Below are positions 1 to 64,000 of a stretch of DNA of 64,000 nt, piece by piece. The stretch covers positions 51,956,001-52,020,000 of the forward strand of contig OY740791.1 in NCBI GenBank assembly GCA_963514005.1, given 5' to 3'. Numbering within the stretch: the first letter of the stretch is position 1; each line of letters opens with the position of its first letter. Made by a program: the position numbers and the translations under genes. Source of the DNA: Raja brachyura (Eukaryota). The notes under the pieces are model-generated. The model was given only the letters and a program-made list of their open reading frames with translations, searched no databases and was not told where the DNA came from.

Positions 1-212
1 TTCCCAAGAGCATCAGTGACACATAGAATGGTGAAGTTTCAATATTTACCCAGGGGCACGGTTATCCCAGGGGCAATATCCCCAGGCACTGCACCACAGC
101 AGAGCCTTCCACACGGGCTGTGAAGGAAGAGTGAATACTGGCAAATTGTGCAATGTGACATCAAAATGTGATCCTGATTCTAAGTATGAAGAGCAAACCC
201 TGAGTCACTTAC

Positions 213-473
213 CACTGGGTTCCTGATAGTACGGGACTAAAAGCCGGGGCAGGTCTTGATGAAACAAACCGCATCTCCAGTTTCCTCTGCCTCTTTCAGC
301 TTTCTGAATAACCAGACTCAGGGATTTCTCTTCCACAGTCAGTGTCTTTTCTCCAACACTTTTGCCATCGCCATCGATCCAAACCAGTCTCATTGACTCG
401 GTAACGTGAGACACAGAGCAGGTCAGGGTAATGTTGTCTCCCTCATTCACTGCATCAGACGGCTCAGCTGTGA
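213..473 (-). CDS. Gene 1 exon: Ig C2-type domain D4 (WxC type); gene continues beyond the left edge
   Basis: Acceptor tttccacag, donor G|GTAAGT, 261 nt, phase 1-1, open. VTAEPSDAVNEGDNITLTC...LVW...GNWRCGLF: B-strand Cys, C-strand Trp, F-strand WxC. Confidence 0.9.
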
Positions 474-551
474 CTGTGGAAACAAACAGGTTGTTTACAC
501 TTTTAACAATTAATTCATCAGTAAAAACAGTGGCCGCATTCTGTCTCCTAC

Positions 552-893
552 CTTTCACTGTGATTAGATCAATGGTGAGAAATAGATATGTTCCCTCTAA
601 ACATTTGTAAACTCCGGCATCTTGAAACAAAACTGGGACAATTCTCACACTAACATCCTTGCCATTGAAGTGTTTCACTGAGGTCATCAGTCGATTCCTG
701 AAAGTGGCCTTGCTGACATTGATGGGTTGATAGAGTGTTGCTGATGCTATTACTTCCTCCTGGTCTTTTAGGTGACTAAATTTCCAGATCCACACTTCAA
801 AACCCATCTCGTAAGGAAGCCGATAGCAAACCAGCTGGACTTCACTGTGATCTGTGCTGGAGCGGTAAAGTGTGTGACGTTTGCCGTACATGT
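552..893 (-). CDS. Gene 1 exon: Ig V-type domain D3
   Basis: Acceptor tctctgctgtag, donor G|GTAGGA, 342 nt, phase 1-1, open. EVQLVC...WIW...DAGVYKC V-set motifs. Confidence 0.9.
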
Positions 894-1885
894 CTACAGC
901 AGAGAGACAAAAGAATAGAACTCCTTTCAGCATCACAGTTACTGAGGCACAGGGGTAATCAGGTAAAAGTTCCCACACAGATTTTTATTACAATTATTTG
1001 TGTTTTGTTCATCTGATAAGTTTCAAAATGTGACTTCTTGCATGGATTCCACACCATAAACACGTCAGGTTTTTCTAAAAATAACACATATGTCCGGCAC
1101 AATACACATACCAGGCCACCATCTCCCAGACTGTCACTGATCTCATCATCTCTGGCGATCACCCTGCCACAGCCTCCAACCTAATCGTCCACCAGCCCAT
1201 TTATATCTCCTTCTGAAACTCCACAAATAGGGCAGCCCTGGCAGACCCGTTATTTCTGCCTACCCCTTCCCCACATAAATCATTTCTTCCTCTTGTCCAG
1301 TCCCGGAATGGTGAACGTCTTCTGACCATCTCACTCACCCTCATACAGAACCAGCATGCTGCAAACATCAGCCCTACCCCACTCTCTGTCACATTCCTCT
1401 GTCCACCAGCTGCATCCTTCCTCTCTTTGCATCCAATCCCACCCTTCCCTTCATTCCCATAATTCCCTTCACCCCTCTCTCATTCACACCCATTGATTCC
1501 CACCCTTCCTTCTTCCTGGGTCCTGCTCCCAGCTGAATTCTGATCTGAAGCTGGTCTGGAGCAGCTGGAATTACTTCAATCAGAAGAAAAGTCCTGACCC
1601 AAAACATCACCTATTAATGTTTTCCAGTAATGCCCCACCGAGTTACTCTTACTAAACATATAGAATTCATTCTTTCGGTATTGTGTATCTGCCAAACAGA
1701 GATAAACAGGCAGCTGCTCCACAGGGAGACTTTCTGGAAGCTTCTCCCTGAACACTGAAGCATTTTGTACAAGAGAGCTTTTGGCCATGAACTACAATTC
1801 TTCACGGGGTGCACACATGATGTTATAATAAGCACCAATGGTACAAGTGTATGTTCAATATCTAATATGAGGTATTGACACGTAC

Positions 1886-2155
1886 CTGCTATGACATTAA
1901 AATTGCCATTACTTGTCTGAATGATTTTTCCATTTTCCTGCACTTCACAGACATACAGCTTCCCACCCTCCACTGTAACATGTCGGATCATCAGATAGAC
2001 CGTGTTATTCAGGCGGATCTGATCAGTGTTGCTCATGTTCTGCTGGGATGAGTCCATTGGTCTCCAATGAAGACTGACTGTACCTGAGAGTCTGGAGATG
2101 GTGCAGCTGAGTGTGACGTCACTGCCCAGCAGAGGGTGCTGTGGACTTGCCTCAA
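1886..2155 (-). CDS. Gene 1 exon: Ig C2-type domain D2
   Basis: Acceptor tttttcacag, donor G|GTACGT, 270 nt, open. GSDVTLSC...LHW...LYVCEV. Confidence 0.9.
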
Positions 2156-2475
2156 CTGTGAAAATCAGATCAATGAGATTAAGAGAGAGTAGTGGTGTGT
2201 ACAGTCCAATGAATGGGCTCAACCTCACCTCAGCTGAAAACCTAGACATAGAGACTGAAGAACAACTTATTTCCCAGTGGTATCCGACTCTTGAACCAAT
2301 CACCACCTTCACTCACACTTCCTGGTGGTACTGTCACGTGTTCTGGCAGTTATTGCACTTTAGTTTTATTTTGCGTTCATTCAGACAGCTCTGCAAACTC
2401 TGCACCGTTCTGCTGTGTTGCATTTATTGTGTTTATAGTTTCATCCGTCATTAACTTTTACATCATATTAAAATA

Positions 2476-2860
2476 ATGTTTACAAGACAATAAAACACAA
2501 CACAACCCACCACCATAATACAAGACAAACAATAAACTGTTATACAACTATCTTACAATCCTTGTCAAGGATGCATTCAACGCCCCGTGGTGCCCAGCGG
2601 TCCTGGAAATCCCCCAGAGTGTCCATAGTGAGCGCATAGTCCCTCTCCAAGACCACCCAGGCATGGACATAACCGTGGAAAAGCAGCAGGCAGCTGGCTC
2701 GGGCAGAGCCCTCTTCCGCCTAGCGCCGTGACTCGCTGGTGGCCGGCGTGGCCAGGCCAAGGAGAGAAGGTAAAAACTGGCTTTGCGGGGCTGGGAAACT
2801 ATATGGTTGCAGGGTGTGGGAAGCAGACAGCCAGAAGTGATGAAATCAGTAATGGTGTTA
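2476..2860 (-). mobile_element. Tx1/L1-like LINE 3' fragment
   Basis: Minus translation ...LLFHGYVHAWVVLERDYALTMDTLGDFQDRWAPRGVECIL resembles the Tx1 ORF2 C-terminus, followed by a T/G-rich 3' region. Shorter copy at about 56310-56510. Confidence 0.5.
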
Positions 2861-2869
2861 GCGGAGCCG

Positions 2870-4930
2870 GTCCACACCCTCAACAACTTCTCCTTTGACT
2901 CATCTCACTTCCTCCATGTCCAAGGTGTATCTATGGGCATCCGTATTGGCCCCATCTATACCTCCCTCTTTGTTTGGTATATTGAACAATCCCTGTTTCA
3001 GGCATACACTGGCCATATCCCCAAACTCTATCTTCATTATATTGATGCTGCATCATTGCTACCTCCTGCACCCACACAGAACTCATGGACCATCCACTTC
3101 ATCACCAATTTTCATCCTACATTCAAATTTTCTTGGACCATCTCCGACACCTCCTCTCCCTTTCTTGACACCACAGTCTCCATCACAAGAAATACACTTT
3201 TGACTGACGTCAATTATAAACCCACTGACTCCCACAACTATCTCAACTACACTTCTTCCCATCGTGCTTCCTACAAAGACTCTATCCCCTACTCTCAATA
3301 CTTCCTTCTACGCCGCATCTGCGCTCAAGATGAGGTGTTCCATACCACAACATACGAGATGTCCTCATTCTTTAGGCAACGGGGTTCCCCTCTCCCATCA
3401 TTCATGAGGCCCTCACTCGTGTCTCCTCTGTACCCCACAGCTCTGCCCTTGCTCCCCCTCTCCCTAGCCACAACAGAGACAGAGCCCCCCTAGTCCTCAC
3501 CTTACACACCATCAGCCGTCGTACACAACACATAATCCTCCTAAAGTTCCGCCACCACCAACGGGATCTCATCACTAGCCACATTTCCCCGTCTCCACTC
3601 CTTTCTGCCTTCCGCAGAGACTGTTCCCTCTGCAAGTCCCTGGTTATCGCATCCCTTCCCACCTCCTCCCCAGATACCGTCCCCTACAACCGCAGAAGAT
3701 GCAACACCTGTCACTATAACTCCTCCCTTGACTCTGACTAGGGACCCCGACAGTCATTTCAGGTGAGCAGAGGTATTCTTGCACCTCCTCCAACCACATC
3801 CATTGTATCGTTGATCAAGATGTGAAGTCTTTTACATCGGCGAGACCAAAGGCAGACTGGGCGATCATTTAACGGAGCACCATCGCTTAGACCACATGAA
3901 CCAACCCGATCTCCCAGTTGCTGGACACTTCAATTGTCCTACCCATTCCTACGCAGACCTTTCTGTCCTCGTTCTCCTCCATTGTCAGTGTGAAGGGCCT
4001 GTCCTACCAGCATCCGACTCCATGCGATGAGCGCGATCAAACTAGAAGCGGGGGCCGCGCAGAGGTCGGGTGATCCCCTGTACAGGGCCGTTCCCACCAG
4101 CATGCGCCTGCATGTGGCAAGCGCAACCAAACCGGCAGCGAGGGCCGCGCGGTGGTCGGGTGAGTGGCGCAACGCCGCGCAAAGTGAGGCGAACTTGGAG
4201 CGAAGTCTTAAAGTAAGTTCGCCAGGACAGAGAGGGGCACAGAGGCACACATACAGAGGGCCACGGAGCCACACACATAGAGGGTCATGGAGGCACCTAC
4301 AGATAGGTTCACGGAGGCACGATATCGAGCCGGTGTGTCATGCGTTGAGGCGACTGCGAGCCGACAAGCCGTTGCTGCGCGGAATTTTTGAACATAGTCA
4401 GATTTTCGGAGCCCCGCGCGATGTCGGGACGAACTCCGCACAATTCCGCACGGCTCCGGCGATCGAAGTGGGACCGGCCCTGCGACGCCGGACAGCTCAA
4501 GCGACCACGTTAGGTCGCGCTCATCGCACAGTTGCATGCTGGTAGGACAGGCCCTTGAGGCTAATTGCAAATTGGAGGAACAACATCTCATATTTCACTT
4601 GGGCAGCTTACAGCCCAGTGATATGAATATTGGTTTCTCTCACTTCAGGTAGCCCTGCATTCCCTCACTCTCCATCCCTCCCCCACCCTATTCACACTAG
4701 CTTCTCATTTTCACCCTACAAAGAGCTTACAATGGCCTATTTCCTTTATCATCGTCACTTTTTTGTATATCTTTCATTCATTGTTCTTTATCTCTCCACG
4801 TCGCCGTCTATATTTCTCGTTTCCATTATTCCTAACCAGTCTGAAGAAGAAGGATCACAACCCGAAACGTCACCCGTTCCTTCTCTCCAGAGATGCTGCC
4901 TGTCCTGTTGAGTTACTCCAGACACTTTTT
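2870..4930 (+). mobile_element. Degenerate Penelope-like retroelement (RT + GIY-YIG remnants), interrupted by a MITE
   Basis: ORF 2783-3493 gives LNNFSF..QGVSMG..YID..FLD..YKPTDSHNYL (PLE-type RT). Downstream FYIGETKGRLGDH..EH is GIY-YIG-like. Typical tail ctgaagaa..cccgaaacgtcac..gagttactccag. Confidence 0.8.
3994..4555. mobile_element. Non-autonomous DNA transposon (MITE), PIF/Harbinger-like
   Basis: Perfect 20-bp TIRs AGGGCCTGTCCTACCAGCAT (3994-4013; 4536-4555) flanked by a 3-bp TGA duplication. Absent at the paralogous site near 56921. Confidence 0.85.
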
Positions 4931-5450
4931 GTGTCCATTGGCAGTGCTGTGGCTTGCTGGTCACTGTTTAAATGAGGACATTTCTTTTTGTAGCAAGGGA
5001 AGATTGTAATCTTAGTTGCATTATACTGCATTTATTTTTGTAAAGTTTATTATAATAATAAACTATACAATATATTATTTCTATTGACGTCATTATATGG
5101 CTACTAATGATATTATCATTATTTCTATTGTTGTCATTACAAGGCTACAAATGATATAATAATTATTGTATCAGTTATTTCTGAGTTAGTCTTCTCCCAT
5201 TGATTTTGGTTCCTACTGGCAACTGTTGTATTGTGGAATTAATTTGTGGAGCGTATAAAAGTCCCCTGGTGGACATGTTGAGTTACCTGCTACTGCGATT
5301 GTCTGTGATCAAAGAAAAGTGAAGAAACTAACTGTAGCCCCATTATTACCCACAGCCCAGAGTGACTGGAATACTCTCATCAAAACATAGGTTTACACGT
5401 GACATTATTTACAGTGAAACACATTATTGATCCGTGTCTCGCCCACTCAC

Positions 5451-5789
5451 CTTTGATCCCAAATATTTCATATTGTTTCAGGATTTGCTTCATCGGCTGT
5501 GTTTTAGTCAAAGTGAAGAATCCCGCCCATTTAAATGCGTTGTTTTTTATTATCAGATTACAAGTAGTGGCATCCACATCCACCTCCTGGTTCTTGTCTC
5601 TATCTCTCCAGCCATCGCCCCACTGGATGGTCCAATGTTTGTCCACTCTGCTGCCAGTTAACACTGTCTGGATTCCCTGCCCTGAGTGTGGTTCCCATTC
5701 CCAAACAACAATGCCACTCTCAGGATTGTCCGGTCCTTTTAACGTAATGTTGCCTCCATTATCCAAGAAATGAATCAGATTTCTCTTTT
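5451..5789 (-). CDS. Gene 1 exon: N-terminal Ig V-like domain D1 lacking canonical cysteines
   Basis: Acceptor ctttccaacag, donor G|GTGAGT, 339 nt, open. GGNITLKGP...VVWEW...NLIIK...WAGFFTL. Confidence 0.85.
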
Positions 5790-6234
5790 CTGTTGGAAAG
5801 AGGAGCAATGAAAGAATTTAGAACACATTTCCTCCACCCATGTCAGCAATTATTAATTTTGAATTCTATTTATTTCCAGAAAGTTTTGATCTTCCTCAGA
5901 AAAGACCTGAAGTGCTGGAGTAATCAGCGGATCAGGCAGCATCACCGGGGAACACGGATAGGTTACGTTTTGTGTCAGAAGCCTTCATCAGACGCCTGTG
6001 TACCCGAAGGTTCCTTATCTGAAATGTCACTTATCCATATTCACCAGAGGTGCTGTCCGACCTGCTGAGTTACTACAGCACTTTGTGTTTTTCATTCCCT
6101 GTGAAGCATTGACTGAGAAATAGATTGTCGGAAGGTGGATAAGCGAGTTCAGTATTCCGACTGCGCATGCCCAGTTCATAGTTCACTAGCAATAAAGTCG
6201 GAGGTGCTGCATTGTGCGCAGACTTGCGTTTTGT

Positions 6235-6760
6235 CCTTGAGCTGGCGGGGCAGCCCTGGACTTTCAGCCGCTGCCTCCAGTTCGACTCTGCCGGGTTGGT
6301 CAGCAGCCCTCCACCACCACCCCGCTCCCCTTAGTATGACACCGAGATCCTGTTGAAGATGGGCAGCCGCCGGCTGGATGAAGTGGCAGCGGGTACCGTA
6401 GGGGCAGAGCTCAACTCGGCCAGGCCGTGGACGAACTGGCACTTGTCGCCGTAGTGGCCCATCAGGGAGCGGGTTCCTGTGGAGTTGGAGTGGGGTTGGG
6501 CTGGAGTTGGCGCTGGCTGTGGTTCTGTGGGTTCGTTCTGGTAGTGGGCCTGGGGGGCAGAGTCCCGTCAGTCTGGACGTCTCCAGCCGCCCCCCGAGCG
6601 GGGATGGGACATTCGATTGGGGGAGAGTGGTGAGAACGAGGGACGGTCCAGTAGCGGTTATGCAGCGCTTGCATTTTTGCAGCGTTTGTGGTTGCGGGGA
6701 CACGGGTTTGATCCTGGCTGCAAACGAGACGCGGTTCTCCGGATGAGAGCCGGTCCAGTC
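6235..6760 (-). pseudogene. ZFP36/TIS11-family CCCH zinc-finger processed fragment in intron
   Basis: GC-rich island encoding HYGDKCQFVHGLAEL then, frameshifted, LCPYGTRCHFIQ. These match the two TIS11 CCCH fingers with an internal deletion. Confidence 0.7.
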
Positions 6761-7618
6761 TATCCCCCCCCCCCCCCCCCCCCCGGTCTCTAGGGCTTTA
6801 TTTCCTTCGTGTTTCGATAGTTCATTATTCTAGGTAAGGAAATACTGTTTTAAAACTATGTACAAAGATGCAATGTTTTTCTAATTTTTATTGGTTCATG
6901 CCTCCGTGAGTGAGCGAGATCACGAAGATAAATGACACACTTTTTTTTCCTTGAGGGTGGGGGAAATAAAATTAAATGTATGATTTCTATAACTTTCAAT
7001 AGACTTTAAGGAGTTATTTGGACGGATTTAAATTGCTGCAACTACAGCAAGAGCTACAAGTATAGATTTTCTTCCCATATTTTTTAACCCCCTTCTTCGC
7101 TAAAAAAAATATTCAAAGCTTTGACTTTCCATGACATTAAATCTTCCAGCTTCATATCTTGGAACTTTGAATCAGCCATGACAAATAGAAGCTAAAAAAA
7201 AGACAAAAAAATCGGACCAAACGTATACTCACTGTATCTATAGCGCTGAGATCTATTTACTGTTAAAGCTTACGACCTTTGACAAATCCCATGATTCCTT
7301 GCGTTTTTCGGAATACCGAACTAGCTTATTGTCTGAGCTGCAGAAGGGAACTGTGCGGCAGCGTGCAGAATCATTGCGGGTGATTCTTGGGCAGCGAATT
7401 CTGCAACAAGCTGACAGGTCGGAATCTCTCTCTGAGGGGAGGCAGCTGATGGGAGGGGTGCAGAAATGGAGCTCCAACAAGAATGGCATGGATTTGTGAT
7501 GCAGCAGCACATTCAGGGATGTGGAGAGGAAAGTGAGATTGACAATGGGGTGCGGGTTTACAAGGACAATGATAAAGTAAAGCAAGGTGATTGTGACCGG
7601 TGAAGAGAAAGCACTTAC

Positions 7619-7706
7619 TCTGTGTGGAAACAGATCGAAGCAGGAAAAGAAAGACTCCGAACATCAAACCAGTTGGCAAACTGCTGCAGAGAAACCTCGG
7701 CCTCAT
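7619..7706 (-). CDS. Gene 1 leader (signal peptide) exon
   Basis: ATG at 7706, MRPRFLCSSLPTGLMFGVFLFLLRSVSTQ, phase-1 donor A|GTAAGT. Acceptor tttcccacag 12 nt upstream of the ATG implies a non-coding exon 1. Confidence 0.85.
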
Positions 7707-10381
7707 TTTGTGGATTCCCTGTGGGAAATAAAGTGCAGTTTTAGACTTAGCCTGTCCGAGACACATATCTTCAGCACATTTGGACTACAAGTTAATCGGA
7801 CACTGAAGGTGGCAGTACAAGTAGATAGGGTAGAAAATAATGTGTATTGGATGCTTGCTTTCAATACTAAGGCCATTGAACACCAAAGGCAGGAAGTCAT
7901 GATGCAGCTCTATAGGACTGGCAAAGAAAAAAGGAGTTGAACATTTTCCATTTTTTAATGTTTCCATTAAATGTGGACACTTCCAGGCCATCCTGAATTA
8001 CCCTTCAACTGACCCAATTGTGAGTCACTTCAGAGTCACCCACATTATTGTGCCCCATGCCCATGTACAGCACAGATTGTATAAGGACAGCATGTTGTCT
8101 CTCCTTGAGGATGCTGGTGATACAGAGCCAGGATTCTGTTTACTTGTTTCTAAAGACAAACCTTCAAATGCATTATTTTTGTTCTGGTGCTGCCCACTCT
8201 GGGTCAAAGGCTGGATTATGAGAATAGGAACATTGCCCCATGTCCCATACACTGTTACTATGCTGAGGAATAAAACAACGATATGACAAAGAGAGGTCCA
8301 TCTTGGAATGGGGCTGATTGACCCTTTCCAGACTGCAGGATAACGTGCTGAGGGACGCATTGAAGCTTGGTGCAGCCAACTTATAGACTCTGTTAGGGAG
8401 GATCATTGTCTTGAGTCCTTCCGCTGCTGGACGTTGAAGATTCATGGGTCACCCATAGAAGGGAAGGGATATCACCCAAGGGGTGGCAAATGACAGTCAA
8501 TGGTGTATTGTGTAAAGTTAGGTGCAAACACCACTGAGTGTGACACTATTAATCGTATAGACATCAAGAGTGTTTGTGTTAGTTTTGTATAGAAATATGG
8601 AACTGCAGATGCTGGTTTACCAAGGAAAGACATAAAATACTGGAGTAACAGTGTGTCAGGCAGCACTCCTGGAAAACAAGAATAGTTTCGAGTTGGGACC
8701 CTTCAGACTAGTTTCGTATATATTCTTTATTCTGAAATAAAGTTTATTTTTGAAAAATAAAAAAATGTCAGGTTTGAAGGGTGCAAGGATTCTGCCGTTC
8801 CCCATATCACATTCAGAACCTGATGCAAAATTCTGAGAAATGGTCAAGGCTGCATGAAGAGCTGTCTTGCAATTTAACCACAATGATTCGTCTATTCTGG
8901 GCTGTTTCTCTTCCTGATTTTTTATCTCAACTAAATTTCACAATGCGTCAATAAATATCAGAAGTGTGAAGGACAAAGAAAACATCAAACCATCCCAAAA
9001 CCTTATTGAAACATGCAAAAGAGAATTAGGGGTGGATTATTTGTCACTTTGAGCCTGTTTAATCATTCAAAACAATCTCATATTCCAATTTTTTCCTGAT
9101 AGATTTTGATGCATTTTATGTCAAAAAAATCAATCCCCTACTTAACAAGATTCAGTAACCTGCCATCCACCATTTTCTGTGGGGTGAATTTCAATGGCTC
9201 ACCATGTTCACAATGAAGAAATTTCTCAGCCCTAAACTTCTCACCCCTTATCTTGAGTCCAAAACCCCTTCTTCCAGATCCTACAGTCACTGGAAATATC
9301 CTTGTGTATTGGGTCTGTCTAGCTCTGCTTTGAATTTTGTTTAATTTGGAGAGGTCTTGTTTAAGTCTTTCAAACTCCAGTGACTACTGGCTCAGTTACC
9401 CCCTCCTCGCCTTACACATTATTCCTGCCATTCCAGGAATCAGTCTGGTCTGCCTTGGCTGCATTACCTCTGTGGCTGAAAATCCCTTTCTCCGGTAAGG
9501 GGAGCACAAAGACCTGTCTGGGGAAACATGGGCCAGGCGCAGCCAATTGTGATGGGGTCAGTTGGACATCTTGGTCAGCATGTGTATGTTGGGTCGATGT
9601 GTCTATTTCCATGCTGTACAGCTCTCTGACTCTCTGCTGCATCTGTGTATATTTGACAGGTAACTCAACTGACTGAGATCGCCTGGAAACCTCTTTGCAT
9701 CCTCATTGCTTCTCCCATTTACTCTCAGTTTCATGTTATCAAACTTAGAAACATTAAAATTGTTTCCTTGTCAATACCATTGATGAACATTGAAAGTCAT
9801 TCTTCAGTTGCGAATGGTCATCTGTTCATTTACTTCCACAGAGGATTCCTGATCAGTAAATTCCCTCCAGCAATTTGCTCTTTGCTCATGTTTCCAGAAT
9901 CTGCAAACCATTGGGTCTCCACATCTTCAACTTTATCTATTCTACATGGTACAACACAATAATCTCTAATAGATCTGTTTGCCATGATTTTGCTTACATA
10001 AATTCAAAAAGACTTTGTCTTATCGCATAAATTATTGTTAAATATCCAAACACTGTTTTGCAACCCGGAAACACCAAACCAGGTTGGAGATTGAAACATT
10101 TTCATCCAGCAGGTAGCAAACAGGAAATTTAATATGTCAAAAAGAATAAAGAGCCGTCATTTAGTTGAAACACGGCTATTTTAATTTTTAATCAGTAGGA
10201 AATAGCAAAAATATGAAAAAAACACAATTTTTCGTTAACCCCAACAATGCAATAGGAGAAGACATTTAAAAATAAAATTTGAAGAAGTACATCAATTTAG
10301 CAAATTACATTGTCAATCATTTAATCCCGTCCAATTAATCCACTTTAAAGCAATGAAGAATAATATTTGAAGTTTACTGAC

Positions 10382-10664
10382 CTTCTGCAGAGGGACTTGT
10401 GTGGAATACCAGCGAAGTAGCAACGTGGCTTTGAGCCCAGCACAGGACAAGCTGAGGTTCCCACACTCTGCACAGTAACTGACGCTGCCTCTTGTCAAAC
10501 CAAAGGACACTTCCCCTCCAGCTCAGGTTTCCTGCACCACTGAGGTTGATCCAAATGGTTTAAAATGTAGAATTAGACAACAAATTAAGGTACAGATGTT
10601 CAAAATGGGAATGTTTTGAGATCAAAGACATTTCACCTGGACTTGAACTTGCACCTATGCGGTT
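10382..10664 (-). promoter_or_regulatory. Candidate non-coding first exon and promoter of gene 1
   Basis: Donor AAG|GTCAGT at 10381/10380. Upstream PU.1/ETS-like GAGGGGAAGT (10509-10518), CAGGAAA (10528-10534) and RUNX-like TGCGGTT (10658-10664). Short motifs only. Confidence 0.3.
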
Positions 10665-11334
10665 TTGATCATATCTGATGGATTTCTAATGGGAGAGCTC
10701 CAGGTGCTTTGTTGCGTTCTGCTGGGTGTGTGAAGTAATGAGTGGCTAAGAGAGAGTACAAGCAGTCCAGGGAGGTCCTGCCACTGTGATGAAAAACTCA
10801 CACTGCTACATCCATGAGGTGTTGTGTTCATTAACATGCTGGCAATTACATCGCACCCATTGGGACAAACTGAACCATTTCCAGAGAGGATTGGGGACAC
10901 TGTGTGGGAGCACCTTCAACAAAAGGATTGCAGAACATCAAGAAGGCAGCTCACCATCACCTTCTCTTAGGCAGTTAGTGATGGATGTTAAAATATTAAT
11001 TTTACTTCGGAGTCACGTGAGTGACTACGTGAAGAACCCCGTACAGCCGTTCGTGCGTCATTGCGTCAGACGTTTTTCGTGCAGACGACTGTGGAGCAGC
11101 GCAGCTCCTCCATGGTAAGTCTAAAAAAGTTGCAGGTAAGTGTTATTTTTCTTACCTGTTCTAGGTCTCTGCAGGAACCTCCGGGGTTTTTTGCAGTGGA
11201 TGTTCGCGATAGCTGAAGAGGGAACCAGCCGAGGGCTTTGGGGGAAAACCTTGGTCCGACCGCAGAAGCGGAGAGCTGGGAAAGTCAGGTTCGCGATCGG
11301 AGTCACTGATAACGCGGTCAGTGACTCCACACGT

Positions 11335-11825
11335 TGGGTTCCCGGGTAGGGGAAACCCAAGAATAGTGCGGTTTTAGACCGCAGTAGTCCCTAGGGGATG
11401 GGGCTTAACGGACCTGAACGGTCTGCCTGGGTTCCCGGGGAGGATAAACTCAAGCATATGCGGTTCTAGACCGCAGTAGTCCCGGGGACATTGGGTAAAA
11501 CTAGCTTAAATGGTTAAGCTGGGTTCCCGGTGCAGGGGAAACCCAAATATATGCGGTTTATATCGCAGTAGTCCCCAGCGCATGGGGTTAAAACAAACCT
11601 AAAGGTTAGGCTGGGTTCCCGGTGCAGGGGAAACCCAGGTATATGTGTGGTTCCCAGACCACAGTAGTCCCCAGGTAATGGGGTTAATTCACATAAATCA
11701 TTAGCCTGCGTGCCATGAGGGTACCGTGGGTATATATTTATATATATTATATTTATATGGATTCCTGGTGAGGGGAAATTCACCTATGGGGTTCTCAAAC
11801 TACAATAATCCCCAGGATATGGGGA
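11335..11825 (+). repeat. About 92-bp tandem repeat (4 full copies + 1 degenerate) of multi-hairpin units inside the DIRS element
   Basis: Units start at 11335, 11428, 11520, 11612 and about 11758 with TGGGTTCCC...GGAAACCCA...TGCGGT...ACCGCAGTAGTCCC. Confidence 0.85.
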
Positions 11826-11892
11826 CAACTGACAAAATAGTCAGTACAATTGGGAAAGTTGGGAGATTTCACCTCTAGGAATTAATTTAGAG

Positions 11893-12402
11893 AGCAGCAC
11901 TTTTGGGTAGGGCTGCTTCATGGGAATGTCAAGTTATGGCAGTGCCAGCCTATGGGAAAGGCTGTGTCAGCAGTACCTTTGTTTAGGACTGCTAATGGGG
12001 ATGCCAAGCTATGGTAGGCTAGCCTGATGGAGAGGCTGTGCCAGCAGTACCTTTGCTCAGGACTGCTCATGGGGATGCCAAGCTATGGCAGGCTAGCCTA
12101 TTAGAGAGGCTGTGCCAGCAGCACCTTTGCTCAGGGCTGCTCATGGGGATACCAAACTATGGCAGGCTAGCCTATTGCAGAGGCGGTGCCAGCAGTACCT
12201 TTGCTCAGGACTGCTCTAAGGGAATGCCAAGTTATGGTAGGCTAGCCTATTGGAGAGGTTATGCCAGCAGCACCTTTGCTCAGGGCTGCTTGATGAGAAT
12301 GCCAAATCTATGGCAAATACTGGGCTATGGGAAAGTCCGGGCCAGCAGCTACTTTGTTCAGGGCTGCTTCATGGGCACCAGGGGTACCTTGTTAGGGCTG
12401 CT
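11893..12402 (+). repeat. About 74-76-bp tandem repeat (about 7 copies) of triple-hairpin units inside the DIRS element
   Basis: Units start at 11893, 11969, 12043, 12117, 12191, 12266 and 12344: AGCAGYACCTTTGCTCAGGRCTGCT...TGCCAAGCTATGGCA...AGCCT..AGGCT. Confidence 0.9.
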
Positions 12403-15400
12403 TTATGGGAATAGCAGTTTAGTAGGGTATTCCCATTCACAGTGATCATGGGGGATGAGGAGGCATTGTTAGGATAAGGCAATATAACAGAATGATGACA
12501 AAAGTATTCAAAGAAAACTATACACAGTTTAAAAGCGCTTGTGCTAAAATCCGCTGTCTAGTCTCAAAATATATTTGAGAAATTGGGCTCCTCTATCCAG
12601 TTAGATTAAGTCCTATCAAATAGATTTGTAGGATGTTGGGATTTACTTTTAGGTATTCAATTGGCCATGATGCCGGCCTAGGCAACAGATTGCAGTCAAT
12701 AAGACTTTGGTAACAGTTGTTGGTATAAAACAGTTCTAGTCGTTGGACTAATTGTTAAGTGCATAGATGCAATTCAGGTGTGTAAGTAGTGCAACAGTTA
12801 TTTTGTTAAATGGTTAATTAGTAAGTGCCATCTAGGTCATTGTTAACACCAGCTGAAATTAATAATGTCACGATGATGGACAAACAGTGTTCATTACTGC
12901 TCTAGTAGTTGTTAGGTAAACCTTTTGTTCTATTGCAAATTGGTGCTAATGGCCTAAATGGGAAATGGTGTCAGCAGGGCTTTGTAGCAGGCCTGCTTTA
13001 TGGCTCCCTCATGTAAGAGGTGAGCATGTGGGATTGGTATAGTTTAACGCCGAGTCTGAGGGTATAGCCATAGAGCATGCCCAAGAGATCGGGGCATGTG
13101 CCAGAGGTCTATGCCTGGCAAGAAAGTTACCATCCCAAACACAATATGCAGTGAACACCGCTCTGAGGGGGACATTACAGTTGGCTGCCGAATCCTCTAT
13201 TCAGGTAAGACTTTTCCATAGGTGTAACCTGGAGGGCGAAGCACAAGCTATTGGAACAAGCAAGGTTTCATAGTTTTGGCAACAATGCATCCCATGTATT
13301 TTTTGGCAGTAGCGGTTCACTGAAGTTGCTGGCAGCATGAAAGCTGGCCAGAGGTTCCACGCACTGGACTTGTGCTACTCTACAATTAAGGGACCACTTG
13401 CAGTTTGGTAAGGTGTATACTTAGTTATACAGTACAAATGATTGAGACATTATCAGCTACTTTGAACGGTAAATGTAAAATGTACAATATTGGTTTTCAA
13501 GCAGGTTAGAATTGGACAGGTTCAGTATAAGGACCAAGATTGTCTTGCTAGACTGGCTTGGAAATCGGGCCACAGTTGCTATTTAAGGTAGTTACCAAGT
13601 AGCTGAAAGATCATCTCGAGTTTGGAGATGGAACAGATTTGCATGACTTGCCCAAAAAGTTCTGTTATTAGTATCAACTATTTATAGACTCTACGGGCAT
13701 TGTATGGGCTATAGAGTGATTGGACAAATAAGCATATTGTCATGCTCAGGTTGATGCATTGTGTTGGCATATGTTAGTCACGAGGGTGCAATCGGTTAAA
13801 GAATCACTGGAATGGTTACATAATTTTGTTGCCATAGGAGAATCATCAAGTGTGGGTAATGGCAACACAGTTGGTGTTGAATCGCACTGTATTATGAAAT
13901 TCTGGTTCAATGGAACACCTGATATGAATATATGTATATGTGTATACATATGTATGTTGGTTTCATGTTTATTTCACTGGTTGCAAAATAGTTGGCATAG
14001 CAGTGGCAAAAGATACATTCTCGCCAAAAGGAGCAGGTGGGTCTTTTATGGCTACCTCCATTTTATCTCATCAATCGAGGTTTCAAATAAAGTCATTAAG
14101 AGGCTTTAAGTTCCTATTGTGTGATTATGCAAATTGATTCCTGATTTGTTGCGAATAATTATATAACCTTATTGGTTATTTTAAACTTGAATTTGCTTGT
14201 TCAGCCTGAGGTTTCGGAAATCAGATGTTGCATGATAAACTCAAATTTATGTTCTGCAGGTCTAACAAACTGTCCTAAGGTTTGGGTTGTTACATCTATC
14301 CTTCTATGTGTTCAAAGTGTTTGCATAGCACCAAACGGCTGAATTTCTTTTCCAGGAGATGAAAGAGTTTGTTATGCTTATGTTCCATGGAAAATGGTAT
14401 TGATTGCTAATGTTTCGAGTTCATGCTAAATGATTGTCTGTTACTTATGGAGTTATACGGCCATTAATTGACTCGATGAGCTTCCTCATTGAATTGGCTG
14501 TAACAAACAAGACTCGCTGTCGGGTCCACACCGGTTATCAAGGGGTAGGATATCTTCAACATAGGTCCCAGGACCAGTATAATGCCATATGCGATGTTGA
14601 TATTTGTGAACACTATTTCACCAGGAGGCAGCAACTATATCCTTAAATTTGGCTGGAGTTTATTAGGTAGTTATCCTTCTGGCACTGGTTTAGTGCAGCA
14701 GGTTCAGTCGCTAAATAATTGTGATGGTACAGGATGATAATGTCTATAAATTATAATATATAATATGTTATAAATACTTGAGCAGACCAGAAGGGGGTCA
14801 GGTCTCAAAATAGTCACAGGCATACCAGGGGACCTTTGATAAGGTAAGCACACATGTATACAACAATATGTCAAGGTCATCAAGAGCCTTGGAGTTCTGG
14901 ACTAGCAATGTTGTTGGTCACAAAGAATTTGGGAGAACGTATTGTTCATGGCATTCCAGATGAGGAAAACGGAGTTGTGTTATGTACTAATGGATTCTGT
15001 TTCCAGATCTCATTCCACCAGGGCTGCTACAACATCAGCAGCAAGGGTATTTATGTTCCGCTGGGTCGCATTGTTGCGGCTGGAGTATGGTCCATCGAAT
15101 GAATCTCCAAACATCTGTAATGACCCATTGGTGAACCAGGAGTATTGTTAACTCTATTTATGTTCTGGTTATATGTTCCATCTGGGTGAGAGATGGAAAT
15201 ATTATTGTTTCATTTAAACAGCATCAGCATGTTTTACATCTCTGTTATGACTGTATGCATTATGAATGTTTTCCCTTCATTTGTCAATGAAGCAGCTGTG
15301 GTTGTGTATACTCATTTCACACGGCATGAAATCACAGAGCTTTGAAGTCTTCACGTAGTCACTCGCGTGACTCCGAAGTAAAATAGTAAGATTAAACGAG

Positions 15401-16147
15401 AACTTACCAGTTTGAAGTTTGATCTTTATTTTATGAGGAGTCGAGGGACTACGTGCCCTCCGCTCCCAGCCCTCATAGATTTCATCTGGTAGTTCTAGTC
15501 TTTATCTTACATTATACTTCAGTTATTATTTGCTGTGATTTCACACCTTTGCTTTGAAGATTGACGCACGAACGGCTGTACGGGGTTCTTCACGTAGTCC
15601 CTCAACTCGACTCCTCATAAAAATAAAGATCAAACTTCAAACTGGTAAGTTCTCGTTTAATCTTACTATTATCTGCCACAATTTATTCCAATCACTGACA
15701 ATGACACTTGAGCTGATCTGTCTGTTAGTTATTATCCTTATAATAAATGCATCCTCAGCACACATGCCCCATGTTCTGTTCTCAAAGTATTTTTTAAATT
15801 ACATAAATAAACTGATAGGGAATTACTTTTACTGTTAATGTAAAGGGTAAATAGAGAAGTTGTTTCTGTAGATAACGTCAGCGTAAAAGAGGAAGGATCT
15901 GCTTTAGGCCTTGTTTACATTTCTGCTGTGAAACTCGGCAAGTGTCACTGGTGATCACAGTGTTTAGAATGTGAGAGTGATGGACAGTGTTGTATGGAGG
16001 GGGAGATGAATTATGAAGAGATAGATTCAGGAGCTGCGTAAAAATATCAAAACAGAGTGTTAGCAGCAATAAAAATGAATTGTATTTCTCTCCAGAATTC
16101 ACACAATATGGGGGAATTGAGTCGTTAACCTTGATTAAGGAAGGAGT

Positions 16148-17572
16148 CTGATTAGATTATTTGATGAGGAAGGCACTAACTCCATGAAACAGTTACCCCT
16201 CACATTCCTATAAAATCTTTCCACCTTCACCTTATACCTATGCCCTCTCGTTCTTAATTGAGGATGTGACAAGTAAAATGGATGTAGTGTATCTAGACTT
16301 TCAGAAAGTCTTTGATAAAGTCCCACACAGGAGAATGGTGACTAAAATTAGAGCACATAGTATTGGGGGTAGGGTGTTGATATGTATAGAAAATTGGTTG
16401 GCAGACAGGAAGCAAAGAGTAGGGTGAATGGGTCCTTTTCAGAATGGCAGGCAATGGCGAGTGGAGTGCCACAAGGCTCAGTGATGGGGCCACAACTGTT
16501 TACCATGTGAATCAATGCTTTGGAAGAGGAAATTAGGAGCAAAACTAGCAAGTTTGCAGATGGCACAAAGCTGGGTGGCAGTGTGAACTGTGAAGAGGAT
16601 GTTAGGAGGTTGCAGGGTGACCTGGACAGGTTGAGTGAGTGGGCAGATGTGTGGCAGATGCAGTATAATACAGATAAATGTGAGGTTATCCACTTTGGTG
16701 GCAAAAACAAGGGAGCAGATTATTATCTCAATGGGGTTAGGTTAGGTAAGGGGGAGGTACAGGAAGACTTGGGTGTCCTTGTACACCGGTCCCGGAAAGT
16801 TGGTGTGCAGGTACAGCAGGCAGTGAAGAAAGCTAATGGAATGTTGGCCATCATAACAAGAGGATTTCAGTATAGGAGTAAAGAGGTTCTTCTGCAGTTG
16901 TATCGGGCTCTGATAAGACCACATCTGGAGTATTGCATACAGTTTTGGTCTCCCAATTTGAGGAAGGACATCCTTGTGATTGAGGCAGTGCAGCGTTGGT
17001 TCACAAGATTGATCCCTGGGATGGGGGGACTGTCATATAAGGAAAGATTGAAAAGACTAGGCTTGTATTCACTGGAGTTTAGAAGGATGAGGGGGCATCT
17101 TATAGAACCAATAAAATTATAAAAGGACTGGATAAGCTGGATGCAGGAAAAATGTTCCCAATGTTGGGTGAGTCCAGAACCAGGGGTCACCGTCTTAGAA
17201 TAAAGGGGAGGCCATTTAAGACTGAGGTGAGAATAAAACTTTTTCACCCAGAGAGTTGTGAATTTGTGGAATTCCCTGCCACAGAGGGCAGTGGAGGCCA
17301 AATCACTGGATGTTTTTAAGAGAGAGTTGGATAGAGCTCTAGGGGCTAATGGAATCAAGGGATATGGGGAGAATGGCCGAATGGCCTCCTCCTGCACCTA
17401 TTTTCTATGTTTCTATGTTTCTACGTGAATTCCCCCACTGTGGACAAGAGACTCTATGCATCTACGGGCACGGGTTATTGATTGGGGATGATCAGCCATG
17501 ATCGCAATGAATGGCGGTGCTGGCTCGAACGGCCAAATGGCCTCCTCCTGCGCCTATTTTCTATGTTTCTAT
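16148..17572 (+). mobile_element. CR1 LINE, 5'-truncated (RT C-terminus, 3' UTR, duplicated tail)
   Basis: YLDFQK..FDKVPH, SKFADGTKLGG..., LYRALIRPHLEYCIQFWSP. (TTTCTATG)n tails at about 17402-17423 and 17558-17572. Confidence 0.9.
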
Positions 17573-17590
17573 GACCTGTTTCCACACAGA
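17573..17590 (+). pseudogene. Gene 2: remnant 3' end of leader exon
   Basis: gacctgtttccacacaga|gtaaatgc and the following intron match the gene 1/3 leader end. The 5' part, including the ATG, is replaced by the CR1 tail. Confidence 0.7.
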
Positions 17591-18217
17591 GTAAATGCTT
17601 TCTCTTCGCCGGTCACGATTACCATGCATTACGTTATCATTGTCCGTGTAAAGCCGCACCCCATTGTCAATCTCGCCCCTCCCATCAAATCCCTCTCCTT
17701 CTCCTGATCCGGCACGTTCCTTATCATGTCAGAAATGGCCTCCTGTGAGCTTGTTGCAGAGTTAAACTCTCCCTCCTCATCCCGCTCAGCCTCAGCAGCC
17801 TTTGACACGGTTGTCCACACCATCCTTCCCCAACACCTCCCCACCACAGTCCAGGCTGGTGGAACTGCCCTTGACTTATCGATCCAGTTGCAGCCTAAGA
17901 ACCAAGTGCAATGTCTTCAATTCACGCTCCGGCAAAGTTCCTTCAAAACCGGGTGGAGCTCCTCCACTACCCCAACACAAACCCATATCCCCACCTCCGT
18001 CTCCCTCCCACACACTCACTCCTCTCATGTGATGAAATATCCCTGGATCAGGCCAAGTTATTCCAGACGGACATCTCTTCACAAACCGAGTCTTCCTCGC
18101 TGGGATTTCCAAGGAAGATCACAACTGTCTGTAATTAAATTAAGTTAAAAATTAATGATTACAGGTATCGGGTGGGGGAAATGTGTTTTAAATCTTCATT
18201 GTTCGTATTTACAACAG

Positions 18218-18559
18218 GGAATAGAAGTCGAATGTATTCCTTGGATAACGCAGACGACATTGTGCTAAACGGACCGGACAATCCTGAGAAAGACACTGTT
18301 GTTGTCTGGGAATGGAAACCACACTCAGAGAAGGAAATCGAAAAATTGACGACTTTTAGAAGAAAGACGAGCTATTGTATCAAACAGAAGGCCGCTGGCG
18401 AGAGTAAAGTGAACATGTACCCGGAGATGCATGTTAATTACGGTACCCTTGATATGACAATTTATAAACCCACATTTAAATGGGCGGGATTTTTCACTTT
18501 TGCTCAAACAGAACCGAGAAAGCAAATCCTGAAACAATATGAAATATTTTAGATCAAAG
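18218..18559 (+). pseudogene. Gene 2: D1 V-like exon lacking canonical cysteines, disabled
   Basis: DIVLNGPDNPE...VVWEWKPHS...FKWAGFFTF..KQYEIF. TAG at 18550-18552, and donor GTGAGT mutated to TTGAGT. Confidence 0.85.
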
Positions 18560-19253
18560 TTGAGTGGGTGCGATAAGGATCAATAATGTTTAATTTATCT
18601 CTGTAAATATTGTCACCTATAATGATGATAGATGGGGTGAAATGTGAGGCTTTTTCCACCCGGTGAAAAGAGAATCTCACAGTAAAACAACTGGGGAAGT
18701 GTTTATGTTCATTGATTCTGAAATGATCAGCAGGAGTGAAAATAGTTTGATGACTTCACTGGGAACAGCAAATCAATGAATCTACCCGCGGCAAATACCA
18801 TGGTCTTCTCGCCGGCACATGGTAAGGTGGTCGCTGCAAGGTGGTATGAAACCAATGCTCCATGCAGTGGCCCCAGGGTGATTCTGCTGCTTAATGTTAC
18901 CCTATGACCAGGTCAATGGAAGTCCATCGTCAGTGGAACTTGGGCTTTGCCATAGAGTTCACCTTTTGAGAGCAATCAGATAAACCTAGAAGGAGTGGCA
19001 ATAGATCCATTTTCAACAGTTTGTGAATATTTTAAACAGAGCATGTGTAAATACAACAAAGCCTGAATGTTGCCGGTTCCACTTGCAGTCCCACGGTGAA
19101 CAATCGGCATTTTGCTGTGTCAATGTGACCTGCCACGTGTGTCAGGAGTTGTGAGAGCACTGGGAGAGAAGTTGTTCTGACTTTCAACTGGGCTGTCAGC
19201 ATTGAGCCCAGTCATTGGACTGTACACACCACTACTCTCCCTGAATTTCATTG

Positions 19254-19990
19254 AAGGTAGACAAAAACGCTGGAGAAACTCAGCGGGTGAGGCAGCATCT
19301 ATGGATCGAAGGAAATAGGCAACGTTTCGGCCGAAACCTTTCTTCAGACTGATATGATGGTGGGAGGGTGGGGGGAGGGAAGAAGAAAGGAAGAGGTGGA
19401 GCCAGAGGGATGAGGGAGAGCCGAGAAGGGGAGGAGATAGTAAGGACTACCTGAAATTAGAGAATTCAAGGTCGAGCAGCGGATGCAATAGATAAGGTTG
19501 GGAGAGGTGCAGGCGAACCTCATCTATTGCATCCGCGACTCTACATTGTCTTCTCTAATTGCTGAGGACTGCTTTGGTCCTTGAATCAATGGGGGATGTA
19601 AAGCGACAAGTGTAGCATTTCTTGCGGTTGCAAGAGAAAGTGCCAGGTTAGGGGGTAGTACGGGTGGGAAGGGACGAATTGACCAGGAAGTTACAGAGGG
19701 ATCGGTCCCATGCGGAAAGCAGACAGGGAAGGAGATGGGAAGATGTGGCAAGTGGTGGGGAAAATGACGGAGAATTATTTGTTGTATTGAAGAGACCCTG
19801 GTGGGAGCCTCATCTATGGTAGAAGAGGGGAACCCCTGTACACTGAAGAATGAGGACATCTCCGATGCCCTGGTGTGGAACACTTCATCCTGGGGTGAAC
19901 ACCTCATTCTTCAGGGAATGGGGGTTCGCATCTTCTAACATAGATGAGGCTCTCACCAGGGTCTCTTCTATACCCTGTGACGCTACTCTC
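19254..19990 (-). mobile_element. Penelope-like fragments with tail, at the position of the missing gene 2 D2 exon
   Basis: SPQDEVFHTRASEMSSFF matches the PLE at about 3320. Intron sequence that precedes D2 in genes 1/3 is present at about 19130-19253 and stops at this element. Confidence 0.7.
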
Positions 19991-19994
19991 GCTA

Positions 19995-22250
19995 GAGTAA
20001 CTATGATATACATGAGAGAAAAAAGAAAATTCATTCTCTTTTTGGTGAAATAATCTCCAGACTTCTAACATTCCAGAGTCAAGTAAAAAAGAATTGATAA
20101 AACTAGCTGATTTATTTGGAAGCACATGATCAGATGCAGATCTGTCCATCGAGGGGTTCAAACAGCAGTTAAAATCTCCACTCATTATTTAAAAATGTTC
20201 ATTTAAATTAGGAAAGGATGCAATTAACTGTTTAAAAAAACTCAGGGTGATCAATATTAGGTGCATAAACATTCACCATAGCAACTTTTTGGTTATGAAG
20301 AACACCAGTAATCACCAAAAATCTACCATATGGATCAGAAATGGTTTCATAATGAACAAACAGACTTGAGGAGTCAATAAAAATAGAGACTCCTTTCACC
20401 TTAGCCTGTGAATTTGAATGAAACTGCTGTCCTCTCCAAAACTTTAAAAATTGATGATTATCGTCTTGCCTTACATGAGTTTCCTGAACAAAGATAATCT
20501 GAGCATTTATTCTACGAATAACTTTTTTTTTTTTAATCCTCTAATGGGATGGTTCAAACCATTCACATTCCCTAAAAAGAAGTTAATAACTTTATCCATA
20601 TTGTTTGTAAAAATCATGTGGAATGTAAAGGGTTAATTTCTTAAAGCATAACAGTTCATGATACTGGAAAGAGAAAAATCTAGAGTGGAGCCAGAAGTGA
20701 CAACATTTCAGACATTTTGGTAGTTCAAATTCTGCACAGATAGAAAAAAAACTGAGTCAGAAGCGAAAGACCCCCCACCCTCACCCATGCAAAGCCCGAA
20801 ACTGATCAGTAGACAGTCAGTACACTACCTAATCCCTTCTCTACCCCCATCTCTCCAAACGACAGCACCCAAAGTAAGAAGAAGGCATATTGACCACTCA
20901 ATAGCCAAAACAAAATTAATGTTATGGTTAAGAAGTGCATGTTCTCAGTGAAACACAAGAGCTACTTCATATTATTTATCCAAGGTCAAAATATGAAAAA
21001 CAAGAACTGCATTCACTTTGTTTGTCTGAAGACAGGGGGAAAAAAATGCCTTCAATTTAAAAAAATAGAAAAGCTAACAAAGAAAATCATAAAAATTAAT
21101 ATATAATACCATTAAATTAACAGTATATTAGAGAAGGTAAAAGTTGTTGTGTGATACTATCATACTAAAATTCTAAAAGTTAAATTAAAAAACAACTCCT
21201 CCAATTAAAATCTTTATCATTACAAAACGATATATTATCAAAATAGTAACAGTAAATCTCCAATTATAACTTGATTAGCTATCAGTAGCTCCCGGTTGTG
21301 GCTTCACCCCCATAAGCCTCCAGAAAGCTGGAAGCGTCTTGAGGATTGTTAAAAAATCAATTGTAACCATTAAAGAGTTGTATACGCAGTCTAGCTGGAT
21401 AAAGTAAGGTGGGGCACAACTGTTTCTTAAACAACTCAGACATCACATTGTGGACAGACTTTCTTAATTCTAAAAGCTCATGGCTGTAATCAGGAACAAA
21501 CCAAAACTTGCATCCTTCAATTTCAACTATGCCCAACTTTTTTGCTGCCTGGAGGATATTCTCCTTCATCTGCAAGGAATGAAACCGAACGATCAAATGT
21601 CTCGGTTTATCTTGGGGACCAGATTTCTTCCTGATCCTGTGTGCCTTATATCCAAAATTGGAAGATTTTCATAGTGCTCGATGTTGAAAGTCTCCTACAT
21701 CATTTTAGAAGCATATTTTATAACATTATCTCCTTTTTGAACTTCCAGCAAACCAACAATTCACAATTCAGTCGACGGCTTCTGTTTTCCAGATCCATAT
21801 TTTTAAACTTGTATTGCTGGAGTGCTCGAGTATTTTCATTCATTTTCCATTCCACTTTTTCAATCTTCAAATCTCTCTCCTGGCCCAAGGTTAGCAAGTT
21901 ATCAATTTGTTCCTTCTGTTCACGAGATTCATCTTGTAACATAATCCGCTTGTCTTGAACTTCCTTCAATTTGCTCGAAATTCCTGTCACCATTTCTTCC
22001 AAACTGCAAAATCTTGTTTTCAGTTCATTTTTCATTTCTTCATTCATTTTCGACATTGCTTCTAAGATACCAGAATCAGAAGCAGAAGCTGTGCCTCCCC
22101 CACGCTCCTTCCTTGGAGAAGCTCTTTTAACTCTTGTCTCCATCATTTACATGATTAAAGCGTATAAAAGTGTTATCAACAGTTTAAGAAAAGTTAGACC
22201 GTGCCTTGAAATCAAGTAATAACAAGTGACATTGAAAGAGTGGTAAGCAA
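19995..22250 (-). mobile_element. L1-clade LINE 5' portion (ORF1 + APE endonuclease), decayed
   Basis: ORF1: coiled coil, DLENRSRR, IVRFH..PDYS..LLYPARLRI. ORF2 endonuclease: NVNGLNHP, QETH, GDFNCCLNPSMDRS. Confidence 0.85.
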
Positions 22251-22501
22251 AAGATCAAAGTTAAGGGAGCAAACAAATTTGCAACCTTTACAGCATGCTG
22301 CAACAATAAAGGTAATCTAATCTAAAGACTGTAAAGATCTGATGAGTTTTGGTGCGGCATTCATGAAGGATGTTACATTTGAAACTTGATCAGCTTGATC
22401 AGAGAAAACACCATTAATGTTTATTAAAATGCAGATGAGAATCTCTCTATGGCAAGTATCTGTAATACTGAAAGGAGTTATCTTCAGTCTCTCTGATTCA
22501 G

Positions 22502-22882
22502 CTTTATATAACAGGAGATATACGCTTTACCGCTCCAGCACAGATCACAGTGAACTTCACCTGGTTTGTTCTCATAGTTATATCTATTCCACTGCTGAGT
22601 GCACCTGGACATCTCGTCATCATTAACAACAGCAGAAAGTAATAGCATCTGCGATACACTCTCAGCCCATCAATGTCAACAGGACCTACTTCCGGAATCA
22701 ATTGATGAACTCAGTGAAACGCTTCAATGGCAAGGATTTCAGAGAAAAGACACTGACTGGGGAAGAGAAATCACTGAGTCTGGTTATTCAGAAAGCGGAG
22801 AGAGGCAGACTGAACTGGAGATGTGGTTTGTTTCATCAAGACCTGTCCCGGCTTTTTGTTCGGTACTGTCAGGAGCCCCGTG
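22502..22882 (+). pseudogene. Gene 2: fused D3/D4 exon with stop
   Basis: YTLYRSSTDHSELHLVC...; TAA at 22624-22626. D3 (…FNGKDF) joined in frame to D4 (EKTLTGEEKSLSL…NWRCGLF). Donor G|GTAAGC. Confidence 0.85.
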
Positions 22883-23548
22883 GTAAGCGACTCAGGGTTT
22901 GTTCTTCATACTTACACATGATTGAGTTTTGATGTCCTGAAATTTGAAAGTGGAATATGGTCTTCTGGTTTGTGAGTGGTCTAACTCTGTTGTGACCAAT
23001 TACGTCTCACATTTCAAATAAAACATACTGAACCCCACTTCTCCCCTCCCACCCTTCATTGTGCACGCATTTCTCTCACCACCCAGGTACCCTATTCCCT
23101 TCCTCTTTCCACTCATCTCCCACCCCTTCCAATTGTCCAATTTCCTTTCATGTTCTTGCTCCACTTCCGCCCATATCCTTCCCTATTTTACAGATCTGGC
23201 AACCTTTGGTCTCCATTTCGCCCCTTGCTTTTGTCATTAGTTCCATCCATCTACTAATCACCATACCTCACCTGTATCCACCTATCACTCACCATGCTTT
23301 GTCTCATGCCTACTTCTCTTCACCAGCTTTTTCTGTCCTATTCCATCAGTTTGAAATGCCTGACCCATTGAGTTTCTCCAGCACTTTGCATTTGGTCAAC
23401 ATTCCAGATCTGCATTTTCTTGTGTCTGCATGGAAGGATACCCACTGGTCAGCGTTGGTGGATTGCTGCAGAGGGCCTGTTTCCATGCTGATCCAGGATG
23501 ATGAATTATAACGTACAACTTCGTAAAGATTCCCGTCTTTTCCTACAG

Positions 23549-36626: not shown

Positions 36627-37366
36627 GAGATTGTGGGCAACATACTAGTGATTATATAATCTTATAGATATAACCTCGAACAGTTCAGTTCTCCCTCACT
36701 TCCACACCTGAGTGAGAACTGAAATGTCATTTTTCAGTAAAATCATTATTGGTAGTTGTTATAATTCTGAAATACAAGCTGAAGGGACAGCAAATTTCCC
36801 TGCAATGGTCATTTGTTTTGTTGCATCATCCATCTCCATTATTTTTCCACAATATCTATGGAAGCTGAACACAGATGTTGAACCAGTGTGAAGAAAACTG
36901 ATTTTCACTTTTAAGTAATCAGGCAGGAAATGCAATGCATTTAAAAGCTTGATGCAACGATTATGTTAAGTCTGAGCAGGTACAAAGGAGGAAAGATGAA
37001 AATAAGTTTGAAAGTAAAGAATTCCATTCCCAAAAAGTCTACTTTCTGCATTTCCTACTCTTCCTTTGCATTCTCTGCAGTTAATTCAGTGTATTTGTGC
37101 ATTTTTTGGCAAAGATGACAAGTGAATAATTTTCACGAGCAGATGGTCTTTGCAAACAAAATAGCCAACACTGATACTGAAACTGTTGACATGTTCACTG
37201 TGGGATAGAACCGACTCTGGCAACGTACCAAACAAGCACAAAGCAAATGCTCAATAAATCCACAAATCTATTTCCAAAGTCTCCGTTCAGCTCAATATCT
37301 TTTCCAGAAACACAAATTTTCTTGGGCATGAGCTTGATGGGCTGCTTCATCTTCTGCGCTGGGTCA

Positions 37367-37474
37367 TTAATTCTGATCTGTCAGATCAGGGTTAGAATTC
37401 AGGGTCTGCATTGCAACAGCTTCTTTTGAATCATTTGTGGCATTTCCTGGAAATTCCTGTGAATTTCTGCTGCT
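37367..37474 (-). CDS. Gene 3 terminal exon: short cytoplasmic tail without Tyr
   Basis: gtttgatacag|AGC; SSRNSQEFPGNATNDSKEAVAMQTLNSNPDLTDQN*. Conserved in gene 2. Confidence 0.75.
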   Translation of the reverse strand, partial: SSRNSQEFPGNATNDSKEAVAMQTLNSNPDLTDQN

Positions 37475-38494
37475 CTGTATCAAACAAGAGAAACAAATAT
37501 GATTTTAAATAAAGATAAACAATAATAAACAATAGACTGGAAGTGATAGGTAAGAGGTTGCAGACCAAGTTGGAAACATTTTCATGGTCAGTTCATTCAA
37601 CTAAAAACACACAAATATCATCGTGAGTATTGAATGTGTAATTTTTTTAATTTGTGTTGATAAGGTGTTCTTTCAAATTTGATATCTTACAAAATTACAA
37701 GGTTAGATTGCGGAGAGGGATAGATATGTGAATGAACAAAGTCTTTACCTGGGTTGGGGTATCAAGAATCAGAGGCCATGGGTTCAAAATGAGAGGTTAA
37801 AGATTTAATAGGAATCTGACAGGCAATTTTTTTCTATCAGGTGGTGATATGTTTCTGGAATGAGCTGCCAGAGGAGATAGCTCAAGAAGATTCTGTAACA
37901 GCATTTAAAAAACATTGGACAAGTAAATGGATAGGAAAAGTTTAACGGTTCAAGTCCATATCTCTCTGAAAGTAACAACACAAGTAGATAAAATGGTAAA
38001 GAAGGCACAAAGTATGCTTGCCTTCATTGGCTGGGCCATTGAGTATAAGAGTTGGGAAGTCATGCTGCATGTTTAAAAAAACTGATTAGCCACATTAGGA
38101 GTTCTAGTAGCCCCATTAAAGGAAGGACATGAAGGCTTTAGAGAAGACGTAGAAGAGGTTTACCAGGATGCTGCCTGGAATAGAGCAAATAACATACATT
38201 TAACCTTTATGAAGTTTATCGAAGGGTTGTGGTAGAAATAGTTATGATAGTGGTGTTTGTGAGGTTTTTAGATAGGCACATTAATATGCAGGGAATGGAG
38301 AGATTTGGATCACGAGCAGGCAAAAGGAATACGTGTAATTTAACATCATGTGTTTCTGTGTTGCACTATTCTGTGCAAACACTAAAATACAGATTGTCAC
38401 CACTCTAATATGTTCTGCGAACATCCATTTTCTAAACGTCAGAGACACCTCGCCATTGGTTTCTGATATATTGAAAAGCTCATGAAATTCTCAC

Positions 38495-38598
38495 CCTGTT
38501 CATCCTCCACGAGCAGCAAATTAGTCCAAGAGCAACGGCCAGTTTAATCGACAAGTAGCCCAGAACTGTGATGATCCCAATGTCTGTAAGCGCTCTCA
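38495..38598 (-). CDS. Gene 3 transmembrane exon with central Lys
   Basis: Phase 1-0, 104 nt; VRALTDIGIITVLGYLSIKLAVALGLICCSWRMNR. Confidence 0.85.
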
Positions 38599-39337
38599 CT
38601 GTGAAGGATAAAGTTGAGATTTTCAGTTTCATACTCCATCTTGTTTCATAATTAAATACTCCTGTCTGTGATGTGACATCACAAACATTCTGCATTAGAC
38701 AGTGGGACACAGTTAGTAATGTTGTGTCCAGAGTGAGAAATATTTGTGCCAATCTAGGGTACCTTTTATTTTTTGTCCATAACATCTGAGTACTTCCCTT
38801 TGATACTTTCTGCTTCATTACTGTTGGAACATTGTGAATATTTTTTGGGTGAAAGAGATGTGTCAGAACGTACACAAAATTGGTTGATCTATTATCTAAA
38901 CTGATGTCAACCAGGTGTTCACTGTGGAGTCTGCACAAGAGGGACTGGATACAGATTCACAGCTGAGACTCTCCAGGCTCTGAATTCTCACTCTTGGCCG
39001 TATTTCCTGCGGAGCTATTAGAGCCAATGGAGTGATACAGCGTGGAAACAGGCCTTTCGGACCAACTTGCCTATTGAGGCCAACATGTCCATTGTGACAA
39101 GGTGCAATTTTGCTTCAATTTTATCCTCGTATTTGTTTGAAAGGTCTGTGTTTCTGTAACATGTATACACAAAATTCTTTTGTTTATTCACTGACATAAC
39201 ATTATGCCATCAATTGACAGGCTCCAGTGAAATTACACTTTGATCTGCAGCATTGGGCATTGATGGTTAATACAGGAGTTTTAAAATCAGAAATAACTTT
39301 ATTTAGGATTATCCAGTGAAAATAGCATAATTGTTAA

Positions 39338-40309
39338 TGCTGGTTTAAATTGAAGGTTGACACAAAATGCTGGAGTAACTCAGCGGGACAGGCAGCATCT
39401 CTGGTGAGAAGGAATGGGTGACATTTTGGGTTGAGAGAAGGGGAATGGGTGGGATAAAGGTAGAATGTAGTCAGAGACAGTAAGACTGGTGGAAGAACTG
39501 GGAAGGGGGAGGGGATAGAGAGGAAAAACAAGGGCTATTTGAAGTTCGAGGAGTTAATGTTCATACCACTGGGGTGTAAGCTACCCAAGCAAAATATGAG
39601 GTGCTGTTCCTCCAATTTGTGCTGGGCCTCACTACCAATGGAGGAGGCCCAGGACAGATAGGTCAGATTGGGAATGGGAGAGGGAGTTAAAGTGCTGAGC
39701 AACCGGGAGATCAGGTAGGTTAAGATGGACTGAGCAGAGGTGTTCAGAGAAATGATCGCCGAGTCTGCGCTTGGTCTCACCAATGTAAAGAAGTTGACAC
39801 CTGAAGCAGAGGATACAGTAGATTAGGTTGGAGGAAGTGCAAGTGAACCTCTGCCACACCTGCAATGACTGGATGCAGTCAATGACTGGATGCAGACTGG
39901 ATGCATCCTTGGATGCAGTCAAGGGGGAGGTAAAGGGGAAGGTAAATGAGTTGCATCTCCAGCGGTTGCATGGGAACATACCTGTGGAGGGGGTGGTTTG
40001 GGTGGAAAGGGACGAGTTAACCAGTGAGTTGTGGTGTAAACGTTCTCTGTAAGCGGAAAGCAGAAAGGGGTGGAGATGGGAAGATGTGGCCAGTAGTGGG
40101 GTCCCGTTGGAGGATTATATGCTGAATGCTACGGCTGATGGGTTGGTTTGCGAGCAGAGGGGGACTCTGCCCTTGTTACAAATGGGGAGAAAGGGAGCAA
40201 GACAAGAGCTGTGGGATATCGAATAAACTCCAGTGGGAGCCTTATCAATAATGGGGGAGGGGAACCACCATTTCCTAAAGAATGAGGACATGTTCGATAC
40301 CCTGGTCTG
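39338..40309 (-). mobile_element. Penelope-like element fragment (GIY-YIG region + tail)
   Basis: FTCTSSNLIYCILCFRCQLLYIGETKRRLGDHFSEH. Absent from the gene 2 intron near 28110. Confidence 0.8.
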
Positions 40310-40690
40310 CTACTCCTGTAGTAACTGAAGGCTGCTTTTGGTCCTTGTGAAATCTGCAGTTCGAATTTTGTTTGGAAATGTCCGTAATATAAATTATTTA
40401 CTATAGTCAAGGTACAACTATGGTACCGGATGTGAGATTAGGCAGATGTGAAGCCTATTGAAAAAATAATCACTGAAATCATCAAACCTGGAATTGTGTG
40501 CAGTGGAAAAGTTCAGATTCACATGTAGAGATCTCACCCAAGAGAACAATAAACATAAATTTAATCACCTTTTAAAGTGAATGATTGTGTATAAGAACCC
40601 TTTAAAAATAGTTAATTCAGCAATTATTTTTCATTGTTAAATTGACATGTAACATACAGTATGCATGTAGTTTATTGTTTGGCACTGATT

Positions 40691-43600
40691 TCAGTGTGAT
40701 GCTTGCAGTATGTGGGAGGTCAAGGACACTGGTGGTCCCTGTGGCTGCTACAAATGTGAGAAGTGCTTCCAGGTACAGCTCCTGAAGGACCGTGTTGGGG
40801 AACTGGAGAAGCAAGTGGATGACCTCAGGTTCGTCCGAGAAACTGAGTTGTTCCTCGACGAGTCCTACAATGAGAATGCTACACCTAAGGTACTGGAAGA
40901 GAGAAAGTGGGCGACGGTGAGAAAAGGAGGGAAACGTGGAAGGCAAAGGTCCCCGGGTGTTGTACCTCTTGTGAACAGTTTCACCCACTTAGAAGTTGTC
41001 GGGACAGAAGACGTTAAAACACTGTGCAGCAGACTGGCTTGTGAAGCAAAAAGGGCTGTTGAGCCAAAACCAAAGAGGCCAACGTCAGGCAACGCCATTG
41101 TAGTTGGAGACTCCATTGTGAGAGGTACGGACAGGGGTATCTGCGGTAACAAAAGGGATTCGAGGATGTTTTGCTGCCTTCCTGGTGCCAGGATCCAGGA
41201 TGTCACGGACAGAGTGCAGAAAATCCTCAAGGACGAAGGTGAACAGCCAGAAGTGGTAGTGCATGTTGGCACAAATGATGTCGGAAAGAAGGGGATCACT
41301 ATTCTGCACTGTGACTTTAGAGAGCTCGGAAAAATGCTGAAAAGCAGGACCTCCAGGGTTGGTATCTCCGGTTTGCTTCCAGTTCCTCGTGCTGGCGAGA
41401 GCAGGAACAGGGAGATACGGGACATGAATGTGTGGCTTACTAACTGGTGCAGGGGGCCGGATCTTAGATCACGGGGATTTGTTTTGGAGTAAGGGGGAAC
41501 TGTCCAAAAGGGACGGATTGCATCTTAACTGGTGGGGGACCGGCATTCTGGCAGGCAGGTTTGCCACTGCTACACGGATGGTTTTAAACTGAATAAGGGG
41601 GGTGGGGTGTCAAATGAGATAGTTGAGGATGGAGTTAAAGGGAAAGCGAGTAAAGGGAGGGTTAATTACCCCAGAATTAACGGGAAAGAAAGCTCACAAA
41701 GGGATAGGAGAATATGGCCAAGTGTAATAGGGATCGATGTGAAAGGTTAGATGCGTAAGGAATTAAAAGTATTGTATATGAATGCGCGAAGTATAAGAAG
41801 TAAAGTAGATGAGCTTGAGGCTCAGTTAGCGGTTGGTGGATGTGACATTGTCAAGTCAAGTCACGTATATTTATATAGCAATTTAAAAAACAACTCTCGT
41901 TGACCAAAGTGCTTGACATTTGTTATAAGAGTAGTATACACAAGCAGGCTACATACATATATACAAATACCCCTCACTCAGAGGACGTCAGGAAAGGCTT
42001 GGGAGAACAGATACGTTTCTAGACTAGACTTAAAGGGGTCGATGGAGGGGGCAGTTCTAATGGGGAGGGGGATGCTGTTCCACATTCTAGGAGCTGTGAC
42101 CACAAAGGCGTGGTCGCCCCTGAGCTTATGCCTAGACTGCGGGACATTCAGCAGCCCCAAGTCGGCCGATCTGAGGGACCTGGAGGTGGTGTAGTGGGTG
42201 AGAAGACTTTTAATGTAGGTGGGTGCAAGCCCATTGAGGGCTTTGTTGACAAAGAGGAGGGTCTTGAAATTCATTCGGAACCACACAGGGAGCCAGTGGA
42301 GAGAGGCCAGGATCAGGGTGATATGGTCCCTTTTACGGGTGCCCGTCAGGAGTCTCGCTGCGGCGTTTTGGACCAGTTGCAGGCTGGACAGGGTAGATTG
42401 GCTGATGCCAGTGTAAAGGGAATTGCAGTAATCTAGGCGGGAGGAGATAAATGTATTGTGGGGATTACTGAGACGTGGCTACAGGAGGATCGGGCCTGGG
42501 AACTTAATATTCAGGGTTATACATCCTATAGAAAGGACAGGCAGGTGGGCAGAGGAGGGGGTGTAGCTCTGCTGGTGAGGGATGGAATTCAGTCCCTTGC
42601 AAGGGAAGACATACGGACTGATGAGGTAGAGTCACTGTGGATTGAGTTGAGGAATTGTACAGGCAAGAAGACACTAATTGGTGTTATTTACAGACCCCAA
42701 AATAGTAGCCTGGATGTAGGGTGTAAGTTGCAGCAGGAGTTAAAACTGGCATGTAACAAAGGTAATGCCACTGTGGTGATAGGGGATTTCAATATGCAGT
42801 TAGTCTGGGAAAATCAGGTTGGTTCAGGACCCCAAGAAAGGGAGTTTGTAGAATGCCTCCGAGATGGATTCTTAGAGCAGCTTGTAATGGAGCAGACCAG
42901 AGAAAAGGCAATTCTGGATTTAGTGTTGTCCAATGAACCAGATATGACAAGAGAACTCAAGGCAAAGGATCCGCTTAGAGGCAGTGATCTCAATATGATT
43001 AGTTTTAATCTGCAATTTGAGAAGGAGAAAGTTAAATCAGAAGTGGCAGTGATACAGTTGAACAAAGGGGACTATGAAGGCATGAGGGAGGAGCTGGCCA
43101 AAGTAGACTGGAAAGGGATCATAGCAGAAATGACGGTGGAACAGCAATGGCAGGAATTTCTGGGCATAATCTGGAAGACGCAGGATAATTTCATTCCAAA
43201 AAGGAAGAAAGATTCTAAGGGGATTAGGAGGCAACCGTGGCTGACAAGAGAGGTTAGTGATAGAATAAAGCTAAAAGAAAAGATGTATAACACAGCAAAG
43301 AGTAGCCGGAAGCCAGAAGATTGGGAAACTTTCATAGGACATCAGAAGGAAACAAAACGGGCTGAAAAGATGAAGTATGAATGGAAGCTGGCCAGGAATA
43401 TAAAGAAGGACAGTAAAAGCTTCTTTAGATATGTTAAGTGAAAAAGAGTACCCAAAGTCAAATGTGGGTCCCATGAAGGCAGACACGGGTGAAATAATTA
43501 TGGGCAACAAGGAAATGGCAGAAGAGTTGAATAGGTACTTCGGATCTGTCTTCACTAAGGAGGACACAAACAATCTCCCAGATGTACTGGAGGACAGAAG

Positions 43601-45269
43601 ATCTAAGGGGGTAGAGGAACTGAAATAAATTTTCATTAGGCGAGAAATAATATTGGGTAGGCTAATGGGACTGAAGGATGTTAAATCCCCTGGGCCTGAT
43701 GGTCTGCATCCCAGGGTCCTCAGGGAGGTGGCTCTAGAAATAGTGGATGCATTGGTGATTATTTTCCACTGTTCAATAGATTCAGGATCAGTTCCTGTGG
43801 ATTGGAGAATAGCTAATGTTATCCCACTTTTCAAGATAGGAGCGAGAGAGAAAACAGGGAATTACAGACCAGTTAGCCTGAGTTCGGTGGTGGGAAAGAT
43901 GCTGGAGTCAATTATTAAAGAGGTAATAATGGAGCATTTGGATAGCAGTAAAAGGATTAGTCCAAGTCAACATGGATTTATGAAAGGGAAATCACGCTTG
44001 ACTAATCTTCTGGAATTTTTTGAGGATGTGAATAGTAAAATGGATGAAGGGGTGCCAGCGGATGTAGTGTATCTAGACTTTCAGAAAGCCTTGATAAGGT
44101 CCCGCACGGGAGACTGGTGGCTAAAATTAGAGCTCATGGTATTTGGGGTAGGGTGTTGACGTGAATAGAAAATTGGTTGGCAGACTGGAAGCAAAGAGTA
44201 GGAGTGAAGGGCCCTTTTTAGAATGGCAGGCAGTGGCGAGGGGAGTGCAGCAAGGCTCGGTGTTGGGGCCGCAACTGTTTACCATAAATATTAATGATTT
44301 GGAAGAGGGAATTAGGAGCAACACTAGCAAGTTTGTGGTTGACACAAAACTGGGTGACAGTGTGAACTGTGAAGAGGATGTTTGGAGGTTGCAGGGTGAC
44401 CTGGACAGGTTGAGTGAGTGGGCAGATGCATGGCAGATGCAGTATAATATAGATAAATGCGAGGTTATCCACTTTTGCGGCAAAAACAAGGGGGCAGATT
44501 ATTATCTCAAAGGGGTTAGGTTAGGTAAGGGGGAGGTACAGCGAGACCTGAGGGTCCTTGTGCACCGGTCACTGAAAGTTGGCGTGCAGGTACAGCTGGC
44601 AGTGAAGAAAGCTAATGGAATGTTGCCCTTCATAACAAGAGGATTTCAGTACAGGAGTAAAGAGGTTTTTCTGCAGTTGTATAGGGCTCTGGTAAGAGCT
44701 CATCTGGAGTATTGTGTACAGATTTGGTCTCCTAATTTGAGGAAGGACATCCTTGTGATTGAGGCAGTGTGGCGTAGGTTCACAAGATTGATCCCTGGAA
44801 TGGTGGACCTGTCATATGAGGAAAGAGTGAAAAGACTAGGCTTGTATTCACTGGAGTTTAGAAGGATGAGGGGGAATCTTATAGAAACATATAAAATTAT
44901 AAAAGGACTGGACAAGCTAGATGCAGGAAAAATTTTCCCAATTTTGGGTGAGTCCAGAACCAGGGGGCTGCAGTCTTAGAATAAAGGGGAGGTCATTTAA
45001 GACTGAAGTGAGAAAAATCTTTTTTACCCAGAGAGTTGTGAATTAATGAAATTCCCTGCCACTGAGGGCAGCGGAGGCCAAATCACTGGATGGATTTAAG
45101 AGAGAGTTGGATAGAGCTTTACGGGCTAATGGAATCAAGGGATATGAGGAGAAGGCAGGCATGGGTTATTGATAGCGGACGATGAGCCATGATCACAATG
45201 AATGGTGGTGCTGGCTCGAAGGGCGGAATGGCCATCTCCTGCACCTATTTTCTATGTTTCTATGTTTCT
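40691..45269 (+). mobile_element. Near full-length CR1 LINE (ORF1 zinc finger + SGNH esterase; ORF2 APE + RT), frameshifted
   Basis: ORF1 CxxC, VVGDSIVR, HVGTND. ORF2 ITETWL, GDFN, SPGPDG, NYRPVSL, QHGF, YLDF. (TTTCTATG)n tail. Absent in gene 2. Confidence 0.92.
41852..42454 (-). mobile_element. L2-like LINE 3' fragment nested in the CR1
   Basis: FKTLLFVNKALNGLAPTYI..RSLRS..AFVVTAPRMWNSIP..FKSSLETYLF. (TTGAC)n tail, ATTGT on both flanks. Confidence 0.8.
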
Positions 45270-45708
45270 CTTTAAGATTTCTTCCATTTTAAAAGAGAAT
45301 TGATGTGCATCTATAAGATACATGTGTGATATTTTTTACACATTGTTGTAGCAGCCACTGCTGTCAGTTGAGTGTAGAAAACTTCATTAAAGGCTGTTGT
45401 TCAGCATCTCTATCTTTATTTCTTGCAAATAAAAAAGAGACCATAGACGATTTGAATGATGAGGGGGTGAATTCTGGTAAAAAGATAAATCTGTGGGGAG
45501 GATTTTCCATGGGGGGTCAATGCTGAGTCATTGGACGTGAGGCGATTATGCAAAAAGAGAGAAGAATTGAGCAGAACATGGTGTGATGTAATGTGTAGGA
45601 AAGAACTGCAGATGCTGGTTTAAATCAAAGATAGAAACAAAATATGGAGTAACTCAGTGGGACAGGCAGCAACTCTGGAGATGATGTAACACAGGCTGAG
45701 GAACTTAC

Positions 45709-45978
45709 CGTTCACCTTAAGATAGATTGAATTGCTCAGCTTGAGGCTGTTTCGATGAAACAATCCACATGTCCATTTCCTTCTCACTGTCTCAGCTTTT
45801 GGAATAATCAGCTGCAAAGACCACACTTTCTCCCTTGACTCCTTTAAAAATTTGTCTCCCACCATTTTGTCATCACTGTTGATCCAAGTGAGTCTCATTG
45901 ATTCAGCAACACCAGACACAGAGCAGGTCAGGGTAACGCTGTCTCCCTCAGTCACTGCATCAGATGGTTCAGATGTAA
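45709..45978 (-). CDS. Gene 3 exon D8, C2-type (WxC)
   Basis: 270 nt, phase 1-1, open. EGDSVTLTC..LTW..RKWTCGLF. Confidence 0.9.
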
Positions 45979-46772
45979 CTGTGGAAACAAGAACATCATT
46001 GAGATTTTGAACAGCAGCCAGAATTTCTACTCTATTGATTTCTTTATCAATCCCCTGATATCCCTACCACTGACCTAAAGGACAATTCATATTGTTTAGA
46101 AACTCTGTTTTGTTGTTTACTACAGTGAGCAGCAAAAGACACGACACAAATGTTGAGGGGTGATCTCCAGTAAAAAGATCAATCTGTGGGAAGGGTTTTC
46201 CATGGAGGATCAATGCTGAGTCCTAGAAGGTGAATGAAAACACTTAATAATGTAATTGGTTACATTTATATTGTGCAACTTGAGTTTCCACAATCAATGA
46301 TACCAACTCAAAAACACTGCACAATAAGCAGCTGCTGCCCACAGCACTGCCTCAGTCCACTGTGCTGGAGCCAAACCCTTCCCCACACTGACACATTCCA
46401 ATGGCAGGATGCCACCCAGAGTCTCATGTGAATGACACATGATACAGATGATCCTGAATATACCCTCATAAGATCTTCTTTGGGGTTTATTTATTTCTAC
46501 GATGGGCCCATTTCCAGCGGGTGAATCAACTTCACATTATTGCCCTTAAATATGAAAAGGAAAATACTTTAATACCATTTGCTGGCTGATGCACTGTTTG
46601 GTGATTAATTTTGTGCTGAGTAAAATGCAAATAAATTTCTGGAATTCTGGAGGGAAATCCATTATTTAAAAGAAGGGAATATTAGGAGTAATTTGCACAG
46701 AAATTCAATTTGCATTCAAAGTGGGAACACTAATCAAACAAATCAAAAACACTGGCACATTCAGTCTTCTAC

Positions 46773-47111
46773 CTGTAACTCTGATTAGTTCAATGTTCAC
46801 ATATTTATTTGATCCCGTGGAACATGTGTAAACTCCGGCATCTGCAAACTGCACGGGGACAATCCTCACATGGAAATTCTTGCCATATACATTTCCCTCT
46901 ATGGTTTCCAGTCGATTCTCAAAGTAGCTCCTGTCTACATGTATCGGCTCAGACCCGAGAGAAGAAGCTATTTCCTTAGTTTGATTCTGGAAATGTTGTG
47001 ATCTCCAAGTCCATTTGGTTTCACTGAGCTCAGGAGAAGCTTCACAAATCAGGTCGAGTTCACTGTGATCTGTGACTGAGCGATAAACTGTGTACGTCTT
47101 GTTATGTAAAT
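46773..47111 (-). CDS. Gene 3 exon D7, V-type
   Basis: 339 nt, phase 1-1, open (translated by hand; not in the ORF track). ELDLICE..KWTW..ADAGVYTC. Confidence 0.9.
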
Positions 47112-47903
47112 CTGCAAGAGAGGGACAGGGAACAAAGAATTAGATTTCCACAGATGCTGAGATGCAATGTAGTGAGTTTCCACTGAGACAAACCCCCAGC
47201 TCTGGGATGTCAGCTGGGAGGGCCGCACTGGGACAGGGATCTGGAATACGCCGGCTGCCGGTCCAGGTGCCCATTGTTCAAACGCCGAGCTGTGCAACAA
47301 AATCCATCTTCCCCAGACACACACCCAACAAAGTGATGCTGGTGGACTGGAGATATTAAACAATCTTTTACCCGTTCTCAGCAATCAAATACAATGAAAT
47401 GTGTTTCAGTCATTGAACTGTATCTCAAATTTTGTTATTCAAAATGGGTCATACAGAGAGAGGGAATTATGTCACATTATTTGGAAGACGACGGCACCCT
47501 AGAATGTCAGACACTCAGATCACTGGAGTGAGTGAAGAACAACACTTGACCCATGAGAATATCTCAGAAAAGACCAAAGTCTTTGAGCAGCTGTACTTCT
47601 ATCTTTAATTTACTTTTATTTGCCTCCTCCATTCTAGACAGAAGACTACTTGCTTCTCTCCATTGATGGATTTTATCCCCTTTGATTCATGCAAGCAAAA
47701 TTAAATAAATACCGTGGTTCACCTGTGTGGCACCATCAATCTTAGTGCCACCATTTTATATTTACCCATGTCCCAGGGTAAAGGCAATGGCCACATCCTG
47801 CAGTGAAAGCCCACGGTGGAGACAGTGCTCACTGTACAATATGTGGAACATTTTTGATATCAGGAACTATTTAATAGCTGCTGCAAGGCAGCTTTGGACT
47901 CAC

Positions 47904-48167
47904 CCTGATCCACTTCAACATTGATGTCTCCAGTGAGAACAATGGAGCCATTTTCCTGCACTTCCCATGTGTACAGATTGGGATTTCCTGCTCCAGCATG
48001 TTGGACCATCAGATAGATGATGTTATTCAGACGGATCTGATCAGCGTTGTTCCTCCTGTTCTGCTGAGATGGTTTCCAGTGAAGACTGAAGGTATCAGGG
48101 AGTCTGGAGATGGTACAGCTGAGGGTGATGTCACTGCCCATTACAGGCCTCGGTGAGTCTGCCTCAA
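47904..48167 (-). CDS. Gene 3 exon D6, C2-type (F-strand Cys replaced by Trp)
   Basis: 264 nt, open. GSDITLSC..LHW..LYTWEV. Confidence 0.88.
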
Positions 48168-49373
48168 CTGTTGAAACAGACACATGACGTGTGGTTCAGT
48201 TCCCCACCAGCTTTCTGAACTGCTGCGGGCAGAATTATCTTTTTCCTGCAAACAGACAGTCGGCCGAATGCTTCCAGGCAGTGACCACCTGTCCACCTCG
48301 GCCCCCTAGTCTCGCACATCTACCCGCTGCTCCCGAACAACATAATCAAAAGAGATTGAGCAGCTTCCACAGATATGTTCCCAGCATCAGCTCTGCCTCC
48401 CCCCACCACACGCAACCCTGCCATGGTCTCGGCTGATGACTTGGCTAACAATGGCCTGATGAAGCAAGGTCACTGCTGCCGACCTTGTGGAAGCTGCAGC
48501 AGAGGTTGGGCCTTATCTGTGGCCAGGACTTCACTTTCCCAGTGTCAGGGCCAGTTTATGTGAATACCTGACCTAAGCATGGTCATCATATTGGTTGAAC
48601 TGACATTCACACTCGGTGACGGAAAATGAAGAAGGGAAAACTGAAAGTTAATTTTAATATATTAATATTTGAACAATTTACAAAATGCAATATGTTGGAA
48701 CACAGATCTTAGATATTGATGGAGCTATAATATAAGCATCTTTGACACCATGCTCCAGGAGCAACACCTTATCTTTGGTCTGGGCAAGTTGTTACCTTCT
48801 ATTGTCAATATGGAACTACCATCTCCATAAGGATTATTACCGTCTGCCATCATTGTTTTCCGTTTCCTCTCTGTGTAGAGAGTGTGTCGCAGTCGGCCAG
48901 AACCACATCATCAACAAATTGCTCAGCTACAGTGGCTTGATCTTATCCCACCTGCCACATGTCTTCTCTCCATCAGGAGAAGTTCCCTGGTTTCACCACA
49001 TTTCAATGCTGCCTGGGCTGCCTTCTTTCTCAAATTTTTCCCAGAAATCTTGACTGTTTCTCCTGACTTGCTGAAATTTTCCAGCCATTTCTGTTATTGT
49101 ATTAGAAAGGGTGGTAGGGTGGAGGTGTGGGGGTAACAGAGCAGTAAAATGGCTAAACATGTCATTAAACATTTGATGATTCCACATCTGTCAGTCTTGG
49201 CCATTTCAAAATTGTGGGGATATTCATCAATTCATTAACTCTGCAGCATTGTTTGTACAAAACTCATCAAATAACTGACCCAATTCCAACATTCTGTCAC
49301 ACATTTGTGGAAAAAGTTACAGAAAAACACATTTATGTTCCTTGTGCACCTTTCTGTTCCTTGTCCAACATAC

Positions 49374-49712
49374 CTTTGATCCCAAATAGTTCCCACTGTC
49401 TCAGGATTTTCCCACCGGGCTGTGTCTGATTCCAGGTGAACAGTCCTGCAACTTGAAAGGTGGGCTTCCTGATCCTCAGATTAAGGGTACCCCAGTCCGC
49501 ACGCATCCTCTGGGAAAGGCCTGGTATTTGATTGTACTCATCACTCCATTGTACGGCCCACCGCTGATCTTCTCTTTGAAAAGTGGCCAATCGCTTTGTG
49601 GTTTGTTGCCCTGAGTGTGGCCTCCATTCCAAGTTAATGGTGCCATTTCCAGGACTGTCTGGTCCTTTCAGTACAAAATAGCCTTCCTGGTGGAAAAAGT
49701 AAATAGTAGTCC
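49374..49712 (-). CDS. Gene 3 exon D5, cysteine-free V-like domain
   Basis: ttctggcag| acceptor, G|GTATGT donor, 339 nt, open. YFVLKGPDSP..LEWRPHSG..LNLRIRKP..VAGLFTW. Confidence 0.88.
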
Positions 49713-50442
49713 CTGCCAGAAAAGGAAAATAGAGTTTTAAAATCGGACAATAACTTCTCAGTCTGATCTGTCTCCCAATGAATACTGTGACATTGTTTTC
49801 TTTAGAAAGGTTGTTAGTTATAGTTAATAGAATCTTCTAACATTGAAACAGGCCCTCTAACACAACTCAGCGACATCGACCAATGCACTCTTCCATATTT
49901 GTCCCATCTGTTTGGTCAATTGTCTGCAATGCCAATGTGATTCAAGTGTGATTTGCCCAGCAGTTTTAAATAAAACTATATTTTACAACAAGCAGTGAAG
50001 TACATCCATAGAACAGCTTACCATTGCGTCATCAATGTAACGTAACGGTACCCGGACGTGGCGACGACAGACAAGAAGCCGAAGCTAAGAAGTCGAAGCC
50101 AAAGAAACAAATGGAAACGAGGCGGAAACGCTAATAAACTGAAAGAGTCCGAAGACGAAATGCCTACTAACTGAAAGAATGGGACGCCTAAATGCAAACT
50201 AACCGAAAGGGCGGGACGCCTAAAATCCAACGAACCGAAAATCTGCGTTGCCTAAAAGCAACGGCCGCTCTGGCGAAACGCCACCTACCAGAAAGGCGGC
50301 GTCGCCTACAGGCCAAAGGACCGACTGCCGCTCAACAGAAACATCCAATAACGGACATGACGTTATCGGGGGGCGGGACTTGTCAGGGATTGGTCCAGAC
50401 CCCCGCGTCCATCACATCACTGTGGAGGCATGAACATTGTTC

Positions 50443-50662
50443 CACCGGCTGGGTCACTGTGTGACAGCAGTCTCACCGGCTGGGTCACTGTGTGACAGCA
50501 GCCTCACCGGCTGGGTCACTGTGTGACAGCAGCCTCACCGGCTGGGTCACTGTGTGACAGCGGTCTCACCGGCTGGGTCACTGTGTGACAGCAGTCTCAC
50601 CGGCTGGGTCACTGTGTGACAGCAGCCTCACCGGCTGGGTCACTGTGTGACAGCAGCCTCAC
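50443..50662 (+). repeat. 31-bp minisatellite x7
   Basis: CACCGGCTGGGTCACTGTGTGACAGCAGYCT head-to-tail, no spacers. Confidence 0.95.
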
Positions 50663-50966
50663 TGGGCAGCATCTCTGGAGAGAAGGAATGGGTGGCGTTT
50701 CGGATCGAGACCTTTCAGATGCACTCTGAAGAATGGTCTCAGCACAAATGTCACCCATTCCTTCTCTCCAGAGATGCTGCCTGTTTTGTGCATGGGAGCT
50801 TGGGTGCGTTCCGCAAGCACCGAGACAGTAATAAATAAAACGTCTGTCCCCGCACCCTGTGTGGGTGTCGGGGTCCGGGGATCGGAGGGGGGAAATCACC
50901 CTGGTGTGGAGGTTGGGGTCCGATGGCTGTGCATCGCAGTCAGTGACTGAGGGACGTTCCCGCGGG

Positions 50967-51446
50967 TGGAGACGGAGGAGAGAGAGAAGGGGGAGAGAAG
51001 TGGAGAGAGAGAAGGGGGAGAGAGAATGGAGAGAGGGGGGTGAGGGAGAGAGGAGGGGAAAAGAGGAGGAGAGAGAGAAGAGTGGAGCGAGAGGAGGAGA
51101 AAGAGTAGAGGGGAGAGAGAGGAGGGGAGAGAAGGGAGAGAGATGGGGAGACAGATGGGGAGAGAGAGATGGGGAGAGAGAGATGGGGAGAGAGAGAATG
51201 GGGAGAGAGAGATGGGGAGAAGGGGGAGAGAGAGAAGGGGGGGAAGGGGGAGAGAGAATGGGGAGAGATGGGAGGGAGAGAGAATGGAGAGAGGGGGGAG
51301 GGAGAGAGCAGGGGAAGAGAGAGGAGGAGAGAAAGAAGAGTGGAGAGAGATGGGGAGAGCGAGGAGAGAGAAGAGGGGAGAGAGAGGAGGGGAGAGAAGG
51401 GAGAGAGAGAAGGGAGAGAGAGATGGGGAGAGAGAAGGGGGAGACG
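50967..51446. repeat. GA-rich low-complexity purine tract
   Basis: Almost purely G/A; generates spurious ORFs. Confidence 0.95.
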
Positions 51447-52154
51447 GGAGCATGGGGTTCATTTTCCCACACATGGCATAGGTGGACTGGGCAATCTAAT
51501 CCCAAACACCAAGTTGAAAGCGGACAAAGGTGCGCATCGCTCAGGACAGCCCCCACTCTCCCGTGGCCACCGTCCGCGGGCTGCGGGTCGGGTGGAGCGG
51601 AGGTTTGAGACAATGTTCATCCCTCCACAGTGATGTGATGGACGCGGGGATCTGGCCCAATTGCTGACAAGTCCTGCCCCCGGCAACGTCATGTCCGTTA
51701 TTGGACGTTTCTGTTGCGCTGCAGTCAGTTCGTTGATCTGTTGGCGACGCCGCCTTTCGGGTAGGTGGCGTTTCCACAGAGAGGCAATTCGATAAGTTTA
51801 CTTTTAGGCTATGCAGCACTTCAGTATGTTAGCTTTTAGGCGTCGCGCCCTTTCGGTTAATTTGAATTTAGGCGTCCCATCCTTTCGGTTAGTAGGTGTT
51901 TTCTCTTCGTAATCTTTCAGCTTATTGGCGTTTCGGCCTCATTTCCATTTGGTACTTTGGCTTCGACTTCTTTGCTTCGGCCTCTCATCCGTCGGCGCCA
52001 CGTCCACACACGAATGTAACAATACATCACAGTTAAGCTAGAGGTTTTATAATTTGACAAGCACATGAGATTGGCATCAGAGGAGAGCAGAAATGGTAGA
52101 CAGTTACCACAAGCAATGATGTTTGGTTTAGTTTTGTTTACGTTAGTTTTGAGA

Positions 52155-52428
52155 TGCAGTGTGGAAACACGCCTTTGTCCCACCAGGTGCATGATGACAA
52201 TTGATCACCCCACACAATAATTCTATCCTGCACACAAGCGACAATTTACACATCGCTTAATCTACAATCATGCAAATCTTTGCAATGTGGGAGGAAACCG
52301 GAGGATCTGGTGAAAAGCCCCACTATCACAGGGAGAACATACAAACTCCATACAGACAGCACCCATGGTCAGGATCGAATCCGGGTCTCTGGCACTTTTC
52401 AGCAGCAATGCTACCGCTGCACCAGCCC
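52155..52428 (-). mobile_element. V-SINE-like element, diverged
   Basis: Same motifs as 36340-36626. Confidence 0.65.
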
Positions 52429-53903
52429 TTATGAATGTGTGAATTCAGATTATTGAACATATGGTTTGGGGGAAGAGTTTGAGAGGAGCTCAGACAAATG
52501 ATGGTGTGGGGAGATTGTATGGACATTTCATAGTCTCCCAGATTATTCAAACCTTTAATGAGAAAAGTGGAGGGAGGGCTTGGTAACCCAACATTGACCA
52601 ATGAAGAAGGGGCAGAGGAGGGCAGGTTTATTTGCAAACAACCAGCAGCCATGACCAATCATCGATGGCAACAGGAGACAGAAGGTGATGACAGAGAGTT
52701 GTTTTTGCACCTGGATGCCTGTTACTGACGGTGACTAATGGTGTCCCACAATGATTGGTCCTGGGACCTTGTTGTGTCTAATCTACACAAATTTCTTAGC
52801 AGTGGATTTGGGAGGCAAGATTAGTGAAGTTGTTGATAGTGTGGACAGTGGTCTTATTCTGCAGAGAGATGTCAATGTGTTGGTGGAATATGCTGGGAAA
52901 TGAAAGATGGATCTTAATCCAGTCATTTGTGAGGTGATGTGCCTCCCCTTTATTCTAAGGCTGTGGCCCCTGGTTTTGGACATATACCATGAATTATAAG
53001 GTCTGACAAAGTATTGAGGAACAGAGGGACATTGGAGTACATACATTGATCCTTGAACGTGAAAACACAAGTACATAATGTGGTTGGAAAGGCATATGGG
53101 ATAGTGTGTTCATCAGTCAGGACATTGATCACAGAAGTAGGGAAGTTATGCGGCAGATGTGTAAACTTTGGTCAGGCCTCAGCTGGAGTACTGTATGCAG
53201 TCTGGTCACCAAATGATGGGAAGAATGTGATAGCACTGGAGAAGGTATAGAGAAGATGGACAGGATGCTACCTGGGTTGGAGCTAATGAGTTCTGAGAAG
53301 AGATTAAAGAAGCAACATTCATTCTCCCTGGAGTTGAACTCCCTGGAGTTGAGGGGACATTATTGACATGTATAACTGGTCAACATGGGTGAAATGGGTA
53401 AGTGGCCCATTCCAATGCTGCATGATTCTATGTTTGCACAGTTTGTAACACCACAGGTGGCAGGACTGCTTATGTAAACAGCGTTCCCCATCCAGGTATC
53501 CTGAACACTCCAGGGTCCAGCTGTGCTCAGGGTGAGGAGGACCTGTGAGATGGTCTCTCTGTGTTCAGTATCAGTCAGTATGGGATGATGGACAGTGGGC
53601 AGTGAATCTGGCAGCGGAATTGGTCCACGGTTCAATGGAAAGGTCCTGTTTTGCTGACAGGACCCAATGCTTATCCCAGCTCTGTCACTTTCCCAAGAGC
53701 ATCAGTGACACATAGAAAGGTGAAGTTTCAATCTTCACCCAGGGGCACGGTTATCCCACGGTCCATATTCCCAAGCACTGCACCACAGCAGAGCCTTCCA
53801 CACGGGCCGTGAAGGAAGAGTGAATACTGGCAAATAGTGCAATAAGTGACATCAAAATGTGATCCTGATTCTAAGTATGAAGAGCAAACCCTGAGTCACT
53901 TAC

Positions 53904-54164
53904 CAGTGGGTTCCTGATAGTACGGGACTAAAAGCCGGGGCAGGTCTTGATGAAACAAACCACATCTCCAGTTCCCTCTGCCCCTCTCAGCTTTCTGAAT
54001 AACCAGACTCAGGGATTTCTCTTCCACAGTCAGTGTCTTTTCTCCAACACTTTTGCCATCACCATTGATCCAAACCAGTCTCATTGACTCGGTACCGTGA
54101 GACACAGAGCAGGTCAGGGTAATGTTGTCTCCCTCAGTCACTGCATCAGACGGCTCAGCTGTGA
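53904..54164 (-). CDS. Gene 3 exon D4, C2-type (WxC)
   Basis: 261 nt, phase 1-1, open; paralog of 213-473. Confidence 0.9.
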
Positions 54165-54242
54165 CTGTGGAAACAAGCAGGTTGTTTACACTTTTAACAA
54201 TTAATTCATCAGTAAAAACAGTGGCCGCATTCTGTCTCCTAC

Positions 54243-54587
54243 CTTTCACTGTGATTAGATCAATGGTGAGAAATAGATATGTTCCCGTTGAACATTTGTA
54301 AACTCCGGCATCTTGAAACAAAACTGGGACAATTCTCACACTAAAATCCTCGCCATTTAAGTGTTTCACTGAGGTCATCAGTCGATTCCTGAAAGTGGCC
54401 TTGCTAACATTGATGGGCTGAGAGAGTGTTGCTGATGCTATTACTTCCTCATGGTCTTTTAGGCCACTAAATGTCCAGGTCCACACTTCAGAATCCTCCT
54501 CGGAACCAGGAAGCCGATAGCAAACCAGCTGGACTTCACTGTGATCTGTGCTGGAGCGGTAAAGTGTGTGATGTTTGCCGTACATGT
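54243..54587 (-). CDS. Gene 3 exon D3, V-type
   Basis: 345 nt, open. EVQLVC..WTW..DAGVYKC. Confidence 0.9.
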
Positions 54588-55579
54588 CTACAGCAGAGAA
54601 ACAAAAGAATAGGACTCCTTTCAGCATCACAGTTACTGAGGCACAGGTGTAATCAGGTAAAAGTTCCCACACAGATTTTTATTAAAATTATTTGTGTTTT
54701 GTTCATCTGATAAGTTTCAAAATGTGACTTCTTACATGGATTCCACACCATAAACACGTCAGGTTTTTCTAAAAATAACACATATGTCCGGCACAATACA
54801 CATACCAGGCCCCCATCTCCCAGACTGTCACTGATCTCATCATCTCTGGCGATCACCCTGCCACAGCCTCCAACCTAATCATCCACCAGCCCATTTCTAT
54901 CTCCTTCTGAAACTCCACAAACAGGGCAGCCCTGGCAGACCCGTTATTTCTGCCTACCCCTTCCCCACATAAATCATTTCTTCCTCTTGTCCAGTCCCGG
55001 AATGGTGAACGTCTTCTGACCATCTCACTCACCCTCATACAGAACCAGAATGCTGCAAACATCAGCTCTACCCCACTCTGTCACATTCCTCTGTCCACCA
55101 GCTGCCTCCTTCCTCTCTTTGCATCCAATCCCACCCTTCCCTTCATTCCCATAATTCCCTTCACCCCTCTCTCATTCACACCCATTGATTCCCACCCTTC
55201 CTTCTTCCTGGGTCCTGCTCCCAGCTGAATGCTGATCTGAAGCTGGAGTCTGGAGCAGCTGGAATCACTTCAATCAGAAGAAAAGTCCTGACCCAAAACA
55301 TCACCTATTAATGTTCTCCAGTAATGCCCCACTGAGTTACTCTTACTAAACACATAGAATTCATTATTTCGGTATTGTGTATCTGTCAAACAGAGATAAA
55401 CAGGCAGCTGCTCCACAGGGAGACTTTCTGGAAGCTTCTCCATGAACACTGAAGCATTTTGTACAAGAGAGCTTTTGGCCACGAACTACAATTCTTCACG
55501 GGGTGCACACATGATGTTATAATAAGCACCAATGGTACAAGTGTATGTTCAATATCTAATATGAGGTATTGACACTTAC

Positions 55580-55849
55580 CTTCAGAGAGACTAAAATTGC
55601 CGTTACTTATCTGAATGATTTTTCCGTTTTCCTGCACTTCACAGACATACAGCTTCCCATCCTCCACTGTAACATGTCGAACCATCAGGTAGACCGTGTT
55701 CTTCAGGCGGATCTGATCAGTGTTGCTCATGTTCAGCTGGGATGAGTCCATTGGTCTCCACTGAAGACTGACTGCATCTGAGAGTCTGGAGATGGTGCAG
55801 CTGATTGTGACGTCACTGCCCAGCAGAGGGCGCTGTGGACTTGCCTCAA
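55580..55849 (-). CDS. Gene 3 exon D2, C2-type
   Basis: 270 nt, open, donor G|GTAAGT. Confidence 0.9.
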
Positions 55850-56509
55850 CTGTGAAAAACAGATCAATGAGATTCAGAGTGAGTAGTGGTGTGTACAGTC
55901 CAATGACTGGGCTCAATCTCACCTCAGCTGAAAACCTAGACATAAAGACTGAAGGACAACTTCTTTCCCAGTGGTTTCCGACTCTTGAACCAATCATCAC
56001 CTTCACTCACACTTCCTGGTGGCGCTGTCACGTGTTCTTGCAGTTATTGCACTTTAGTTTTATTTTGCGTTCATTCAGACAGCTCTGCAAACTCTGCACC
56101 GTTCTGCTGTGTTGCATTTATTGTGTTTATAGTTTTATCCGTCATTAACTTTTACTCAATGAGTTTCATGTGAACAAAGAATGTAATTGCATCCTGGTGT
56201 TTATGACAATAAACTCATCTGAACCAGTATTGTTCTACACAGTTACGTTGTTGCTGTTTGACACTTTTTTAAATGTTTTTAAATCAAAATAATTAATTCA
56301 AATATTAAAATAATATTTACAAGACAATAAAACACAACACAACCCACCACCATAATACAAGACAAACAATAAACTATTATACAACTATCTTACAATCCTT
56401 GTCAAGGATGTATTCAACGCCCCGTGGTGCCCAGCGGTCCTGGAAATCCCCCAGAGTGCCCATAGTGAGCGCATAGTTCCTCTCCAAGACCACCCAGGCA
56501 CGGACATAA

Positions 56510-57295
56510 CTAGCCACATTTCCCCATCTCCACTCCTTTCTGCCTTCCGCAGAGACTGTTCCTTCTGCAACTCCCTGGTTATCTCATTCCTTCCCATCCT
56601 TCCCACCCCCTCCCCAGATACCGTCCCCCACAACCGCAGAAGATGCAACACCTGTCACTATAACCTCTGTCCAGGGATCCCAACAGTCATTTCAGGTGAG
56701 CAGAGGTTTTCTTGCACCTCCTCCAACCACATCCACTGTATTGTTGTTCAAGATGTGGAGTCTTTTACATCGGCGATACCAAAGGCAGACTGGGCGATCA
56801 TTTCACGGAGCACCATCACTTAGACCACGTGAACCAACCTGATCTCCCAGTTGCTGGACACTTCAATTGTGTTACCCATTCCTACACAGACCTTTCTGTC
56901 CTCGTTCTCCTCCATTGTCAGTGAGGCTAAATGCAAATTGGAGAAACAACATCTCATATTTCACTTGGGCAGCTTACAGCCCAGTGATATGAATATTGGT
57001 TTCTCTCACTTCAGGTAGCCCTGCATTCCCTCGCTCTCCATCCCTCCCCCATCCTATTCACACTAGCTTCTCATTTTCACCCTACAAAGAACTTACAATG
57101 GCCTGTTTCCTTTATCATCGTCACTTTTTTGTATATCTTTCATTCATTGTTCTTTATCTCTCCACGTCGCCGTCTATATTTCTCGTTTCCATTATTCCTA
57201 ACTGGTCTGAAGAAGAAGGATCACAACCCGAAACGCCACCCGTTCCTTCTCTCCAGAGATGCTGCCTGTCCTGTTGAGTTACTCCAGACACTTTT
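56510..57295 (+). mobile_element. Penelope-like fragment (deleted paralog of 2870-4930)
   Basis: CSRCGVFYIGDTKGRLGDHFTEH. Lacks the MITE and about 900 bp present in copy 1. Confidence 0.75.
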
Positions 57296-57806
57296 TGTGT
57301 CCATTGGCAGTGCTGTGGCTTGCTGGTCACTGTTTAAATGAGGACATTTCTTTTTGTAGCAAGGGAAGATTGTAATCTTAGTTGCATTGTATTGCATTTA
57401 TTTTTGTAAAGTTTATAATAATAATAAACTATACAATATATTATTTCTATTGAAGTCATTATATGGCTACTAATGATATTTTAATTATTTCTATTGTTTT
57501 CATTATAAGGCTACGAATGATATAATAATTATTGTATCAGTTATTTCTGAGTTAGGCTTCTCCCATTGATTTTGGTTCCTACTGGCAACTGTTGTATTGT
57601 GGAATTAATTTGTGGAGCGTATAAAAGTCCCCTGGTGTACATGTTGAGTTACCTGCTACTGCGATTGTCTGTGATCAAAGAAACTAACTGTAGCCCCATT
57701 ATTACCCACAGCCCAGAGTGACTGGAATATTATCTTCATAACATAGGGTTGCATGTGACATTATTTACAGAGAAACACATTATTGATCCGTGTCTCGCCC
57801 ACTCAC

Positions 57807-58145
57807 CTTTGATCCCAAATATTTCATATTGTTTCAGGATTTGCTTCATCGGCTGTGTTTTAGTCAAAGTGAAGAATCCCGCCCATTTAAATGCGTTGTT
57901 TTTTATTATCAGATTACAAGTAGTGGCATCCACATCCACCTCCTGGTTCTTGTCTCTATCTCTCCAACCATCGCCCCACTGGATGGTCCAATGTTTGTCC
58001 ACTCTGCTGCCAGTTAACACTGTCTGGATTCCCTGCCCTGAGTGTGGTTCCCATTCCCAAACAACAATGCCACTCCCAGGATTGTCCGGTCCTTTTAACA
58101 TAATGTTGCCTCCATTATCCAAGAAATGAATCAGATTTCTCTTTT
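57807..58145 (-). CDS. Gene 3 exon D1, V-like domain lacking canonical cysteines
   Basis: 339 nt, open; differs from gene 1 D1 by 2 aa. Confidence 0.88.
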
Positions 58146-58597
58146 CTGTTGGAAAGAGGATCAATGAAGGAATTTAGAACACATTTCCTCCATCCATGTC
58201 AGCAATTTTTAATTTTGAATTCTATTTATTTCCAGAAAGTTTTGATCTTCCTCAGAAAATACATGAAGTGCTGGAGTAATCAGCGGATCAGGCAGCATCT
58301 CTGGGGAACACGGATAGGTTACGTTTTGTGTCAGAAACCTTCATCAGACGCCTGTGTACCCGAAGAAGATTCCTTACCTGAAATGTCACTTATCCCTATT
58401 CACCAGAGGTGCTGTCCGACCTGCTGAGTTACAACAGCACTTTGTGTTTTTCATTCCCTGTGAAGCATTGACTGAGAAATAGATTGTCGGAGGGTGGATA
58501 AGCGAGTTCGGTATTCCGACTACGCATGCCCAGTTCATAGGTCACGAGCTATAAAGTCGGAGGTGCTGCATTGTGTGCAGACTTGCGTTTTGTCCTT

Positions 58598-59190
58598 GGT
58601 CAGGGTCAGGGTCAGGGTTGGGGGTGCTCTTGTTGCTGCAGGGCCGTTCCCTCGACGGTGTCCCGTCCAGGTCTGGAGGTGTGCAGGGTGGCCTTGAGCT
58701 GGCGGGGCAGCCCTGGACTTTCAGCCGCTGGCTCCAGCTCGACTCTGCCGGGTTGGTCAGCAGCCCTCCACCTCCACCCCACTCCCCTTAGTCTGACACC
58801 GAGATCCTGTTGAAGATGGGCAGCCGCCGGCTGGATGAAGTGGCAGCGGGTACCATAGGGGCAGAGCTCAACTTGGCCAGGCCGTGAGCGAACTGGTACT
58901 TGTCGCCGTAGTGGCCCATCAGGGAGCGGGTTCCTGTGGAGTTGGAGCGGGGTTGGGCTGGAGTTGGCGCTGGCTGTGATTCTGTGGGATCGTGCCAGTG
59001 GTGGGCCTGGGGACGTCTCCAGCCGCCCCCCGAGCGGGGATGGGACATTCGAGAGGGGTGGGAACCGGGGACGGTGCAGTGGTGGTTATGCAGCGATTGC
59101 GATTCGTCTGCATTTGTGGTTGCGGGGATCCTGGCTGCAAACGAGACGAGGTTCTCCGGATGAGCACTGGTCCAGTCTCCACCCTCCCCC
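58598..59190 (-). pseudogene. ZFP36/TIS11-like processed fragment (paralog of 6235-6760)
   Basis: HYGDKYQFAHGLAKL and LCPYGTRCHFIQ. Confidence 0.7.
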
Positions 59191-59604
59191 CCCCAACCCC
59201 CCGATGTACAAAGCTGCAATGTTTTTCTCATTTTATTGGTTCATGCCTCCGTGAGTGAGCGATGTCGCGAAGATAAATGACACGCATTTTTTTGTCTTGA
59301 GGGTGGGGGGAATGAAATTAAATGTATGACAGTGTATGGGAAATCTGGCATCTTTGGACTGATTTAAATAGTTCCAGCTACAGCAAGAGCTACAGTACAG
59401 CTTTTCTTCCCATATTTTTTAACCCCTTCTCTGCTAAAAAAAATCTTCAAAGCTTTGAATTTCCATGACATAAAACCTTCCAGCTTCATACATTGGAACT
59501 TTGAATCAGCCATGACAAATAGAAGCTAAAAAAAAGACAAAAAATCGGACCAAAAGTATACTCACTGTTTCTATAGTGCTGAGATCTATTCACTGTTATA
59601 GCTT

Positions 59605-60822
59605 ACCATATAACCATATAACAATTACAGCACGGAAACAGGCCCTCTCGGCCCTTCCCGTCCATGCTGAACATTTATTTTCCCCTAGTCCCATCTCCCT
59701 GCACTCAGACCATACCTCTCCATTCCCTTCTCGTCCATATACCTATCCACTTTACTTTTAAATATTAAAATCGATCCTGCCTCCACCACTTCTGCTGGAT
59801 GCTCATTCCACACAACCACCACTCTCTGAGTAAAGAAGTTCCCCCTCATGTTACCCCTAAACTTCTGTCCCTTAATTCTCATGTCATGCCCTCTTGTTTG
59901 AATCTTCCCTACCCTCAATGGGAAAAGCTTATCCACGTCAACTCTGTCTATCCCTTTCATCATTTTAAAGACCTCAATCAAGTCCCCCCTTAACCTTCTG
60001 CGCTCCAAAGAATAAAGACCTAACTTGTTCAACCTTTCTCTGTAACTTAGTTGCTGGAACCCAGGCAACATTCTAGTAAATCTCCTCTGTACTCTCTCTA
60101 TTTTGTTGACATCCTTCCTATAATTAGGCAACCAAAATTGTACACCATACTCCAGAATTGGTCTCACCAATGCCTTGTACAATTTTAACATTACTTCCCT
60201 ACTCCTATATTCAATGCTCTGATTTATAAAGGCCAGCACACTAAAAGCTTTCTTTACCACCCACATGCGATTCCACCTTCAGGGAACTATGCACAGTTAT
60301 TCCTAGATCCCTCTGTTCCACAGCATTCCTCAATTCCCTACCATTTACCTTATACGTCCTATTTTGATTTGTCCTGCCAGGATGTAGCACCTCACACTTA
60401 TCAGCATTAAACTCCATCTGCCATCTTTCAGCCCACTCTTCCAAATGGCCCAAATCTCTCTGTAGACTTTGAAAATCTACTTCATTATCCAAAACACCAC
60501 CTATCTTAGTATCATCTGCATACTTATCCAATTTTCCACCCCATCATCCAGATCATTGATGTACATGACAAGCAACAGAGGACCCAACACAGATCACTGA
60601 GACACCCCACTGGTCACCGGCTTCCAACCTGACAAACAGCCATCCACCATTACTCTCTGGCATCTCCCATTCAGCCACTGTTGAATCCATCTTGCTACTC
60701 CACCATTAATACCCAAAGATTGAACCTTCTTAACCAACCTTCCATGGGGAACCTTGTCAAAGGCCTTACTGAAATCCATATAGCACCATCCACTGCTTTA
60801 CCCTCATCAATTTCCCTAGTAA
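59605..60822 (-). mobile_element. CR1 LINE, second subfamily, 5'-truncated
   Basis: MDFSKAFDKVPHGRL, KYADDTKIGG, LYKALVRPILEYGVQFW. Absent from gene 1 near 7275. Confidence 0.9.
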
Positions 60823-61148
60823 CCTTGCGTTTTTCGGAATACCGAACTCACTTATTGTCTGAGGCAGTATGAGGGTACTGTGCATAAGCGTGAAGTGAAG
60901 ACATTGCAGGTGATTCTTGGGCAGCGACCTCTGCAACAAGCTCACAGGTGGGAATCTCTCCCTGAGGGGAGGCAGCTGATGGGAGGGGTGCAGAAATGGA
61001 GCTCCAACAAGAATGGCATGGATTTGTGAGGCAGCAGCACATTCAGGTATGTGGAGAGGAAAGTGAGATTGACAATGGGGTGCGGGTTTACAAGGACAAT
61101 GATAAAGTAAAGCAAGGTGATTGTGACCCGTGAAGAGAAAGCACTTAC

Positions 61149-61236
61149 TCTGTGTGGAAACAGATCGAAGCAGGAAACCAAAGACACCGAACATCAAACC
61201 AGCTGTCAAACTGCTGCAGAGAAACTTCGGCCTCAT
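61149..61236 (-). CDS. Gene 3 leader (signal peptide) exon
   Basis: ATG at 61236, MRPKFLCSSLTAGLMFGVFGFLLRSVSTQ, donor A|GTAAGT. Confidence 0.85.
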
Positions 61237-63896
61237 TTTGTGGATTCCCTGTGGGAAATAAAGTGCAGTTTTAGACTGAGCCAGTCTGAGACACATATCT
61301 TCAGCACATTTGGACTACAAGTTAATCGGACACTGAAGGTGGCAGCACATGTAGATAGGGTAGAAAATAATGTGTATTGGAAGCTTGCCTTGAATGCTAA
61401 GGCCATTGAACATCGGAGGCAGGAAGTCATGATGCAGCTCTATTGGGCTGGTAAAGAAAAAAGGAGTTGAACATTTCTCATTTTTTAATATTTCCATTAA
61501 ATGTGGACACTTTCATGCCATCCTGAATTACCCTTCAACTGACCCAATTGTGTCACTTCAGAGTCACCCTCATTATTGTGCCCCATGGCCATGTATAGCA
61601 CAGACTGTATAAGGATAGCAGGTTGTCTCTCCTTGAGGATGCTGGTGATACAGAGACTGGATTATGTTTATTTATTTCTAAAGACAAATCTTCAAATGCA
61701 TTATTTTTGTTCTGGTGTTGCCCACTGTGGGTCATAGGCTGGATTATGAGGACAGGAACATTGCCCCATTTCCCATACACTGCTACTGTGCTGAGGAATA
61801 AAACAACGATATGACAAAGAGAGGTCCATCTTGGAATGGGGCTGATTGACCCTTTCCAGACTGCAGGATAACGTGCTGAGGAACGCACAAGCTTGGTGCA
61901 GCCAACTTATAGACTCTGTTAGGGAGGATCACTGTCTTGGGTCCTTCCCCTGCTGGACATTGAGGACCGGTGGGTCACCCATACAAGGGAAGGGATATCA
62001 CCCCAGGGCTGGCAAATGACAGTCAATGGTGTATTGTGTAAAGATAGGTGCAAACACTACTGAGTGTGACACTATTGAATGTACAGACATCAAGAGCGTT
62101 TGTGTTAGTTTTGTATACAAATATGCAACTGCAGATACTGGTTTACAAAGGAAAGAGATAAAATACTGGAGTAACTCAGTGTGTCAGGCAGCACTCCTGG
62201 AGAACAAGGATAGTTTCGAGTTGGGACCCTAAAGACTGGTTTCGTATATATTTTTTATTCTGAAATAAAGTTTATTTTTTAATATTAAAAAATGTGAGGT
62301 TTGAAGTGTGCAAGGATTCTGCCTTTCCCCATATCACATTCAGGACCTGATGCAAAATTCTGAGAAATGGTCAAGGCTGCAAGAAGAGCTGTTTTGCAAT
62401 AACCACAATGATTCGTCTCTTCTGAGCTCTGGGCTGTTTCTCTTCCTGATTTTTTTATCTCAACTAAATTTCACAATGTGTAAGTAAATATCAGAAGTGT
62501 AAAGGACAAAGAAAACATCAAACCATCCCAAAACCTATTGAAAAATGCAAAAGAGAATCAGGGGTGAATTATTTGTCACTTTGAGCCTGTTTGATCATTC
62601 AAAACAATCTCATATTCCAATTCTCTCCCGATAAATGTTGACACATTTTATGTCAAATAAATCTATCCCCTACTTAACAAGATTCAGTGACCTGTCATCC
62701 ACCATTTTCTGTGGGGTGAATTTAAATGGCTCACCATATTCACAATGAAGAAGTTTCTCAGCCCTAAATGTCTCACCCCTTATCTTGAGTCCAAACCCCC
62801 TTGTTCCAGATCCTATAGTCACTGGAAATATCCTTGTGTATCGAGTCTGTCTAGCTCTGCTTTGAATTTTGTTTAATTTAGAGCGGTCCTGATTAATTCT
62901 TCCAAACTCCAGTGACTACTGGCTCAGTTAGCTCCTCCTCTCCTTACACATTATTCCTGCCATTCCAGGAATCGGTCTGGTCAGCCTTGGCTGCATTACC
63001 TCTGTAGCTGAAAAACCCTTTCTCCGGTAAGGAGAGCACAAAGACATGTCTGTTGAGACATGGGCCAGGCGCAGCCAATTGTGATGGAGTCAGATGGACA
63101 TCTTGGTCAGCATGTGTATGTTGGGTCGATGTGTCTATTTCCATGCTCAACAGCTCTATGACTCTCTGCTGCATCTGTGTATATTTGACAAGTAACTCAA
63201 CTGACTGAAATCGCCTGGAAACCTCTGCATCCTCTTTGCTTCTCCTATTTACTCTCAGTTGCATATCATCAAACTTAGAAACATTAAAATTGTTTCCTTG
63301 TCAATACCATTGATGAACATTGAAAATAATGGACTCAAGAACTGGCTTGATTCCGGATCATTCATCACCACCTGCCTCCCTAAAGAAGTCTCCTCGCTGT
63401 TTCCTGTCTGGCAAATAATTTTCAATTCATACCTGTTTAATATTGCCTAATCCACATATTTTAACATTCAAAGACCTTCTGAAAATCCGACACATCTACT
63501 TGTTCTCCCTGAAACAAACAAAAACAATCTGCTGGGGGGACTCAGTGGGTCAGGCAGCGCCCATCGAGGAAAATGTGCAGGTGACCCTGTGTATCTTCAG
63601 TTGCGAATGGCCATCTGTCCATTTACTTCCACAGACGATTCCTGATCAGCAAATTCCCTCCAGCAGTTTGCTCTTTGCTCGTGTTTCCAGCATCTGCAAA
63701 CTCTTGGGTCTCCACATCTTCTACCTTATCTATTCTACATGGTACATCCCAGTAATCTCTAATAGATTTGTTTGCCATGACTTCACTTACATAAATTCAA
63801 AAATACATTGTCTTATCACATAAATTATTGTTAAATATCCAAACACTGTTTTAGAACCCGGAAACACCAAACCAGGTTGGAGATTGAAATATATTC

Positions 63897-64000
63897 ATCA
63901 ATGATTTGGGAGAAGGGATTCAAAGTAACATTAGCAAATTTGCAGATGACACAAAGCTGGGTGGCAGTGTGAACTGTGAGGAGGATGCTATGAGAATGCA
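63897..64000 (+). mobile_element. CR1 RT fragment running off the window
   Basis: INDLGEGIQSNISKFADDTKLGGSVNCEED. Confidence 0.85.

Follow-up and report, generated by a model that had tools for sequence, protein, structure and literature searches.

The window analyzed here is a 64,000-nucleotide stretch of the Raja brachyura genome (contig OY740791.1, positions 51,956,001 to 52,020,000), and it contains a whole, non-autonomous DIRS1-like element of 4,672 bp on the plus strand (10999..15670). From left to right, the element consists of a left terminus, a leader, two tandem arrays of predicted hairpins, a decayed coding part, an internal complementary region (ICR), and a right terminus. A segmental duplication with 85-97% identity, which includes Ig-domain exons, occupies 1-10106 and 53690-63899 of the same window. 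The LINE content resembles that of a cartilaginous fish.

Ends, coding remnants, and spread of the element

The left terminus, which includes the left inverted terminal repeat (ITR), spans 10999..11060, and the right ITR together with the right extension spans 15562..15670. The ITRs are 43 nt long (11018-11060 and 15562-15604) and show 98% pairing. The ICR (15348..15455) is complementary to both ends of the element and spans their junction: 10999-11035 pairs with 15348-15384 over 37 nt (97%), and 15620-15670 pairs perfectly (100%) with 15382-15432 along 51 nt, with the two matches overlapping at a 3-nt junction. The ends are of the NTT type, with ATT at the start and the finish, which is the commonest form among the DIRS1-like elements in Table 3 of PMC3266345. 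The ICR was 72-79% identical to the ICR/terminus region in 11 of 47 DIRS1 metagenome loci (E <= 0.004), most of which are partial and all of which are from other hosts; the loci had been gathered by a recombinase-motif scan, and the ICR/terminus match was obtained independently of that motif. By its ends and its recombinase remnant, the element is DIRS1-like.

At 15374-15437, the ICR is 75-79% like invertebrate-type DIRS1 loci (L009, L028, L022, and L020). According to Table 3 of PMC3266345, ATT ends are found in molluscan and cnidarian DIRS1 elements, and GTT or TTT ends in those of fish and frog. The invertebrate-like ICR and the ATT ends make horizontal transfer of the element a possible scenario.

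The leader (11061..11334) has two splice-donor-like sites upstream of the first array. Within 11112-11141, an ATG is immediately followed by the splice-donor consensus at 11115, and the second donor lies at 11136; a GTAAGT donor like that at 11115 was present in only one (L014) of the eight intact-type leaders. A 12-bp hairpin at 11299-11328, just 5' of the first array unit, occupies the slot that stem 4 has in the units described below.

The coding part is heavily decayed. Over 12400-15399, a single reading frame contains 52 stops in its 1000 codons, and in a Pfam search of this region nothing reached the cut-off, the recombinase included. With frameshift-tolerant profiles, we found a shredded tyrosine recombinase remnant at 14451..15094 on the plus strand, with its HSTR motif at about 15011 (81.6 bits, versus 22.1 ± 1.9 in controls); this score covers 227 profile positions, and its HSTR part is circular because the reference loci were picked by the HSTR motif. 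A faint, frameshifted putative remnant of late pol, comprising the end of RNase H and the methyltransferase, was found on the plus strand at 13675..14276 (45.2 bits versus 25.3 ± 3.2 in controls, and 28.2 versus 20.2 ± 2.1 with a second, deeper profile). With stricter gap costs, the recombinase remnant alone stayed above the controls; the methyltransferase remnant exceeded them only at lenient gap costs, and its strand and place were as expected. Profile scores for gag and RT within the element were at control level, with profiles that derive from invertebrate-type relatives and that very old traces could escape. Two RT-like stretches picked out by eye, near 12490 and 13100, scored no better than controls.

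The element is not autonomous, as intact gag, RT, and RNase H are absent, and the DIRS-type non-coding host proposed in the preliminary description of this DNA was thereby borne out. The termini and the ICR retain 97-100% complementarity but the coding frames are shredded, so the insertion is probably later than the coding decay. A protein predicted on an ENA contig is 100% identical to a shredded frame along 62 residues, and a second protein reaches 98% along 58; this contig, which carries the same shredded frames, is possibly the same locus in another animal. A phmmer search with the recombinase fragment of the window returned three matches, of which two were shredded frames, near-identical, and the third was an unrelated repeat protein. 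None of 17 candidates matched this fragment, no related locus was found with it, and the Atlas gave no usable match. The dead pol/recombinase remnant (13675-15094) is C-poor and G/T-rich on the plus strand, with a C fraction of 0.16 versus 0.20-0.22 in eight intact loci. This composition hints at strand-biased C-to-T and A-to-G change, possibly caused by RNA editing or transcription-linked damage.

In 17 of the 24 listed runs, under eight organism labels, 49-69% of the sampled words of 10990-12450 were present. The region 10960-11890 was covered by 10,785, 8,008, 73, and 237 contigs in four runs, mostly 90-99% alike or better, where contig depth does not equal copy number. The flanks before 10998/10999 were mixed in these four runs (X1: 533 loose ends, agreement 0.35-0.44). 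With thousands of contigs and mixed flanks, this is a dispersed family. The terminus pattern had 0 matches in viral, metagenome, and genome contigs. In all four runs, loose ends at 10999-11039 followed the left terminus for its first 37-40 nt and then ran on in at least two other ways. Other DIRS families appear to share this left-terminus tip, and they are candidates for helpers of the element.

Two arrays of predicted hairpins in the gag slot

Array 1 (11335-11846) consists of five plus-strand units, each with four predicted hairpins, at 11335..11427, 11428..11519, 11520..11611, 11612..11706, and 11758..11846, with lengths of 93, 92, 92, 95, and 89 nt, respectively. Unit 5 is diverged, and a TA-rich run (11728-11758), which the contig comparison above skipped as a repeat, separates it from unit 4. 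Tandem Repeats Finder reported a 92-nt period at 11335-11684 (3.8 copies, 75%). The stems were defined by hand, and a model built on units 1-3 recovered unit 4 (65.7 bits) and unit 5 (44.2 bits, E 7e-9) out of sample, with no other match below E 0.1 in the window. The preliminary description had placed an array of 92-nt units with four stems at 11335..11825; the array and its stems are real, the 92-nt length holds for units 2 and 3, and the structure is larger than proposed, since it includes unit 5 to its end, a second array, and a lone hairpin.

A unit comprises stem 1 (S1; 6 bp, a bulged A, 3 bp, and a loop of the form GG...AG), S2 (6 bp), a GUAGU linker, S3 (5 bp), and S4. The bulged A and the fifth pair of S3 were missing from the earlier stem definitions, as was the broken upper S1 of unit 2, which is paired in many other copies; in unit 4, S4 lies outside the usual register. 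The linker, said to be conserved as GTAGT, is so in units 1-4 and reads ATAAT in unit 5. The G-U pair in S2 of unit 3 and the two versions of S4 (GACC/GGTC and AACCT/AGGTT) were found in the sequence as reported. The claim that the loops vary freely proved wrong: S1 loops begin with GG and finish with AG in 5 of 5 units, and all five S3 loops fit G-N-N-N-A, four of them also the narrower G-N-R-N-A. At the position of the single exception (11676), A accounts for 48% and 20% of the depth in two runs.

The plus strand of 11290-11860 had a folding energy of -241.1 kcal/mol (z -8.61; 0 of 100 shuffles equally good) and the minus strand one of -198.9 (z -6.91), and local folding preferred the plus strand under RNA and DNA parameters alike. 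A sequence common to the linker and the right terminus, GTAGTCCC, was dropped; 505 of 2000 shuffled units shared an 8-mer with the termini.

Array 2 (11891..12419, plus strand) was delimited with Tandem Repeats Finder (74-nt period at 11893-12375, 6.4 copies, 81%) and unit models, and it has seven units of 74-78 nt with three predicted hairpins each. A lone eighth copy of its hairpin A lies downstream at 12973..12997 on the same strand (out-of-sample match of 20.7 bits, E 2e-4). Over the eight copies, all 48 lower-stem cells of hairpin A are Watson-Crick, and position 6 of this hairpin is C-G in four copies, U-A in three, and G-C in the lone one, which supplies a third pair type; none of these is in a CpG context. 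Hairpin C has a consensus U-G pair in 5 of the 7 units. In array 2 as a whole, 93.6% of 140 cells were paired (0 of 500 shuffles as high), and 7 cells had double changes (1 of 500 shuffles as many), with the units interrelated and unit 7 misaligned, which may inflate the double-change counts both here and in the neutral simulation below. The overall folding energy of array 2 was unremarkable (z -1.03).

Comparison with the intact-type loci among the 47 places the arrays in the slot of gag. One tested locus had gag-position, RVT_1/RNase H, and phage-integrase ORFs, and the named relatives of its first ORF were cnidarian or molluscan. Eight of the loci have a visible left end, and in them the gag-position ORF has its first in-frame ATG 87-453 nt from that end. 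The distance from the left end to HSTR is 4,012 nt in our element and 3,932-4,171 nt in seven of the eight intact-type loci (3,242 nt in the eighth). The arrays, at +336 to +1,420 of the element, thus lie where gag would be expected, as had been surmised, and the element keeps its full length with the arrays in place of gag.

No array units were found in the 47 loci (172,948 nt; best E 1.8 and 0.059), nor was any comparable 70-95-nt array. The arrays are therefore not a multiplied version of a signal visible in those relatives. One locus, L029, has 21-nt tandem repeats 5' of a gag-like ORF, with 10 copies at 357-565 and 7 at 1057-1207 (oriented coordinates). A search of Rfam, which the preliminary description had suggested, matched no family (best E 7.2 in 10900-12600; 0 matches at gathering score in 10900-15800). 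In viral contigs, the array pattern gave a single match, which was a lone chance stem, and the first recombinase-motif pattern gave three matches, with no recombinase among them.

Conservation of the stems

The hand-defined stems of array 1 contain 123 pair cells, leaving out stem 4 of unit 4, which has no stem in the usual register; 107 of these cells are Watson-Crick, 11 are G-U, and 5 are mismatched. Across the 260 cells of both arrays, we observed 11 paired double changes versus 1.9-2.3 expected in a neutral star-tree simulation, and 0 of 4000 runs reached 11 in each of four settings. The shortage of mismatches was significant in three of the four settings, and under the strongest mutation bias 14 were observed and 21.1 expected (P 0.06). 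The stems were picked by eye, the units are related (5 + 8 paralogous units make up the whole covariation sample), and the simulation assumes a star tree. We therefore regard these results as good, if not formal, evidence that the stems are kept beyond the neutral expectation.

The double changes differ in their weight. The one put forward as the showcase of compensatory change, from C-G to U-A in stem 2 of unit 4, is present, but both of its bases are in a CpG context, so the decay of methyl-C alone can produce it. The proposed selection on structure is weakened at this point, and it retains the excess of pairing over the neutral model. Double changes outside the CpG context, counted without hairpin C of unit 7 in array 2, occur in array 1 at pair 4 of S1 and of S3 and at pair 3 of S4, and in array 2 at pair 6 of hairpin A. 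The excess of G-U over A-C types (18 versus 3) would favor plus-strand RNA as the selected form; part of this excess is mutational, because the dead coding region is also C-poor. At least 11 stem variants occur among the 40 variant rows listed: seven turn a G-U or a mismatch into a Watson-Crick pair, three yield G-U (one of them only alongside a second listed variant), and the one at 11424 breaks its pair as shown.

A possible role in helper recruitment and its alternatives

Our preferred reading, which we hold tentatively (probability about 0.4), is that the arrays, as predicted RNA hairpins in the place of gag, are repeated protein-binding signals that capture helper Gag/Pol. Transcription from the left end would give a plus-strand RNA that cannot be translated. 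Its short stems, selected as plus-strand RNA, would expose the conserved purine/G-rich loops, together with the bulged A, to a protein that would bind the hairpins with an avidity increased by their repetition. The RT and recombinase of the helper would then act via the intact ends and the ICR, and the element would move in trans. Helper Gag would be the likeliest ligand, given that the parasite has no Gag of its own and that Ty1 carries packaging determinants in its 5' region (at nt 237-380 of the RNA, according to PMC4974528). That the ligand is helper Gag, and that the unit number lifts avidity in competition with helper RNA, are the least certain parts of this proposal. As reported in PMC7192593, the RT of DIRS-1 works in trans on RNA without ORF1, with full transposition of the construct undemonstrated there; this gag-less Dictyostelium construct was reverse transcribed without an added array, so the arrays are no general requirement.

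A bolder form of this reading, which we consider doubtful, is that on two occasions a DIRS1 parasite evolved RNA aptamer modules at the site of gag and multiplied them, outbidding its helper for Gag while keeping its full length. If so, particle assembly in DIRS would have its first defined cis signal in the conserved loops, and the retained length would point to size-selective packaging. The literature searched yielded neither a packaging signal for DIRS nor a defined cis signal by which proteins are recruited, and PMC7192593 gives the primer of DIRS RT as unknown. A non-coding family in which only the ends and the hairpins are undecayed marks candidate cis signals, with many natural variants, and the arrays provide short, testable RNA modules.

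The same structural evidence, namely the double changes and hairpin A, would equally be expected if the selected hairpins recruited, instead of helper Gag, host proteins that stabilize or export a long transcript that cannot be translated. This is the leading alternative, albeit an unlikely one: the RNA is rich in stops and short ATG frames, with 33 ATG in the two arrays, and would need protection from decay, and splice-donor-like sites lie upstream of the array, but no Rfam family matched, export elements included if curated there, and the 5' placement suits known retroelement packaging regions (PMC4974528).

It is rather unlikely that the arrays are a neutral by-product, in which slippage or RT template switching multiplied a hairpin-rich stretch while intra-strand switching and CpG decay kept the arms complementary. 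Single contigs do hold joints that skip about 1-4 units, transposons often contain internal tandem repeats (PMC10794571), the stem-2 change can be read as double CpG decay, and strand-biased composition can account for the G-U excess. However, the stems change around conserved loops and a conserved bulged A, and double changes occur outside CpG at the four pairs given above. Moreover, the lone hairpin, 550 nt downstream, is still paired after a double transversion, and the rest of the element interior has decayed. Should the neutral origin hold, the arrays would serve as a warning that apparent covariation can arise from CpG decay and template switching.

As no autonomous partner was seen in the same host, the arrays may be an inheritance and not an invention: an autonomous DIRS1 family still unseen could carry them as its ordinary leader, and the parasite would only have retained them after the loss of gag. 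The loose ends that reveal other families with the same first 37-40 nt of the left terminus fit such a history. We nevertheless judge it improbable, since there is no room for the arrays plus gag in an element whose length already equals that of its intact relatives, and the eight intact-type leaders are short and array-free.

Quite improbably, the structures might act at the level of the single-stranded cDNA, whose folds would shield the intermediate or engage the recombinase. The cDNA of DIRS-1 is single-stranded and mostly linear, but it is antisense (PMC7192593), which would turn the 18 G-U types into A-C mismatches. The minus strand folds well too; the consensus U-G pair of hairpin C would nevertheless be lost on it, and the plus strand is preferred by local folding whichever parameters are used.

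Tandem 5' monomers drive some LINEs, and stem 1 resembles kappaB sites; array 1 holds 15 kappaB-like sites with one mismatch each (29 per kb, versus about 2.3 outside). It is very improbable, however, that the repeats serve as promoter or enhancer monomers in double-stranded form: 0 of the 8 exact kappaB matches of the window fall inside the element, the kappaB-like matches are the same repeated arms, and duplex sites need no compensatory changes between arms. Hardly credible is a unit that is a self-cleaving ribozyme of unknown class, as tandem ribozymes are known in other retroelements, or that codes for a peptide repeat, a possibility that the preliminary description had raised and that the 93 nt of unit 1, a multiple of three, would allow, given that for the ribozyme no Rfam family matched, the predicted hairpins are all local, and cleavage would sever the left terminus, and that for the peptide stops occur in all frames (9, 5, and 14, and 6, 3, and 7), the profiles gave no gag signal, and single-base indels occur between units, in other copies too.

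Non-autonomous DIRS-order elements, such as TOC1, and internal tandem repeats in transposons are already known. The DIRS1-like elements described in PMC3266345 have in common with ours the ITRs, the two-part ICR, the right extension, the ATT...ATT ends, a methyltransferase (in our element a putative remnant) followed by a tyrosine recombinase with HSTR, and a length within 3,974-6,283 bp. Our element differs from them in having no detectable gag or RT, shredded coding frames, and two structured arrays in the gag slot. TOC1 of Chlamydomonas reportedly has an internal tandem array of 76-bp repeats, an observation attributed to Day and Rochaix in 1991, and we know of no covarying hairpins or demonstrated function for that array. 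It too is a non-autonomous DIRS retrotransposon (bioRxiv 2022.06.16.496473 / PMC9940879), but TOC elements are of the PAT type with split direct repeats, whereas our element has ITR/ICR ends. The earlier remark that no such arrays had been described is thus qualified by TOC1 and otherwise stands for the literature searched, where we found no covarying multi-hairpin arrays in DIRS; Repbase, Dfam, and supplements such as Additional File 3 of PMC3266345 may describe the family. The term "tandem" had no match in PMC3266345, PMC9210276, PMC5633606, and PMC3783388.

Two further systems resemble the element in its economy or in the form of its hairpins. Conserved internal RNA structure is found in LARDs, which belong to another retroelement order; our element differs in keeping coding remnants and in that its structure consists of tandem multi-hairpin units. 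LARD-type LTR elements are likewise large and non-coding, with intact ends, and are mobilized in trans, as is proposed for our element (PMC6022998, PMC10794571). The packaging regions of Ty1 and retroviruses are likewise 5', a few hundred nucleotides into the RNA (PMC4974528). Their signals also have short stems, G-rich loops, and a bulged A, a likeness by form with no sequence match. HIV-1 SL2/SL3 and boxB GNRNA loops resemble the loops of the arrays. Such packaging signals are single-copy and reside in autonomous elements, whereas the arrays here are multi-copy and reside in a non-autonomous one. Judged by the literature searched, what appears to be new is the presence of structured multi-hairpin tandem arrays in the gag slot of a non-autonomous DIRS1-like element.

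Follow-up and report, generated by a model that had tools for sequence, protein, structure and literature searches.

The stretch of Raja brachyura DNA analyzed here, a window of 64,000 nucleotides, carries a tandem array at 11893..12435 that the initial annotation described as structured RNA with strict covariation. This locus raises the question of what kind of element hosts the array and whether its stems are kept because they work as RNA. Both Tandem Repeats Finder and a covariance model place the array (array 2 hereafter) at this position, and we conclude that it is a real RNA structure, probably under selection, within a known kind of element.

Outside this element, the window contains a ∼10-kb segmental duplication (1-10106 and 53690-63899, 85-97% identity) in a cluster of immunoglobulin-domain exons (V-set, C-type), of which further diverged copies lie near 22-27 kb and 45-48 kb. 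Positions 40689-44979 hold a broken LINE in which esterase-like, endonuclease, and RT domains are recognizable, and LINE 3′ fragments are found at 16280-17373 (90%) and 32455-33093. A separate 31-nt tandem array (50443-50662, 7.1 copies, 97% matches) resembles a short dispersed repeat of the window.

Array 2 lies within a non-autonomous DIRS1-type retroelement of 4,672 bp (10999..15670, + strand) with ATT at both ends and no target-site duplication. The left terminus (10999..11060) includes an ITR part (11018-11060) that is 98% complementary to 15562-15604, and the right ITR together with the right extension occupies 15562..15670. Within the internal complementary region (ICR, 15348..15455), residues 15348-15384 complement the 5′ end (36/37) and residues 15382-15432 the 3′ end (51/51), so that the two halves overlap on AAT, the 3-bp circular junction. 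These termini match the DIRS1 definition (ITRs, ICR, and junction) in the available text of PMC3266345 and confirm the DIRS context proposed earlier for the array.

The interior of the element (12450..15340, + strand) is decayed, and each sense frame contains 32-40 stops in 738 codons. Judging by resemblances to short motifs, it presumably represents the remains of the end of gag, of pol, and of the tyrosine recombinase. No significant match to gag, RT/RH/MT, or tyrosine recombinase was obtained with Pfam, PHROGs, PDB, protein searches, or Atlas, and two protein-search matches to interior fragments proved to be unrelated repeats. Because coding ORFs are not detectable, we class the element as a non-autonomous derivative and not as an autonomous DIRS1. 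Identity with a LARD was rejected, as the termini are inverted and direct LTRs with PBS and PPT are absent. No tRNA was found, and a bacterial promoter scan, whose model is unsuited to an animal genome, returned none. The patterns of array and terminus gave no match in metagenomes or prokaryote genomes and a single viral match (L001) sharing ∼22 nt.

The element is a dispersed family of many near-identical copies with a common non-coding interior. It is present in 20 of the 22 public sequencing runs listed, and at least half of its words occur in 17 of them (8 organism labels, 9 studies). Four runs, including X1, X14, and X19, were compared in detail at the level of contigs, with 40 of 625 variant rows covered; none of the runs with the element is on record as RNA, which speaks neither for nor against transcription, the RNA labels of two runs are guesses, and the best-matching run may be the source of the window itself. 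In X1, the interior bins reach 88,798-280,761 versus 97-786 in the flank bins, an about 1,000-fold excess in depth that is not a copy number, and the array bins are as deep as the rest of the interior. At the two ends, 235 and 80 contigs of this run enter unlike flanks (some of them from other families that share these ends), loose ends fall at 10999 and 15672, and a single contig represents an empty site, in which one flank passes directly into the other (joint 10986->15683). Over the arrays and the interior, contigs of X14 show 3-8 differing letters in 427-991 nt (∼99% identical), and X19 exhibits many fixed differences, with both arrays still covered. The dead interior and both arrays are thus traits of the family, because other copies in X1, X14, and X19 carry them; this also settles the earlier question of whether the arrays occur in other DIRS copies.

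Retention of the arrays is no specific sign of function, because the dead ORFs are kept at the same depth. The deletions seen all have about single-locus depth, and one X1 contig skips both arrays. In the sample that includes X14, this run contains 56% of the words and the sister runs X21 and X22 contain none, so that a high-copy repeat may have been carried over into X14 at a low level. In all four runs, 10999-11039 and 15322-15670 are far deeper than the interior (about 10-30 times in X1), and other sequences in X1 diverge after 11039. More abundant families may therefore have these ends in common, and a helper may be among them.

Array 2 consists of six full units of 74-78 nt and two partial ones, and an outlier follows 540 nt downstream. 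The full units (11893..12343, + strand) start at 11893, 11969, 12043, 12117, 12191, and 12266 and are 76, 74, 74, 74, 75, and 78 nt long; Tandem Repeats Finder reports a period of 74 with 6.4 copies (11893-12375). Each full unit comprises three predicted hairpins followed by a purine-rich linker, and RNAalifold likewise returns three hairpins per unit. The covariance model, built on the six full units, recovers all six, matches unit 7 partially (12344-12421, E 5e-7), and finds the outlier (12973-13056, E 6e-4), whereas E values of at least 1.4 apply to the remaining 11 of its 19 matches. The end of the array (12344..12436, + strand) is formed by unit 7, which consists of stem 1 and the linker, by a partial unit 8 (12384-12418), and by a 9-bp terminal inverted repeat. 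This terminal pair, ATGGGAATA/TATTCCCAT (12405-12413/12428-12436), is present as the initial annotation had it, but its 5′ arm is merely the unit linker and pairs in context with a probability of ≤0.08. Periodicity near 74 revealed no residual units in 12440-12960.

Pair 6-20 of stem 1 is C:G in units 1, 4, 6, and 7 and T:A in units 2, 3, and 5, with 0/7 mismatches, as previously described, and the outlier adds a third pair type (G:C). However, columns 33/42, which lie outside every predicted helix, exhibit a complementary 3/3 split that is just as strict. Because these unpaired columns associate as strictly as pair 6-20, whose two sites sit 14 nt apart, the pair counts as one event, which bears out the earlier caveat that the stem-1 covariation might trace to a single event spread by duplication. 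The 6-20 and 33/42 splits cannot fit one tree, indicating that the units exchanged segments. The other variants described before were also recovered: stem 2 varies mostly through G-U (two of three changes, in unit 1 and in units 2 and 5, the third being A-C in unit 4), and stem 3 of unit 6 is replaced by CTGGGCT/AGTCCGG.

Structure-preserving evolution is instead supported by the whole set of changes. When each distinct change was counted once and re-placed among columns of the same base, 9 pair states were kept and 2 broken across all stems, compared with 6.8 broken expected (P 0.0002). Removal of pair 6-20 raises P to 0.0009, that of unit 6 to 0.01, and that of both to 0.05, and a structure taken from unit 3 alone gives 10 kept and 4 broken (P 0.0005). 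Across the stems of array 2, six G-U states face one A-C state, pair 56-74 shows C-G, U-G, and U-A, a two-step path, and stems change less than loops (14/42 versus 21/32, P 0.03). Both broken pairs are located in unit 4; at 12151, the pairing base makes up all of the X19 depth and 8% of that of X1, although units can cross-map. The changes are thus non-random with respect to pairing, and random substitution in arrays unique to this copy, the outcome named beforehand as refuting the structure, was not what we found. Pairing is preserved beyond chance to a degree that is suggestive, not decisive, because the structures were inferred from the few sequences under test and the shuffle control takes no account of relatedness. 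Because mutations mostly keep the stems paired, the array likely works as folded RNA.

The same pattern might partly arise without any function. Hairpin-promoted slippage of a polymerase or reverse transcriptase, combined with tandem duplication, template switching, and exchange between units, could leave the array as a neutral by-product, the main alternative to our reading, which we consider doubtful but worth serious weight. Template switching can create and maintain hairpins (bioRxiv 10.1101/2021.04.15.439925, in part) and would make or repair stems in one step. Features that resemble such products are the perfect 9-bp stem derived from a linker, the double changes clustered in unit 6, and the 10-12-nt palindrome of units 2-5; the incompatible partitions show that exchange occurred, and the dead ORFs ride along too. 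Template switching gives Watson-Crick pairs, however, and not the 6:1 preference of G-U over A-C (judged against base-type-matched nulls), and the neutral account is further opposed by the slower change of stems relative to loops and by the same pattern in the unrelated array 1.

Array 1 (11335..11856, + strand) consists of five 92-104-nt units with 3-4 hairpins each and folds better (z −5.0) than array 2. Double-sided changes affect 3 of its 18 pairs, and 0/500 shuffles reach the score of the array. The two arrays are unrelated, as stated in the initial annotation (alignment P 0.75 and 0.21). In unit 4 of array 1 (11640-11658), both CpGs of one paired step are changed in complementary direction. 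Upstream of array 1 lies a non-repetitive, hairpin-rich leader (11150..11334, + strand; 150-nt window z −2.8 at 11201) that contains a perfect 11-bp stem at about 11299-11328.

Rodent L1 5′ UTRs carry tandem promoter monomers, and the arrays might by analogy be promoter or enhancer monomers acting at the DNA level, with incidental hairpins. Their position just inside the left terminus would suit this role, as would the leader with its CpG o/e of 0.92 and the distribution of GGGAA (13 in the leader versus 1 in the interior). Array 2 itself is almost CpG-free (o/e 0.05), though, the motif excess is not significant when corrected for motif choice (P 0.07-0.67), and the compensated pairs are left unexplained, which makes such monomers highly improbable.

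As a whole, array 2 folds with a z of −2.1 on the + strand and −4.1 on the − strand (40 shuffles), a modest predicted excess on the former. Single units fold at z −0.4 to −2.0, units 1 and 4 favoring a different fold. In context, most units form stem 1. When the pairing span is unlimited, stem 1 alone remains stable, and inter-unit pairing displaces stems 2-3 of units 1-5, whose pair probabilities fall below 0.1. A perfect 10-12-nt palindrome linking stem 2 to stem 3 is confined to units 2-5 (12016-12249) and permits pairing between units, and a second palindrome of 12 nt is found at 12986. A function as dimer-initiation site is not supported by cofolding: the 10-12-nt palindrome is present in 4/6 units, but homodimer energies are no better than those of shuffles in 6/6, so that there is no excess dimer stability.

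The strand difference bears on the idea that the selected structure serves another role in cis, such as protection or export of the transcript, a block to ribosome scanning that spares RNA for packaging, or a function at the single-stranded cDNA stage. This idea draws on the same pairing evidence, on the resemblance of the outlier to a frameshift-type hairpin, and, for the cDNA stage, on the − strand z and on the single-stranded nature of DIRS cDNA (available text of PMC7192593). The bias of G-U over A-C indicates the + strand, however, and in folds of minus-strand DNA stems 2-3 are lost in several units, which speaks against the cDNA stage; overall, we judge these other roles rather improbable.

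Two further explanations concern what the units may encode. The array sits where gag would be, and it could be the remnant of a 25-codon coding repeat of an ancestral gag. The initial annotation argued against coding from the 74-nt period; the period is confirmed, but the argument is weak because 2/6 unit lengths are multiples of 3 (units 5 and 6, with 75 and 78 nt), and a 140-codon open frame spans 12023-12445. Against such a remnant, frames rotate between units and carry stops, the change is pair-preserving, there is no Pfam match, and 462 candidates include no protein relative of the array ORF, the last being weak evidence. We therefore regard a coding origin as very remote.

The array could also be a tandem set of self-cleaving ribozymes, similar to retrozymes, since hammerheads are reported from non-autonomous retroelements (PMC4918198) and a core word of hammerhead type is found upstream of the array, at 11213. 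Rfam, however, yields no ribozyme family at E up to 5-10, its matches being hairpins or lncRNAs below threshold; none of the core words is repeated in the units of array 2, and the hairpins are arranged in series rather than around a junction. With no conserved catalytic core per unit, self-cleavage finds no support, and its probability is close to negligible. Hammerhead-like core words occur at 11213, 11244, and 11254 (11206-11263), with C at 11217 in all four runs. The candidate at 11213 was rejected, as stem II would close on G.G, stem I is 5/7 paired, z is 0.2, and Rfam gives no match.

The outlying unit (12949..13010, + strand) is diverged but keeps stem 1, and its local alignment has a P value of 0.002. 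It is preceded by the heptamer GGGAAAT (12960-12966) and a 6-nt spacer, after which the hairpin starts at 12973, with an in-hairpin stop in one frame; the −1 frame at this position resembles what we take to be the start of pol. The window contains, over its two strands, 417 such heptamers; a hairpin this stable follows 4 of these, including 2 within the element, a pattern noticed post hoc. GGGAAAG is found 8 nt upstream of stem 1 in units 1 and 6. From its sequence, the outlier may serve −1 frameshifting where gag presumably met pol, and array 2 may derive from it. Our search found no literature joining DIRS and slippery sites.

We tentatively favor, with somewhat less than even confidence, the reading that array 2 acts as folded sense RNA and aids recognition or packaging of the transcript by Gag borrowed from intact relatives. 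The array forms part of a 1.3-kb predicted chain of hairpins at the 5′ end of the element, which would be transcribed from the left terminus and copied in trans. A ∼75-nt module, related to the hairpin that lies at 12973 close to where pol presumably begins, would have been duplicated in tandem, and exchange would have homogenized the units and spread single compensated pairs. Pairing would be kept since the sense RNA is recognized by its shape. Copies that retained hairpins flanking purine-rich single strands would spread better, because a larger number of binding sites would give them the advantage in competing for helper Gag.

According to the available text of PMC7192593, the RT of DIRS elements works in trans and the ICR is indispensable, and a non-coding family with intact ends can therefore plausibly spread on helper proteins. 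The Gag-capture step, likely by analogy, draws on the 5′ packaging regions of Ty1, whose signals lie within the 5′ 580 nt (PMC4974528, in part), and of MMTV, whose Gag binds single-stranded, looped purines (PMC8096270, in part). In contrast, Dictyostelium DIRS-1 without ORF1 is still reverse transcribed in trans (PMC7192593, same text), which counts against a leader that captures Gag, as do the weaker z on the + strand and the displacement of stems 2-3. A bolder form of our reading, which we consider unlikely, is that the gag region was replaced by tandem structure-selected RNA modules, one of them a copy of a frameshift-type hairpin that lay at the former gag-pol junction, to give a multivalent Gag-capture signal.

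If true, it would add to the ICR the first further cis RNA element defined in a DIRS and would hint at expression of pol by −1 frameshifting in vertebrate DIRS. The available text of PMC7192593 states that the priming of DIRS RNA for reverse transcription is unknown, and the term packaging is absent from it. A successful family without coding capacity should keep only the parts needed in cis; its structured leader therefore offers a natural guide to candidate signals, and hundreds of copies allow a tree-aware covariation test. Should the neutral explanation hold, the array is an ordinary repeat inside a transposon.

Internal tandem repeats are known from other retroelements, among them Dasheng, with internal 89-90-bp repeats, and TOC1 of Chlamydomonas, with split direct repeats and, toward its left end, an internal array in which 76-bp repeats follow one another in tandem. 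To our knowledge, no structural covariation has been reported for the TOC1 array. The split direct repeats of TOC1 differ from the inverted termini found here. TOC1 is likewise a non-autonomous DIRS-order element (PMC9940879, in part). LARDs (including Dasheng), TRIMs, and SIRE, a non-autonomous VIPER (PMC6681497), resemble our element as large non-coding retroelements moved in trans, and a structure-only packaging signal has been proposed for the interiors of LARDs and TRIMs (PMC4558846, PMC9033089; available parts of all three sources). Unlike our element, LARDs and TRIMs possess LTRs, PBS, and PPT, whereas SIRE is short and without an array. The 5′ cis region of Ty1 and the psi of MMTV are, in the texts cited above, likewise structured 5′ RNAs with purine-rich single strands at a matching position, but they are single-copy and established by experiment, whereas the signal here is multiplied, predicted, and without excess dimer stability.

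Close relatives are the DIRS1-like elements, which share the same ITRs, an ICR complementary to both ends, the 3-bp junction, and the lack of a target-site duplication (PMC3266345 and PMC7192593, available text). In contrast to these, the element described here has no gag, RT/RH/MT, or YR detectable by our tools, and carries two hairpin arrays in its 5′ part. A search by title and the start of abstracts, with Repbase and most subscription papers outside its reach, found no report of hairpin arrays in DIRS elements, and the accessible parts of PMC9210276, PMC8557442, and PMC2685390 hold nothing further on arrays. Non-autonomous DIRS-order elements are already known.

What the first reader, a model, noticed from the sequence alone, without database searches (positions are those of the whole stretch)
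37367..61236. Eight-Ig 'double CD4-like' activating receptor, invisible in the ORF track
Seen: 11 open exons with canonical, phase-compatible splice sites join into 2727 nt (908 aa): leader, (V*-C2-V-C2)x2, TM with Lys, 35-aa terminal exon. I found no leader or TM exon between D4 (53904) and D5 (49712), and in gene 2 the D4 remnant and D5 are only about 670 bp apart, so one 8-domain gene is the simplest model. Established: V-C2-V-C2 with an F-strand WxC in C2 domains typifies CD4, LAG-3 and fish G6F-like. This tail has no CxC Lck motif, no ITAM, no ITIM and no Tyr. Inference: an expanded, possibly uncharacterised chondrichthyan leukocyte receptor family that doubled the CD4-like module.
Basis: partly seen in the sequence, partly recalled or inferred. 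Interest (0 to 1): 0.9.

Follow-up and report, generated by a model that had tools for sequence, protein, structure and literature searches.

The report
Eight-Ig activating receptor gene, CD4/LAG-3-like modules
This is an intact skate-type gene for a surface receptor with eight antibody-like domains and an "activating" membrane anchor; it belongs to a large fish receptor family that databases list only as uncharacterized, and its domain pairs are predicted to fold most like those of CD4 and LAG-3.

Summary
On the minus strand, 11 open exons (61236 to 37367) have AG/GT at every splice boundary and compatible phases. They add up to 2727 nt, which is 908 codons plus a stop. All 11 exons lie in the same order along a little-skate RefSeq model with the same layout, XP_055498694.1 of 899 aa.

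I counted 34 stored database proteins with the same eight-domain order, from 18 elasmobranch species and Callorhinchus. I found no leader or TM exon in the D4-D5 intron.

The gene belongs to a paired family. Some relatives have a TM lysine and a short tail; others have ITIM tails. Kin also occur in bony fishes.

Predicted structures of two database relatives match CD4 and LAG-3 best. It is not CD4 or LAG-3 itself: it is multi-copy, lacks their tail motifs, and has WxC only in D4 and D8.

Neighbouring gene 2 is a pseudogene.

The scan had already followed up this family on other DNA of the same genome: s1-880666, s1-880913, s1-881413 and s1-881304. I found no paper that names the family.

The parts
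61149..61236 (-). Exon 1: ATG and signal peptide (88 nt, ends in phase 1, donor GTAAGT)
   Evidence: tblastn with family leaders gives E 2.8e-16. 76-83% identical to the leaders of P0296 and P0229.
57807..58145 (-). Exon 2: D1, a V-like Ig domain without the Cys pair
   Evidence: No Pfam hit. 87% identical to P0229 D1. The equivalent domain in P0056 folds as an Ig domain at pLDDT about 90. It sits in the tree clade of leader-proximal domains: 54 of 57 rows are 'first'.
55580..55849 (-). Exon 3: D2, a C2/I-type Ig domain (Cys...Trp...YVC)
   Evidence: Pfam Ig_3 2.6e-06, ig 1.8e-05. Boundaries.
54243..54587 (-). Exon 4: D3, a V-set domain with the canonical disulfide and DAGVYKC
   Evidence: Pfam V-set 3.2e-06. 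Boundaries. dN/dS is 2.65 against the gene 3 copy, with the changes in loop regions.
53904..54164 (-). Exon 5: D4, a C2-type domain with WRC in the F strand; donor G|GTAAGT
   Evidence: Pfam Ig_3 1.2e-07.. 94% identical to P0229 D4.
49374..49712 (-). Exon 6: D5, a V-like domain without the Cys pair (an internal copy of the D1 type)
   Evidence: 84-86% identical to the internal D5 of P0211, P0210 and P0229. It sits in a clade in which 49 of 50 rows follow a D4-type domain.
47904..48167 (-). Exon 7: D6, a C2-type domain with YTW in place of YxC
   Evidence: Pfam Ig_3 0.0019. Boundaries. 84-86% identical to skate relatives.
46773..47111 (-). Exon 8: D7, a V-set domain with the canonical disulfide
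   Evidence: Pfam V-set 1.6e-06. Boundaries. 88% identical to P0236/P0296.
45709..45978 (-). Exon 9: D8, a C2-type domain with WTC in the F strand
   Evidence: Pfam Ig_3 2e-06. Boundaries. 82% identical to P0296 D8.
38495..38598 (-). Exon 10: stalk, TM helix with a central Lys, and RMNR stop-transfer (ends in phase 0)
   Evidence: tblastn with family TM segments gives E 4.9e-22. 82% identical to P0296.
37367..37474 (-). Exon 11: 35-aa Tyr-free tail and stop
   Evidence: Homologous to the tails of P0056, P0250, P0014 and P0296 (...AVAMQTLNS.PDL...).

Best explanation
Gene 1 is one intact 11-exon gene on the minus strand. It encodes a type I membrane protein with a signal peptide, eight Ig domains and a transmembrane helix with a central lysine. 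The domains form two tandem four-domain modules, each ordered V-like without disulfide, C2, V, then C2 with WxC. The cytoplasmic tail is short, has no tyrosine and carries no signalling motif.

It is the activating-type member of a large, tandemly clustered family of paired activating and inhibitory Ig-superfamily receptors. The family is found in cartilaginous fishes and in several ray-finned fishes.

Inferred mechanism:
- The ectodomain binds a still unknown ligand, most likely through the fast-changing V domains D3 and D7.
- The TM lysine pairs in the membrane with an acidic residue of an ITAM-bearing adaptor of the DAP12 or FcR-gamma kind, which delivers an activating signal.
- ITIM-tailed relatives with like ectodomains deliver the opposite signal.
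- Because every Ig exon is in phase 1-1, shorter isoforms made by exon skipping are likely alongside the eight-Ig form.

Shown: gene structure, intactness, family membership and co-linearity with other species' models. Shown only on predicted models of relatives: the CD4/LAG-3-like fold. Inferred: expression, adaptor coupling, ligand and cell type.
For: - Exon table with canonical sites and phases; total 2727 nt.
- All 11 exons map in order along XP_055498694.1 of Leucoraja erinacea, 899 aa, at 50-88% identity. The first seven Ig exons are 77-94% identical to XP_055498697.1.
- The predicted D4>D5 join ...YYQEPTG|TTIYFFHQEGYFVLKGP matches ...YYQETSGTTIYLFHQEGNYVLKGP in that model, and the joins in 59 stored proteins with 65 junctions.
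- 34 of 216 stored family proteins have the full eight-domain order.
- No leader or TM exon in the D4-D5 intron, with working positive controls.
- D5-type domains are internal in 49 of 50 rows of their clade.
- Paired signalling: 22 stored proteins have the ...GYL.[VI]KL... TM and 80 have ITIM tails such as IHYGSI and VIYAQI. The eight-Ig TM-Lys layout also occurs in Pristis XP_051869512.1 and Leucoraja XP_055498694.1.
- The tail exon is conserved as far as a sawshark.
- Three copies lie in this window.
Against: - No RNA evidence from this genome.
- The supporting models from other species are automatic predictions, and I could not see what supports them.
- Reading through the D4 donor meets a stop after two codons. 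Some database models end just there, for example P0041, P0027 and P0002. A soluble four-Ig product is therefore possible.
- Only 1 of the 34 eight-Ig proteins counted is TM-Lys. A second was fetched afterwards.
- dN/dS between paralogues is near 1 overall (0.90 and 0.77), so constraint is not demonstrated by that test.
- No adaptor gene was looked for.
Confidence: 0.78

Rival explanations
1. There are two products rather than one. The D1-D4 part gives a secreted four-Ig protein, by read-through or polyadenylation after D4. The D5-D8-TM part is either used from an unseen start or not used at all.
For: The D4 donor read-through stops after GK. Database models end at the same point: P0041, P0027 and P0002. 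Four-Ig membrane forms are common in the family, for example P0056 at 509 aa.
Against: No leader-like exon lies upstream of D5. D5-clade domains are internal in 49 of 50 rows. D5-D8, TM and tail are all open with intact splice sites. A co-linear 899-aa model exists in a related skate. A soluble isoform could exist alongside the eight-Ig form without replacing it.
Confidence: 0.1
2. Gene 1 is a recently silenced or never expressed copy whose reading frame is still open by chance of youth. This happens in fast-turnover receptor clusters.
For: The neighbouring gene 2 is decayed: two in-frame stops in D5, no D2 and a fused D3/D4 remnant. dN/dS between copies is near 1. No RNA holder was found.
Against: All 11 exons, 908 codons and 20 splice dinucleotides are intact. 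D4 shows dN/dS of 0.24 and D1 0.49 against gene 3.
Confidence: 0.1
3. The family belongs to an already named group, so the CD4/LAG-3 likeness is only general Ig likeness. Candidates are the skate modular domain immune-type receptors (MDIR), fish CEACAM or SLAM/CD2 relatives, or G6F-like.
For: - MDIR are described as skate activating/inhibitory multigene receptors (passages of PMC3031540; further details of MDIR are my recall).
- CEACAM members are reported in cartilaginous fishes (passages of PMC5112662 and PMC13278318).
- Two database names say 'CEACAM-like'.
- The profile hits CEA at 1.4e-12 and NCAM1 at 5.2e-13, as strong as LAG-3 at 2.6e-12.
- D1 matches the SLAM-family V domains NTB-A, 2B4 and CD48 at Z 11.8-13.8.
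Against: - No MDIR, CEACAM1 or G6F name appears among 51+62+34 listed hits, apart from two automatic '-like' labels.
- MDIR are said to resemble CD300, TREM and pIgR, whereas this family gives only generic Ig Pfam hits.
- D3 and D7 are disulfide-bonded V domains in mid-chain, unlike the N-A-B order of CEACAM.
- There is no ITAM tail, as G6f-like has (abstract of PMC3528668).
- In an unbiased structure search, the two-domain D3-D4 unit matches CD4 and LAG-3 first.
Confidence: 0.1

Closest known systems
RefSeq models XP_055498694.1 (Leucoraja erinacea LOC129701495 isoform X1, 899 aa) and XP_051869512.1 (Pristis pectinata LOC127569165, 875 aa), both 'uncharacterized protein'
   Same: Same layout: leader, eight Ig domains in the same type order, TM with ...YL.IKL/VKL... 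lysine, and a short tail.
   Different: They are predictions in other species, 50-88% identical per exon. No function, expression data or name is attached to them.
CD4 and LAG-3
   Same: - Each four-domain module runs V-C2-V-C2.
- WxC lies in the F strand of D4 and D8. PMC10768021 (passages) calls this motif very unusual and typical of CD4/LAG-3 D2 and D4.
- The family profile aligns D3end-D4 to both V-C2 halves of LAG-3, WxC included.
- Foldseek ranks LAG-3 and CD4 first for a four-Ig relative, at 4.7e-18 to 8.8e-17.
- An unbiased search with a D3-D4 relative gives rat CD4 D3-D4 at Z 13.8, rmsd 2.8 A, 170 of 177 residues. CD4 D1-D2 follows at Z 11.9 and LAG-3 D3-D4 at Z 11.7.
   Different: - Multi-copy clustered family with paired TM-Lys and ITIM tails.
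- No Cx(C/H) or (F/Y)xxL(D/E) tail motif.
- D2 and D6 have YVC and YTW, not WxC.
- The first V lacks the disulfide and the second has it.
- The module is doubled, and more than doubled in some models.
- Sequence-level scores are no better than for NCAM or CEA.
- Pfam's CD4-type C2-set is hit in only 2 of 36 members.
Paired activating/inhibitory Ig receptor families (KIR, LILR, SIRP, CEACAM1/3, fish NITR; named from general knowledge)
   Same: Near-identical ectodomains are joined either to a charged TM with a short tail or to ITIM tails. The genes lie in tandem clusters with pseudogenes. The V-domain loops change fast.
   Different: The domain types and order differ, and the ectodomains are much longer (8 Ig, with up to about 15 domain hits in one catshark model). 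No sequence membership in any of these families was found.
Skate MDIR (modular domain immune-type receptors)
   Same: A skate multigene family with activating and inhibitory forms and modular Ig domains (passages of PMC3031540; the rest is recalled).
   Different: MDIR are described as CD300-, TREM- and pIgR-like V domains. I could not fetch MDIR sequences, so identity was not tested.

Membership tests
CD4/LAG-3 family | Ectodomain of four Ig domains in V-C2-V-C2 order | tested here: met
   Pfam types per exon. The AF2 model of the relative P0056 aligns over all four domains to CD4, Z 17.8 with 316 residues aligned but rmsd 12.4 A. Here the unit occurs twice.
CD4/LAG-3 family | WxC motif in strand F of both C2 domains (D2 and D4), as stated in PMC10768021 | tested here: not met
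   D4 has WRC and D8 has WTC, but D2 has YVC and D6 has YTW (one search prints the exon peptides). So the motif is present in only one C2 domain of each module.
CD4/LAG-3 family | Tail motif: Cx(C/H) for CD4, or (F/Y)xxL(D/E) for LAG-3 (PMC10768021) | tested here: not met
   The window's tail is SSRNSQEFPGNATNDSKEAVAMQTLNSNPDLTDQN. Relatives have ITIM tails instead.
CD4/LAG-3 family | As a rule one gene of each per haploid genome (PMC10768021) | tested here: not met
   There are three copies in this window. Dozens of models per species appear in the databases.
CD4/LAG-3 family | Rigid two-domain V-C2 rod as in solved CD4 and LAG-3 structures | tested here: met
   Tested on predicted models of relatives only. 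1cid_A gives Z 13.8, rmsd 2.8 A and 170 of 177 residues, ranking first of 48,161 chains. With the four-Ig model the same hit (Z 13.6) is tied with single V domains.
CD4/LAG-3 family | Binds MHC class II | not testable with these tools
   Needs binding assays.
Paired activating/inhibitory IgSF receptor family (general kind) | Like ectodomains joined either to a charged TM with a short tail or to an ITIM tail | tested here: met
   Among 216 stored family proteins, 22 are TM-Lys and 80 are ITIM. The window gene is TM-Lys.
Paired activating/inhibitory IgSF receptor family (general kind) | Tandem gene cluster with turnover | tested here: met
   The window holds genes 1, 2 (pseudogene) and 3. Earlier notes place more copies on both sides (not checked here).
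Paired activating/inhibitory IgSF receptor family (general kind) | The TM charge pairs with an ITAM adaptor | not testable with these tools
   Inferred from the central Lys and the strong conservation of the TM sequence from sharks to skates.
CEACAM | N-terminal V-like domain without disulfide, followed only by C2-type A/B domains | tested here: not met
   D1 has no Cys pair, but D3 and D7 are disulfide-bonded V-set domains in mid-chain. The CEA and CEACAM1 profile hits (1.4e-12, 5.3e-08) are no better than NCAM1.
MDIR (clearnose skate) | Sequence identity with deposited MDIR1-5 | not tested
   No MDIR sequence could be fetched. No hit carried that name.
G6F-like | ITAM-bearing tail (abstract of PMC3528668) | tested here: not met
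   The window's tail has no Tyr. The sequence was not compared with G6f-like.

The most novel reading that the evidence does not exclude
This unnamed family, present in chimaera, sharks, rays, bichir, sturgeon, eels and salmonids, is a true sister lineage of CD4 and LAG-3. The V-C2(WxC) co-receptor module would then come from, or be shared with, an ancient germline-encoded paired activating/inhibitory receptor system of early jawed vertebrates. Cartilaginous fishes expanded that system by doubling the module, in some models more than doubling it. Under this reading its members may sense MHC-like or other polymorphic ligands.
Probability: 0.25. Interest if true: 0.75.

Novelty: new variant of a known kind. 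Interest (0 to 1): 0.5.

Why it matters
Paired activating and inhibitory Ig receptors are well studied in mammals and teleosts, but little is described for cartilaginous fishes, the oldest jawed vertebrates with adaptive immunity.

This family is large and conserved from chimaera to salmonids. It is built from a CD4/LAG-3-like module and would bear on two open questions: where the CD4/LAG-3 module came from, and what innate receptor systems early jawed vertebrates used.

This particular gene adds an intact activating eight-Ig member with a clean exon model. It also adds a nearby pseudogene and a paralogue that differs mainly in the V-domain loops.

The interest is tempered in four ways. Co-linear models already stand in RefSeq. 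The scan has already reported the family four times in this genome. A 2018 paper mentions 'several CD4/LAG3-like molecules' found in 2014, in supplements I could not see. Expression is unproven here.

Tried and rejected
The D4>D5 junction and expression in this genome therefore stay unchecked.
- ESM Atlas with the D1 exon gave no usable hit.
- Literature. I ran eight searches:
  - MDIR
  - 'obscurin-like' plus nurse shark (0 papers)
  - CD4/LAG-3/shark/WxC
  - CEACAM/cartilaginous fish
  - elasmobranch/ITIM/multigene
  - catshark/CD4/LAG3
  - DAP12/cartilaginous fish
  - G6F-like

  None gave a paper naming this family.
- What I saw of each paper:
  - Passages only: PMC10768021, PMC3031540, PMC5112662, PMC13278318, PMC6238376, PMC10751288, PMC3964593.
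  - PMC4536121: no passage matched (69).
  - PMC3528668: listing and start of abstract only.
  - Ohashi 2010 is not held.
- The supplements of PMC3964593 (Supplementary Note XI) may list these genes as 'CD4/LAG3-like'. Supplements are closed, so I cannot tell.
- The claim that fish G6F-like also has WxC and V-C2-V-C2 was not verified.
- Rejected: MDIR, CEACAM, SLAM or G6F membership as the better label (see rivals).
- Rejected: reading the 780-nt open frame 53899-54678 as one exon. Relatives splice out the 78-nt in-frame intron, giving ...LITVKVTAEPSD....
- dN/dS between copies was too noisy to prove constraint.
The 908-aa product was never assembled, searched or folded. Every search, translation and count was done exon by exon, and structures were predicted only for database proteins (P0056 with A2, P0003 with A4).

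Full report
WHAT IS THERE

The window holds 217 N in one run and otherwise ordinary vertebrate sequence. On the minus strand between 61236 and 37367 lie eight long open stretches with Ig hallmarks, a leader-like ATG exon, a hydrophobic exon and a short last exon.

I placed every boundary by reading the flanks and then checked them mechanically. There are 11 exons of 88, 339, 270, 345, 261, 339, 264, 339, 270, 104 and 108 nt, 2727 nt in all. All ten acceptors are AG behind a pyrimidine run and all ten donors are GT. The phase is 1 throughout and 0 between the TM and last exons, and there is no in-frame stop.

The introns measure 3003, 1957, 992, 78, 4191, 1206, 792, 794, 7110 and 1020 nt.

Pfam calls D2, D4 and D8 Ig_3/ig and D3 and D7 V-set. 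D6 is weakly Ig_3. D1, D5 and the TM exon are not hit.

Everything was done exon by exon.

ONE GENE OR TWO

Reads could not decide this. None of the 8 listed runs is on record as RNA. I left that stretch out of everything afterwards. The junction in this genome is therefore unchecked. The comparative evidence, however, points clearly one way.

(i) Co-linear model. All 11 exons map in order, edge to edge, onto one little-skate RefSeq model, XP_055498694.1 of 899 aa:

- leader 4-32
- D1 35-138
- D2 140-227
- D3 230-341
- D4 342-427
- D5 433-543
- D6 544-634
- D7 636-747
- D8 747-837
- TM 839-872
- tail 873-899

Identity per exon is 50-88%. A second little-skate model, XP_055498697.1, is 77-94% identical over D1-D7. 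It carries the join ...YYQETSGTTIYLFHQEGNYVLKGP. The window predicts ...YYQEPTG|TTIYFFHQEGYFVLKGP.

(ii) Junctions in the stored set. Of 293 proteins stored at that point, 216 carry family-type domains. 59 of these show 65 direct D4-type>D1/D5-type joins, with a median gap of 5 residues. 34 have the full eight-domain order. By the names, those 34 come from 18 elasmobranch species and Callorhinchus.

(iii) Tree. In a tree of 135 D1/D5-type domains, the window's D5 lies in a clade (SH-aLRT 97) of 50 rows. 49 of them follow a D4-type domain. The single exception is a model that begins at residue 1 without a leader. The window's D1 lies in a clade of 57 rows (SH-aLRT 98), of which 54 are leader-proximal. 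The split between the first and second module is thus older than the shark-ray split, and D5-type domains are not seen behind a leader. The tree rests on only 115 columns and a quick search, so I use only these two starred clades.

(iv) Intron scan. 71 family leaders and 170 family TM segments found nothing above noise in the two pieces of the D4-D5 intron (best E 0.006-0.025). They found the true leaders at 2.8e-16 and 5.9e-18 and the true TM exon at 4.9e-22.

(v) Splice signals. The D4 donor (G|GTAAGT) is conserved in genes 1, 2 and 3, and a D5 acceptor (AG behind a pyrimidine run) is present in genes 1 and 2.

Against all this, reading through the D4 donor stops after two codons, and some database models end just there. 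A soluble four-Ig isoform may therefore exist beside the long form. Because all Ig exons are phase 1-1, exon-skipped isoforms are also expected. RefSeq lists isoforms that lack D3, D6 or D7.

THE FAMILY

The D3-D4 open frame found 51 proteins, all from cartilaginous fishes. In the 1.84-billion-protein library it found 359 proteins at E up to 0.001.

A 974-aa manta model (eight Ig domains with an ITIM tail) found 62 relatives. Most are 850-1030 aa.

The family is paired. 22 stored proteins have the conserved ...GYL.[VI]KL... TM with a short tail, and 80 have a plain TM followed by tails with IHYGSI- and VIYAQI-type ITIMs. The window's gene is of the first kind. Its 35-aa tail has no Tyr and is homologous to tails in a sawshark and in skates.

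Eight-Ig forms with TM-Lys are the minority. One of the 34 counted is of this kind (Pristis XP_051869512.1), plus the little-skate model fetched later.

Relatives at 25-36% identity occur in bichir, sturgeon, eels, tarpon, salmonids and a cyprinid. They keep the same four domain types and the same tail motifs.

No source gives a real name. The labels are 'uncharacterized', 'hypothetical', 'CD276 antigen homolog', 'CEACAM-like', 'VCAM1-like' and 'obscurin-like'. The last includes a nurse-shark GenBank entry, AGQ17915.1, of 916 aa with eight Ig domains. No genome contig is recorded for it, and I could not establish whether it comes from a cDNA.

WHAT IT RESEMBLES

Sequence level. A profile of 20 four-Ig members hits many Ig proteins in the PDB: NCAM1 5.2e-13, CEA 1.4e-12, titin 1.8e-12, LAG-3 2.6e-12 to 1.4e-11, CEACAM1 5.3e-08 and CD4 about 1e-06. 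The LAG-3 match is not the strongest. It is notable, though, because the D3end-D4 part of the profile aligns to both V-C2 halves of LAG-3, across the domain boundary and including WxC.

Pfam gives only generic Ig families. The CD4/CD2-type C2-set model is hit in 2 of 36 members.

Structure level.

- The AF2 model of the four-Ig activating sawshark protein P0056 has pLDDT 81.9 and pTM 0.74.
  - Foldseek matches it best to LAG-3 (4.7e-18, 1.1e-17) and CD4 (6.8e-17, 8.8e-17), ahead of engineered V-C-V-C antibody fusions, pIgR and Dscam.
  - VIA-align puts four-domain CD4 first at Z 17.8, with 316 residues aligned but rmsd 12.4 A.
- The model of a D3-D4-TM skate protein, P0003, has pLDDT 76.2.
  - I searched it without Foldseek against 48,161 representative chains.
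  - Rat CD4 D3-D4 came first: Z 13.8, rmsd 2.8 A, 170 of 177 residues.
  - Next were CD4 D1-D2 (Z 11.9) and LAG-3 D3-D4 (Z 11.7), followed by single V domains at Z 11.6 and below.
- With the whole four-Ig model, the same unbiased search puts single V domains first: MPZ 14.2, JAML 14.1, NITR11 13.8 and NTB-A 13.8. CD4 D3-D4 is tied at 13.6.

The likeness is therefore real but not overwhelming. D1 by itself looks like the disulfide-less V domains of the SLAM/CD2 group.

These are predicted models of relatives, not of the window's protein.

Motifs. PMC10768021 (passages) states that WxC in strand F of D2 and D4 is the hallmark of CD4 and LAG-3. It also states that sharks have CD4 and LAG-3 genes of their own, with Cx(C/H) and (F/Y)xxL(D/E) tails. 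The window's gene has WxC in D4 and D8 only, none of those tail motifs, and many paralogues. It works with a CD4/LAG-3-like module but is not CD4 or LAG-3. Whether the family is their sister lineage is open.

HOW IT MOST LIKELY WORKS

It is a type I receptor. The long ectodomain binds an unknown ligand. The central TM lysine recruits an ITAM adaptor. The ITIM-tailed relatives oppose it. All of this is inferred by analogy with paired receptor families.

One hint to the binding site comes from comparing gene 1 with gene 3. D1 is 99.1% identical in DNA and D4 is 97%. D3 has dN/dS of 2.65 over 115 codons, with the changes in the stretch after the B-strand Cys and just after YxC. This is a single pair and a small sample.

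NEIGHBOURS

- Gene 3 (minus strand) has its leader at about 7715, D1, D2 and D3-D4 down to 208. It runs off the window.
- Gene 2 (plus strand, 18205-29065) has D1, no D2, a fused D3/D4 remnant, D5-D8 and a TM exon. Its D5 carries two in-frame stops, so it is a pseudogene. Its D4>D5 interval is about 666 nt and keeps both splice signals.

PRIOR WORK IN THIS SCAN

Four earlier follow-ups on other DNA of the same genome describe the same family with the same reading. I reached my reading before seeing them, and I tested the shared claims myself.

PRINT

I found no paper that names the family. PMC6238376 (passage) says that Venkatesh et al. 2014 identified 'several CD4/LAG3-like molecules' in cartilaginous fishes.

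Noticed in passing
window 18205-29065 (+): Gene 2 is a decayed copy of the same eight-Ig layout. D1 is present, D2 was not found, and D3 and D4 are fused into one half-and-half remnant (22504-22887). D5 has two in-frame stops, while D6-D8 and the TM exon (28949-29050) are open. Its D4>D5 join would read ...EPRG|CGDSIYFF, like little-skate LOC129701495.
   Followed up: yes
window 208-7715 (-): Gene 3 is the first module of a third copy and runs off the left edge of the window. Against gene 1, D1 is 99.1% identical in DNA. D3 differs mainly in loop-like stretches (dN/dS 2.65), while D4 has dN/dS of 0.24. The pattern suggests homogenised D1 and diversifying D3.
   Followed up: partly
window 54165-54242 (-), and the same place in gene 3 (about 481-552): The D3-D4 intron is only 78 nt and is open in frame. 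D3, intron and D4 therefore form one 780-nt open frame, and retaining the intron would add 26 residues without a stop. A basking-shark model (P0009) reads into the homologous intron after D7 with a similar peptide (GRRQNVTAVFNDQ... against GRRQNAATVFTDE...), so the start of this intron is conserved between a skate and a shark.
   Followed up: partly
window 47904-48167 (-): D6 has Trp where the F-strand Cys should be (YTWEV). The same Trp is seen in most relatives I read, from manta, sawfish, skates, basking shark and numbfish. The gene 2 copy and one thorny-skate model have Cys. The second C2 domain of the family seems to do without the canonical disulfide.
   Followed up: partly
window 40710-44979 (+), inside the D8-TM intron: A LINE-type retroelement lies on the opposite strand. 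Its open frames hit Exo_endo_phos (1.9e-06) and RVT_1 (3.3e-07, 2.5e-06), plus an OSK-like stretch. It explains the 7.1-kb intron. Reverse-transcriptase-like frames also lie at 59685-60779 (-) in the leader-D1 intron, though the one frame I scanned (59688-60266) had no Pfam hit at 0.001.
   Followed up: partly
window, inside the D4-D5 intron of gene 1: A roughly 1-kb GC-rich low-complexity stretch reads as Ser/Pro/Leu or Gly/Glu/Arg repeats in the open-frame lists. I did not study it.
   Followed up: no
stored protein P0052 (Scyliorhinus canicula XP_038652085.1, 1710 aa) and P0205, P0208, P0209: Some shark and ray models chain three or four modules (about 11-15 Ig domains) in front of one TM and an ITIM tail. 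Eel models reach 2139 aa. Whether these are real giant receptors or fused predictions is open.
   Followed up: no

What the first reader, a model, noticed from the sequence alone, without database searches (positions are those of the whole stretch)
38495..38598. Central transmembrane lysine plus signal-less tail: predicted adaptor coupling
Seen: IGIITVLGYLSI-K-LAVALGLI is identical in genes 2 and 3 (Lys codons 29006-29008 and 38543-38545); tails are short and Tyr-free. Established: a mid-membrane Lys pairs with the Asp of DAP12/TYROBP in KIR2DS, TREM and NKp44. Inference: this is the activating member of a paired-receptor system, and ITIM-bearing siblings may lie nearby.
Basis: partly seen in the sequence, partly recalled or inferred. 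Interest (0 to 1): 0.75.

Follow-up and report, generated by a model that had tools for sequence, protein, structure and literature searches.

The report
Skate CD4-like activating paired immune receptor
This exon is the membrane anchor of an intact skate immune receptor with eight Ig domains built on a CD4/LAG-3-like plan, and its buried lysine marks it as the probable 'on' switch of an apparently undescribed family of on/off receptor pairs shared by sharks, rays and sturgeon-grade fishes.

Summary
'Gene 3' is the 3' half of one intact 11-exon, 908-residue gene (61236-37367, minus strand): leader, two V-C2-V-C2 cassettes, lysine-bearing transmembrane exon and a tyrosine-free tail of about 40 residues. 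'Gene 2' is a pseudogene, so the identity of the two copies says nothing about selection.

Relatives carry the argument. Of 128 cartilaginous-fish homologues, 26 have this Y-L-x-x-K-L helix and no tail motif; 58 have a neutral helix and ITIM-like tails. Both types occur in 14 of 22 taxa. Ectodomains of the two types are intermixed on the tree (same-species pairs up to 99% identical), while the transmembrane types form separate clades. G-Y-L-x-V-K recurs in sturgeon, paddlefish and bowfin relatives. A predicted cassette structure matches CD4 and LAG-3 best, yet the protein is neither.

Best reading: the activating member of an old, CD4-related paired-receptor family, signalling through an acidic adaptor, most likely DAP12. 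Adaptor binding, ligand and expression are untested. No ITIM sibling lies inside the window. Ten literature searches found no description of the family.

The parts
61149..61236 (-). Leader (signal peptide) exon of the intact gene
   Evidence: ATG to GT donor, phase 1; 72-83% identical to leaders of skate homologues
57807..58145 (-). D1, V-type Ig domain without the canonical Cys pair
   Evidence: AG/GT exon; no Pfam hit; V-like strand order in the model of a relative
55580..55849 (-). D2, C2-type Ig domain (YxC)
54243..54587 (-). D3, V-set Ig domain
   Evidence: Pfam V-set E 3e-6
53904..54164 (-). D4, C2-type Ig domain with the CD4/LAG-3-type WxC motif
49374..49712 (-).
   Evidence: phase-1 exon in frame with D4; homologues span the D4-D5 junction
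47904..48167 (-). D6, C2-type domain with the F-strand Cys replaced by Trp, as in several second-cassette homologues
46773..47111 (-). D7, V-set Ig domain
   Evidence: Pfam V-set E 1.6e-6; query
45709..45978 (-). D8, C2-type domain with WxC
38495..38598 (-). Transmembrane exon with Tyr853 and central Lys857 (codon 38543-38545): the finding
37367..37474 (-). Cytoplasmic exon, 35 residues and stop, no Tyr
   Evidence: 68-71% identical to tails of Lys-type skate proteins
17573..29744 (+). Inverted pseudogene copy: leader remnant, D1 with stop and lost donor, no D2, D3-D4 fused by deletion with a stop, D5 with two stops and lost donor, open D6-D8 and TM exon (28953-29056), tail exon with a stop
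213..7706 (-). Third paralogue ('gene 1'): intact leader and D1-D4; the rest, including its TM type, lies left of the window

Best explanation
The gene encodes a type I leukocyte receptor with eight Ig domains (two CD4/LAG-3-like V-C2-V-C2 cassettes) and no signalling tail. In the ER its central transmembrane Lys is buried against the Asp pair of a dimeric adaptor, most likely DAP12/TYROBP. This allows surface expression, and ligand binding then signals through the adaptor's ITAM. Sister genes of the cluster carry near-identical ectodomains on a neutral helix with two or three ITIM-like motifs, so one ligand can trigger opposing signals. Ectodomain exons are repeatedly exchanged between the two gene types, while the Lys-type TM and tail exons persist as one old lineage. 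Shown here: gene structure, central Lys, motif-free tail, family composition, discordant trees, CD4-like architecture. Inferred: adaptor binding, choice of DAP12, leukocyte expression, activation, ligand sharing.
For: Intact 908-residue frame with canonical AG/GT at all ten introns. A hydropathy-only scan found 17 database proteins with a mid-helix Lys, all with Y-L-x-x-K-L; the motif scan found 26 of 128, none with ITIM-like or YxxL/I/M tail motifs. Of 58 neutral ITIM-type proteins, 50 have two or more ITIM-like motifs. Both types occur in 14 of 22 taxa. On 77 rows, the class label needs 20 changes on the tree of the membrane-proximal V-C2 pair but 2 on the TM-segment tree, where the Lys type is one clade at SH-aLRT 100. 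Same-species Lys/ITIM pairs are 86-99% identical in that segment in sawshark, sevengill shark, catshark, stingrays and devil ray; some carry distinct gene numbers, e.g. Hypanus LOC132405177/176 at 97% and Scyliorhinus LOC119965407/406 at 87%. This is the pattern described for mammalian paired receptors (PMC3210942, abstract). G-Y-L-x-V-K is kept in Huso, Acipenser, Polyodon and Amia relatives, across a split of about 450 million years (PMC6238376, abstract in listing). All known DAP12 partners have a central Lys and need nothing else, whereas zeta/gamma partners use an Arg in the upper half (PMC13107469).
Against: No adaptor was tested. No paper that I could open confirms DAP12 in cartilaginous fish. 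There is no transcript evidence for this gene. Most homologues are automatic gene models, and tandem clusters can yield chimeric models. No ITIM sibling lies in the window. The same-species ITIM protein was closer than any other-genus Lys protein in only 15 of 24 cases, four of them near ties, and four skate Lys proteins are clear exceptions at 49-53%. The ectodomain tree keeps some clustering by class (20 changes against a shuffled mean of 25; as low in 0 of 200 shuffles). The TM tree includes the columns that define the classes. Eight taxa yielded no Lys type. The conserved G-Y-L flank is more than DAP12 partners are said to need.
Confidence: 0.75

Rival explanations
1. It is an activating receptor, but its partner is not DAP12. 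The Lys pairs with a CD3 heterodimer, DAP10 or zeta/FcR-gamma, with the invariant Tyr one turn above it supplying a second contact, as a TCR-beta Tyr does.
For: Tyr at Lys-4 is present in all 17 hydropathy-selected Lys proteins and in sturgeon and bowfin relatives. DAP12 partners share no TM feature beyond the Lys, while CD3 dimers also use Lys plus DxxxT and a conserved TCR-beta Tyr points into the zeta polar network (PMC13107469).
Against: Every non-TCR central-Lys receptor named in the sections read uses DAP12; DAP10 and zeta/gamma partners use Arg. From recall, not from a call, the Tyr-Lys spacing in TCR-beta is longer.
Confidence: 0.15
2. This particular gene is silent, retained in the ER or a non-signalling decoy, on its way to the pseudogene state of its neighbour.
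For: The nearest paralogue is a pseudogene. The D8-TM intron is 7.1 kb and full of retroelement fragments. The end of D8 departs from homologues (52-64% identity). Two of 26 database Lys-type proteins have two cassettes by the motif count.
Against: All 11 exons are open, in phase and canonically spliced over 24 kb, while the sister copy has gathered at least five stops. A sawfish protein has the same eight-Ig, Lys-TM plan (P0011).
Confidence: 0.07
3. One reading: two separate four-domain genes, a secreted or otherwise anchored upstream gene and a downstream Lys-type gene with its own leader.
For: Four-domain members are common in the family (22 of 26 Lys-type proteins have one cassette motif). 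The D4-D5 intron is 4.2 kb.
Against: The leader exon matches only at 61.2 kb, 7.7 kb and a remnant at 17.6 kb, never between D4 and D5. There is no TM exon in that intron. The same D4-D5 order recurs in the + copy, 660 bases apart. 56 of 128 homologues in 21 taxa passed a filter for spanning the junction; three of them are short proteins where the alignment merely overruns.
Confidence: 0.03

Closest known systems
CD4 / LAG-3 family
   Same: V-C2-V-C2 cassette; WxC in the fourth domain; continuous strand across V-C2 junctions in the model (E124-138, E331-346). Top structural matches are LAG-3 8dgg (E 3.9e-19), LAG-3 7tzg and CD4 1wio; CD4 takes ranks 1-4 at Z 15.7-17.3, and CD4 D3-D4 aligns over 171 of 177 residues at 2.6 A.
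   Different: Multigene; cassette repeated up to four times; D1 lacks the Cys pair; D2 has YxC, not WxC; no Cx(C/H) or FxxL tail motif; TM Lys or classical ITIMs instead. Shark CD4 and LAG-3 are separate, described genes (PMC10768021). Identity to the solved structures is 13-20%.
DAP12-coupled paired receptors (KIR2DS/KIR2DL, TREM, CD300, PILR, NKG2C/NKG2A)
   Same: Central Lys with a motif-free tail beside ITIM siblings; ectodomain homogenisation between opposing members.
   Different: Unrelated ectodomain scaffold; conserved G-Y-L before the Lys; adaptor binding untested.
Fish paired-receptor families DICP and NITR
   Same: Clustered genes with inhibitory, charged-TM and TM-less forms; head-to-tail fusion into doubled ectodomains is also described for bowfin DICPs (bioRxiv 2021.06.11.448072, passages).
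   Different: DICPs have D1/D2 domains with four conserved Cys and, in bowfin, a TM Arg; here D1 has no conserved Cys and the unit is V-C2-V-C2.
Skate MDIRs (modular domain immune-type receptors)
   Same: Multigene activating/inhibitory Ig receptors of a skate (PMC3031540, passages).
   Different: MDIRs are described as CD300/TREM/pIgR-like; no homologue or 55 bears such a name, and the model matches CD4/LAG-3 better than pIgR. No direct sequence comparison was possible.
Teleost G6F-like
   Same: Clusters named g6f-like rank 2 and 4 by language-model features (0.96, level with CD4); four Ig domains related to CD4/LAG-3 (recalled).
   Different: G6F-like carries its own ITAM (title of Ohashi 2010 in a reference list); this tail has no Tyr.

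Membership tests
CD4/LAG-3 family | V-C2-V-C2 ectodomain | tested here: met
   Exon sizes, Pfam, model and fold matches; present twice
CD4/LAG-3 family | WxC in strand F of both D2 and D4 | tested here: not met
   D4/D8 have WxC (W in 35 of 36 aligned relatives); D2 has YxC (Y in 33 of 36)
CD4 | Cx(C/H) LCK-binding tail motif | tested here: not met
   Absent from the tail; only juxtamembrane Cys-Cys
LAG-3 | (F/Y)xxL(D/E) tail motif | tested here: not met
   Absent from the tail
CD4/LAG-3 family | Conserved genomic neighbourhood | not testable with these tools
   The window holds only this gene family and repeats
CD4/LAG-3 family | Binding to MHC class II | not testable with these tools
   Needs a binding assay
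DAP12-associated activating receptors | Centrally placed TM lysine | tested here: met
   Lys857 is equidistant from Asp844 and Arg870; criterion from PMC13107469
DAP12-associated activating receptors | Tail without signalling motifs | tested here: met
   No Tyr in the window protein; no ITIM-like or YxxL/I/M in 26 of 26 Lys-type homologues
DAP12-associated activating receptors | Physical assembly with DAP12 | not testable with these tools
   No tool supplied an adaptor sequence; no complex prediction was run
Paired receptors | Inhibitory sibling with a closely similar ectodomain in the same genome | tested here: inconclusive
   Met for relatives (14 of 22 taxa, up to 99%); for this genome none in the window; nearest ITIM protein is from another skate, 73% over D7-D8 and 81-88% over D1, D6, D7
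Paired receptors | Shared ligand and opposite signals | not testable with these tools
   Experimental
DICP | D1/D2 domains with four conserved cysteines | tested here: not met
   No D1 column has Cys in more than 3 of 36 rows; definition
MDIR | CD300/TREM/pIgR-like V domains | tested here: inconclusive
   No such names among hits; pIgR ranks below CD4/LAG-3; MDIR sequences not compared directly
G6F-like | Cytoplasmic ITAM | tested here: not met
   No Tyr in the tail

The most novel reading that the evidence does not exclude
This is an unnamed third branch of the CD4/LAG-3 superfamily that was already a germline-encoded paired-receptor system in the ancestor of jawed vertebrates. It would be the functional counterpart of KIR/LILR in sharks and rays, reading MHC or MHC-like ligands with CD4-like rods of 4 to 16 domains, and its conserved G-Y-L-x-x-K helix would specify a particular adaptor contact, possibly CD3/zeta rather than DAP12.
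Probability: 0.25. Interest if true: 0.85.

Novelty: new variant of a known kind. Interest (0 to 1): 0.6.

Why it matters
The germline receptors that switch shark and ray NK-like and myeloid cells on and off are poorly known (my own knowledge; the searches found little). Here is a large, fast-evolving cluster with both signs, built on the CD4/LAG-3 scaffold, whose activating helix survives in sturgeons and bowfin. It gives concrete candidates for missing-self or pathogen recognition in the oldest lineage with adaptive immunity. It extends ectodomain homogenisation of paired receptors back to cartilaginous fish, and it bears on how CD4 and LAG-3 arose from a wider family. The Lys-plus-short-tail logic itself is textbook.

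Tried and rejected
Two-copy identity as evidence of selection: rejected.

An ITIM or neutral TM exon in the window: 71 homologue C-termini by tblastn, a profile and a motif scan over six frames gave nothing credible; a hydropathy scan of all frames gave 41 segments, none other resembling the family's TM.

C-to-W in D6 as a sign of decay: rejected, shared by intact homologues.

Lys-type tail derived from the ITIM tail, suggested by alignment A1: not supported, best E 0.019 among 58 tails.

A Thr four residues after the Lys as a requirement (my recall): position +4 is Ala/Gly in 26 of 27, but the review places DxxxT on the adaptor, so this is no objection.

The TM exon against solved structures: 0 hits at E 10. 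The Atlas on D5 alone gave bacterial Cap15 hits with a low recognition score, discarded as noise.

Literature: ten searches found no paper on this family and none confirming DAP12 in cartilaginous fish. Most subscription papers are outside the library. The original MDIR and G6F-like papers were not read, and the main supplementary PDF of the elephant shark genome paper was too large to open; it may discuss these genes, since a nurse-shark member is deposited as 'obscurin-like' (P0038).

Accession-level look-up of cluster members could not be made, so for pairs without printed gene numbers (sawshark, sevengill shark, Hemitrygon) it stays open whether they are separate genes or isoforms.

Full report
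Observation. The 21-residue string is in both places, with Lys codons at 29006-29008 (+) and 38543-38545 (-). The finding's coordinates are exactly one exon, AG...GT, entered in phase 1 and left in phase 0. A downstream exon at 37474-37367 adds 35 residues and a stop. If the donor is read through, the protein stops four residues later; neither tail has a Tyr. The identity of the two copies is weak evidence. They are about 90% identical in most exons, the 63 core bases have no synonymous change, and a run that long occurs in 44% of shuffles of the alignment. A 112-base run at the end of D8 is unusual (P about 0.0025) and, with 133 of 134 identical bases around the TM exon, may mark recent conversion.

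Gene structure. The window holds three paralogues, not four or five genes. On the minus strand, eleven exons from 61236 to 37367 join, with canonical sites at all ten introns, into 908 codons without a stop: leader, D1-D8, TM, tail. The two four-domain cassettes are 48% identical. No leader lies between D4 and D5, and homologues span that junction (56 of 128 passed the filter, three spuriously). The + strand copy has lost most of its leader and all of D2, has stops in D1, D3, D5 (two) and the tail exon, has lost two donors, and has a deletion fusing D3 to D4. 'Gene 1' is an intact front half running off the left edge. The closest named relatives are from skates (Leucoraja, Amblyraja, Rhinoraja; 76-88% for D7), so the window is inferred to be a skate.

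The family. Two searches gave 128 named cartilaginous-fish proteins from 22 taxa, nearly all 'uncharacterized'; two loach rows at E 1e-8 to 1e-5 were dropped before counting. Classes: 58 neutral TM with ITIM-like tail, 26 Lys-type, 6 Arg-type, 7 neutral without ITIM, 4 with ITIM tail but no TM, 27 without TM, many of them partial models. The Lys class was picked by a motif, so its invariant columns are circular; the hydropathy-only scan had found 17 of them, all with Y-L-x-x-K-L. None of the 26 has a Tyr motif in the tail; 50 of the 58 ITIM-type tails have two or more. Both types occur in 14 of 22 taxa. Proteins have one to four cassettes.

Paired evolution. On 77 rows (14 of 91 skipped as partial or lacking the anchor motif), the membrane-proximal V-C2 pair needs 20 class changes, and starred branches force at least 12 for the Lys class. 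The TM segment of the same rows needs 2, though it contains the trait itself. Same-species opposing pairs reach 99, 98, 97, 96, 93 and 92%. Against this, only 15 of 24 Lys proteins were closer to a same-species ITIM protein than to an other-genus Lys protein, with four near ties, and four skate proteins were clear exceptions. The window protein is itself mosaic: D1, D5 and D6 are nearest to ITIM-type or neutral skate proteins (85-88%), D7 to a TM-less skate model and then ITIM types, while the TM and tail are nearest to Lys types. This fits ligand-domain homogenisation as described for mammalian pairs (PMC3210942, abstract only).

Depth and fold. A profile search of 1.84 billion representatives found full-length relatives at 26-33% identity, with ITIM-like, motif-free or Lys-type C-termini. 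Five with G-Y-L-x-V-K were named as Huso, two Acipenser, Polyodon and Amia; most others stayed unnamed. A model of a four-domain Lys-type relative (P0061, pLDDT 81.7) has four Ig domains and one TM helix. It matches LAG-3 and CD4 first by Foldseek and CD4 first by VIA-align (Z 17.3 at rmsd 12.5 over 321 residues; Z 13.3 at rmsd 2.6 for the two-domain unit). High whole-chain rmsd reflects hinge angles, and many Ig proteins score Z 12-14, so this shows shared architecture, not orthology. Sequence search of solved structures is weak (PD-L1, CD276, CD4 at E 1e-6 to 1e-5). WxC is present in D4 only. The CD4 and LAG-3 tail motifs are absent (criteria from PMC10768021, sections 3.1 part 1, 3.2, 3.6 and passages).

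Mechanism. By PMC13107469 (section 2.4.1 read whole, other passages), all DAP12 partners have a central Lys, which is sufficient for assembly; zeta/gamma and DAP10 partners use Arg; and unpaired charged helices are held or degraded in the ER. The window protein fits the DAP12 class. I put adaptor-dependent activation at about 0.9 given expression, and DAP12 as the partner at about 0.75 overall. The invariant Tyr one turn above the Lys is unexplained by that model and keeps a CD3/zeta partner in play. No call tested binding, and I could not confirm DAP12 in cartilaginous fish from accessible papers.

Comparison and novelty. It works like KIR2DS, TREM or activating DICP/NITR, but it is not a member of those families, nor CD4, LAG-3 or G6F-like; MDIR membership is unlikely but was not directly tested. 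Other papers seen: bioRxiv 2021.06.11.448072, PMC3031540, PMC3964593 and PMC10751288 as passages; the table archive of PMC3964593 and the supplements of PMC11372145 by term search. Ten searches found no description of the family, within a library that lacks most subscription papers. Verdict: a real, intact, probably activating receptor; a known signalling logic on an apparently undescribed CD4-related scaffold of early-vertebrate age. Interest 0.6.

Noticed in passing
P0005, P0022, P0024, P0025, P0047, P0112 (Mobula, Hemitrygon): A second charged class: an Arg in the upper half of an otherwise ITIM-type helix, with a truncated tail. It looks like an independent origin of an activating form, possibly FcR-gamma/zeta-coupled.
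   Followed up: partly
P0001, P0002, P0003, P0006: Shark members of 1309-1720 residues with three or four cassettes (12-16 Ig domains) and ITIM tails; some may be fused gene models.
   Followed up: no
window 57807-58145 and 49374-49712: D1/D5 are V-type domains with no conserved Cys and no Pfam match, rich in Trp; the likely ligand-binding tips.
   Followed up: partly
window 38519-38513 region and residues 866-867: Juxtamembrane Cys-Cys, common in Lys-type members, is a possible palmitoylation site (inference).
   Followed up: no
window 1-10106 vs 53690-63899: A 10-kb direct duplication at 85-97% identity carrying leader to D4; D3 differs most in its B-C region, suggesting diversification.
   Followed up: no
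window 27295-27406 and 28965-29098: Long identical tracts shared by the pseudogene and the intact gene; possible recent gene conversion.
   Followed up: partly
window 16188-17397, 19900-22150, 33405-33734, 40689-45150, 59688-60543: Fragments resembling CR1/L2-type, L1-type and LTR retroelements (recognised from translations, from recall, not searched), several inside introns of the family.
   Followed up: no
window 11335-11684, 11893-12375, 50443-50662, 31005-31221: Tandem repeats of 92, 74 and 31 bases, and a 217-base assembly gap beside a CT-rich repeat.
   Followed up: no
P0147, P0149, P0152, P0161, P0167, P0177, P0181: Unnamed distant relatives (26-33% identity) with ITIM-like tails; several lack D1. 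They suggest the family persists widely in bony fish.
   Followed up: partly
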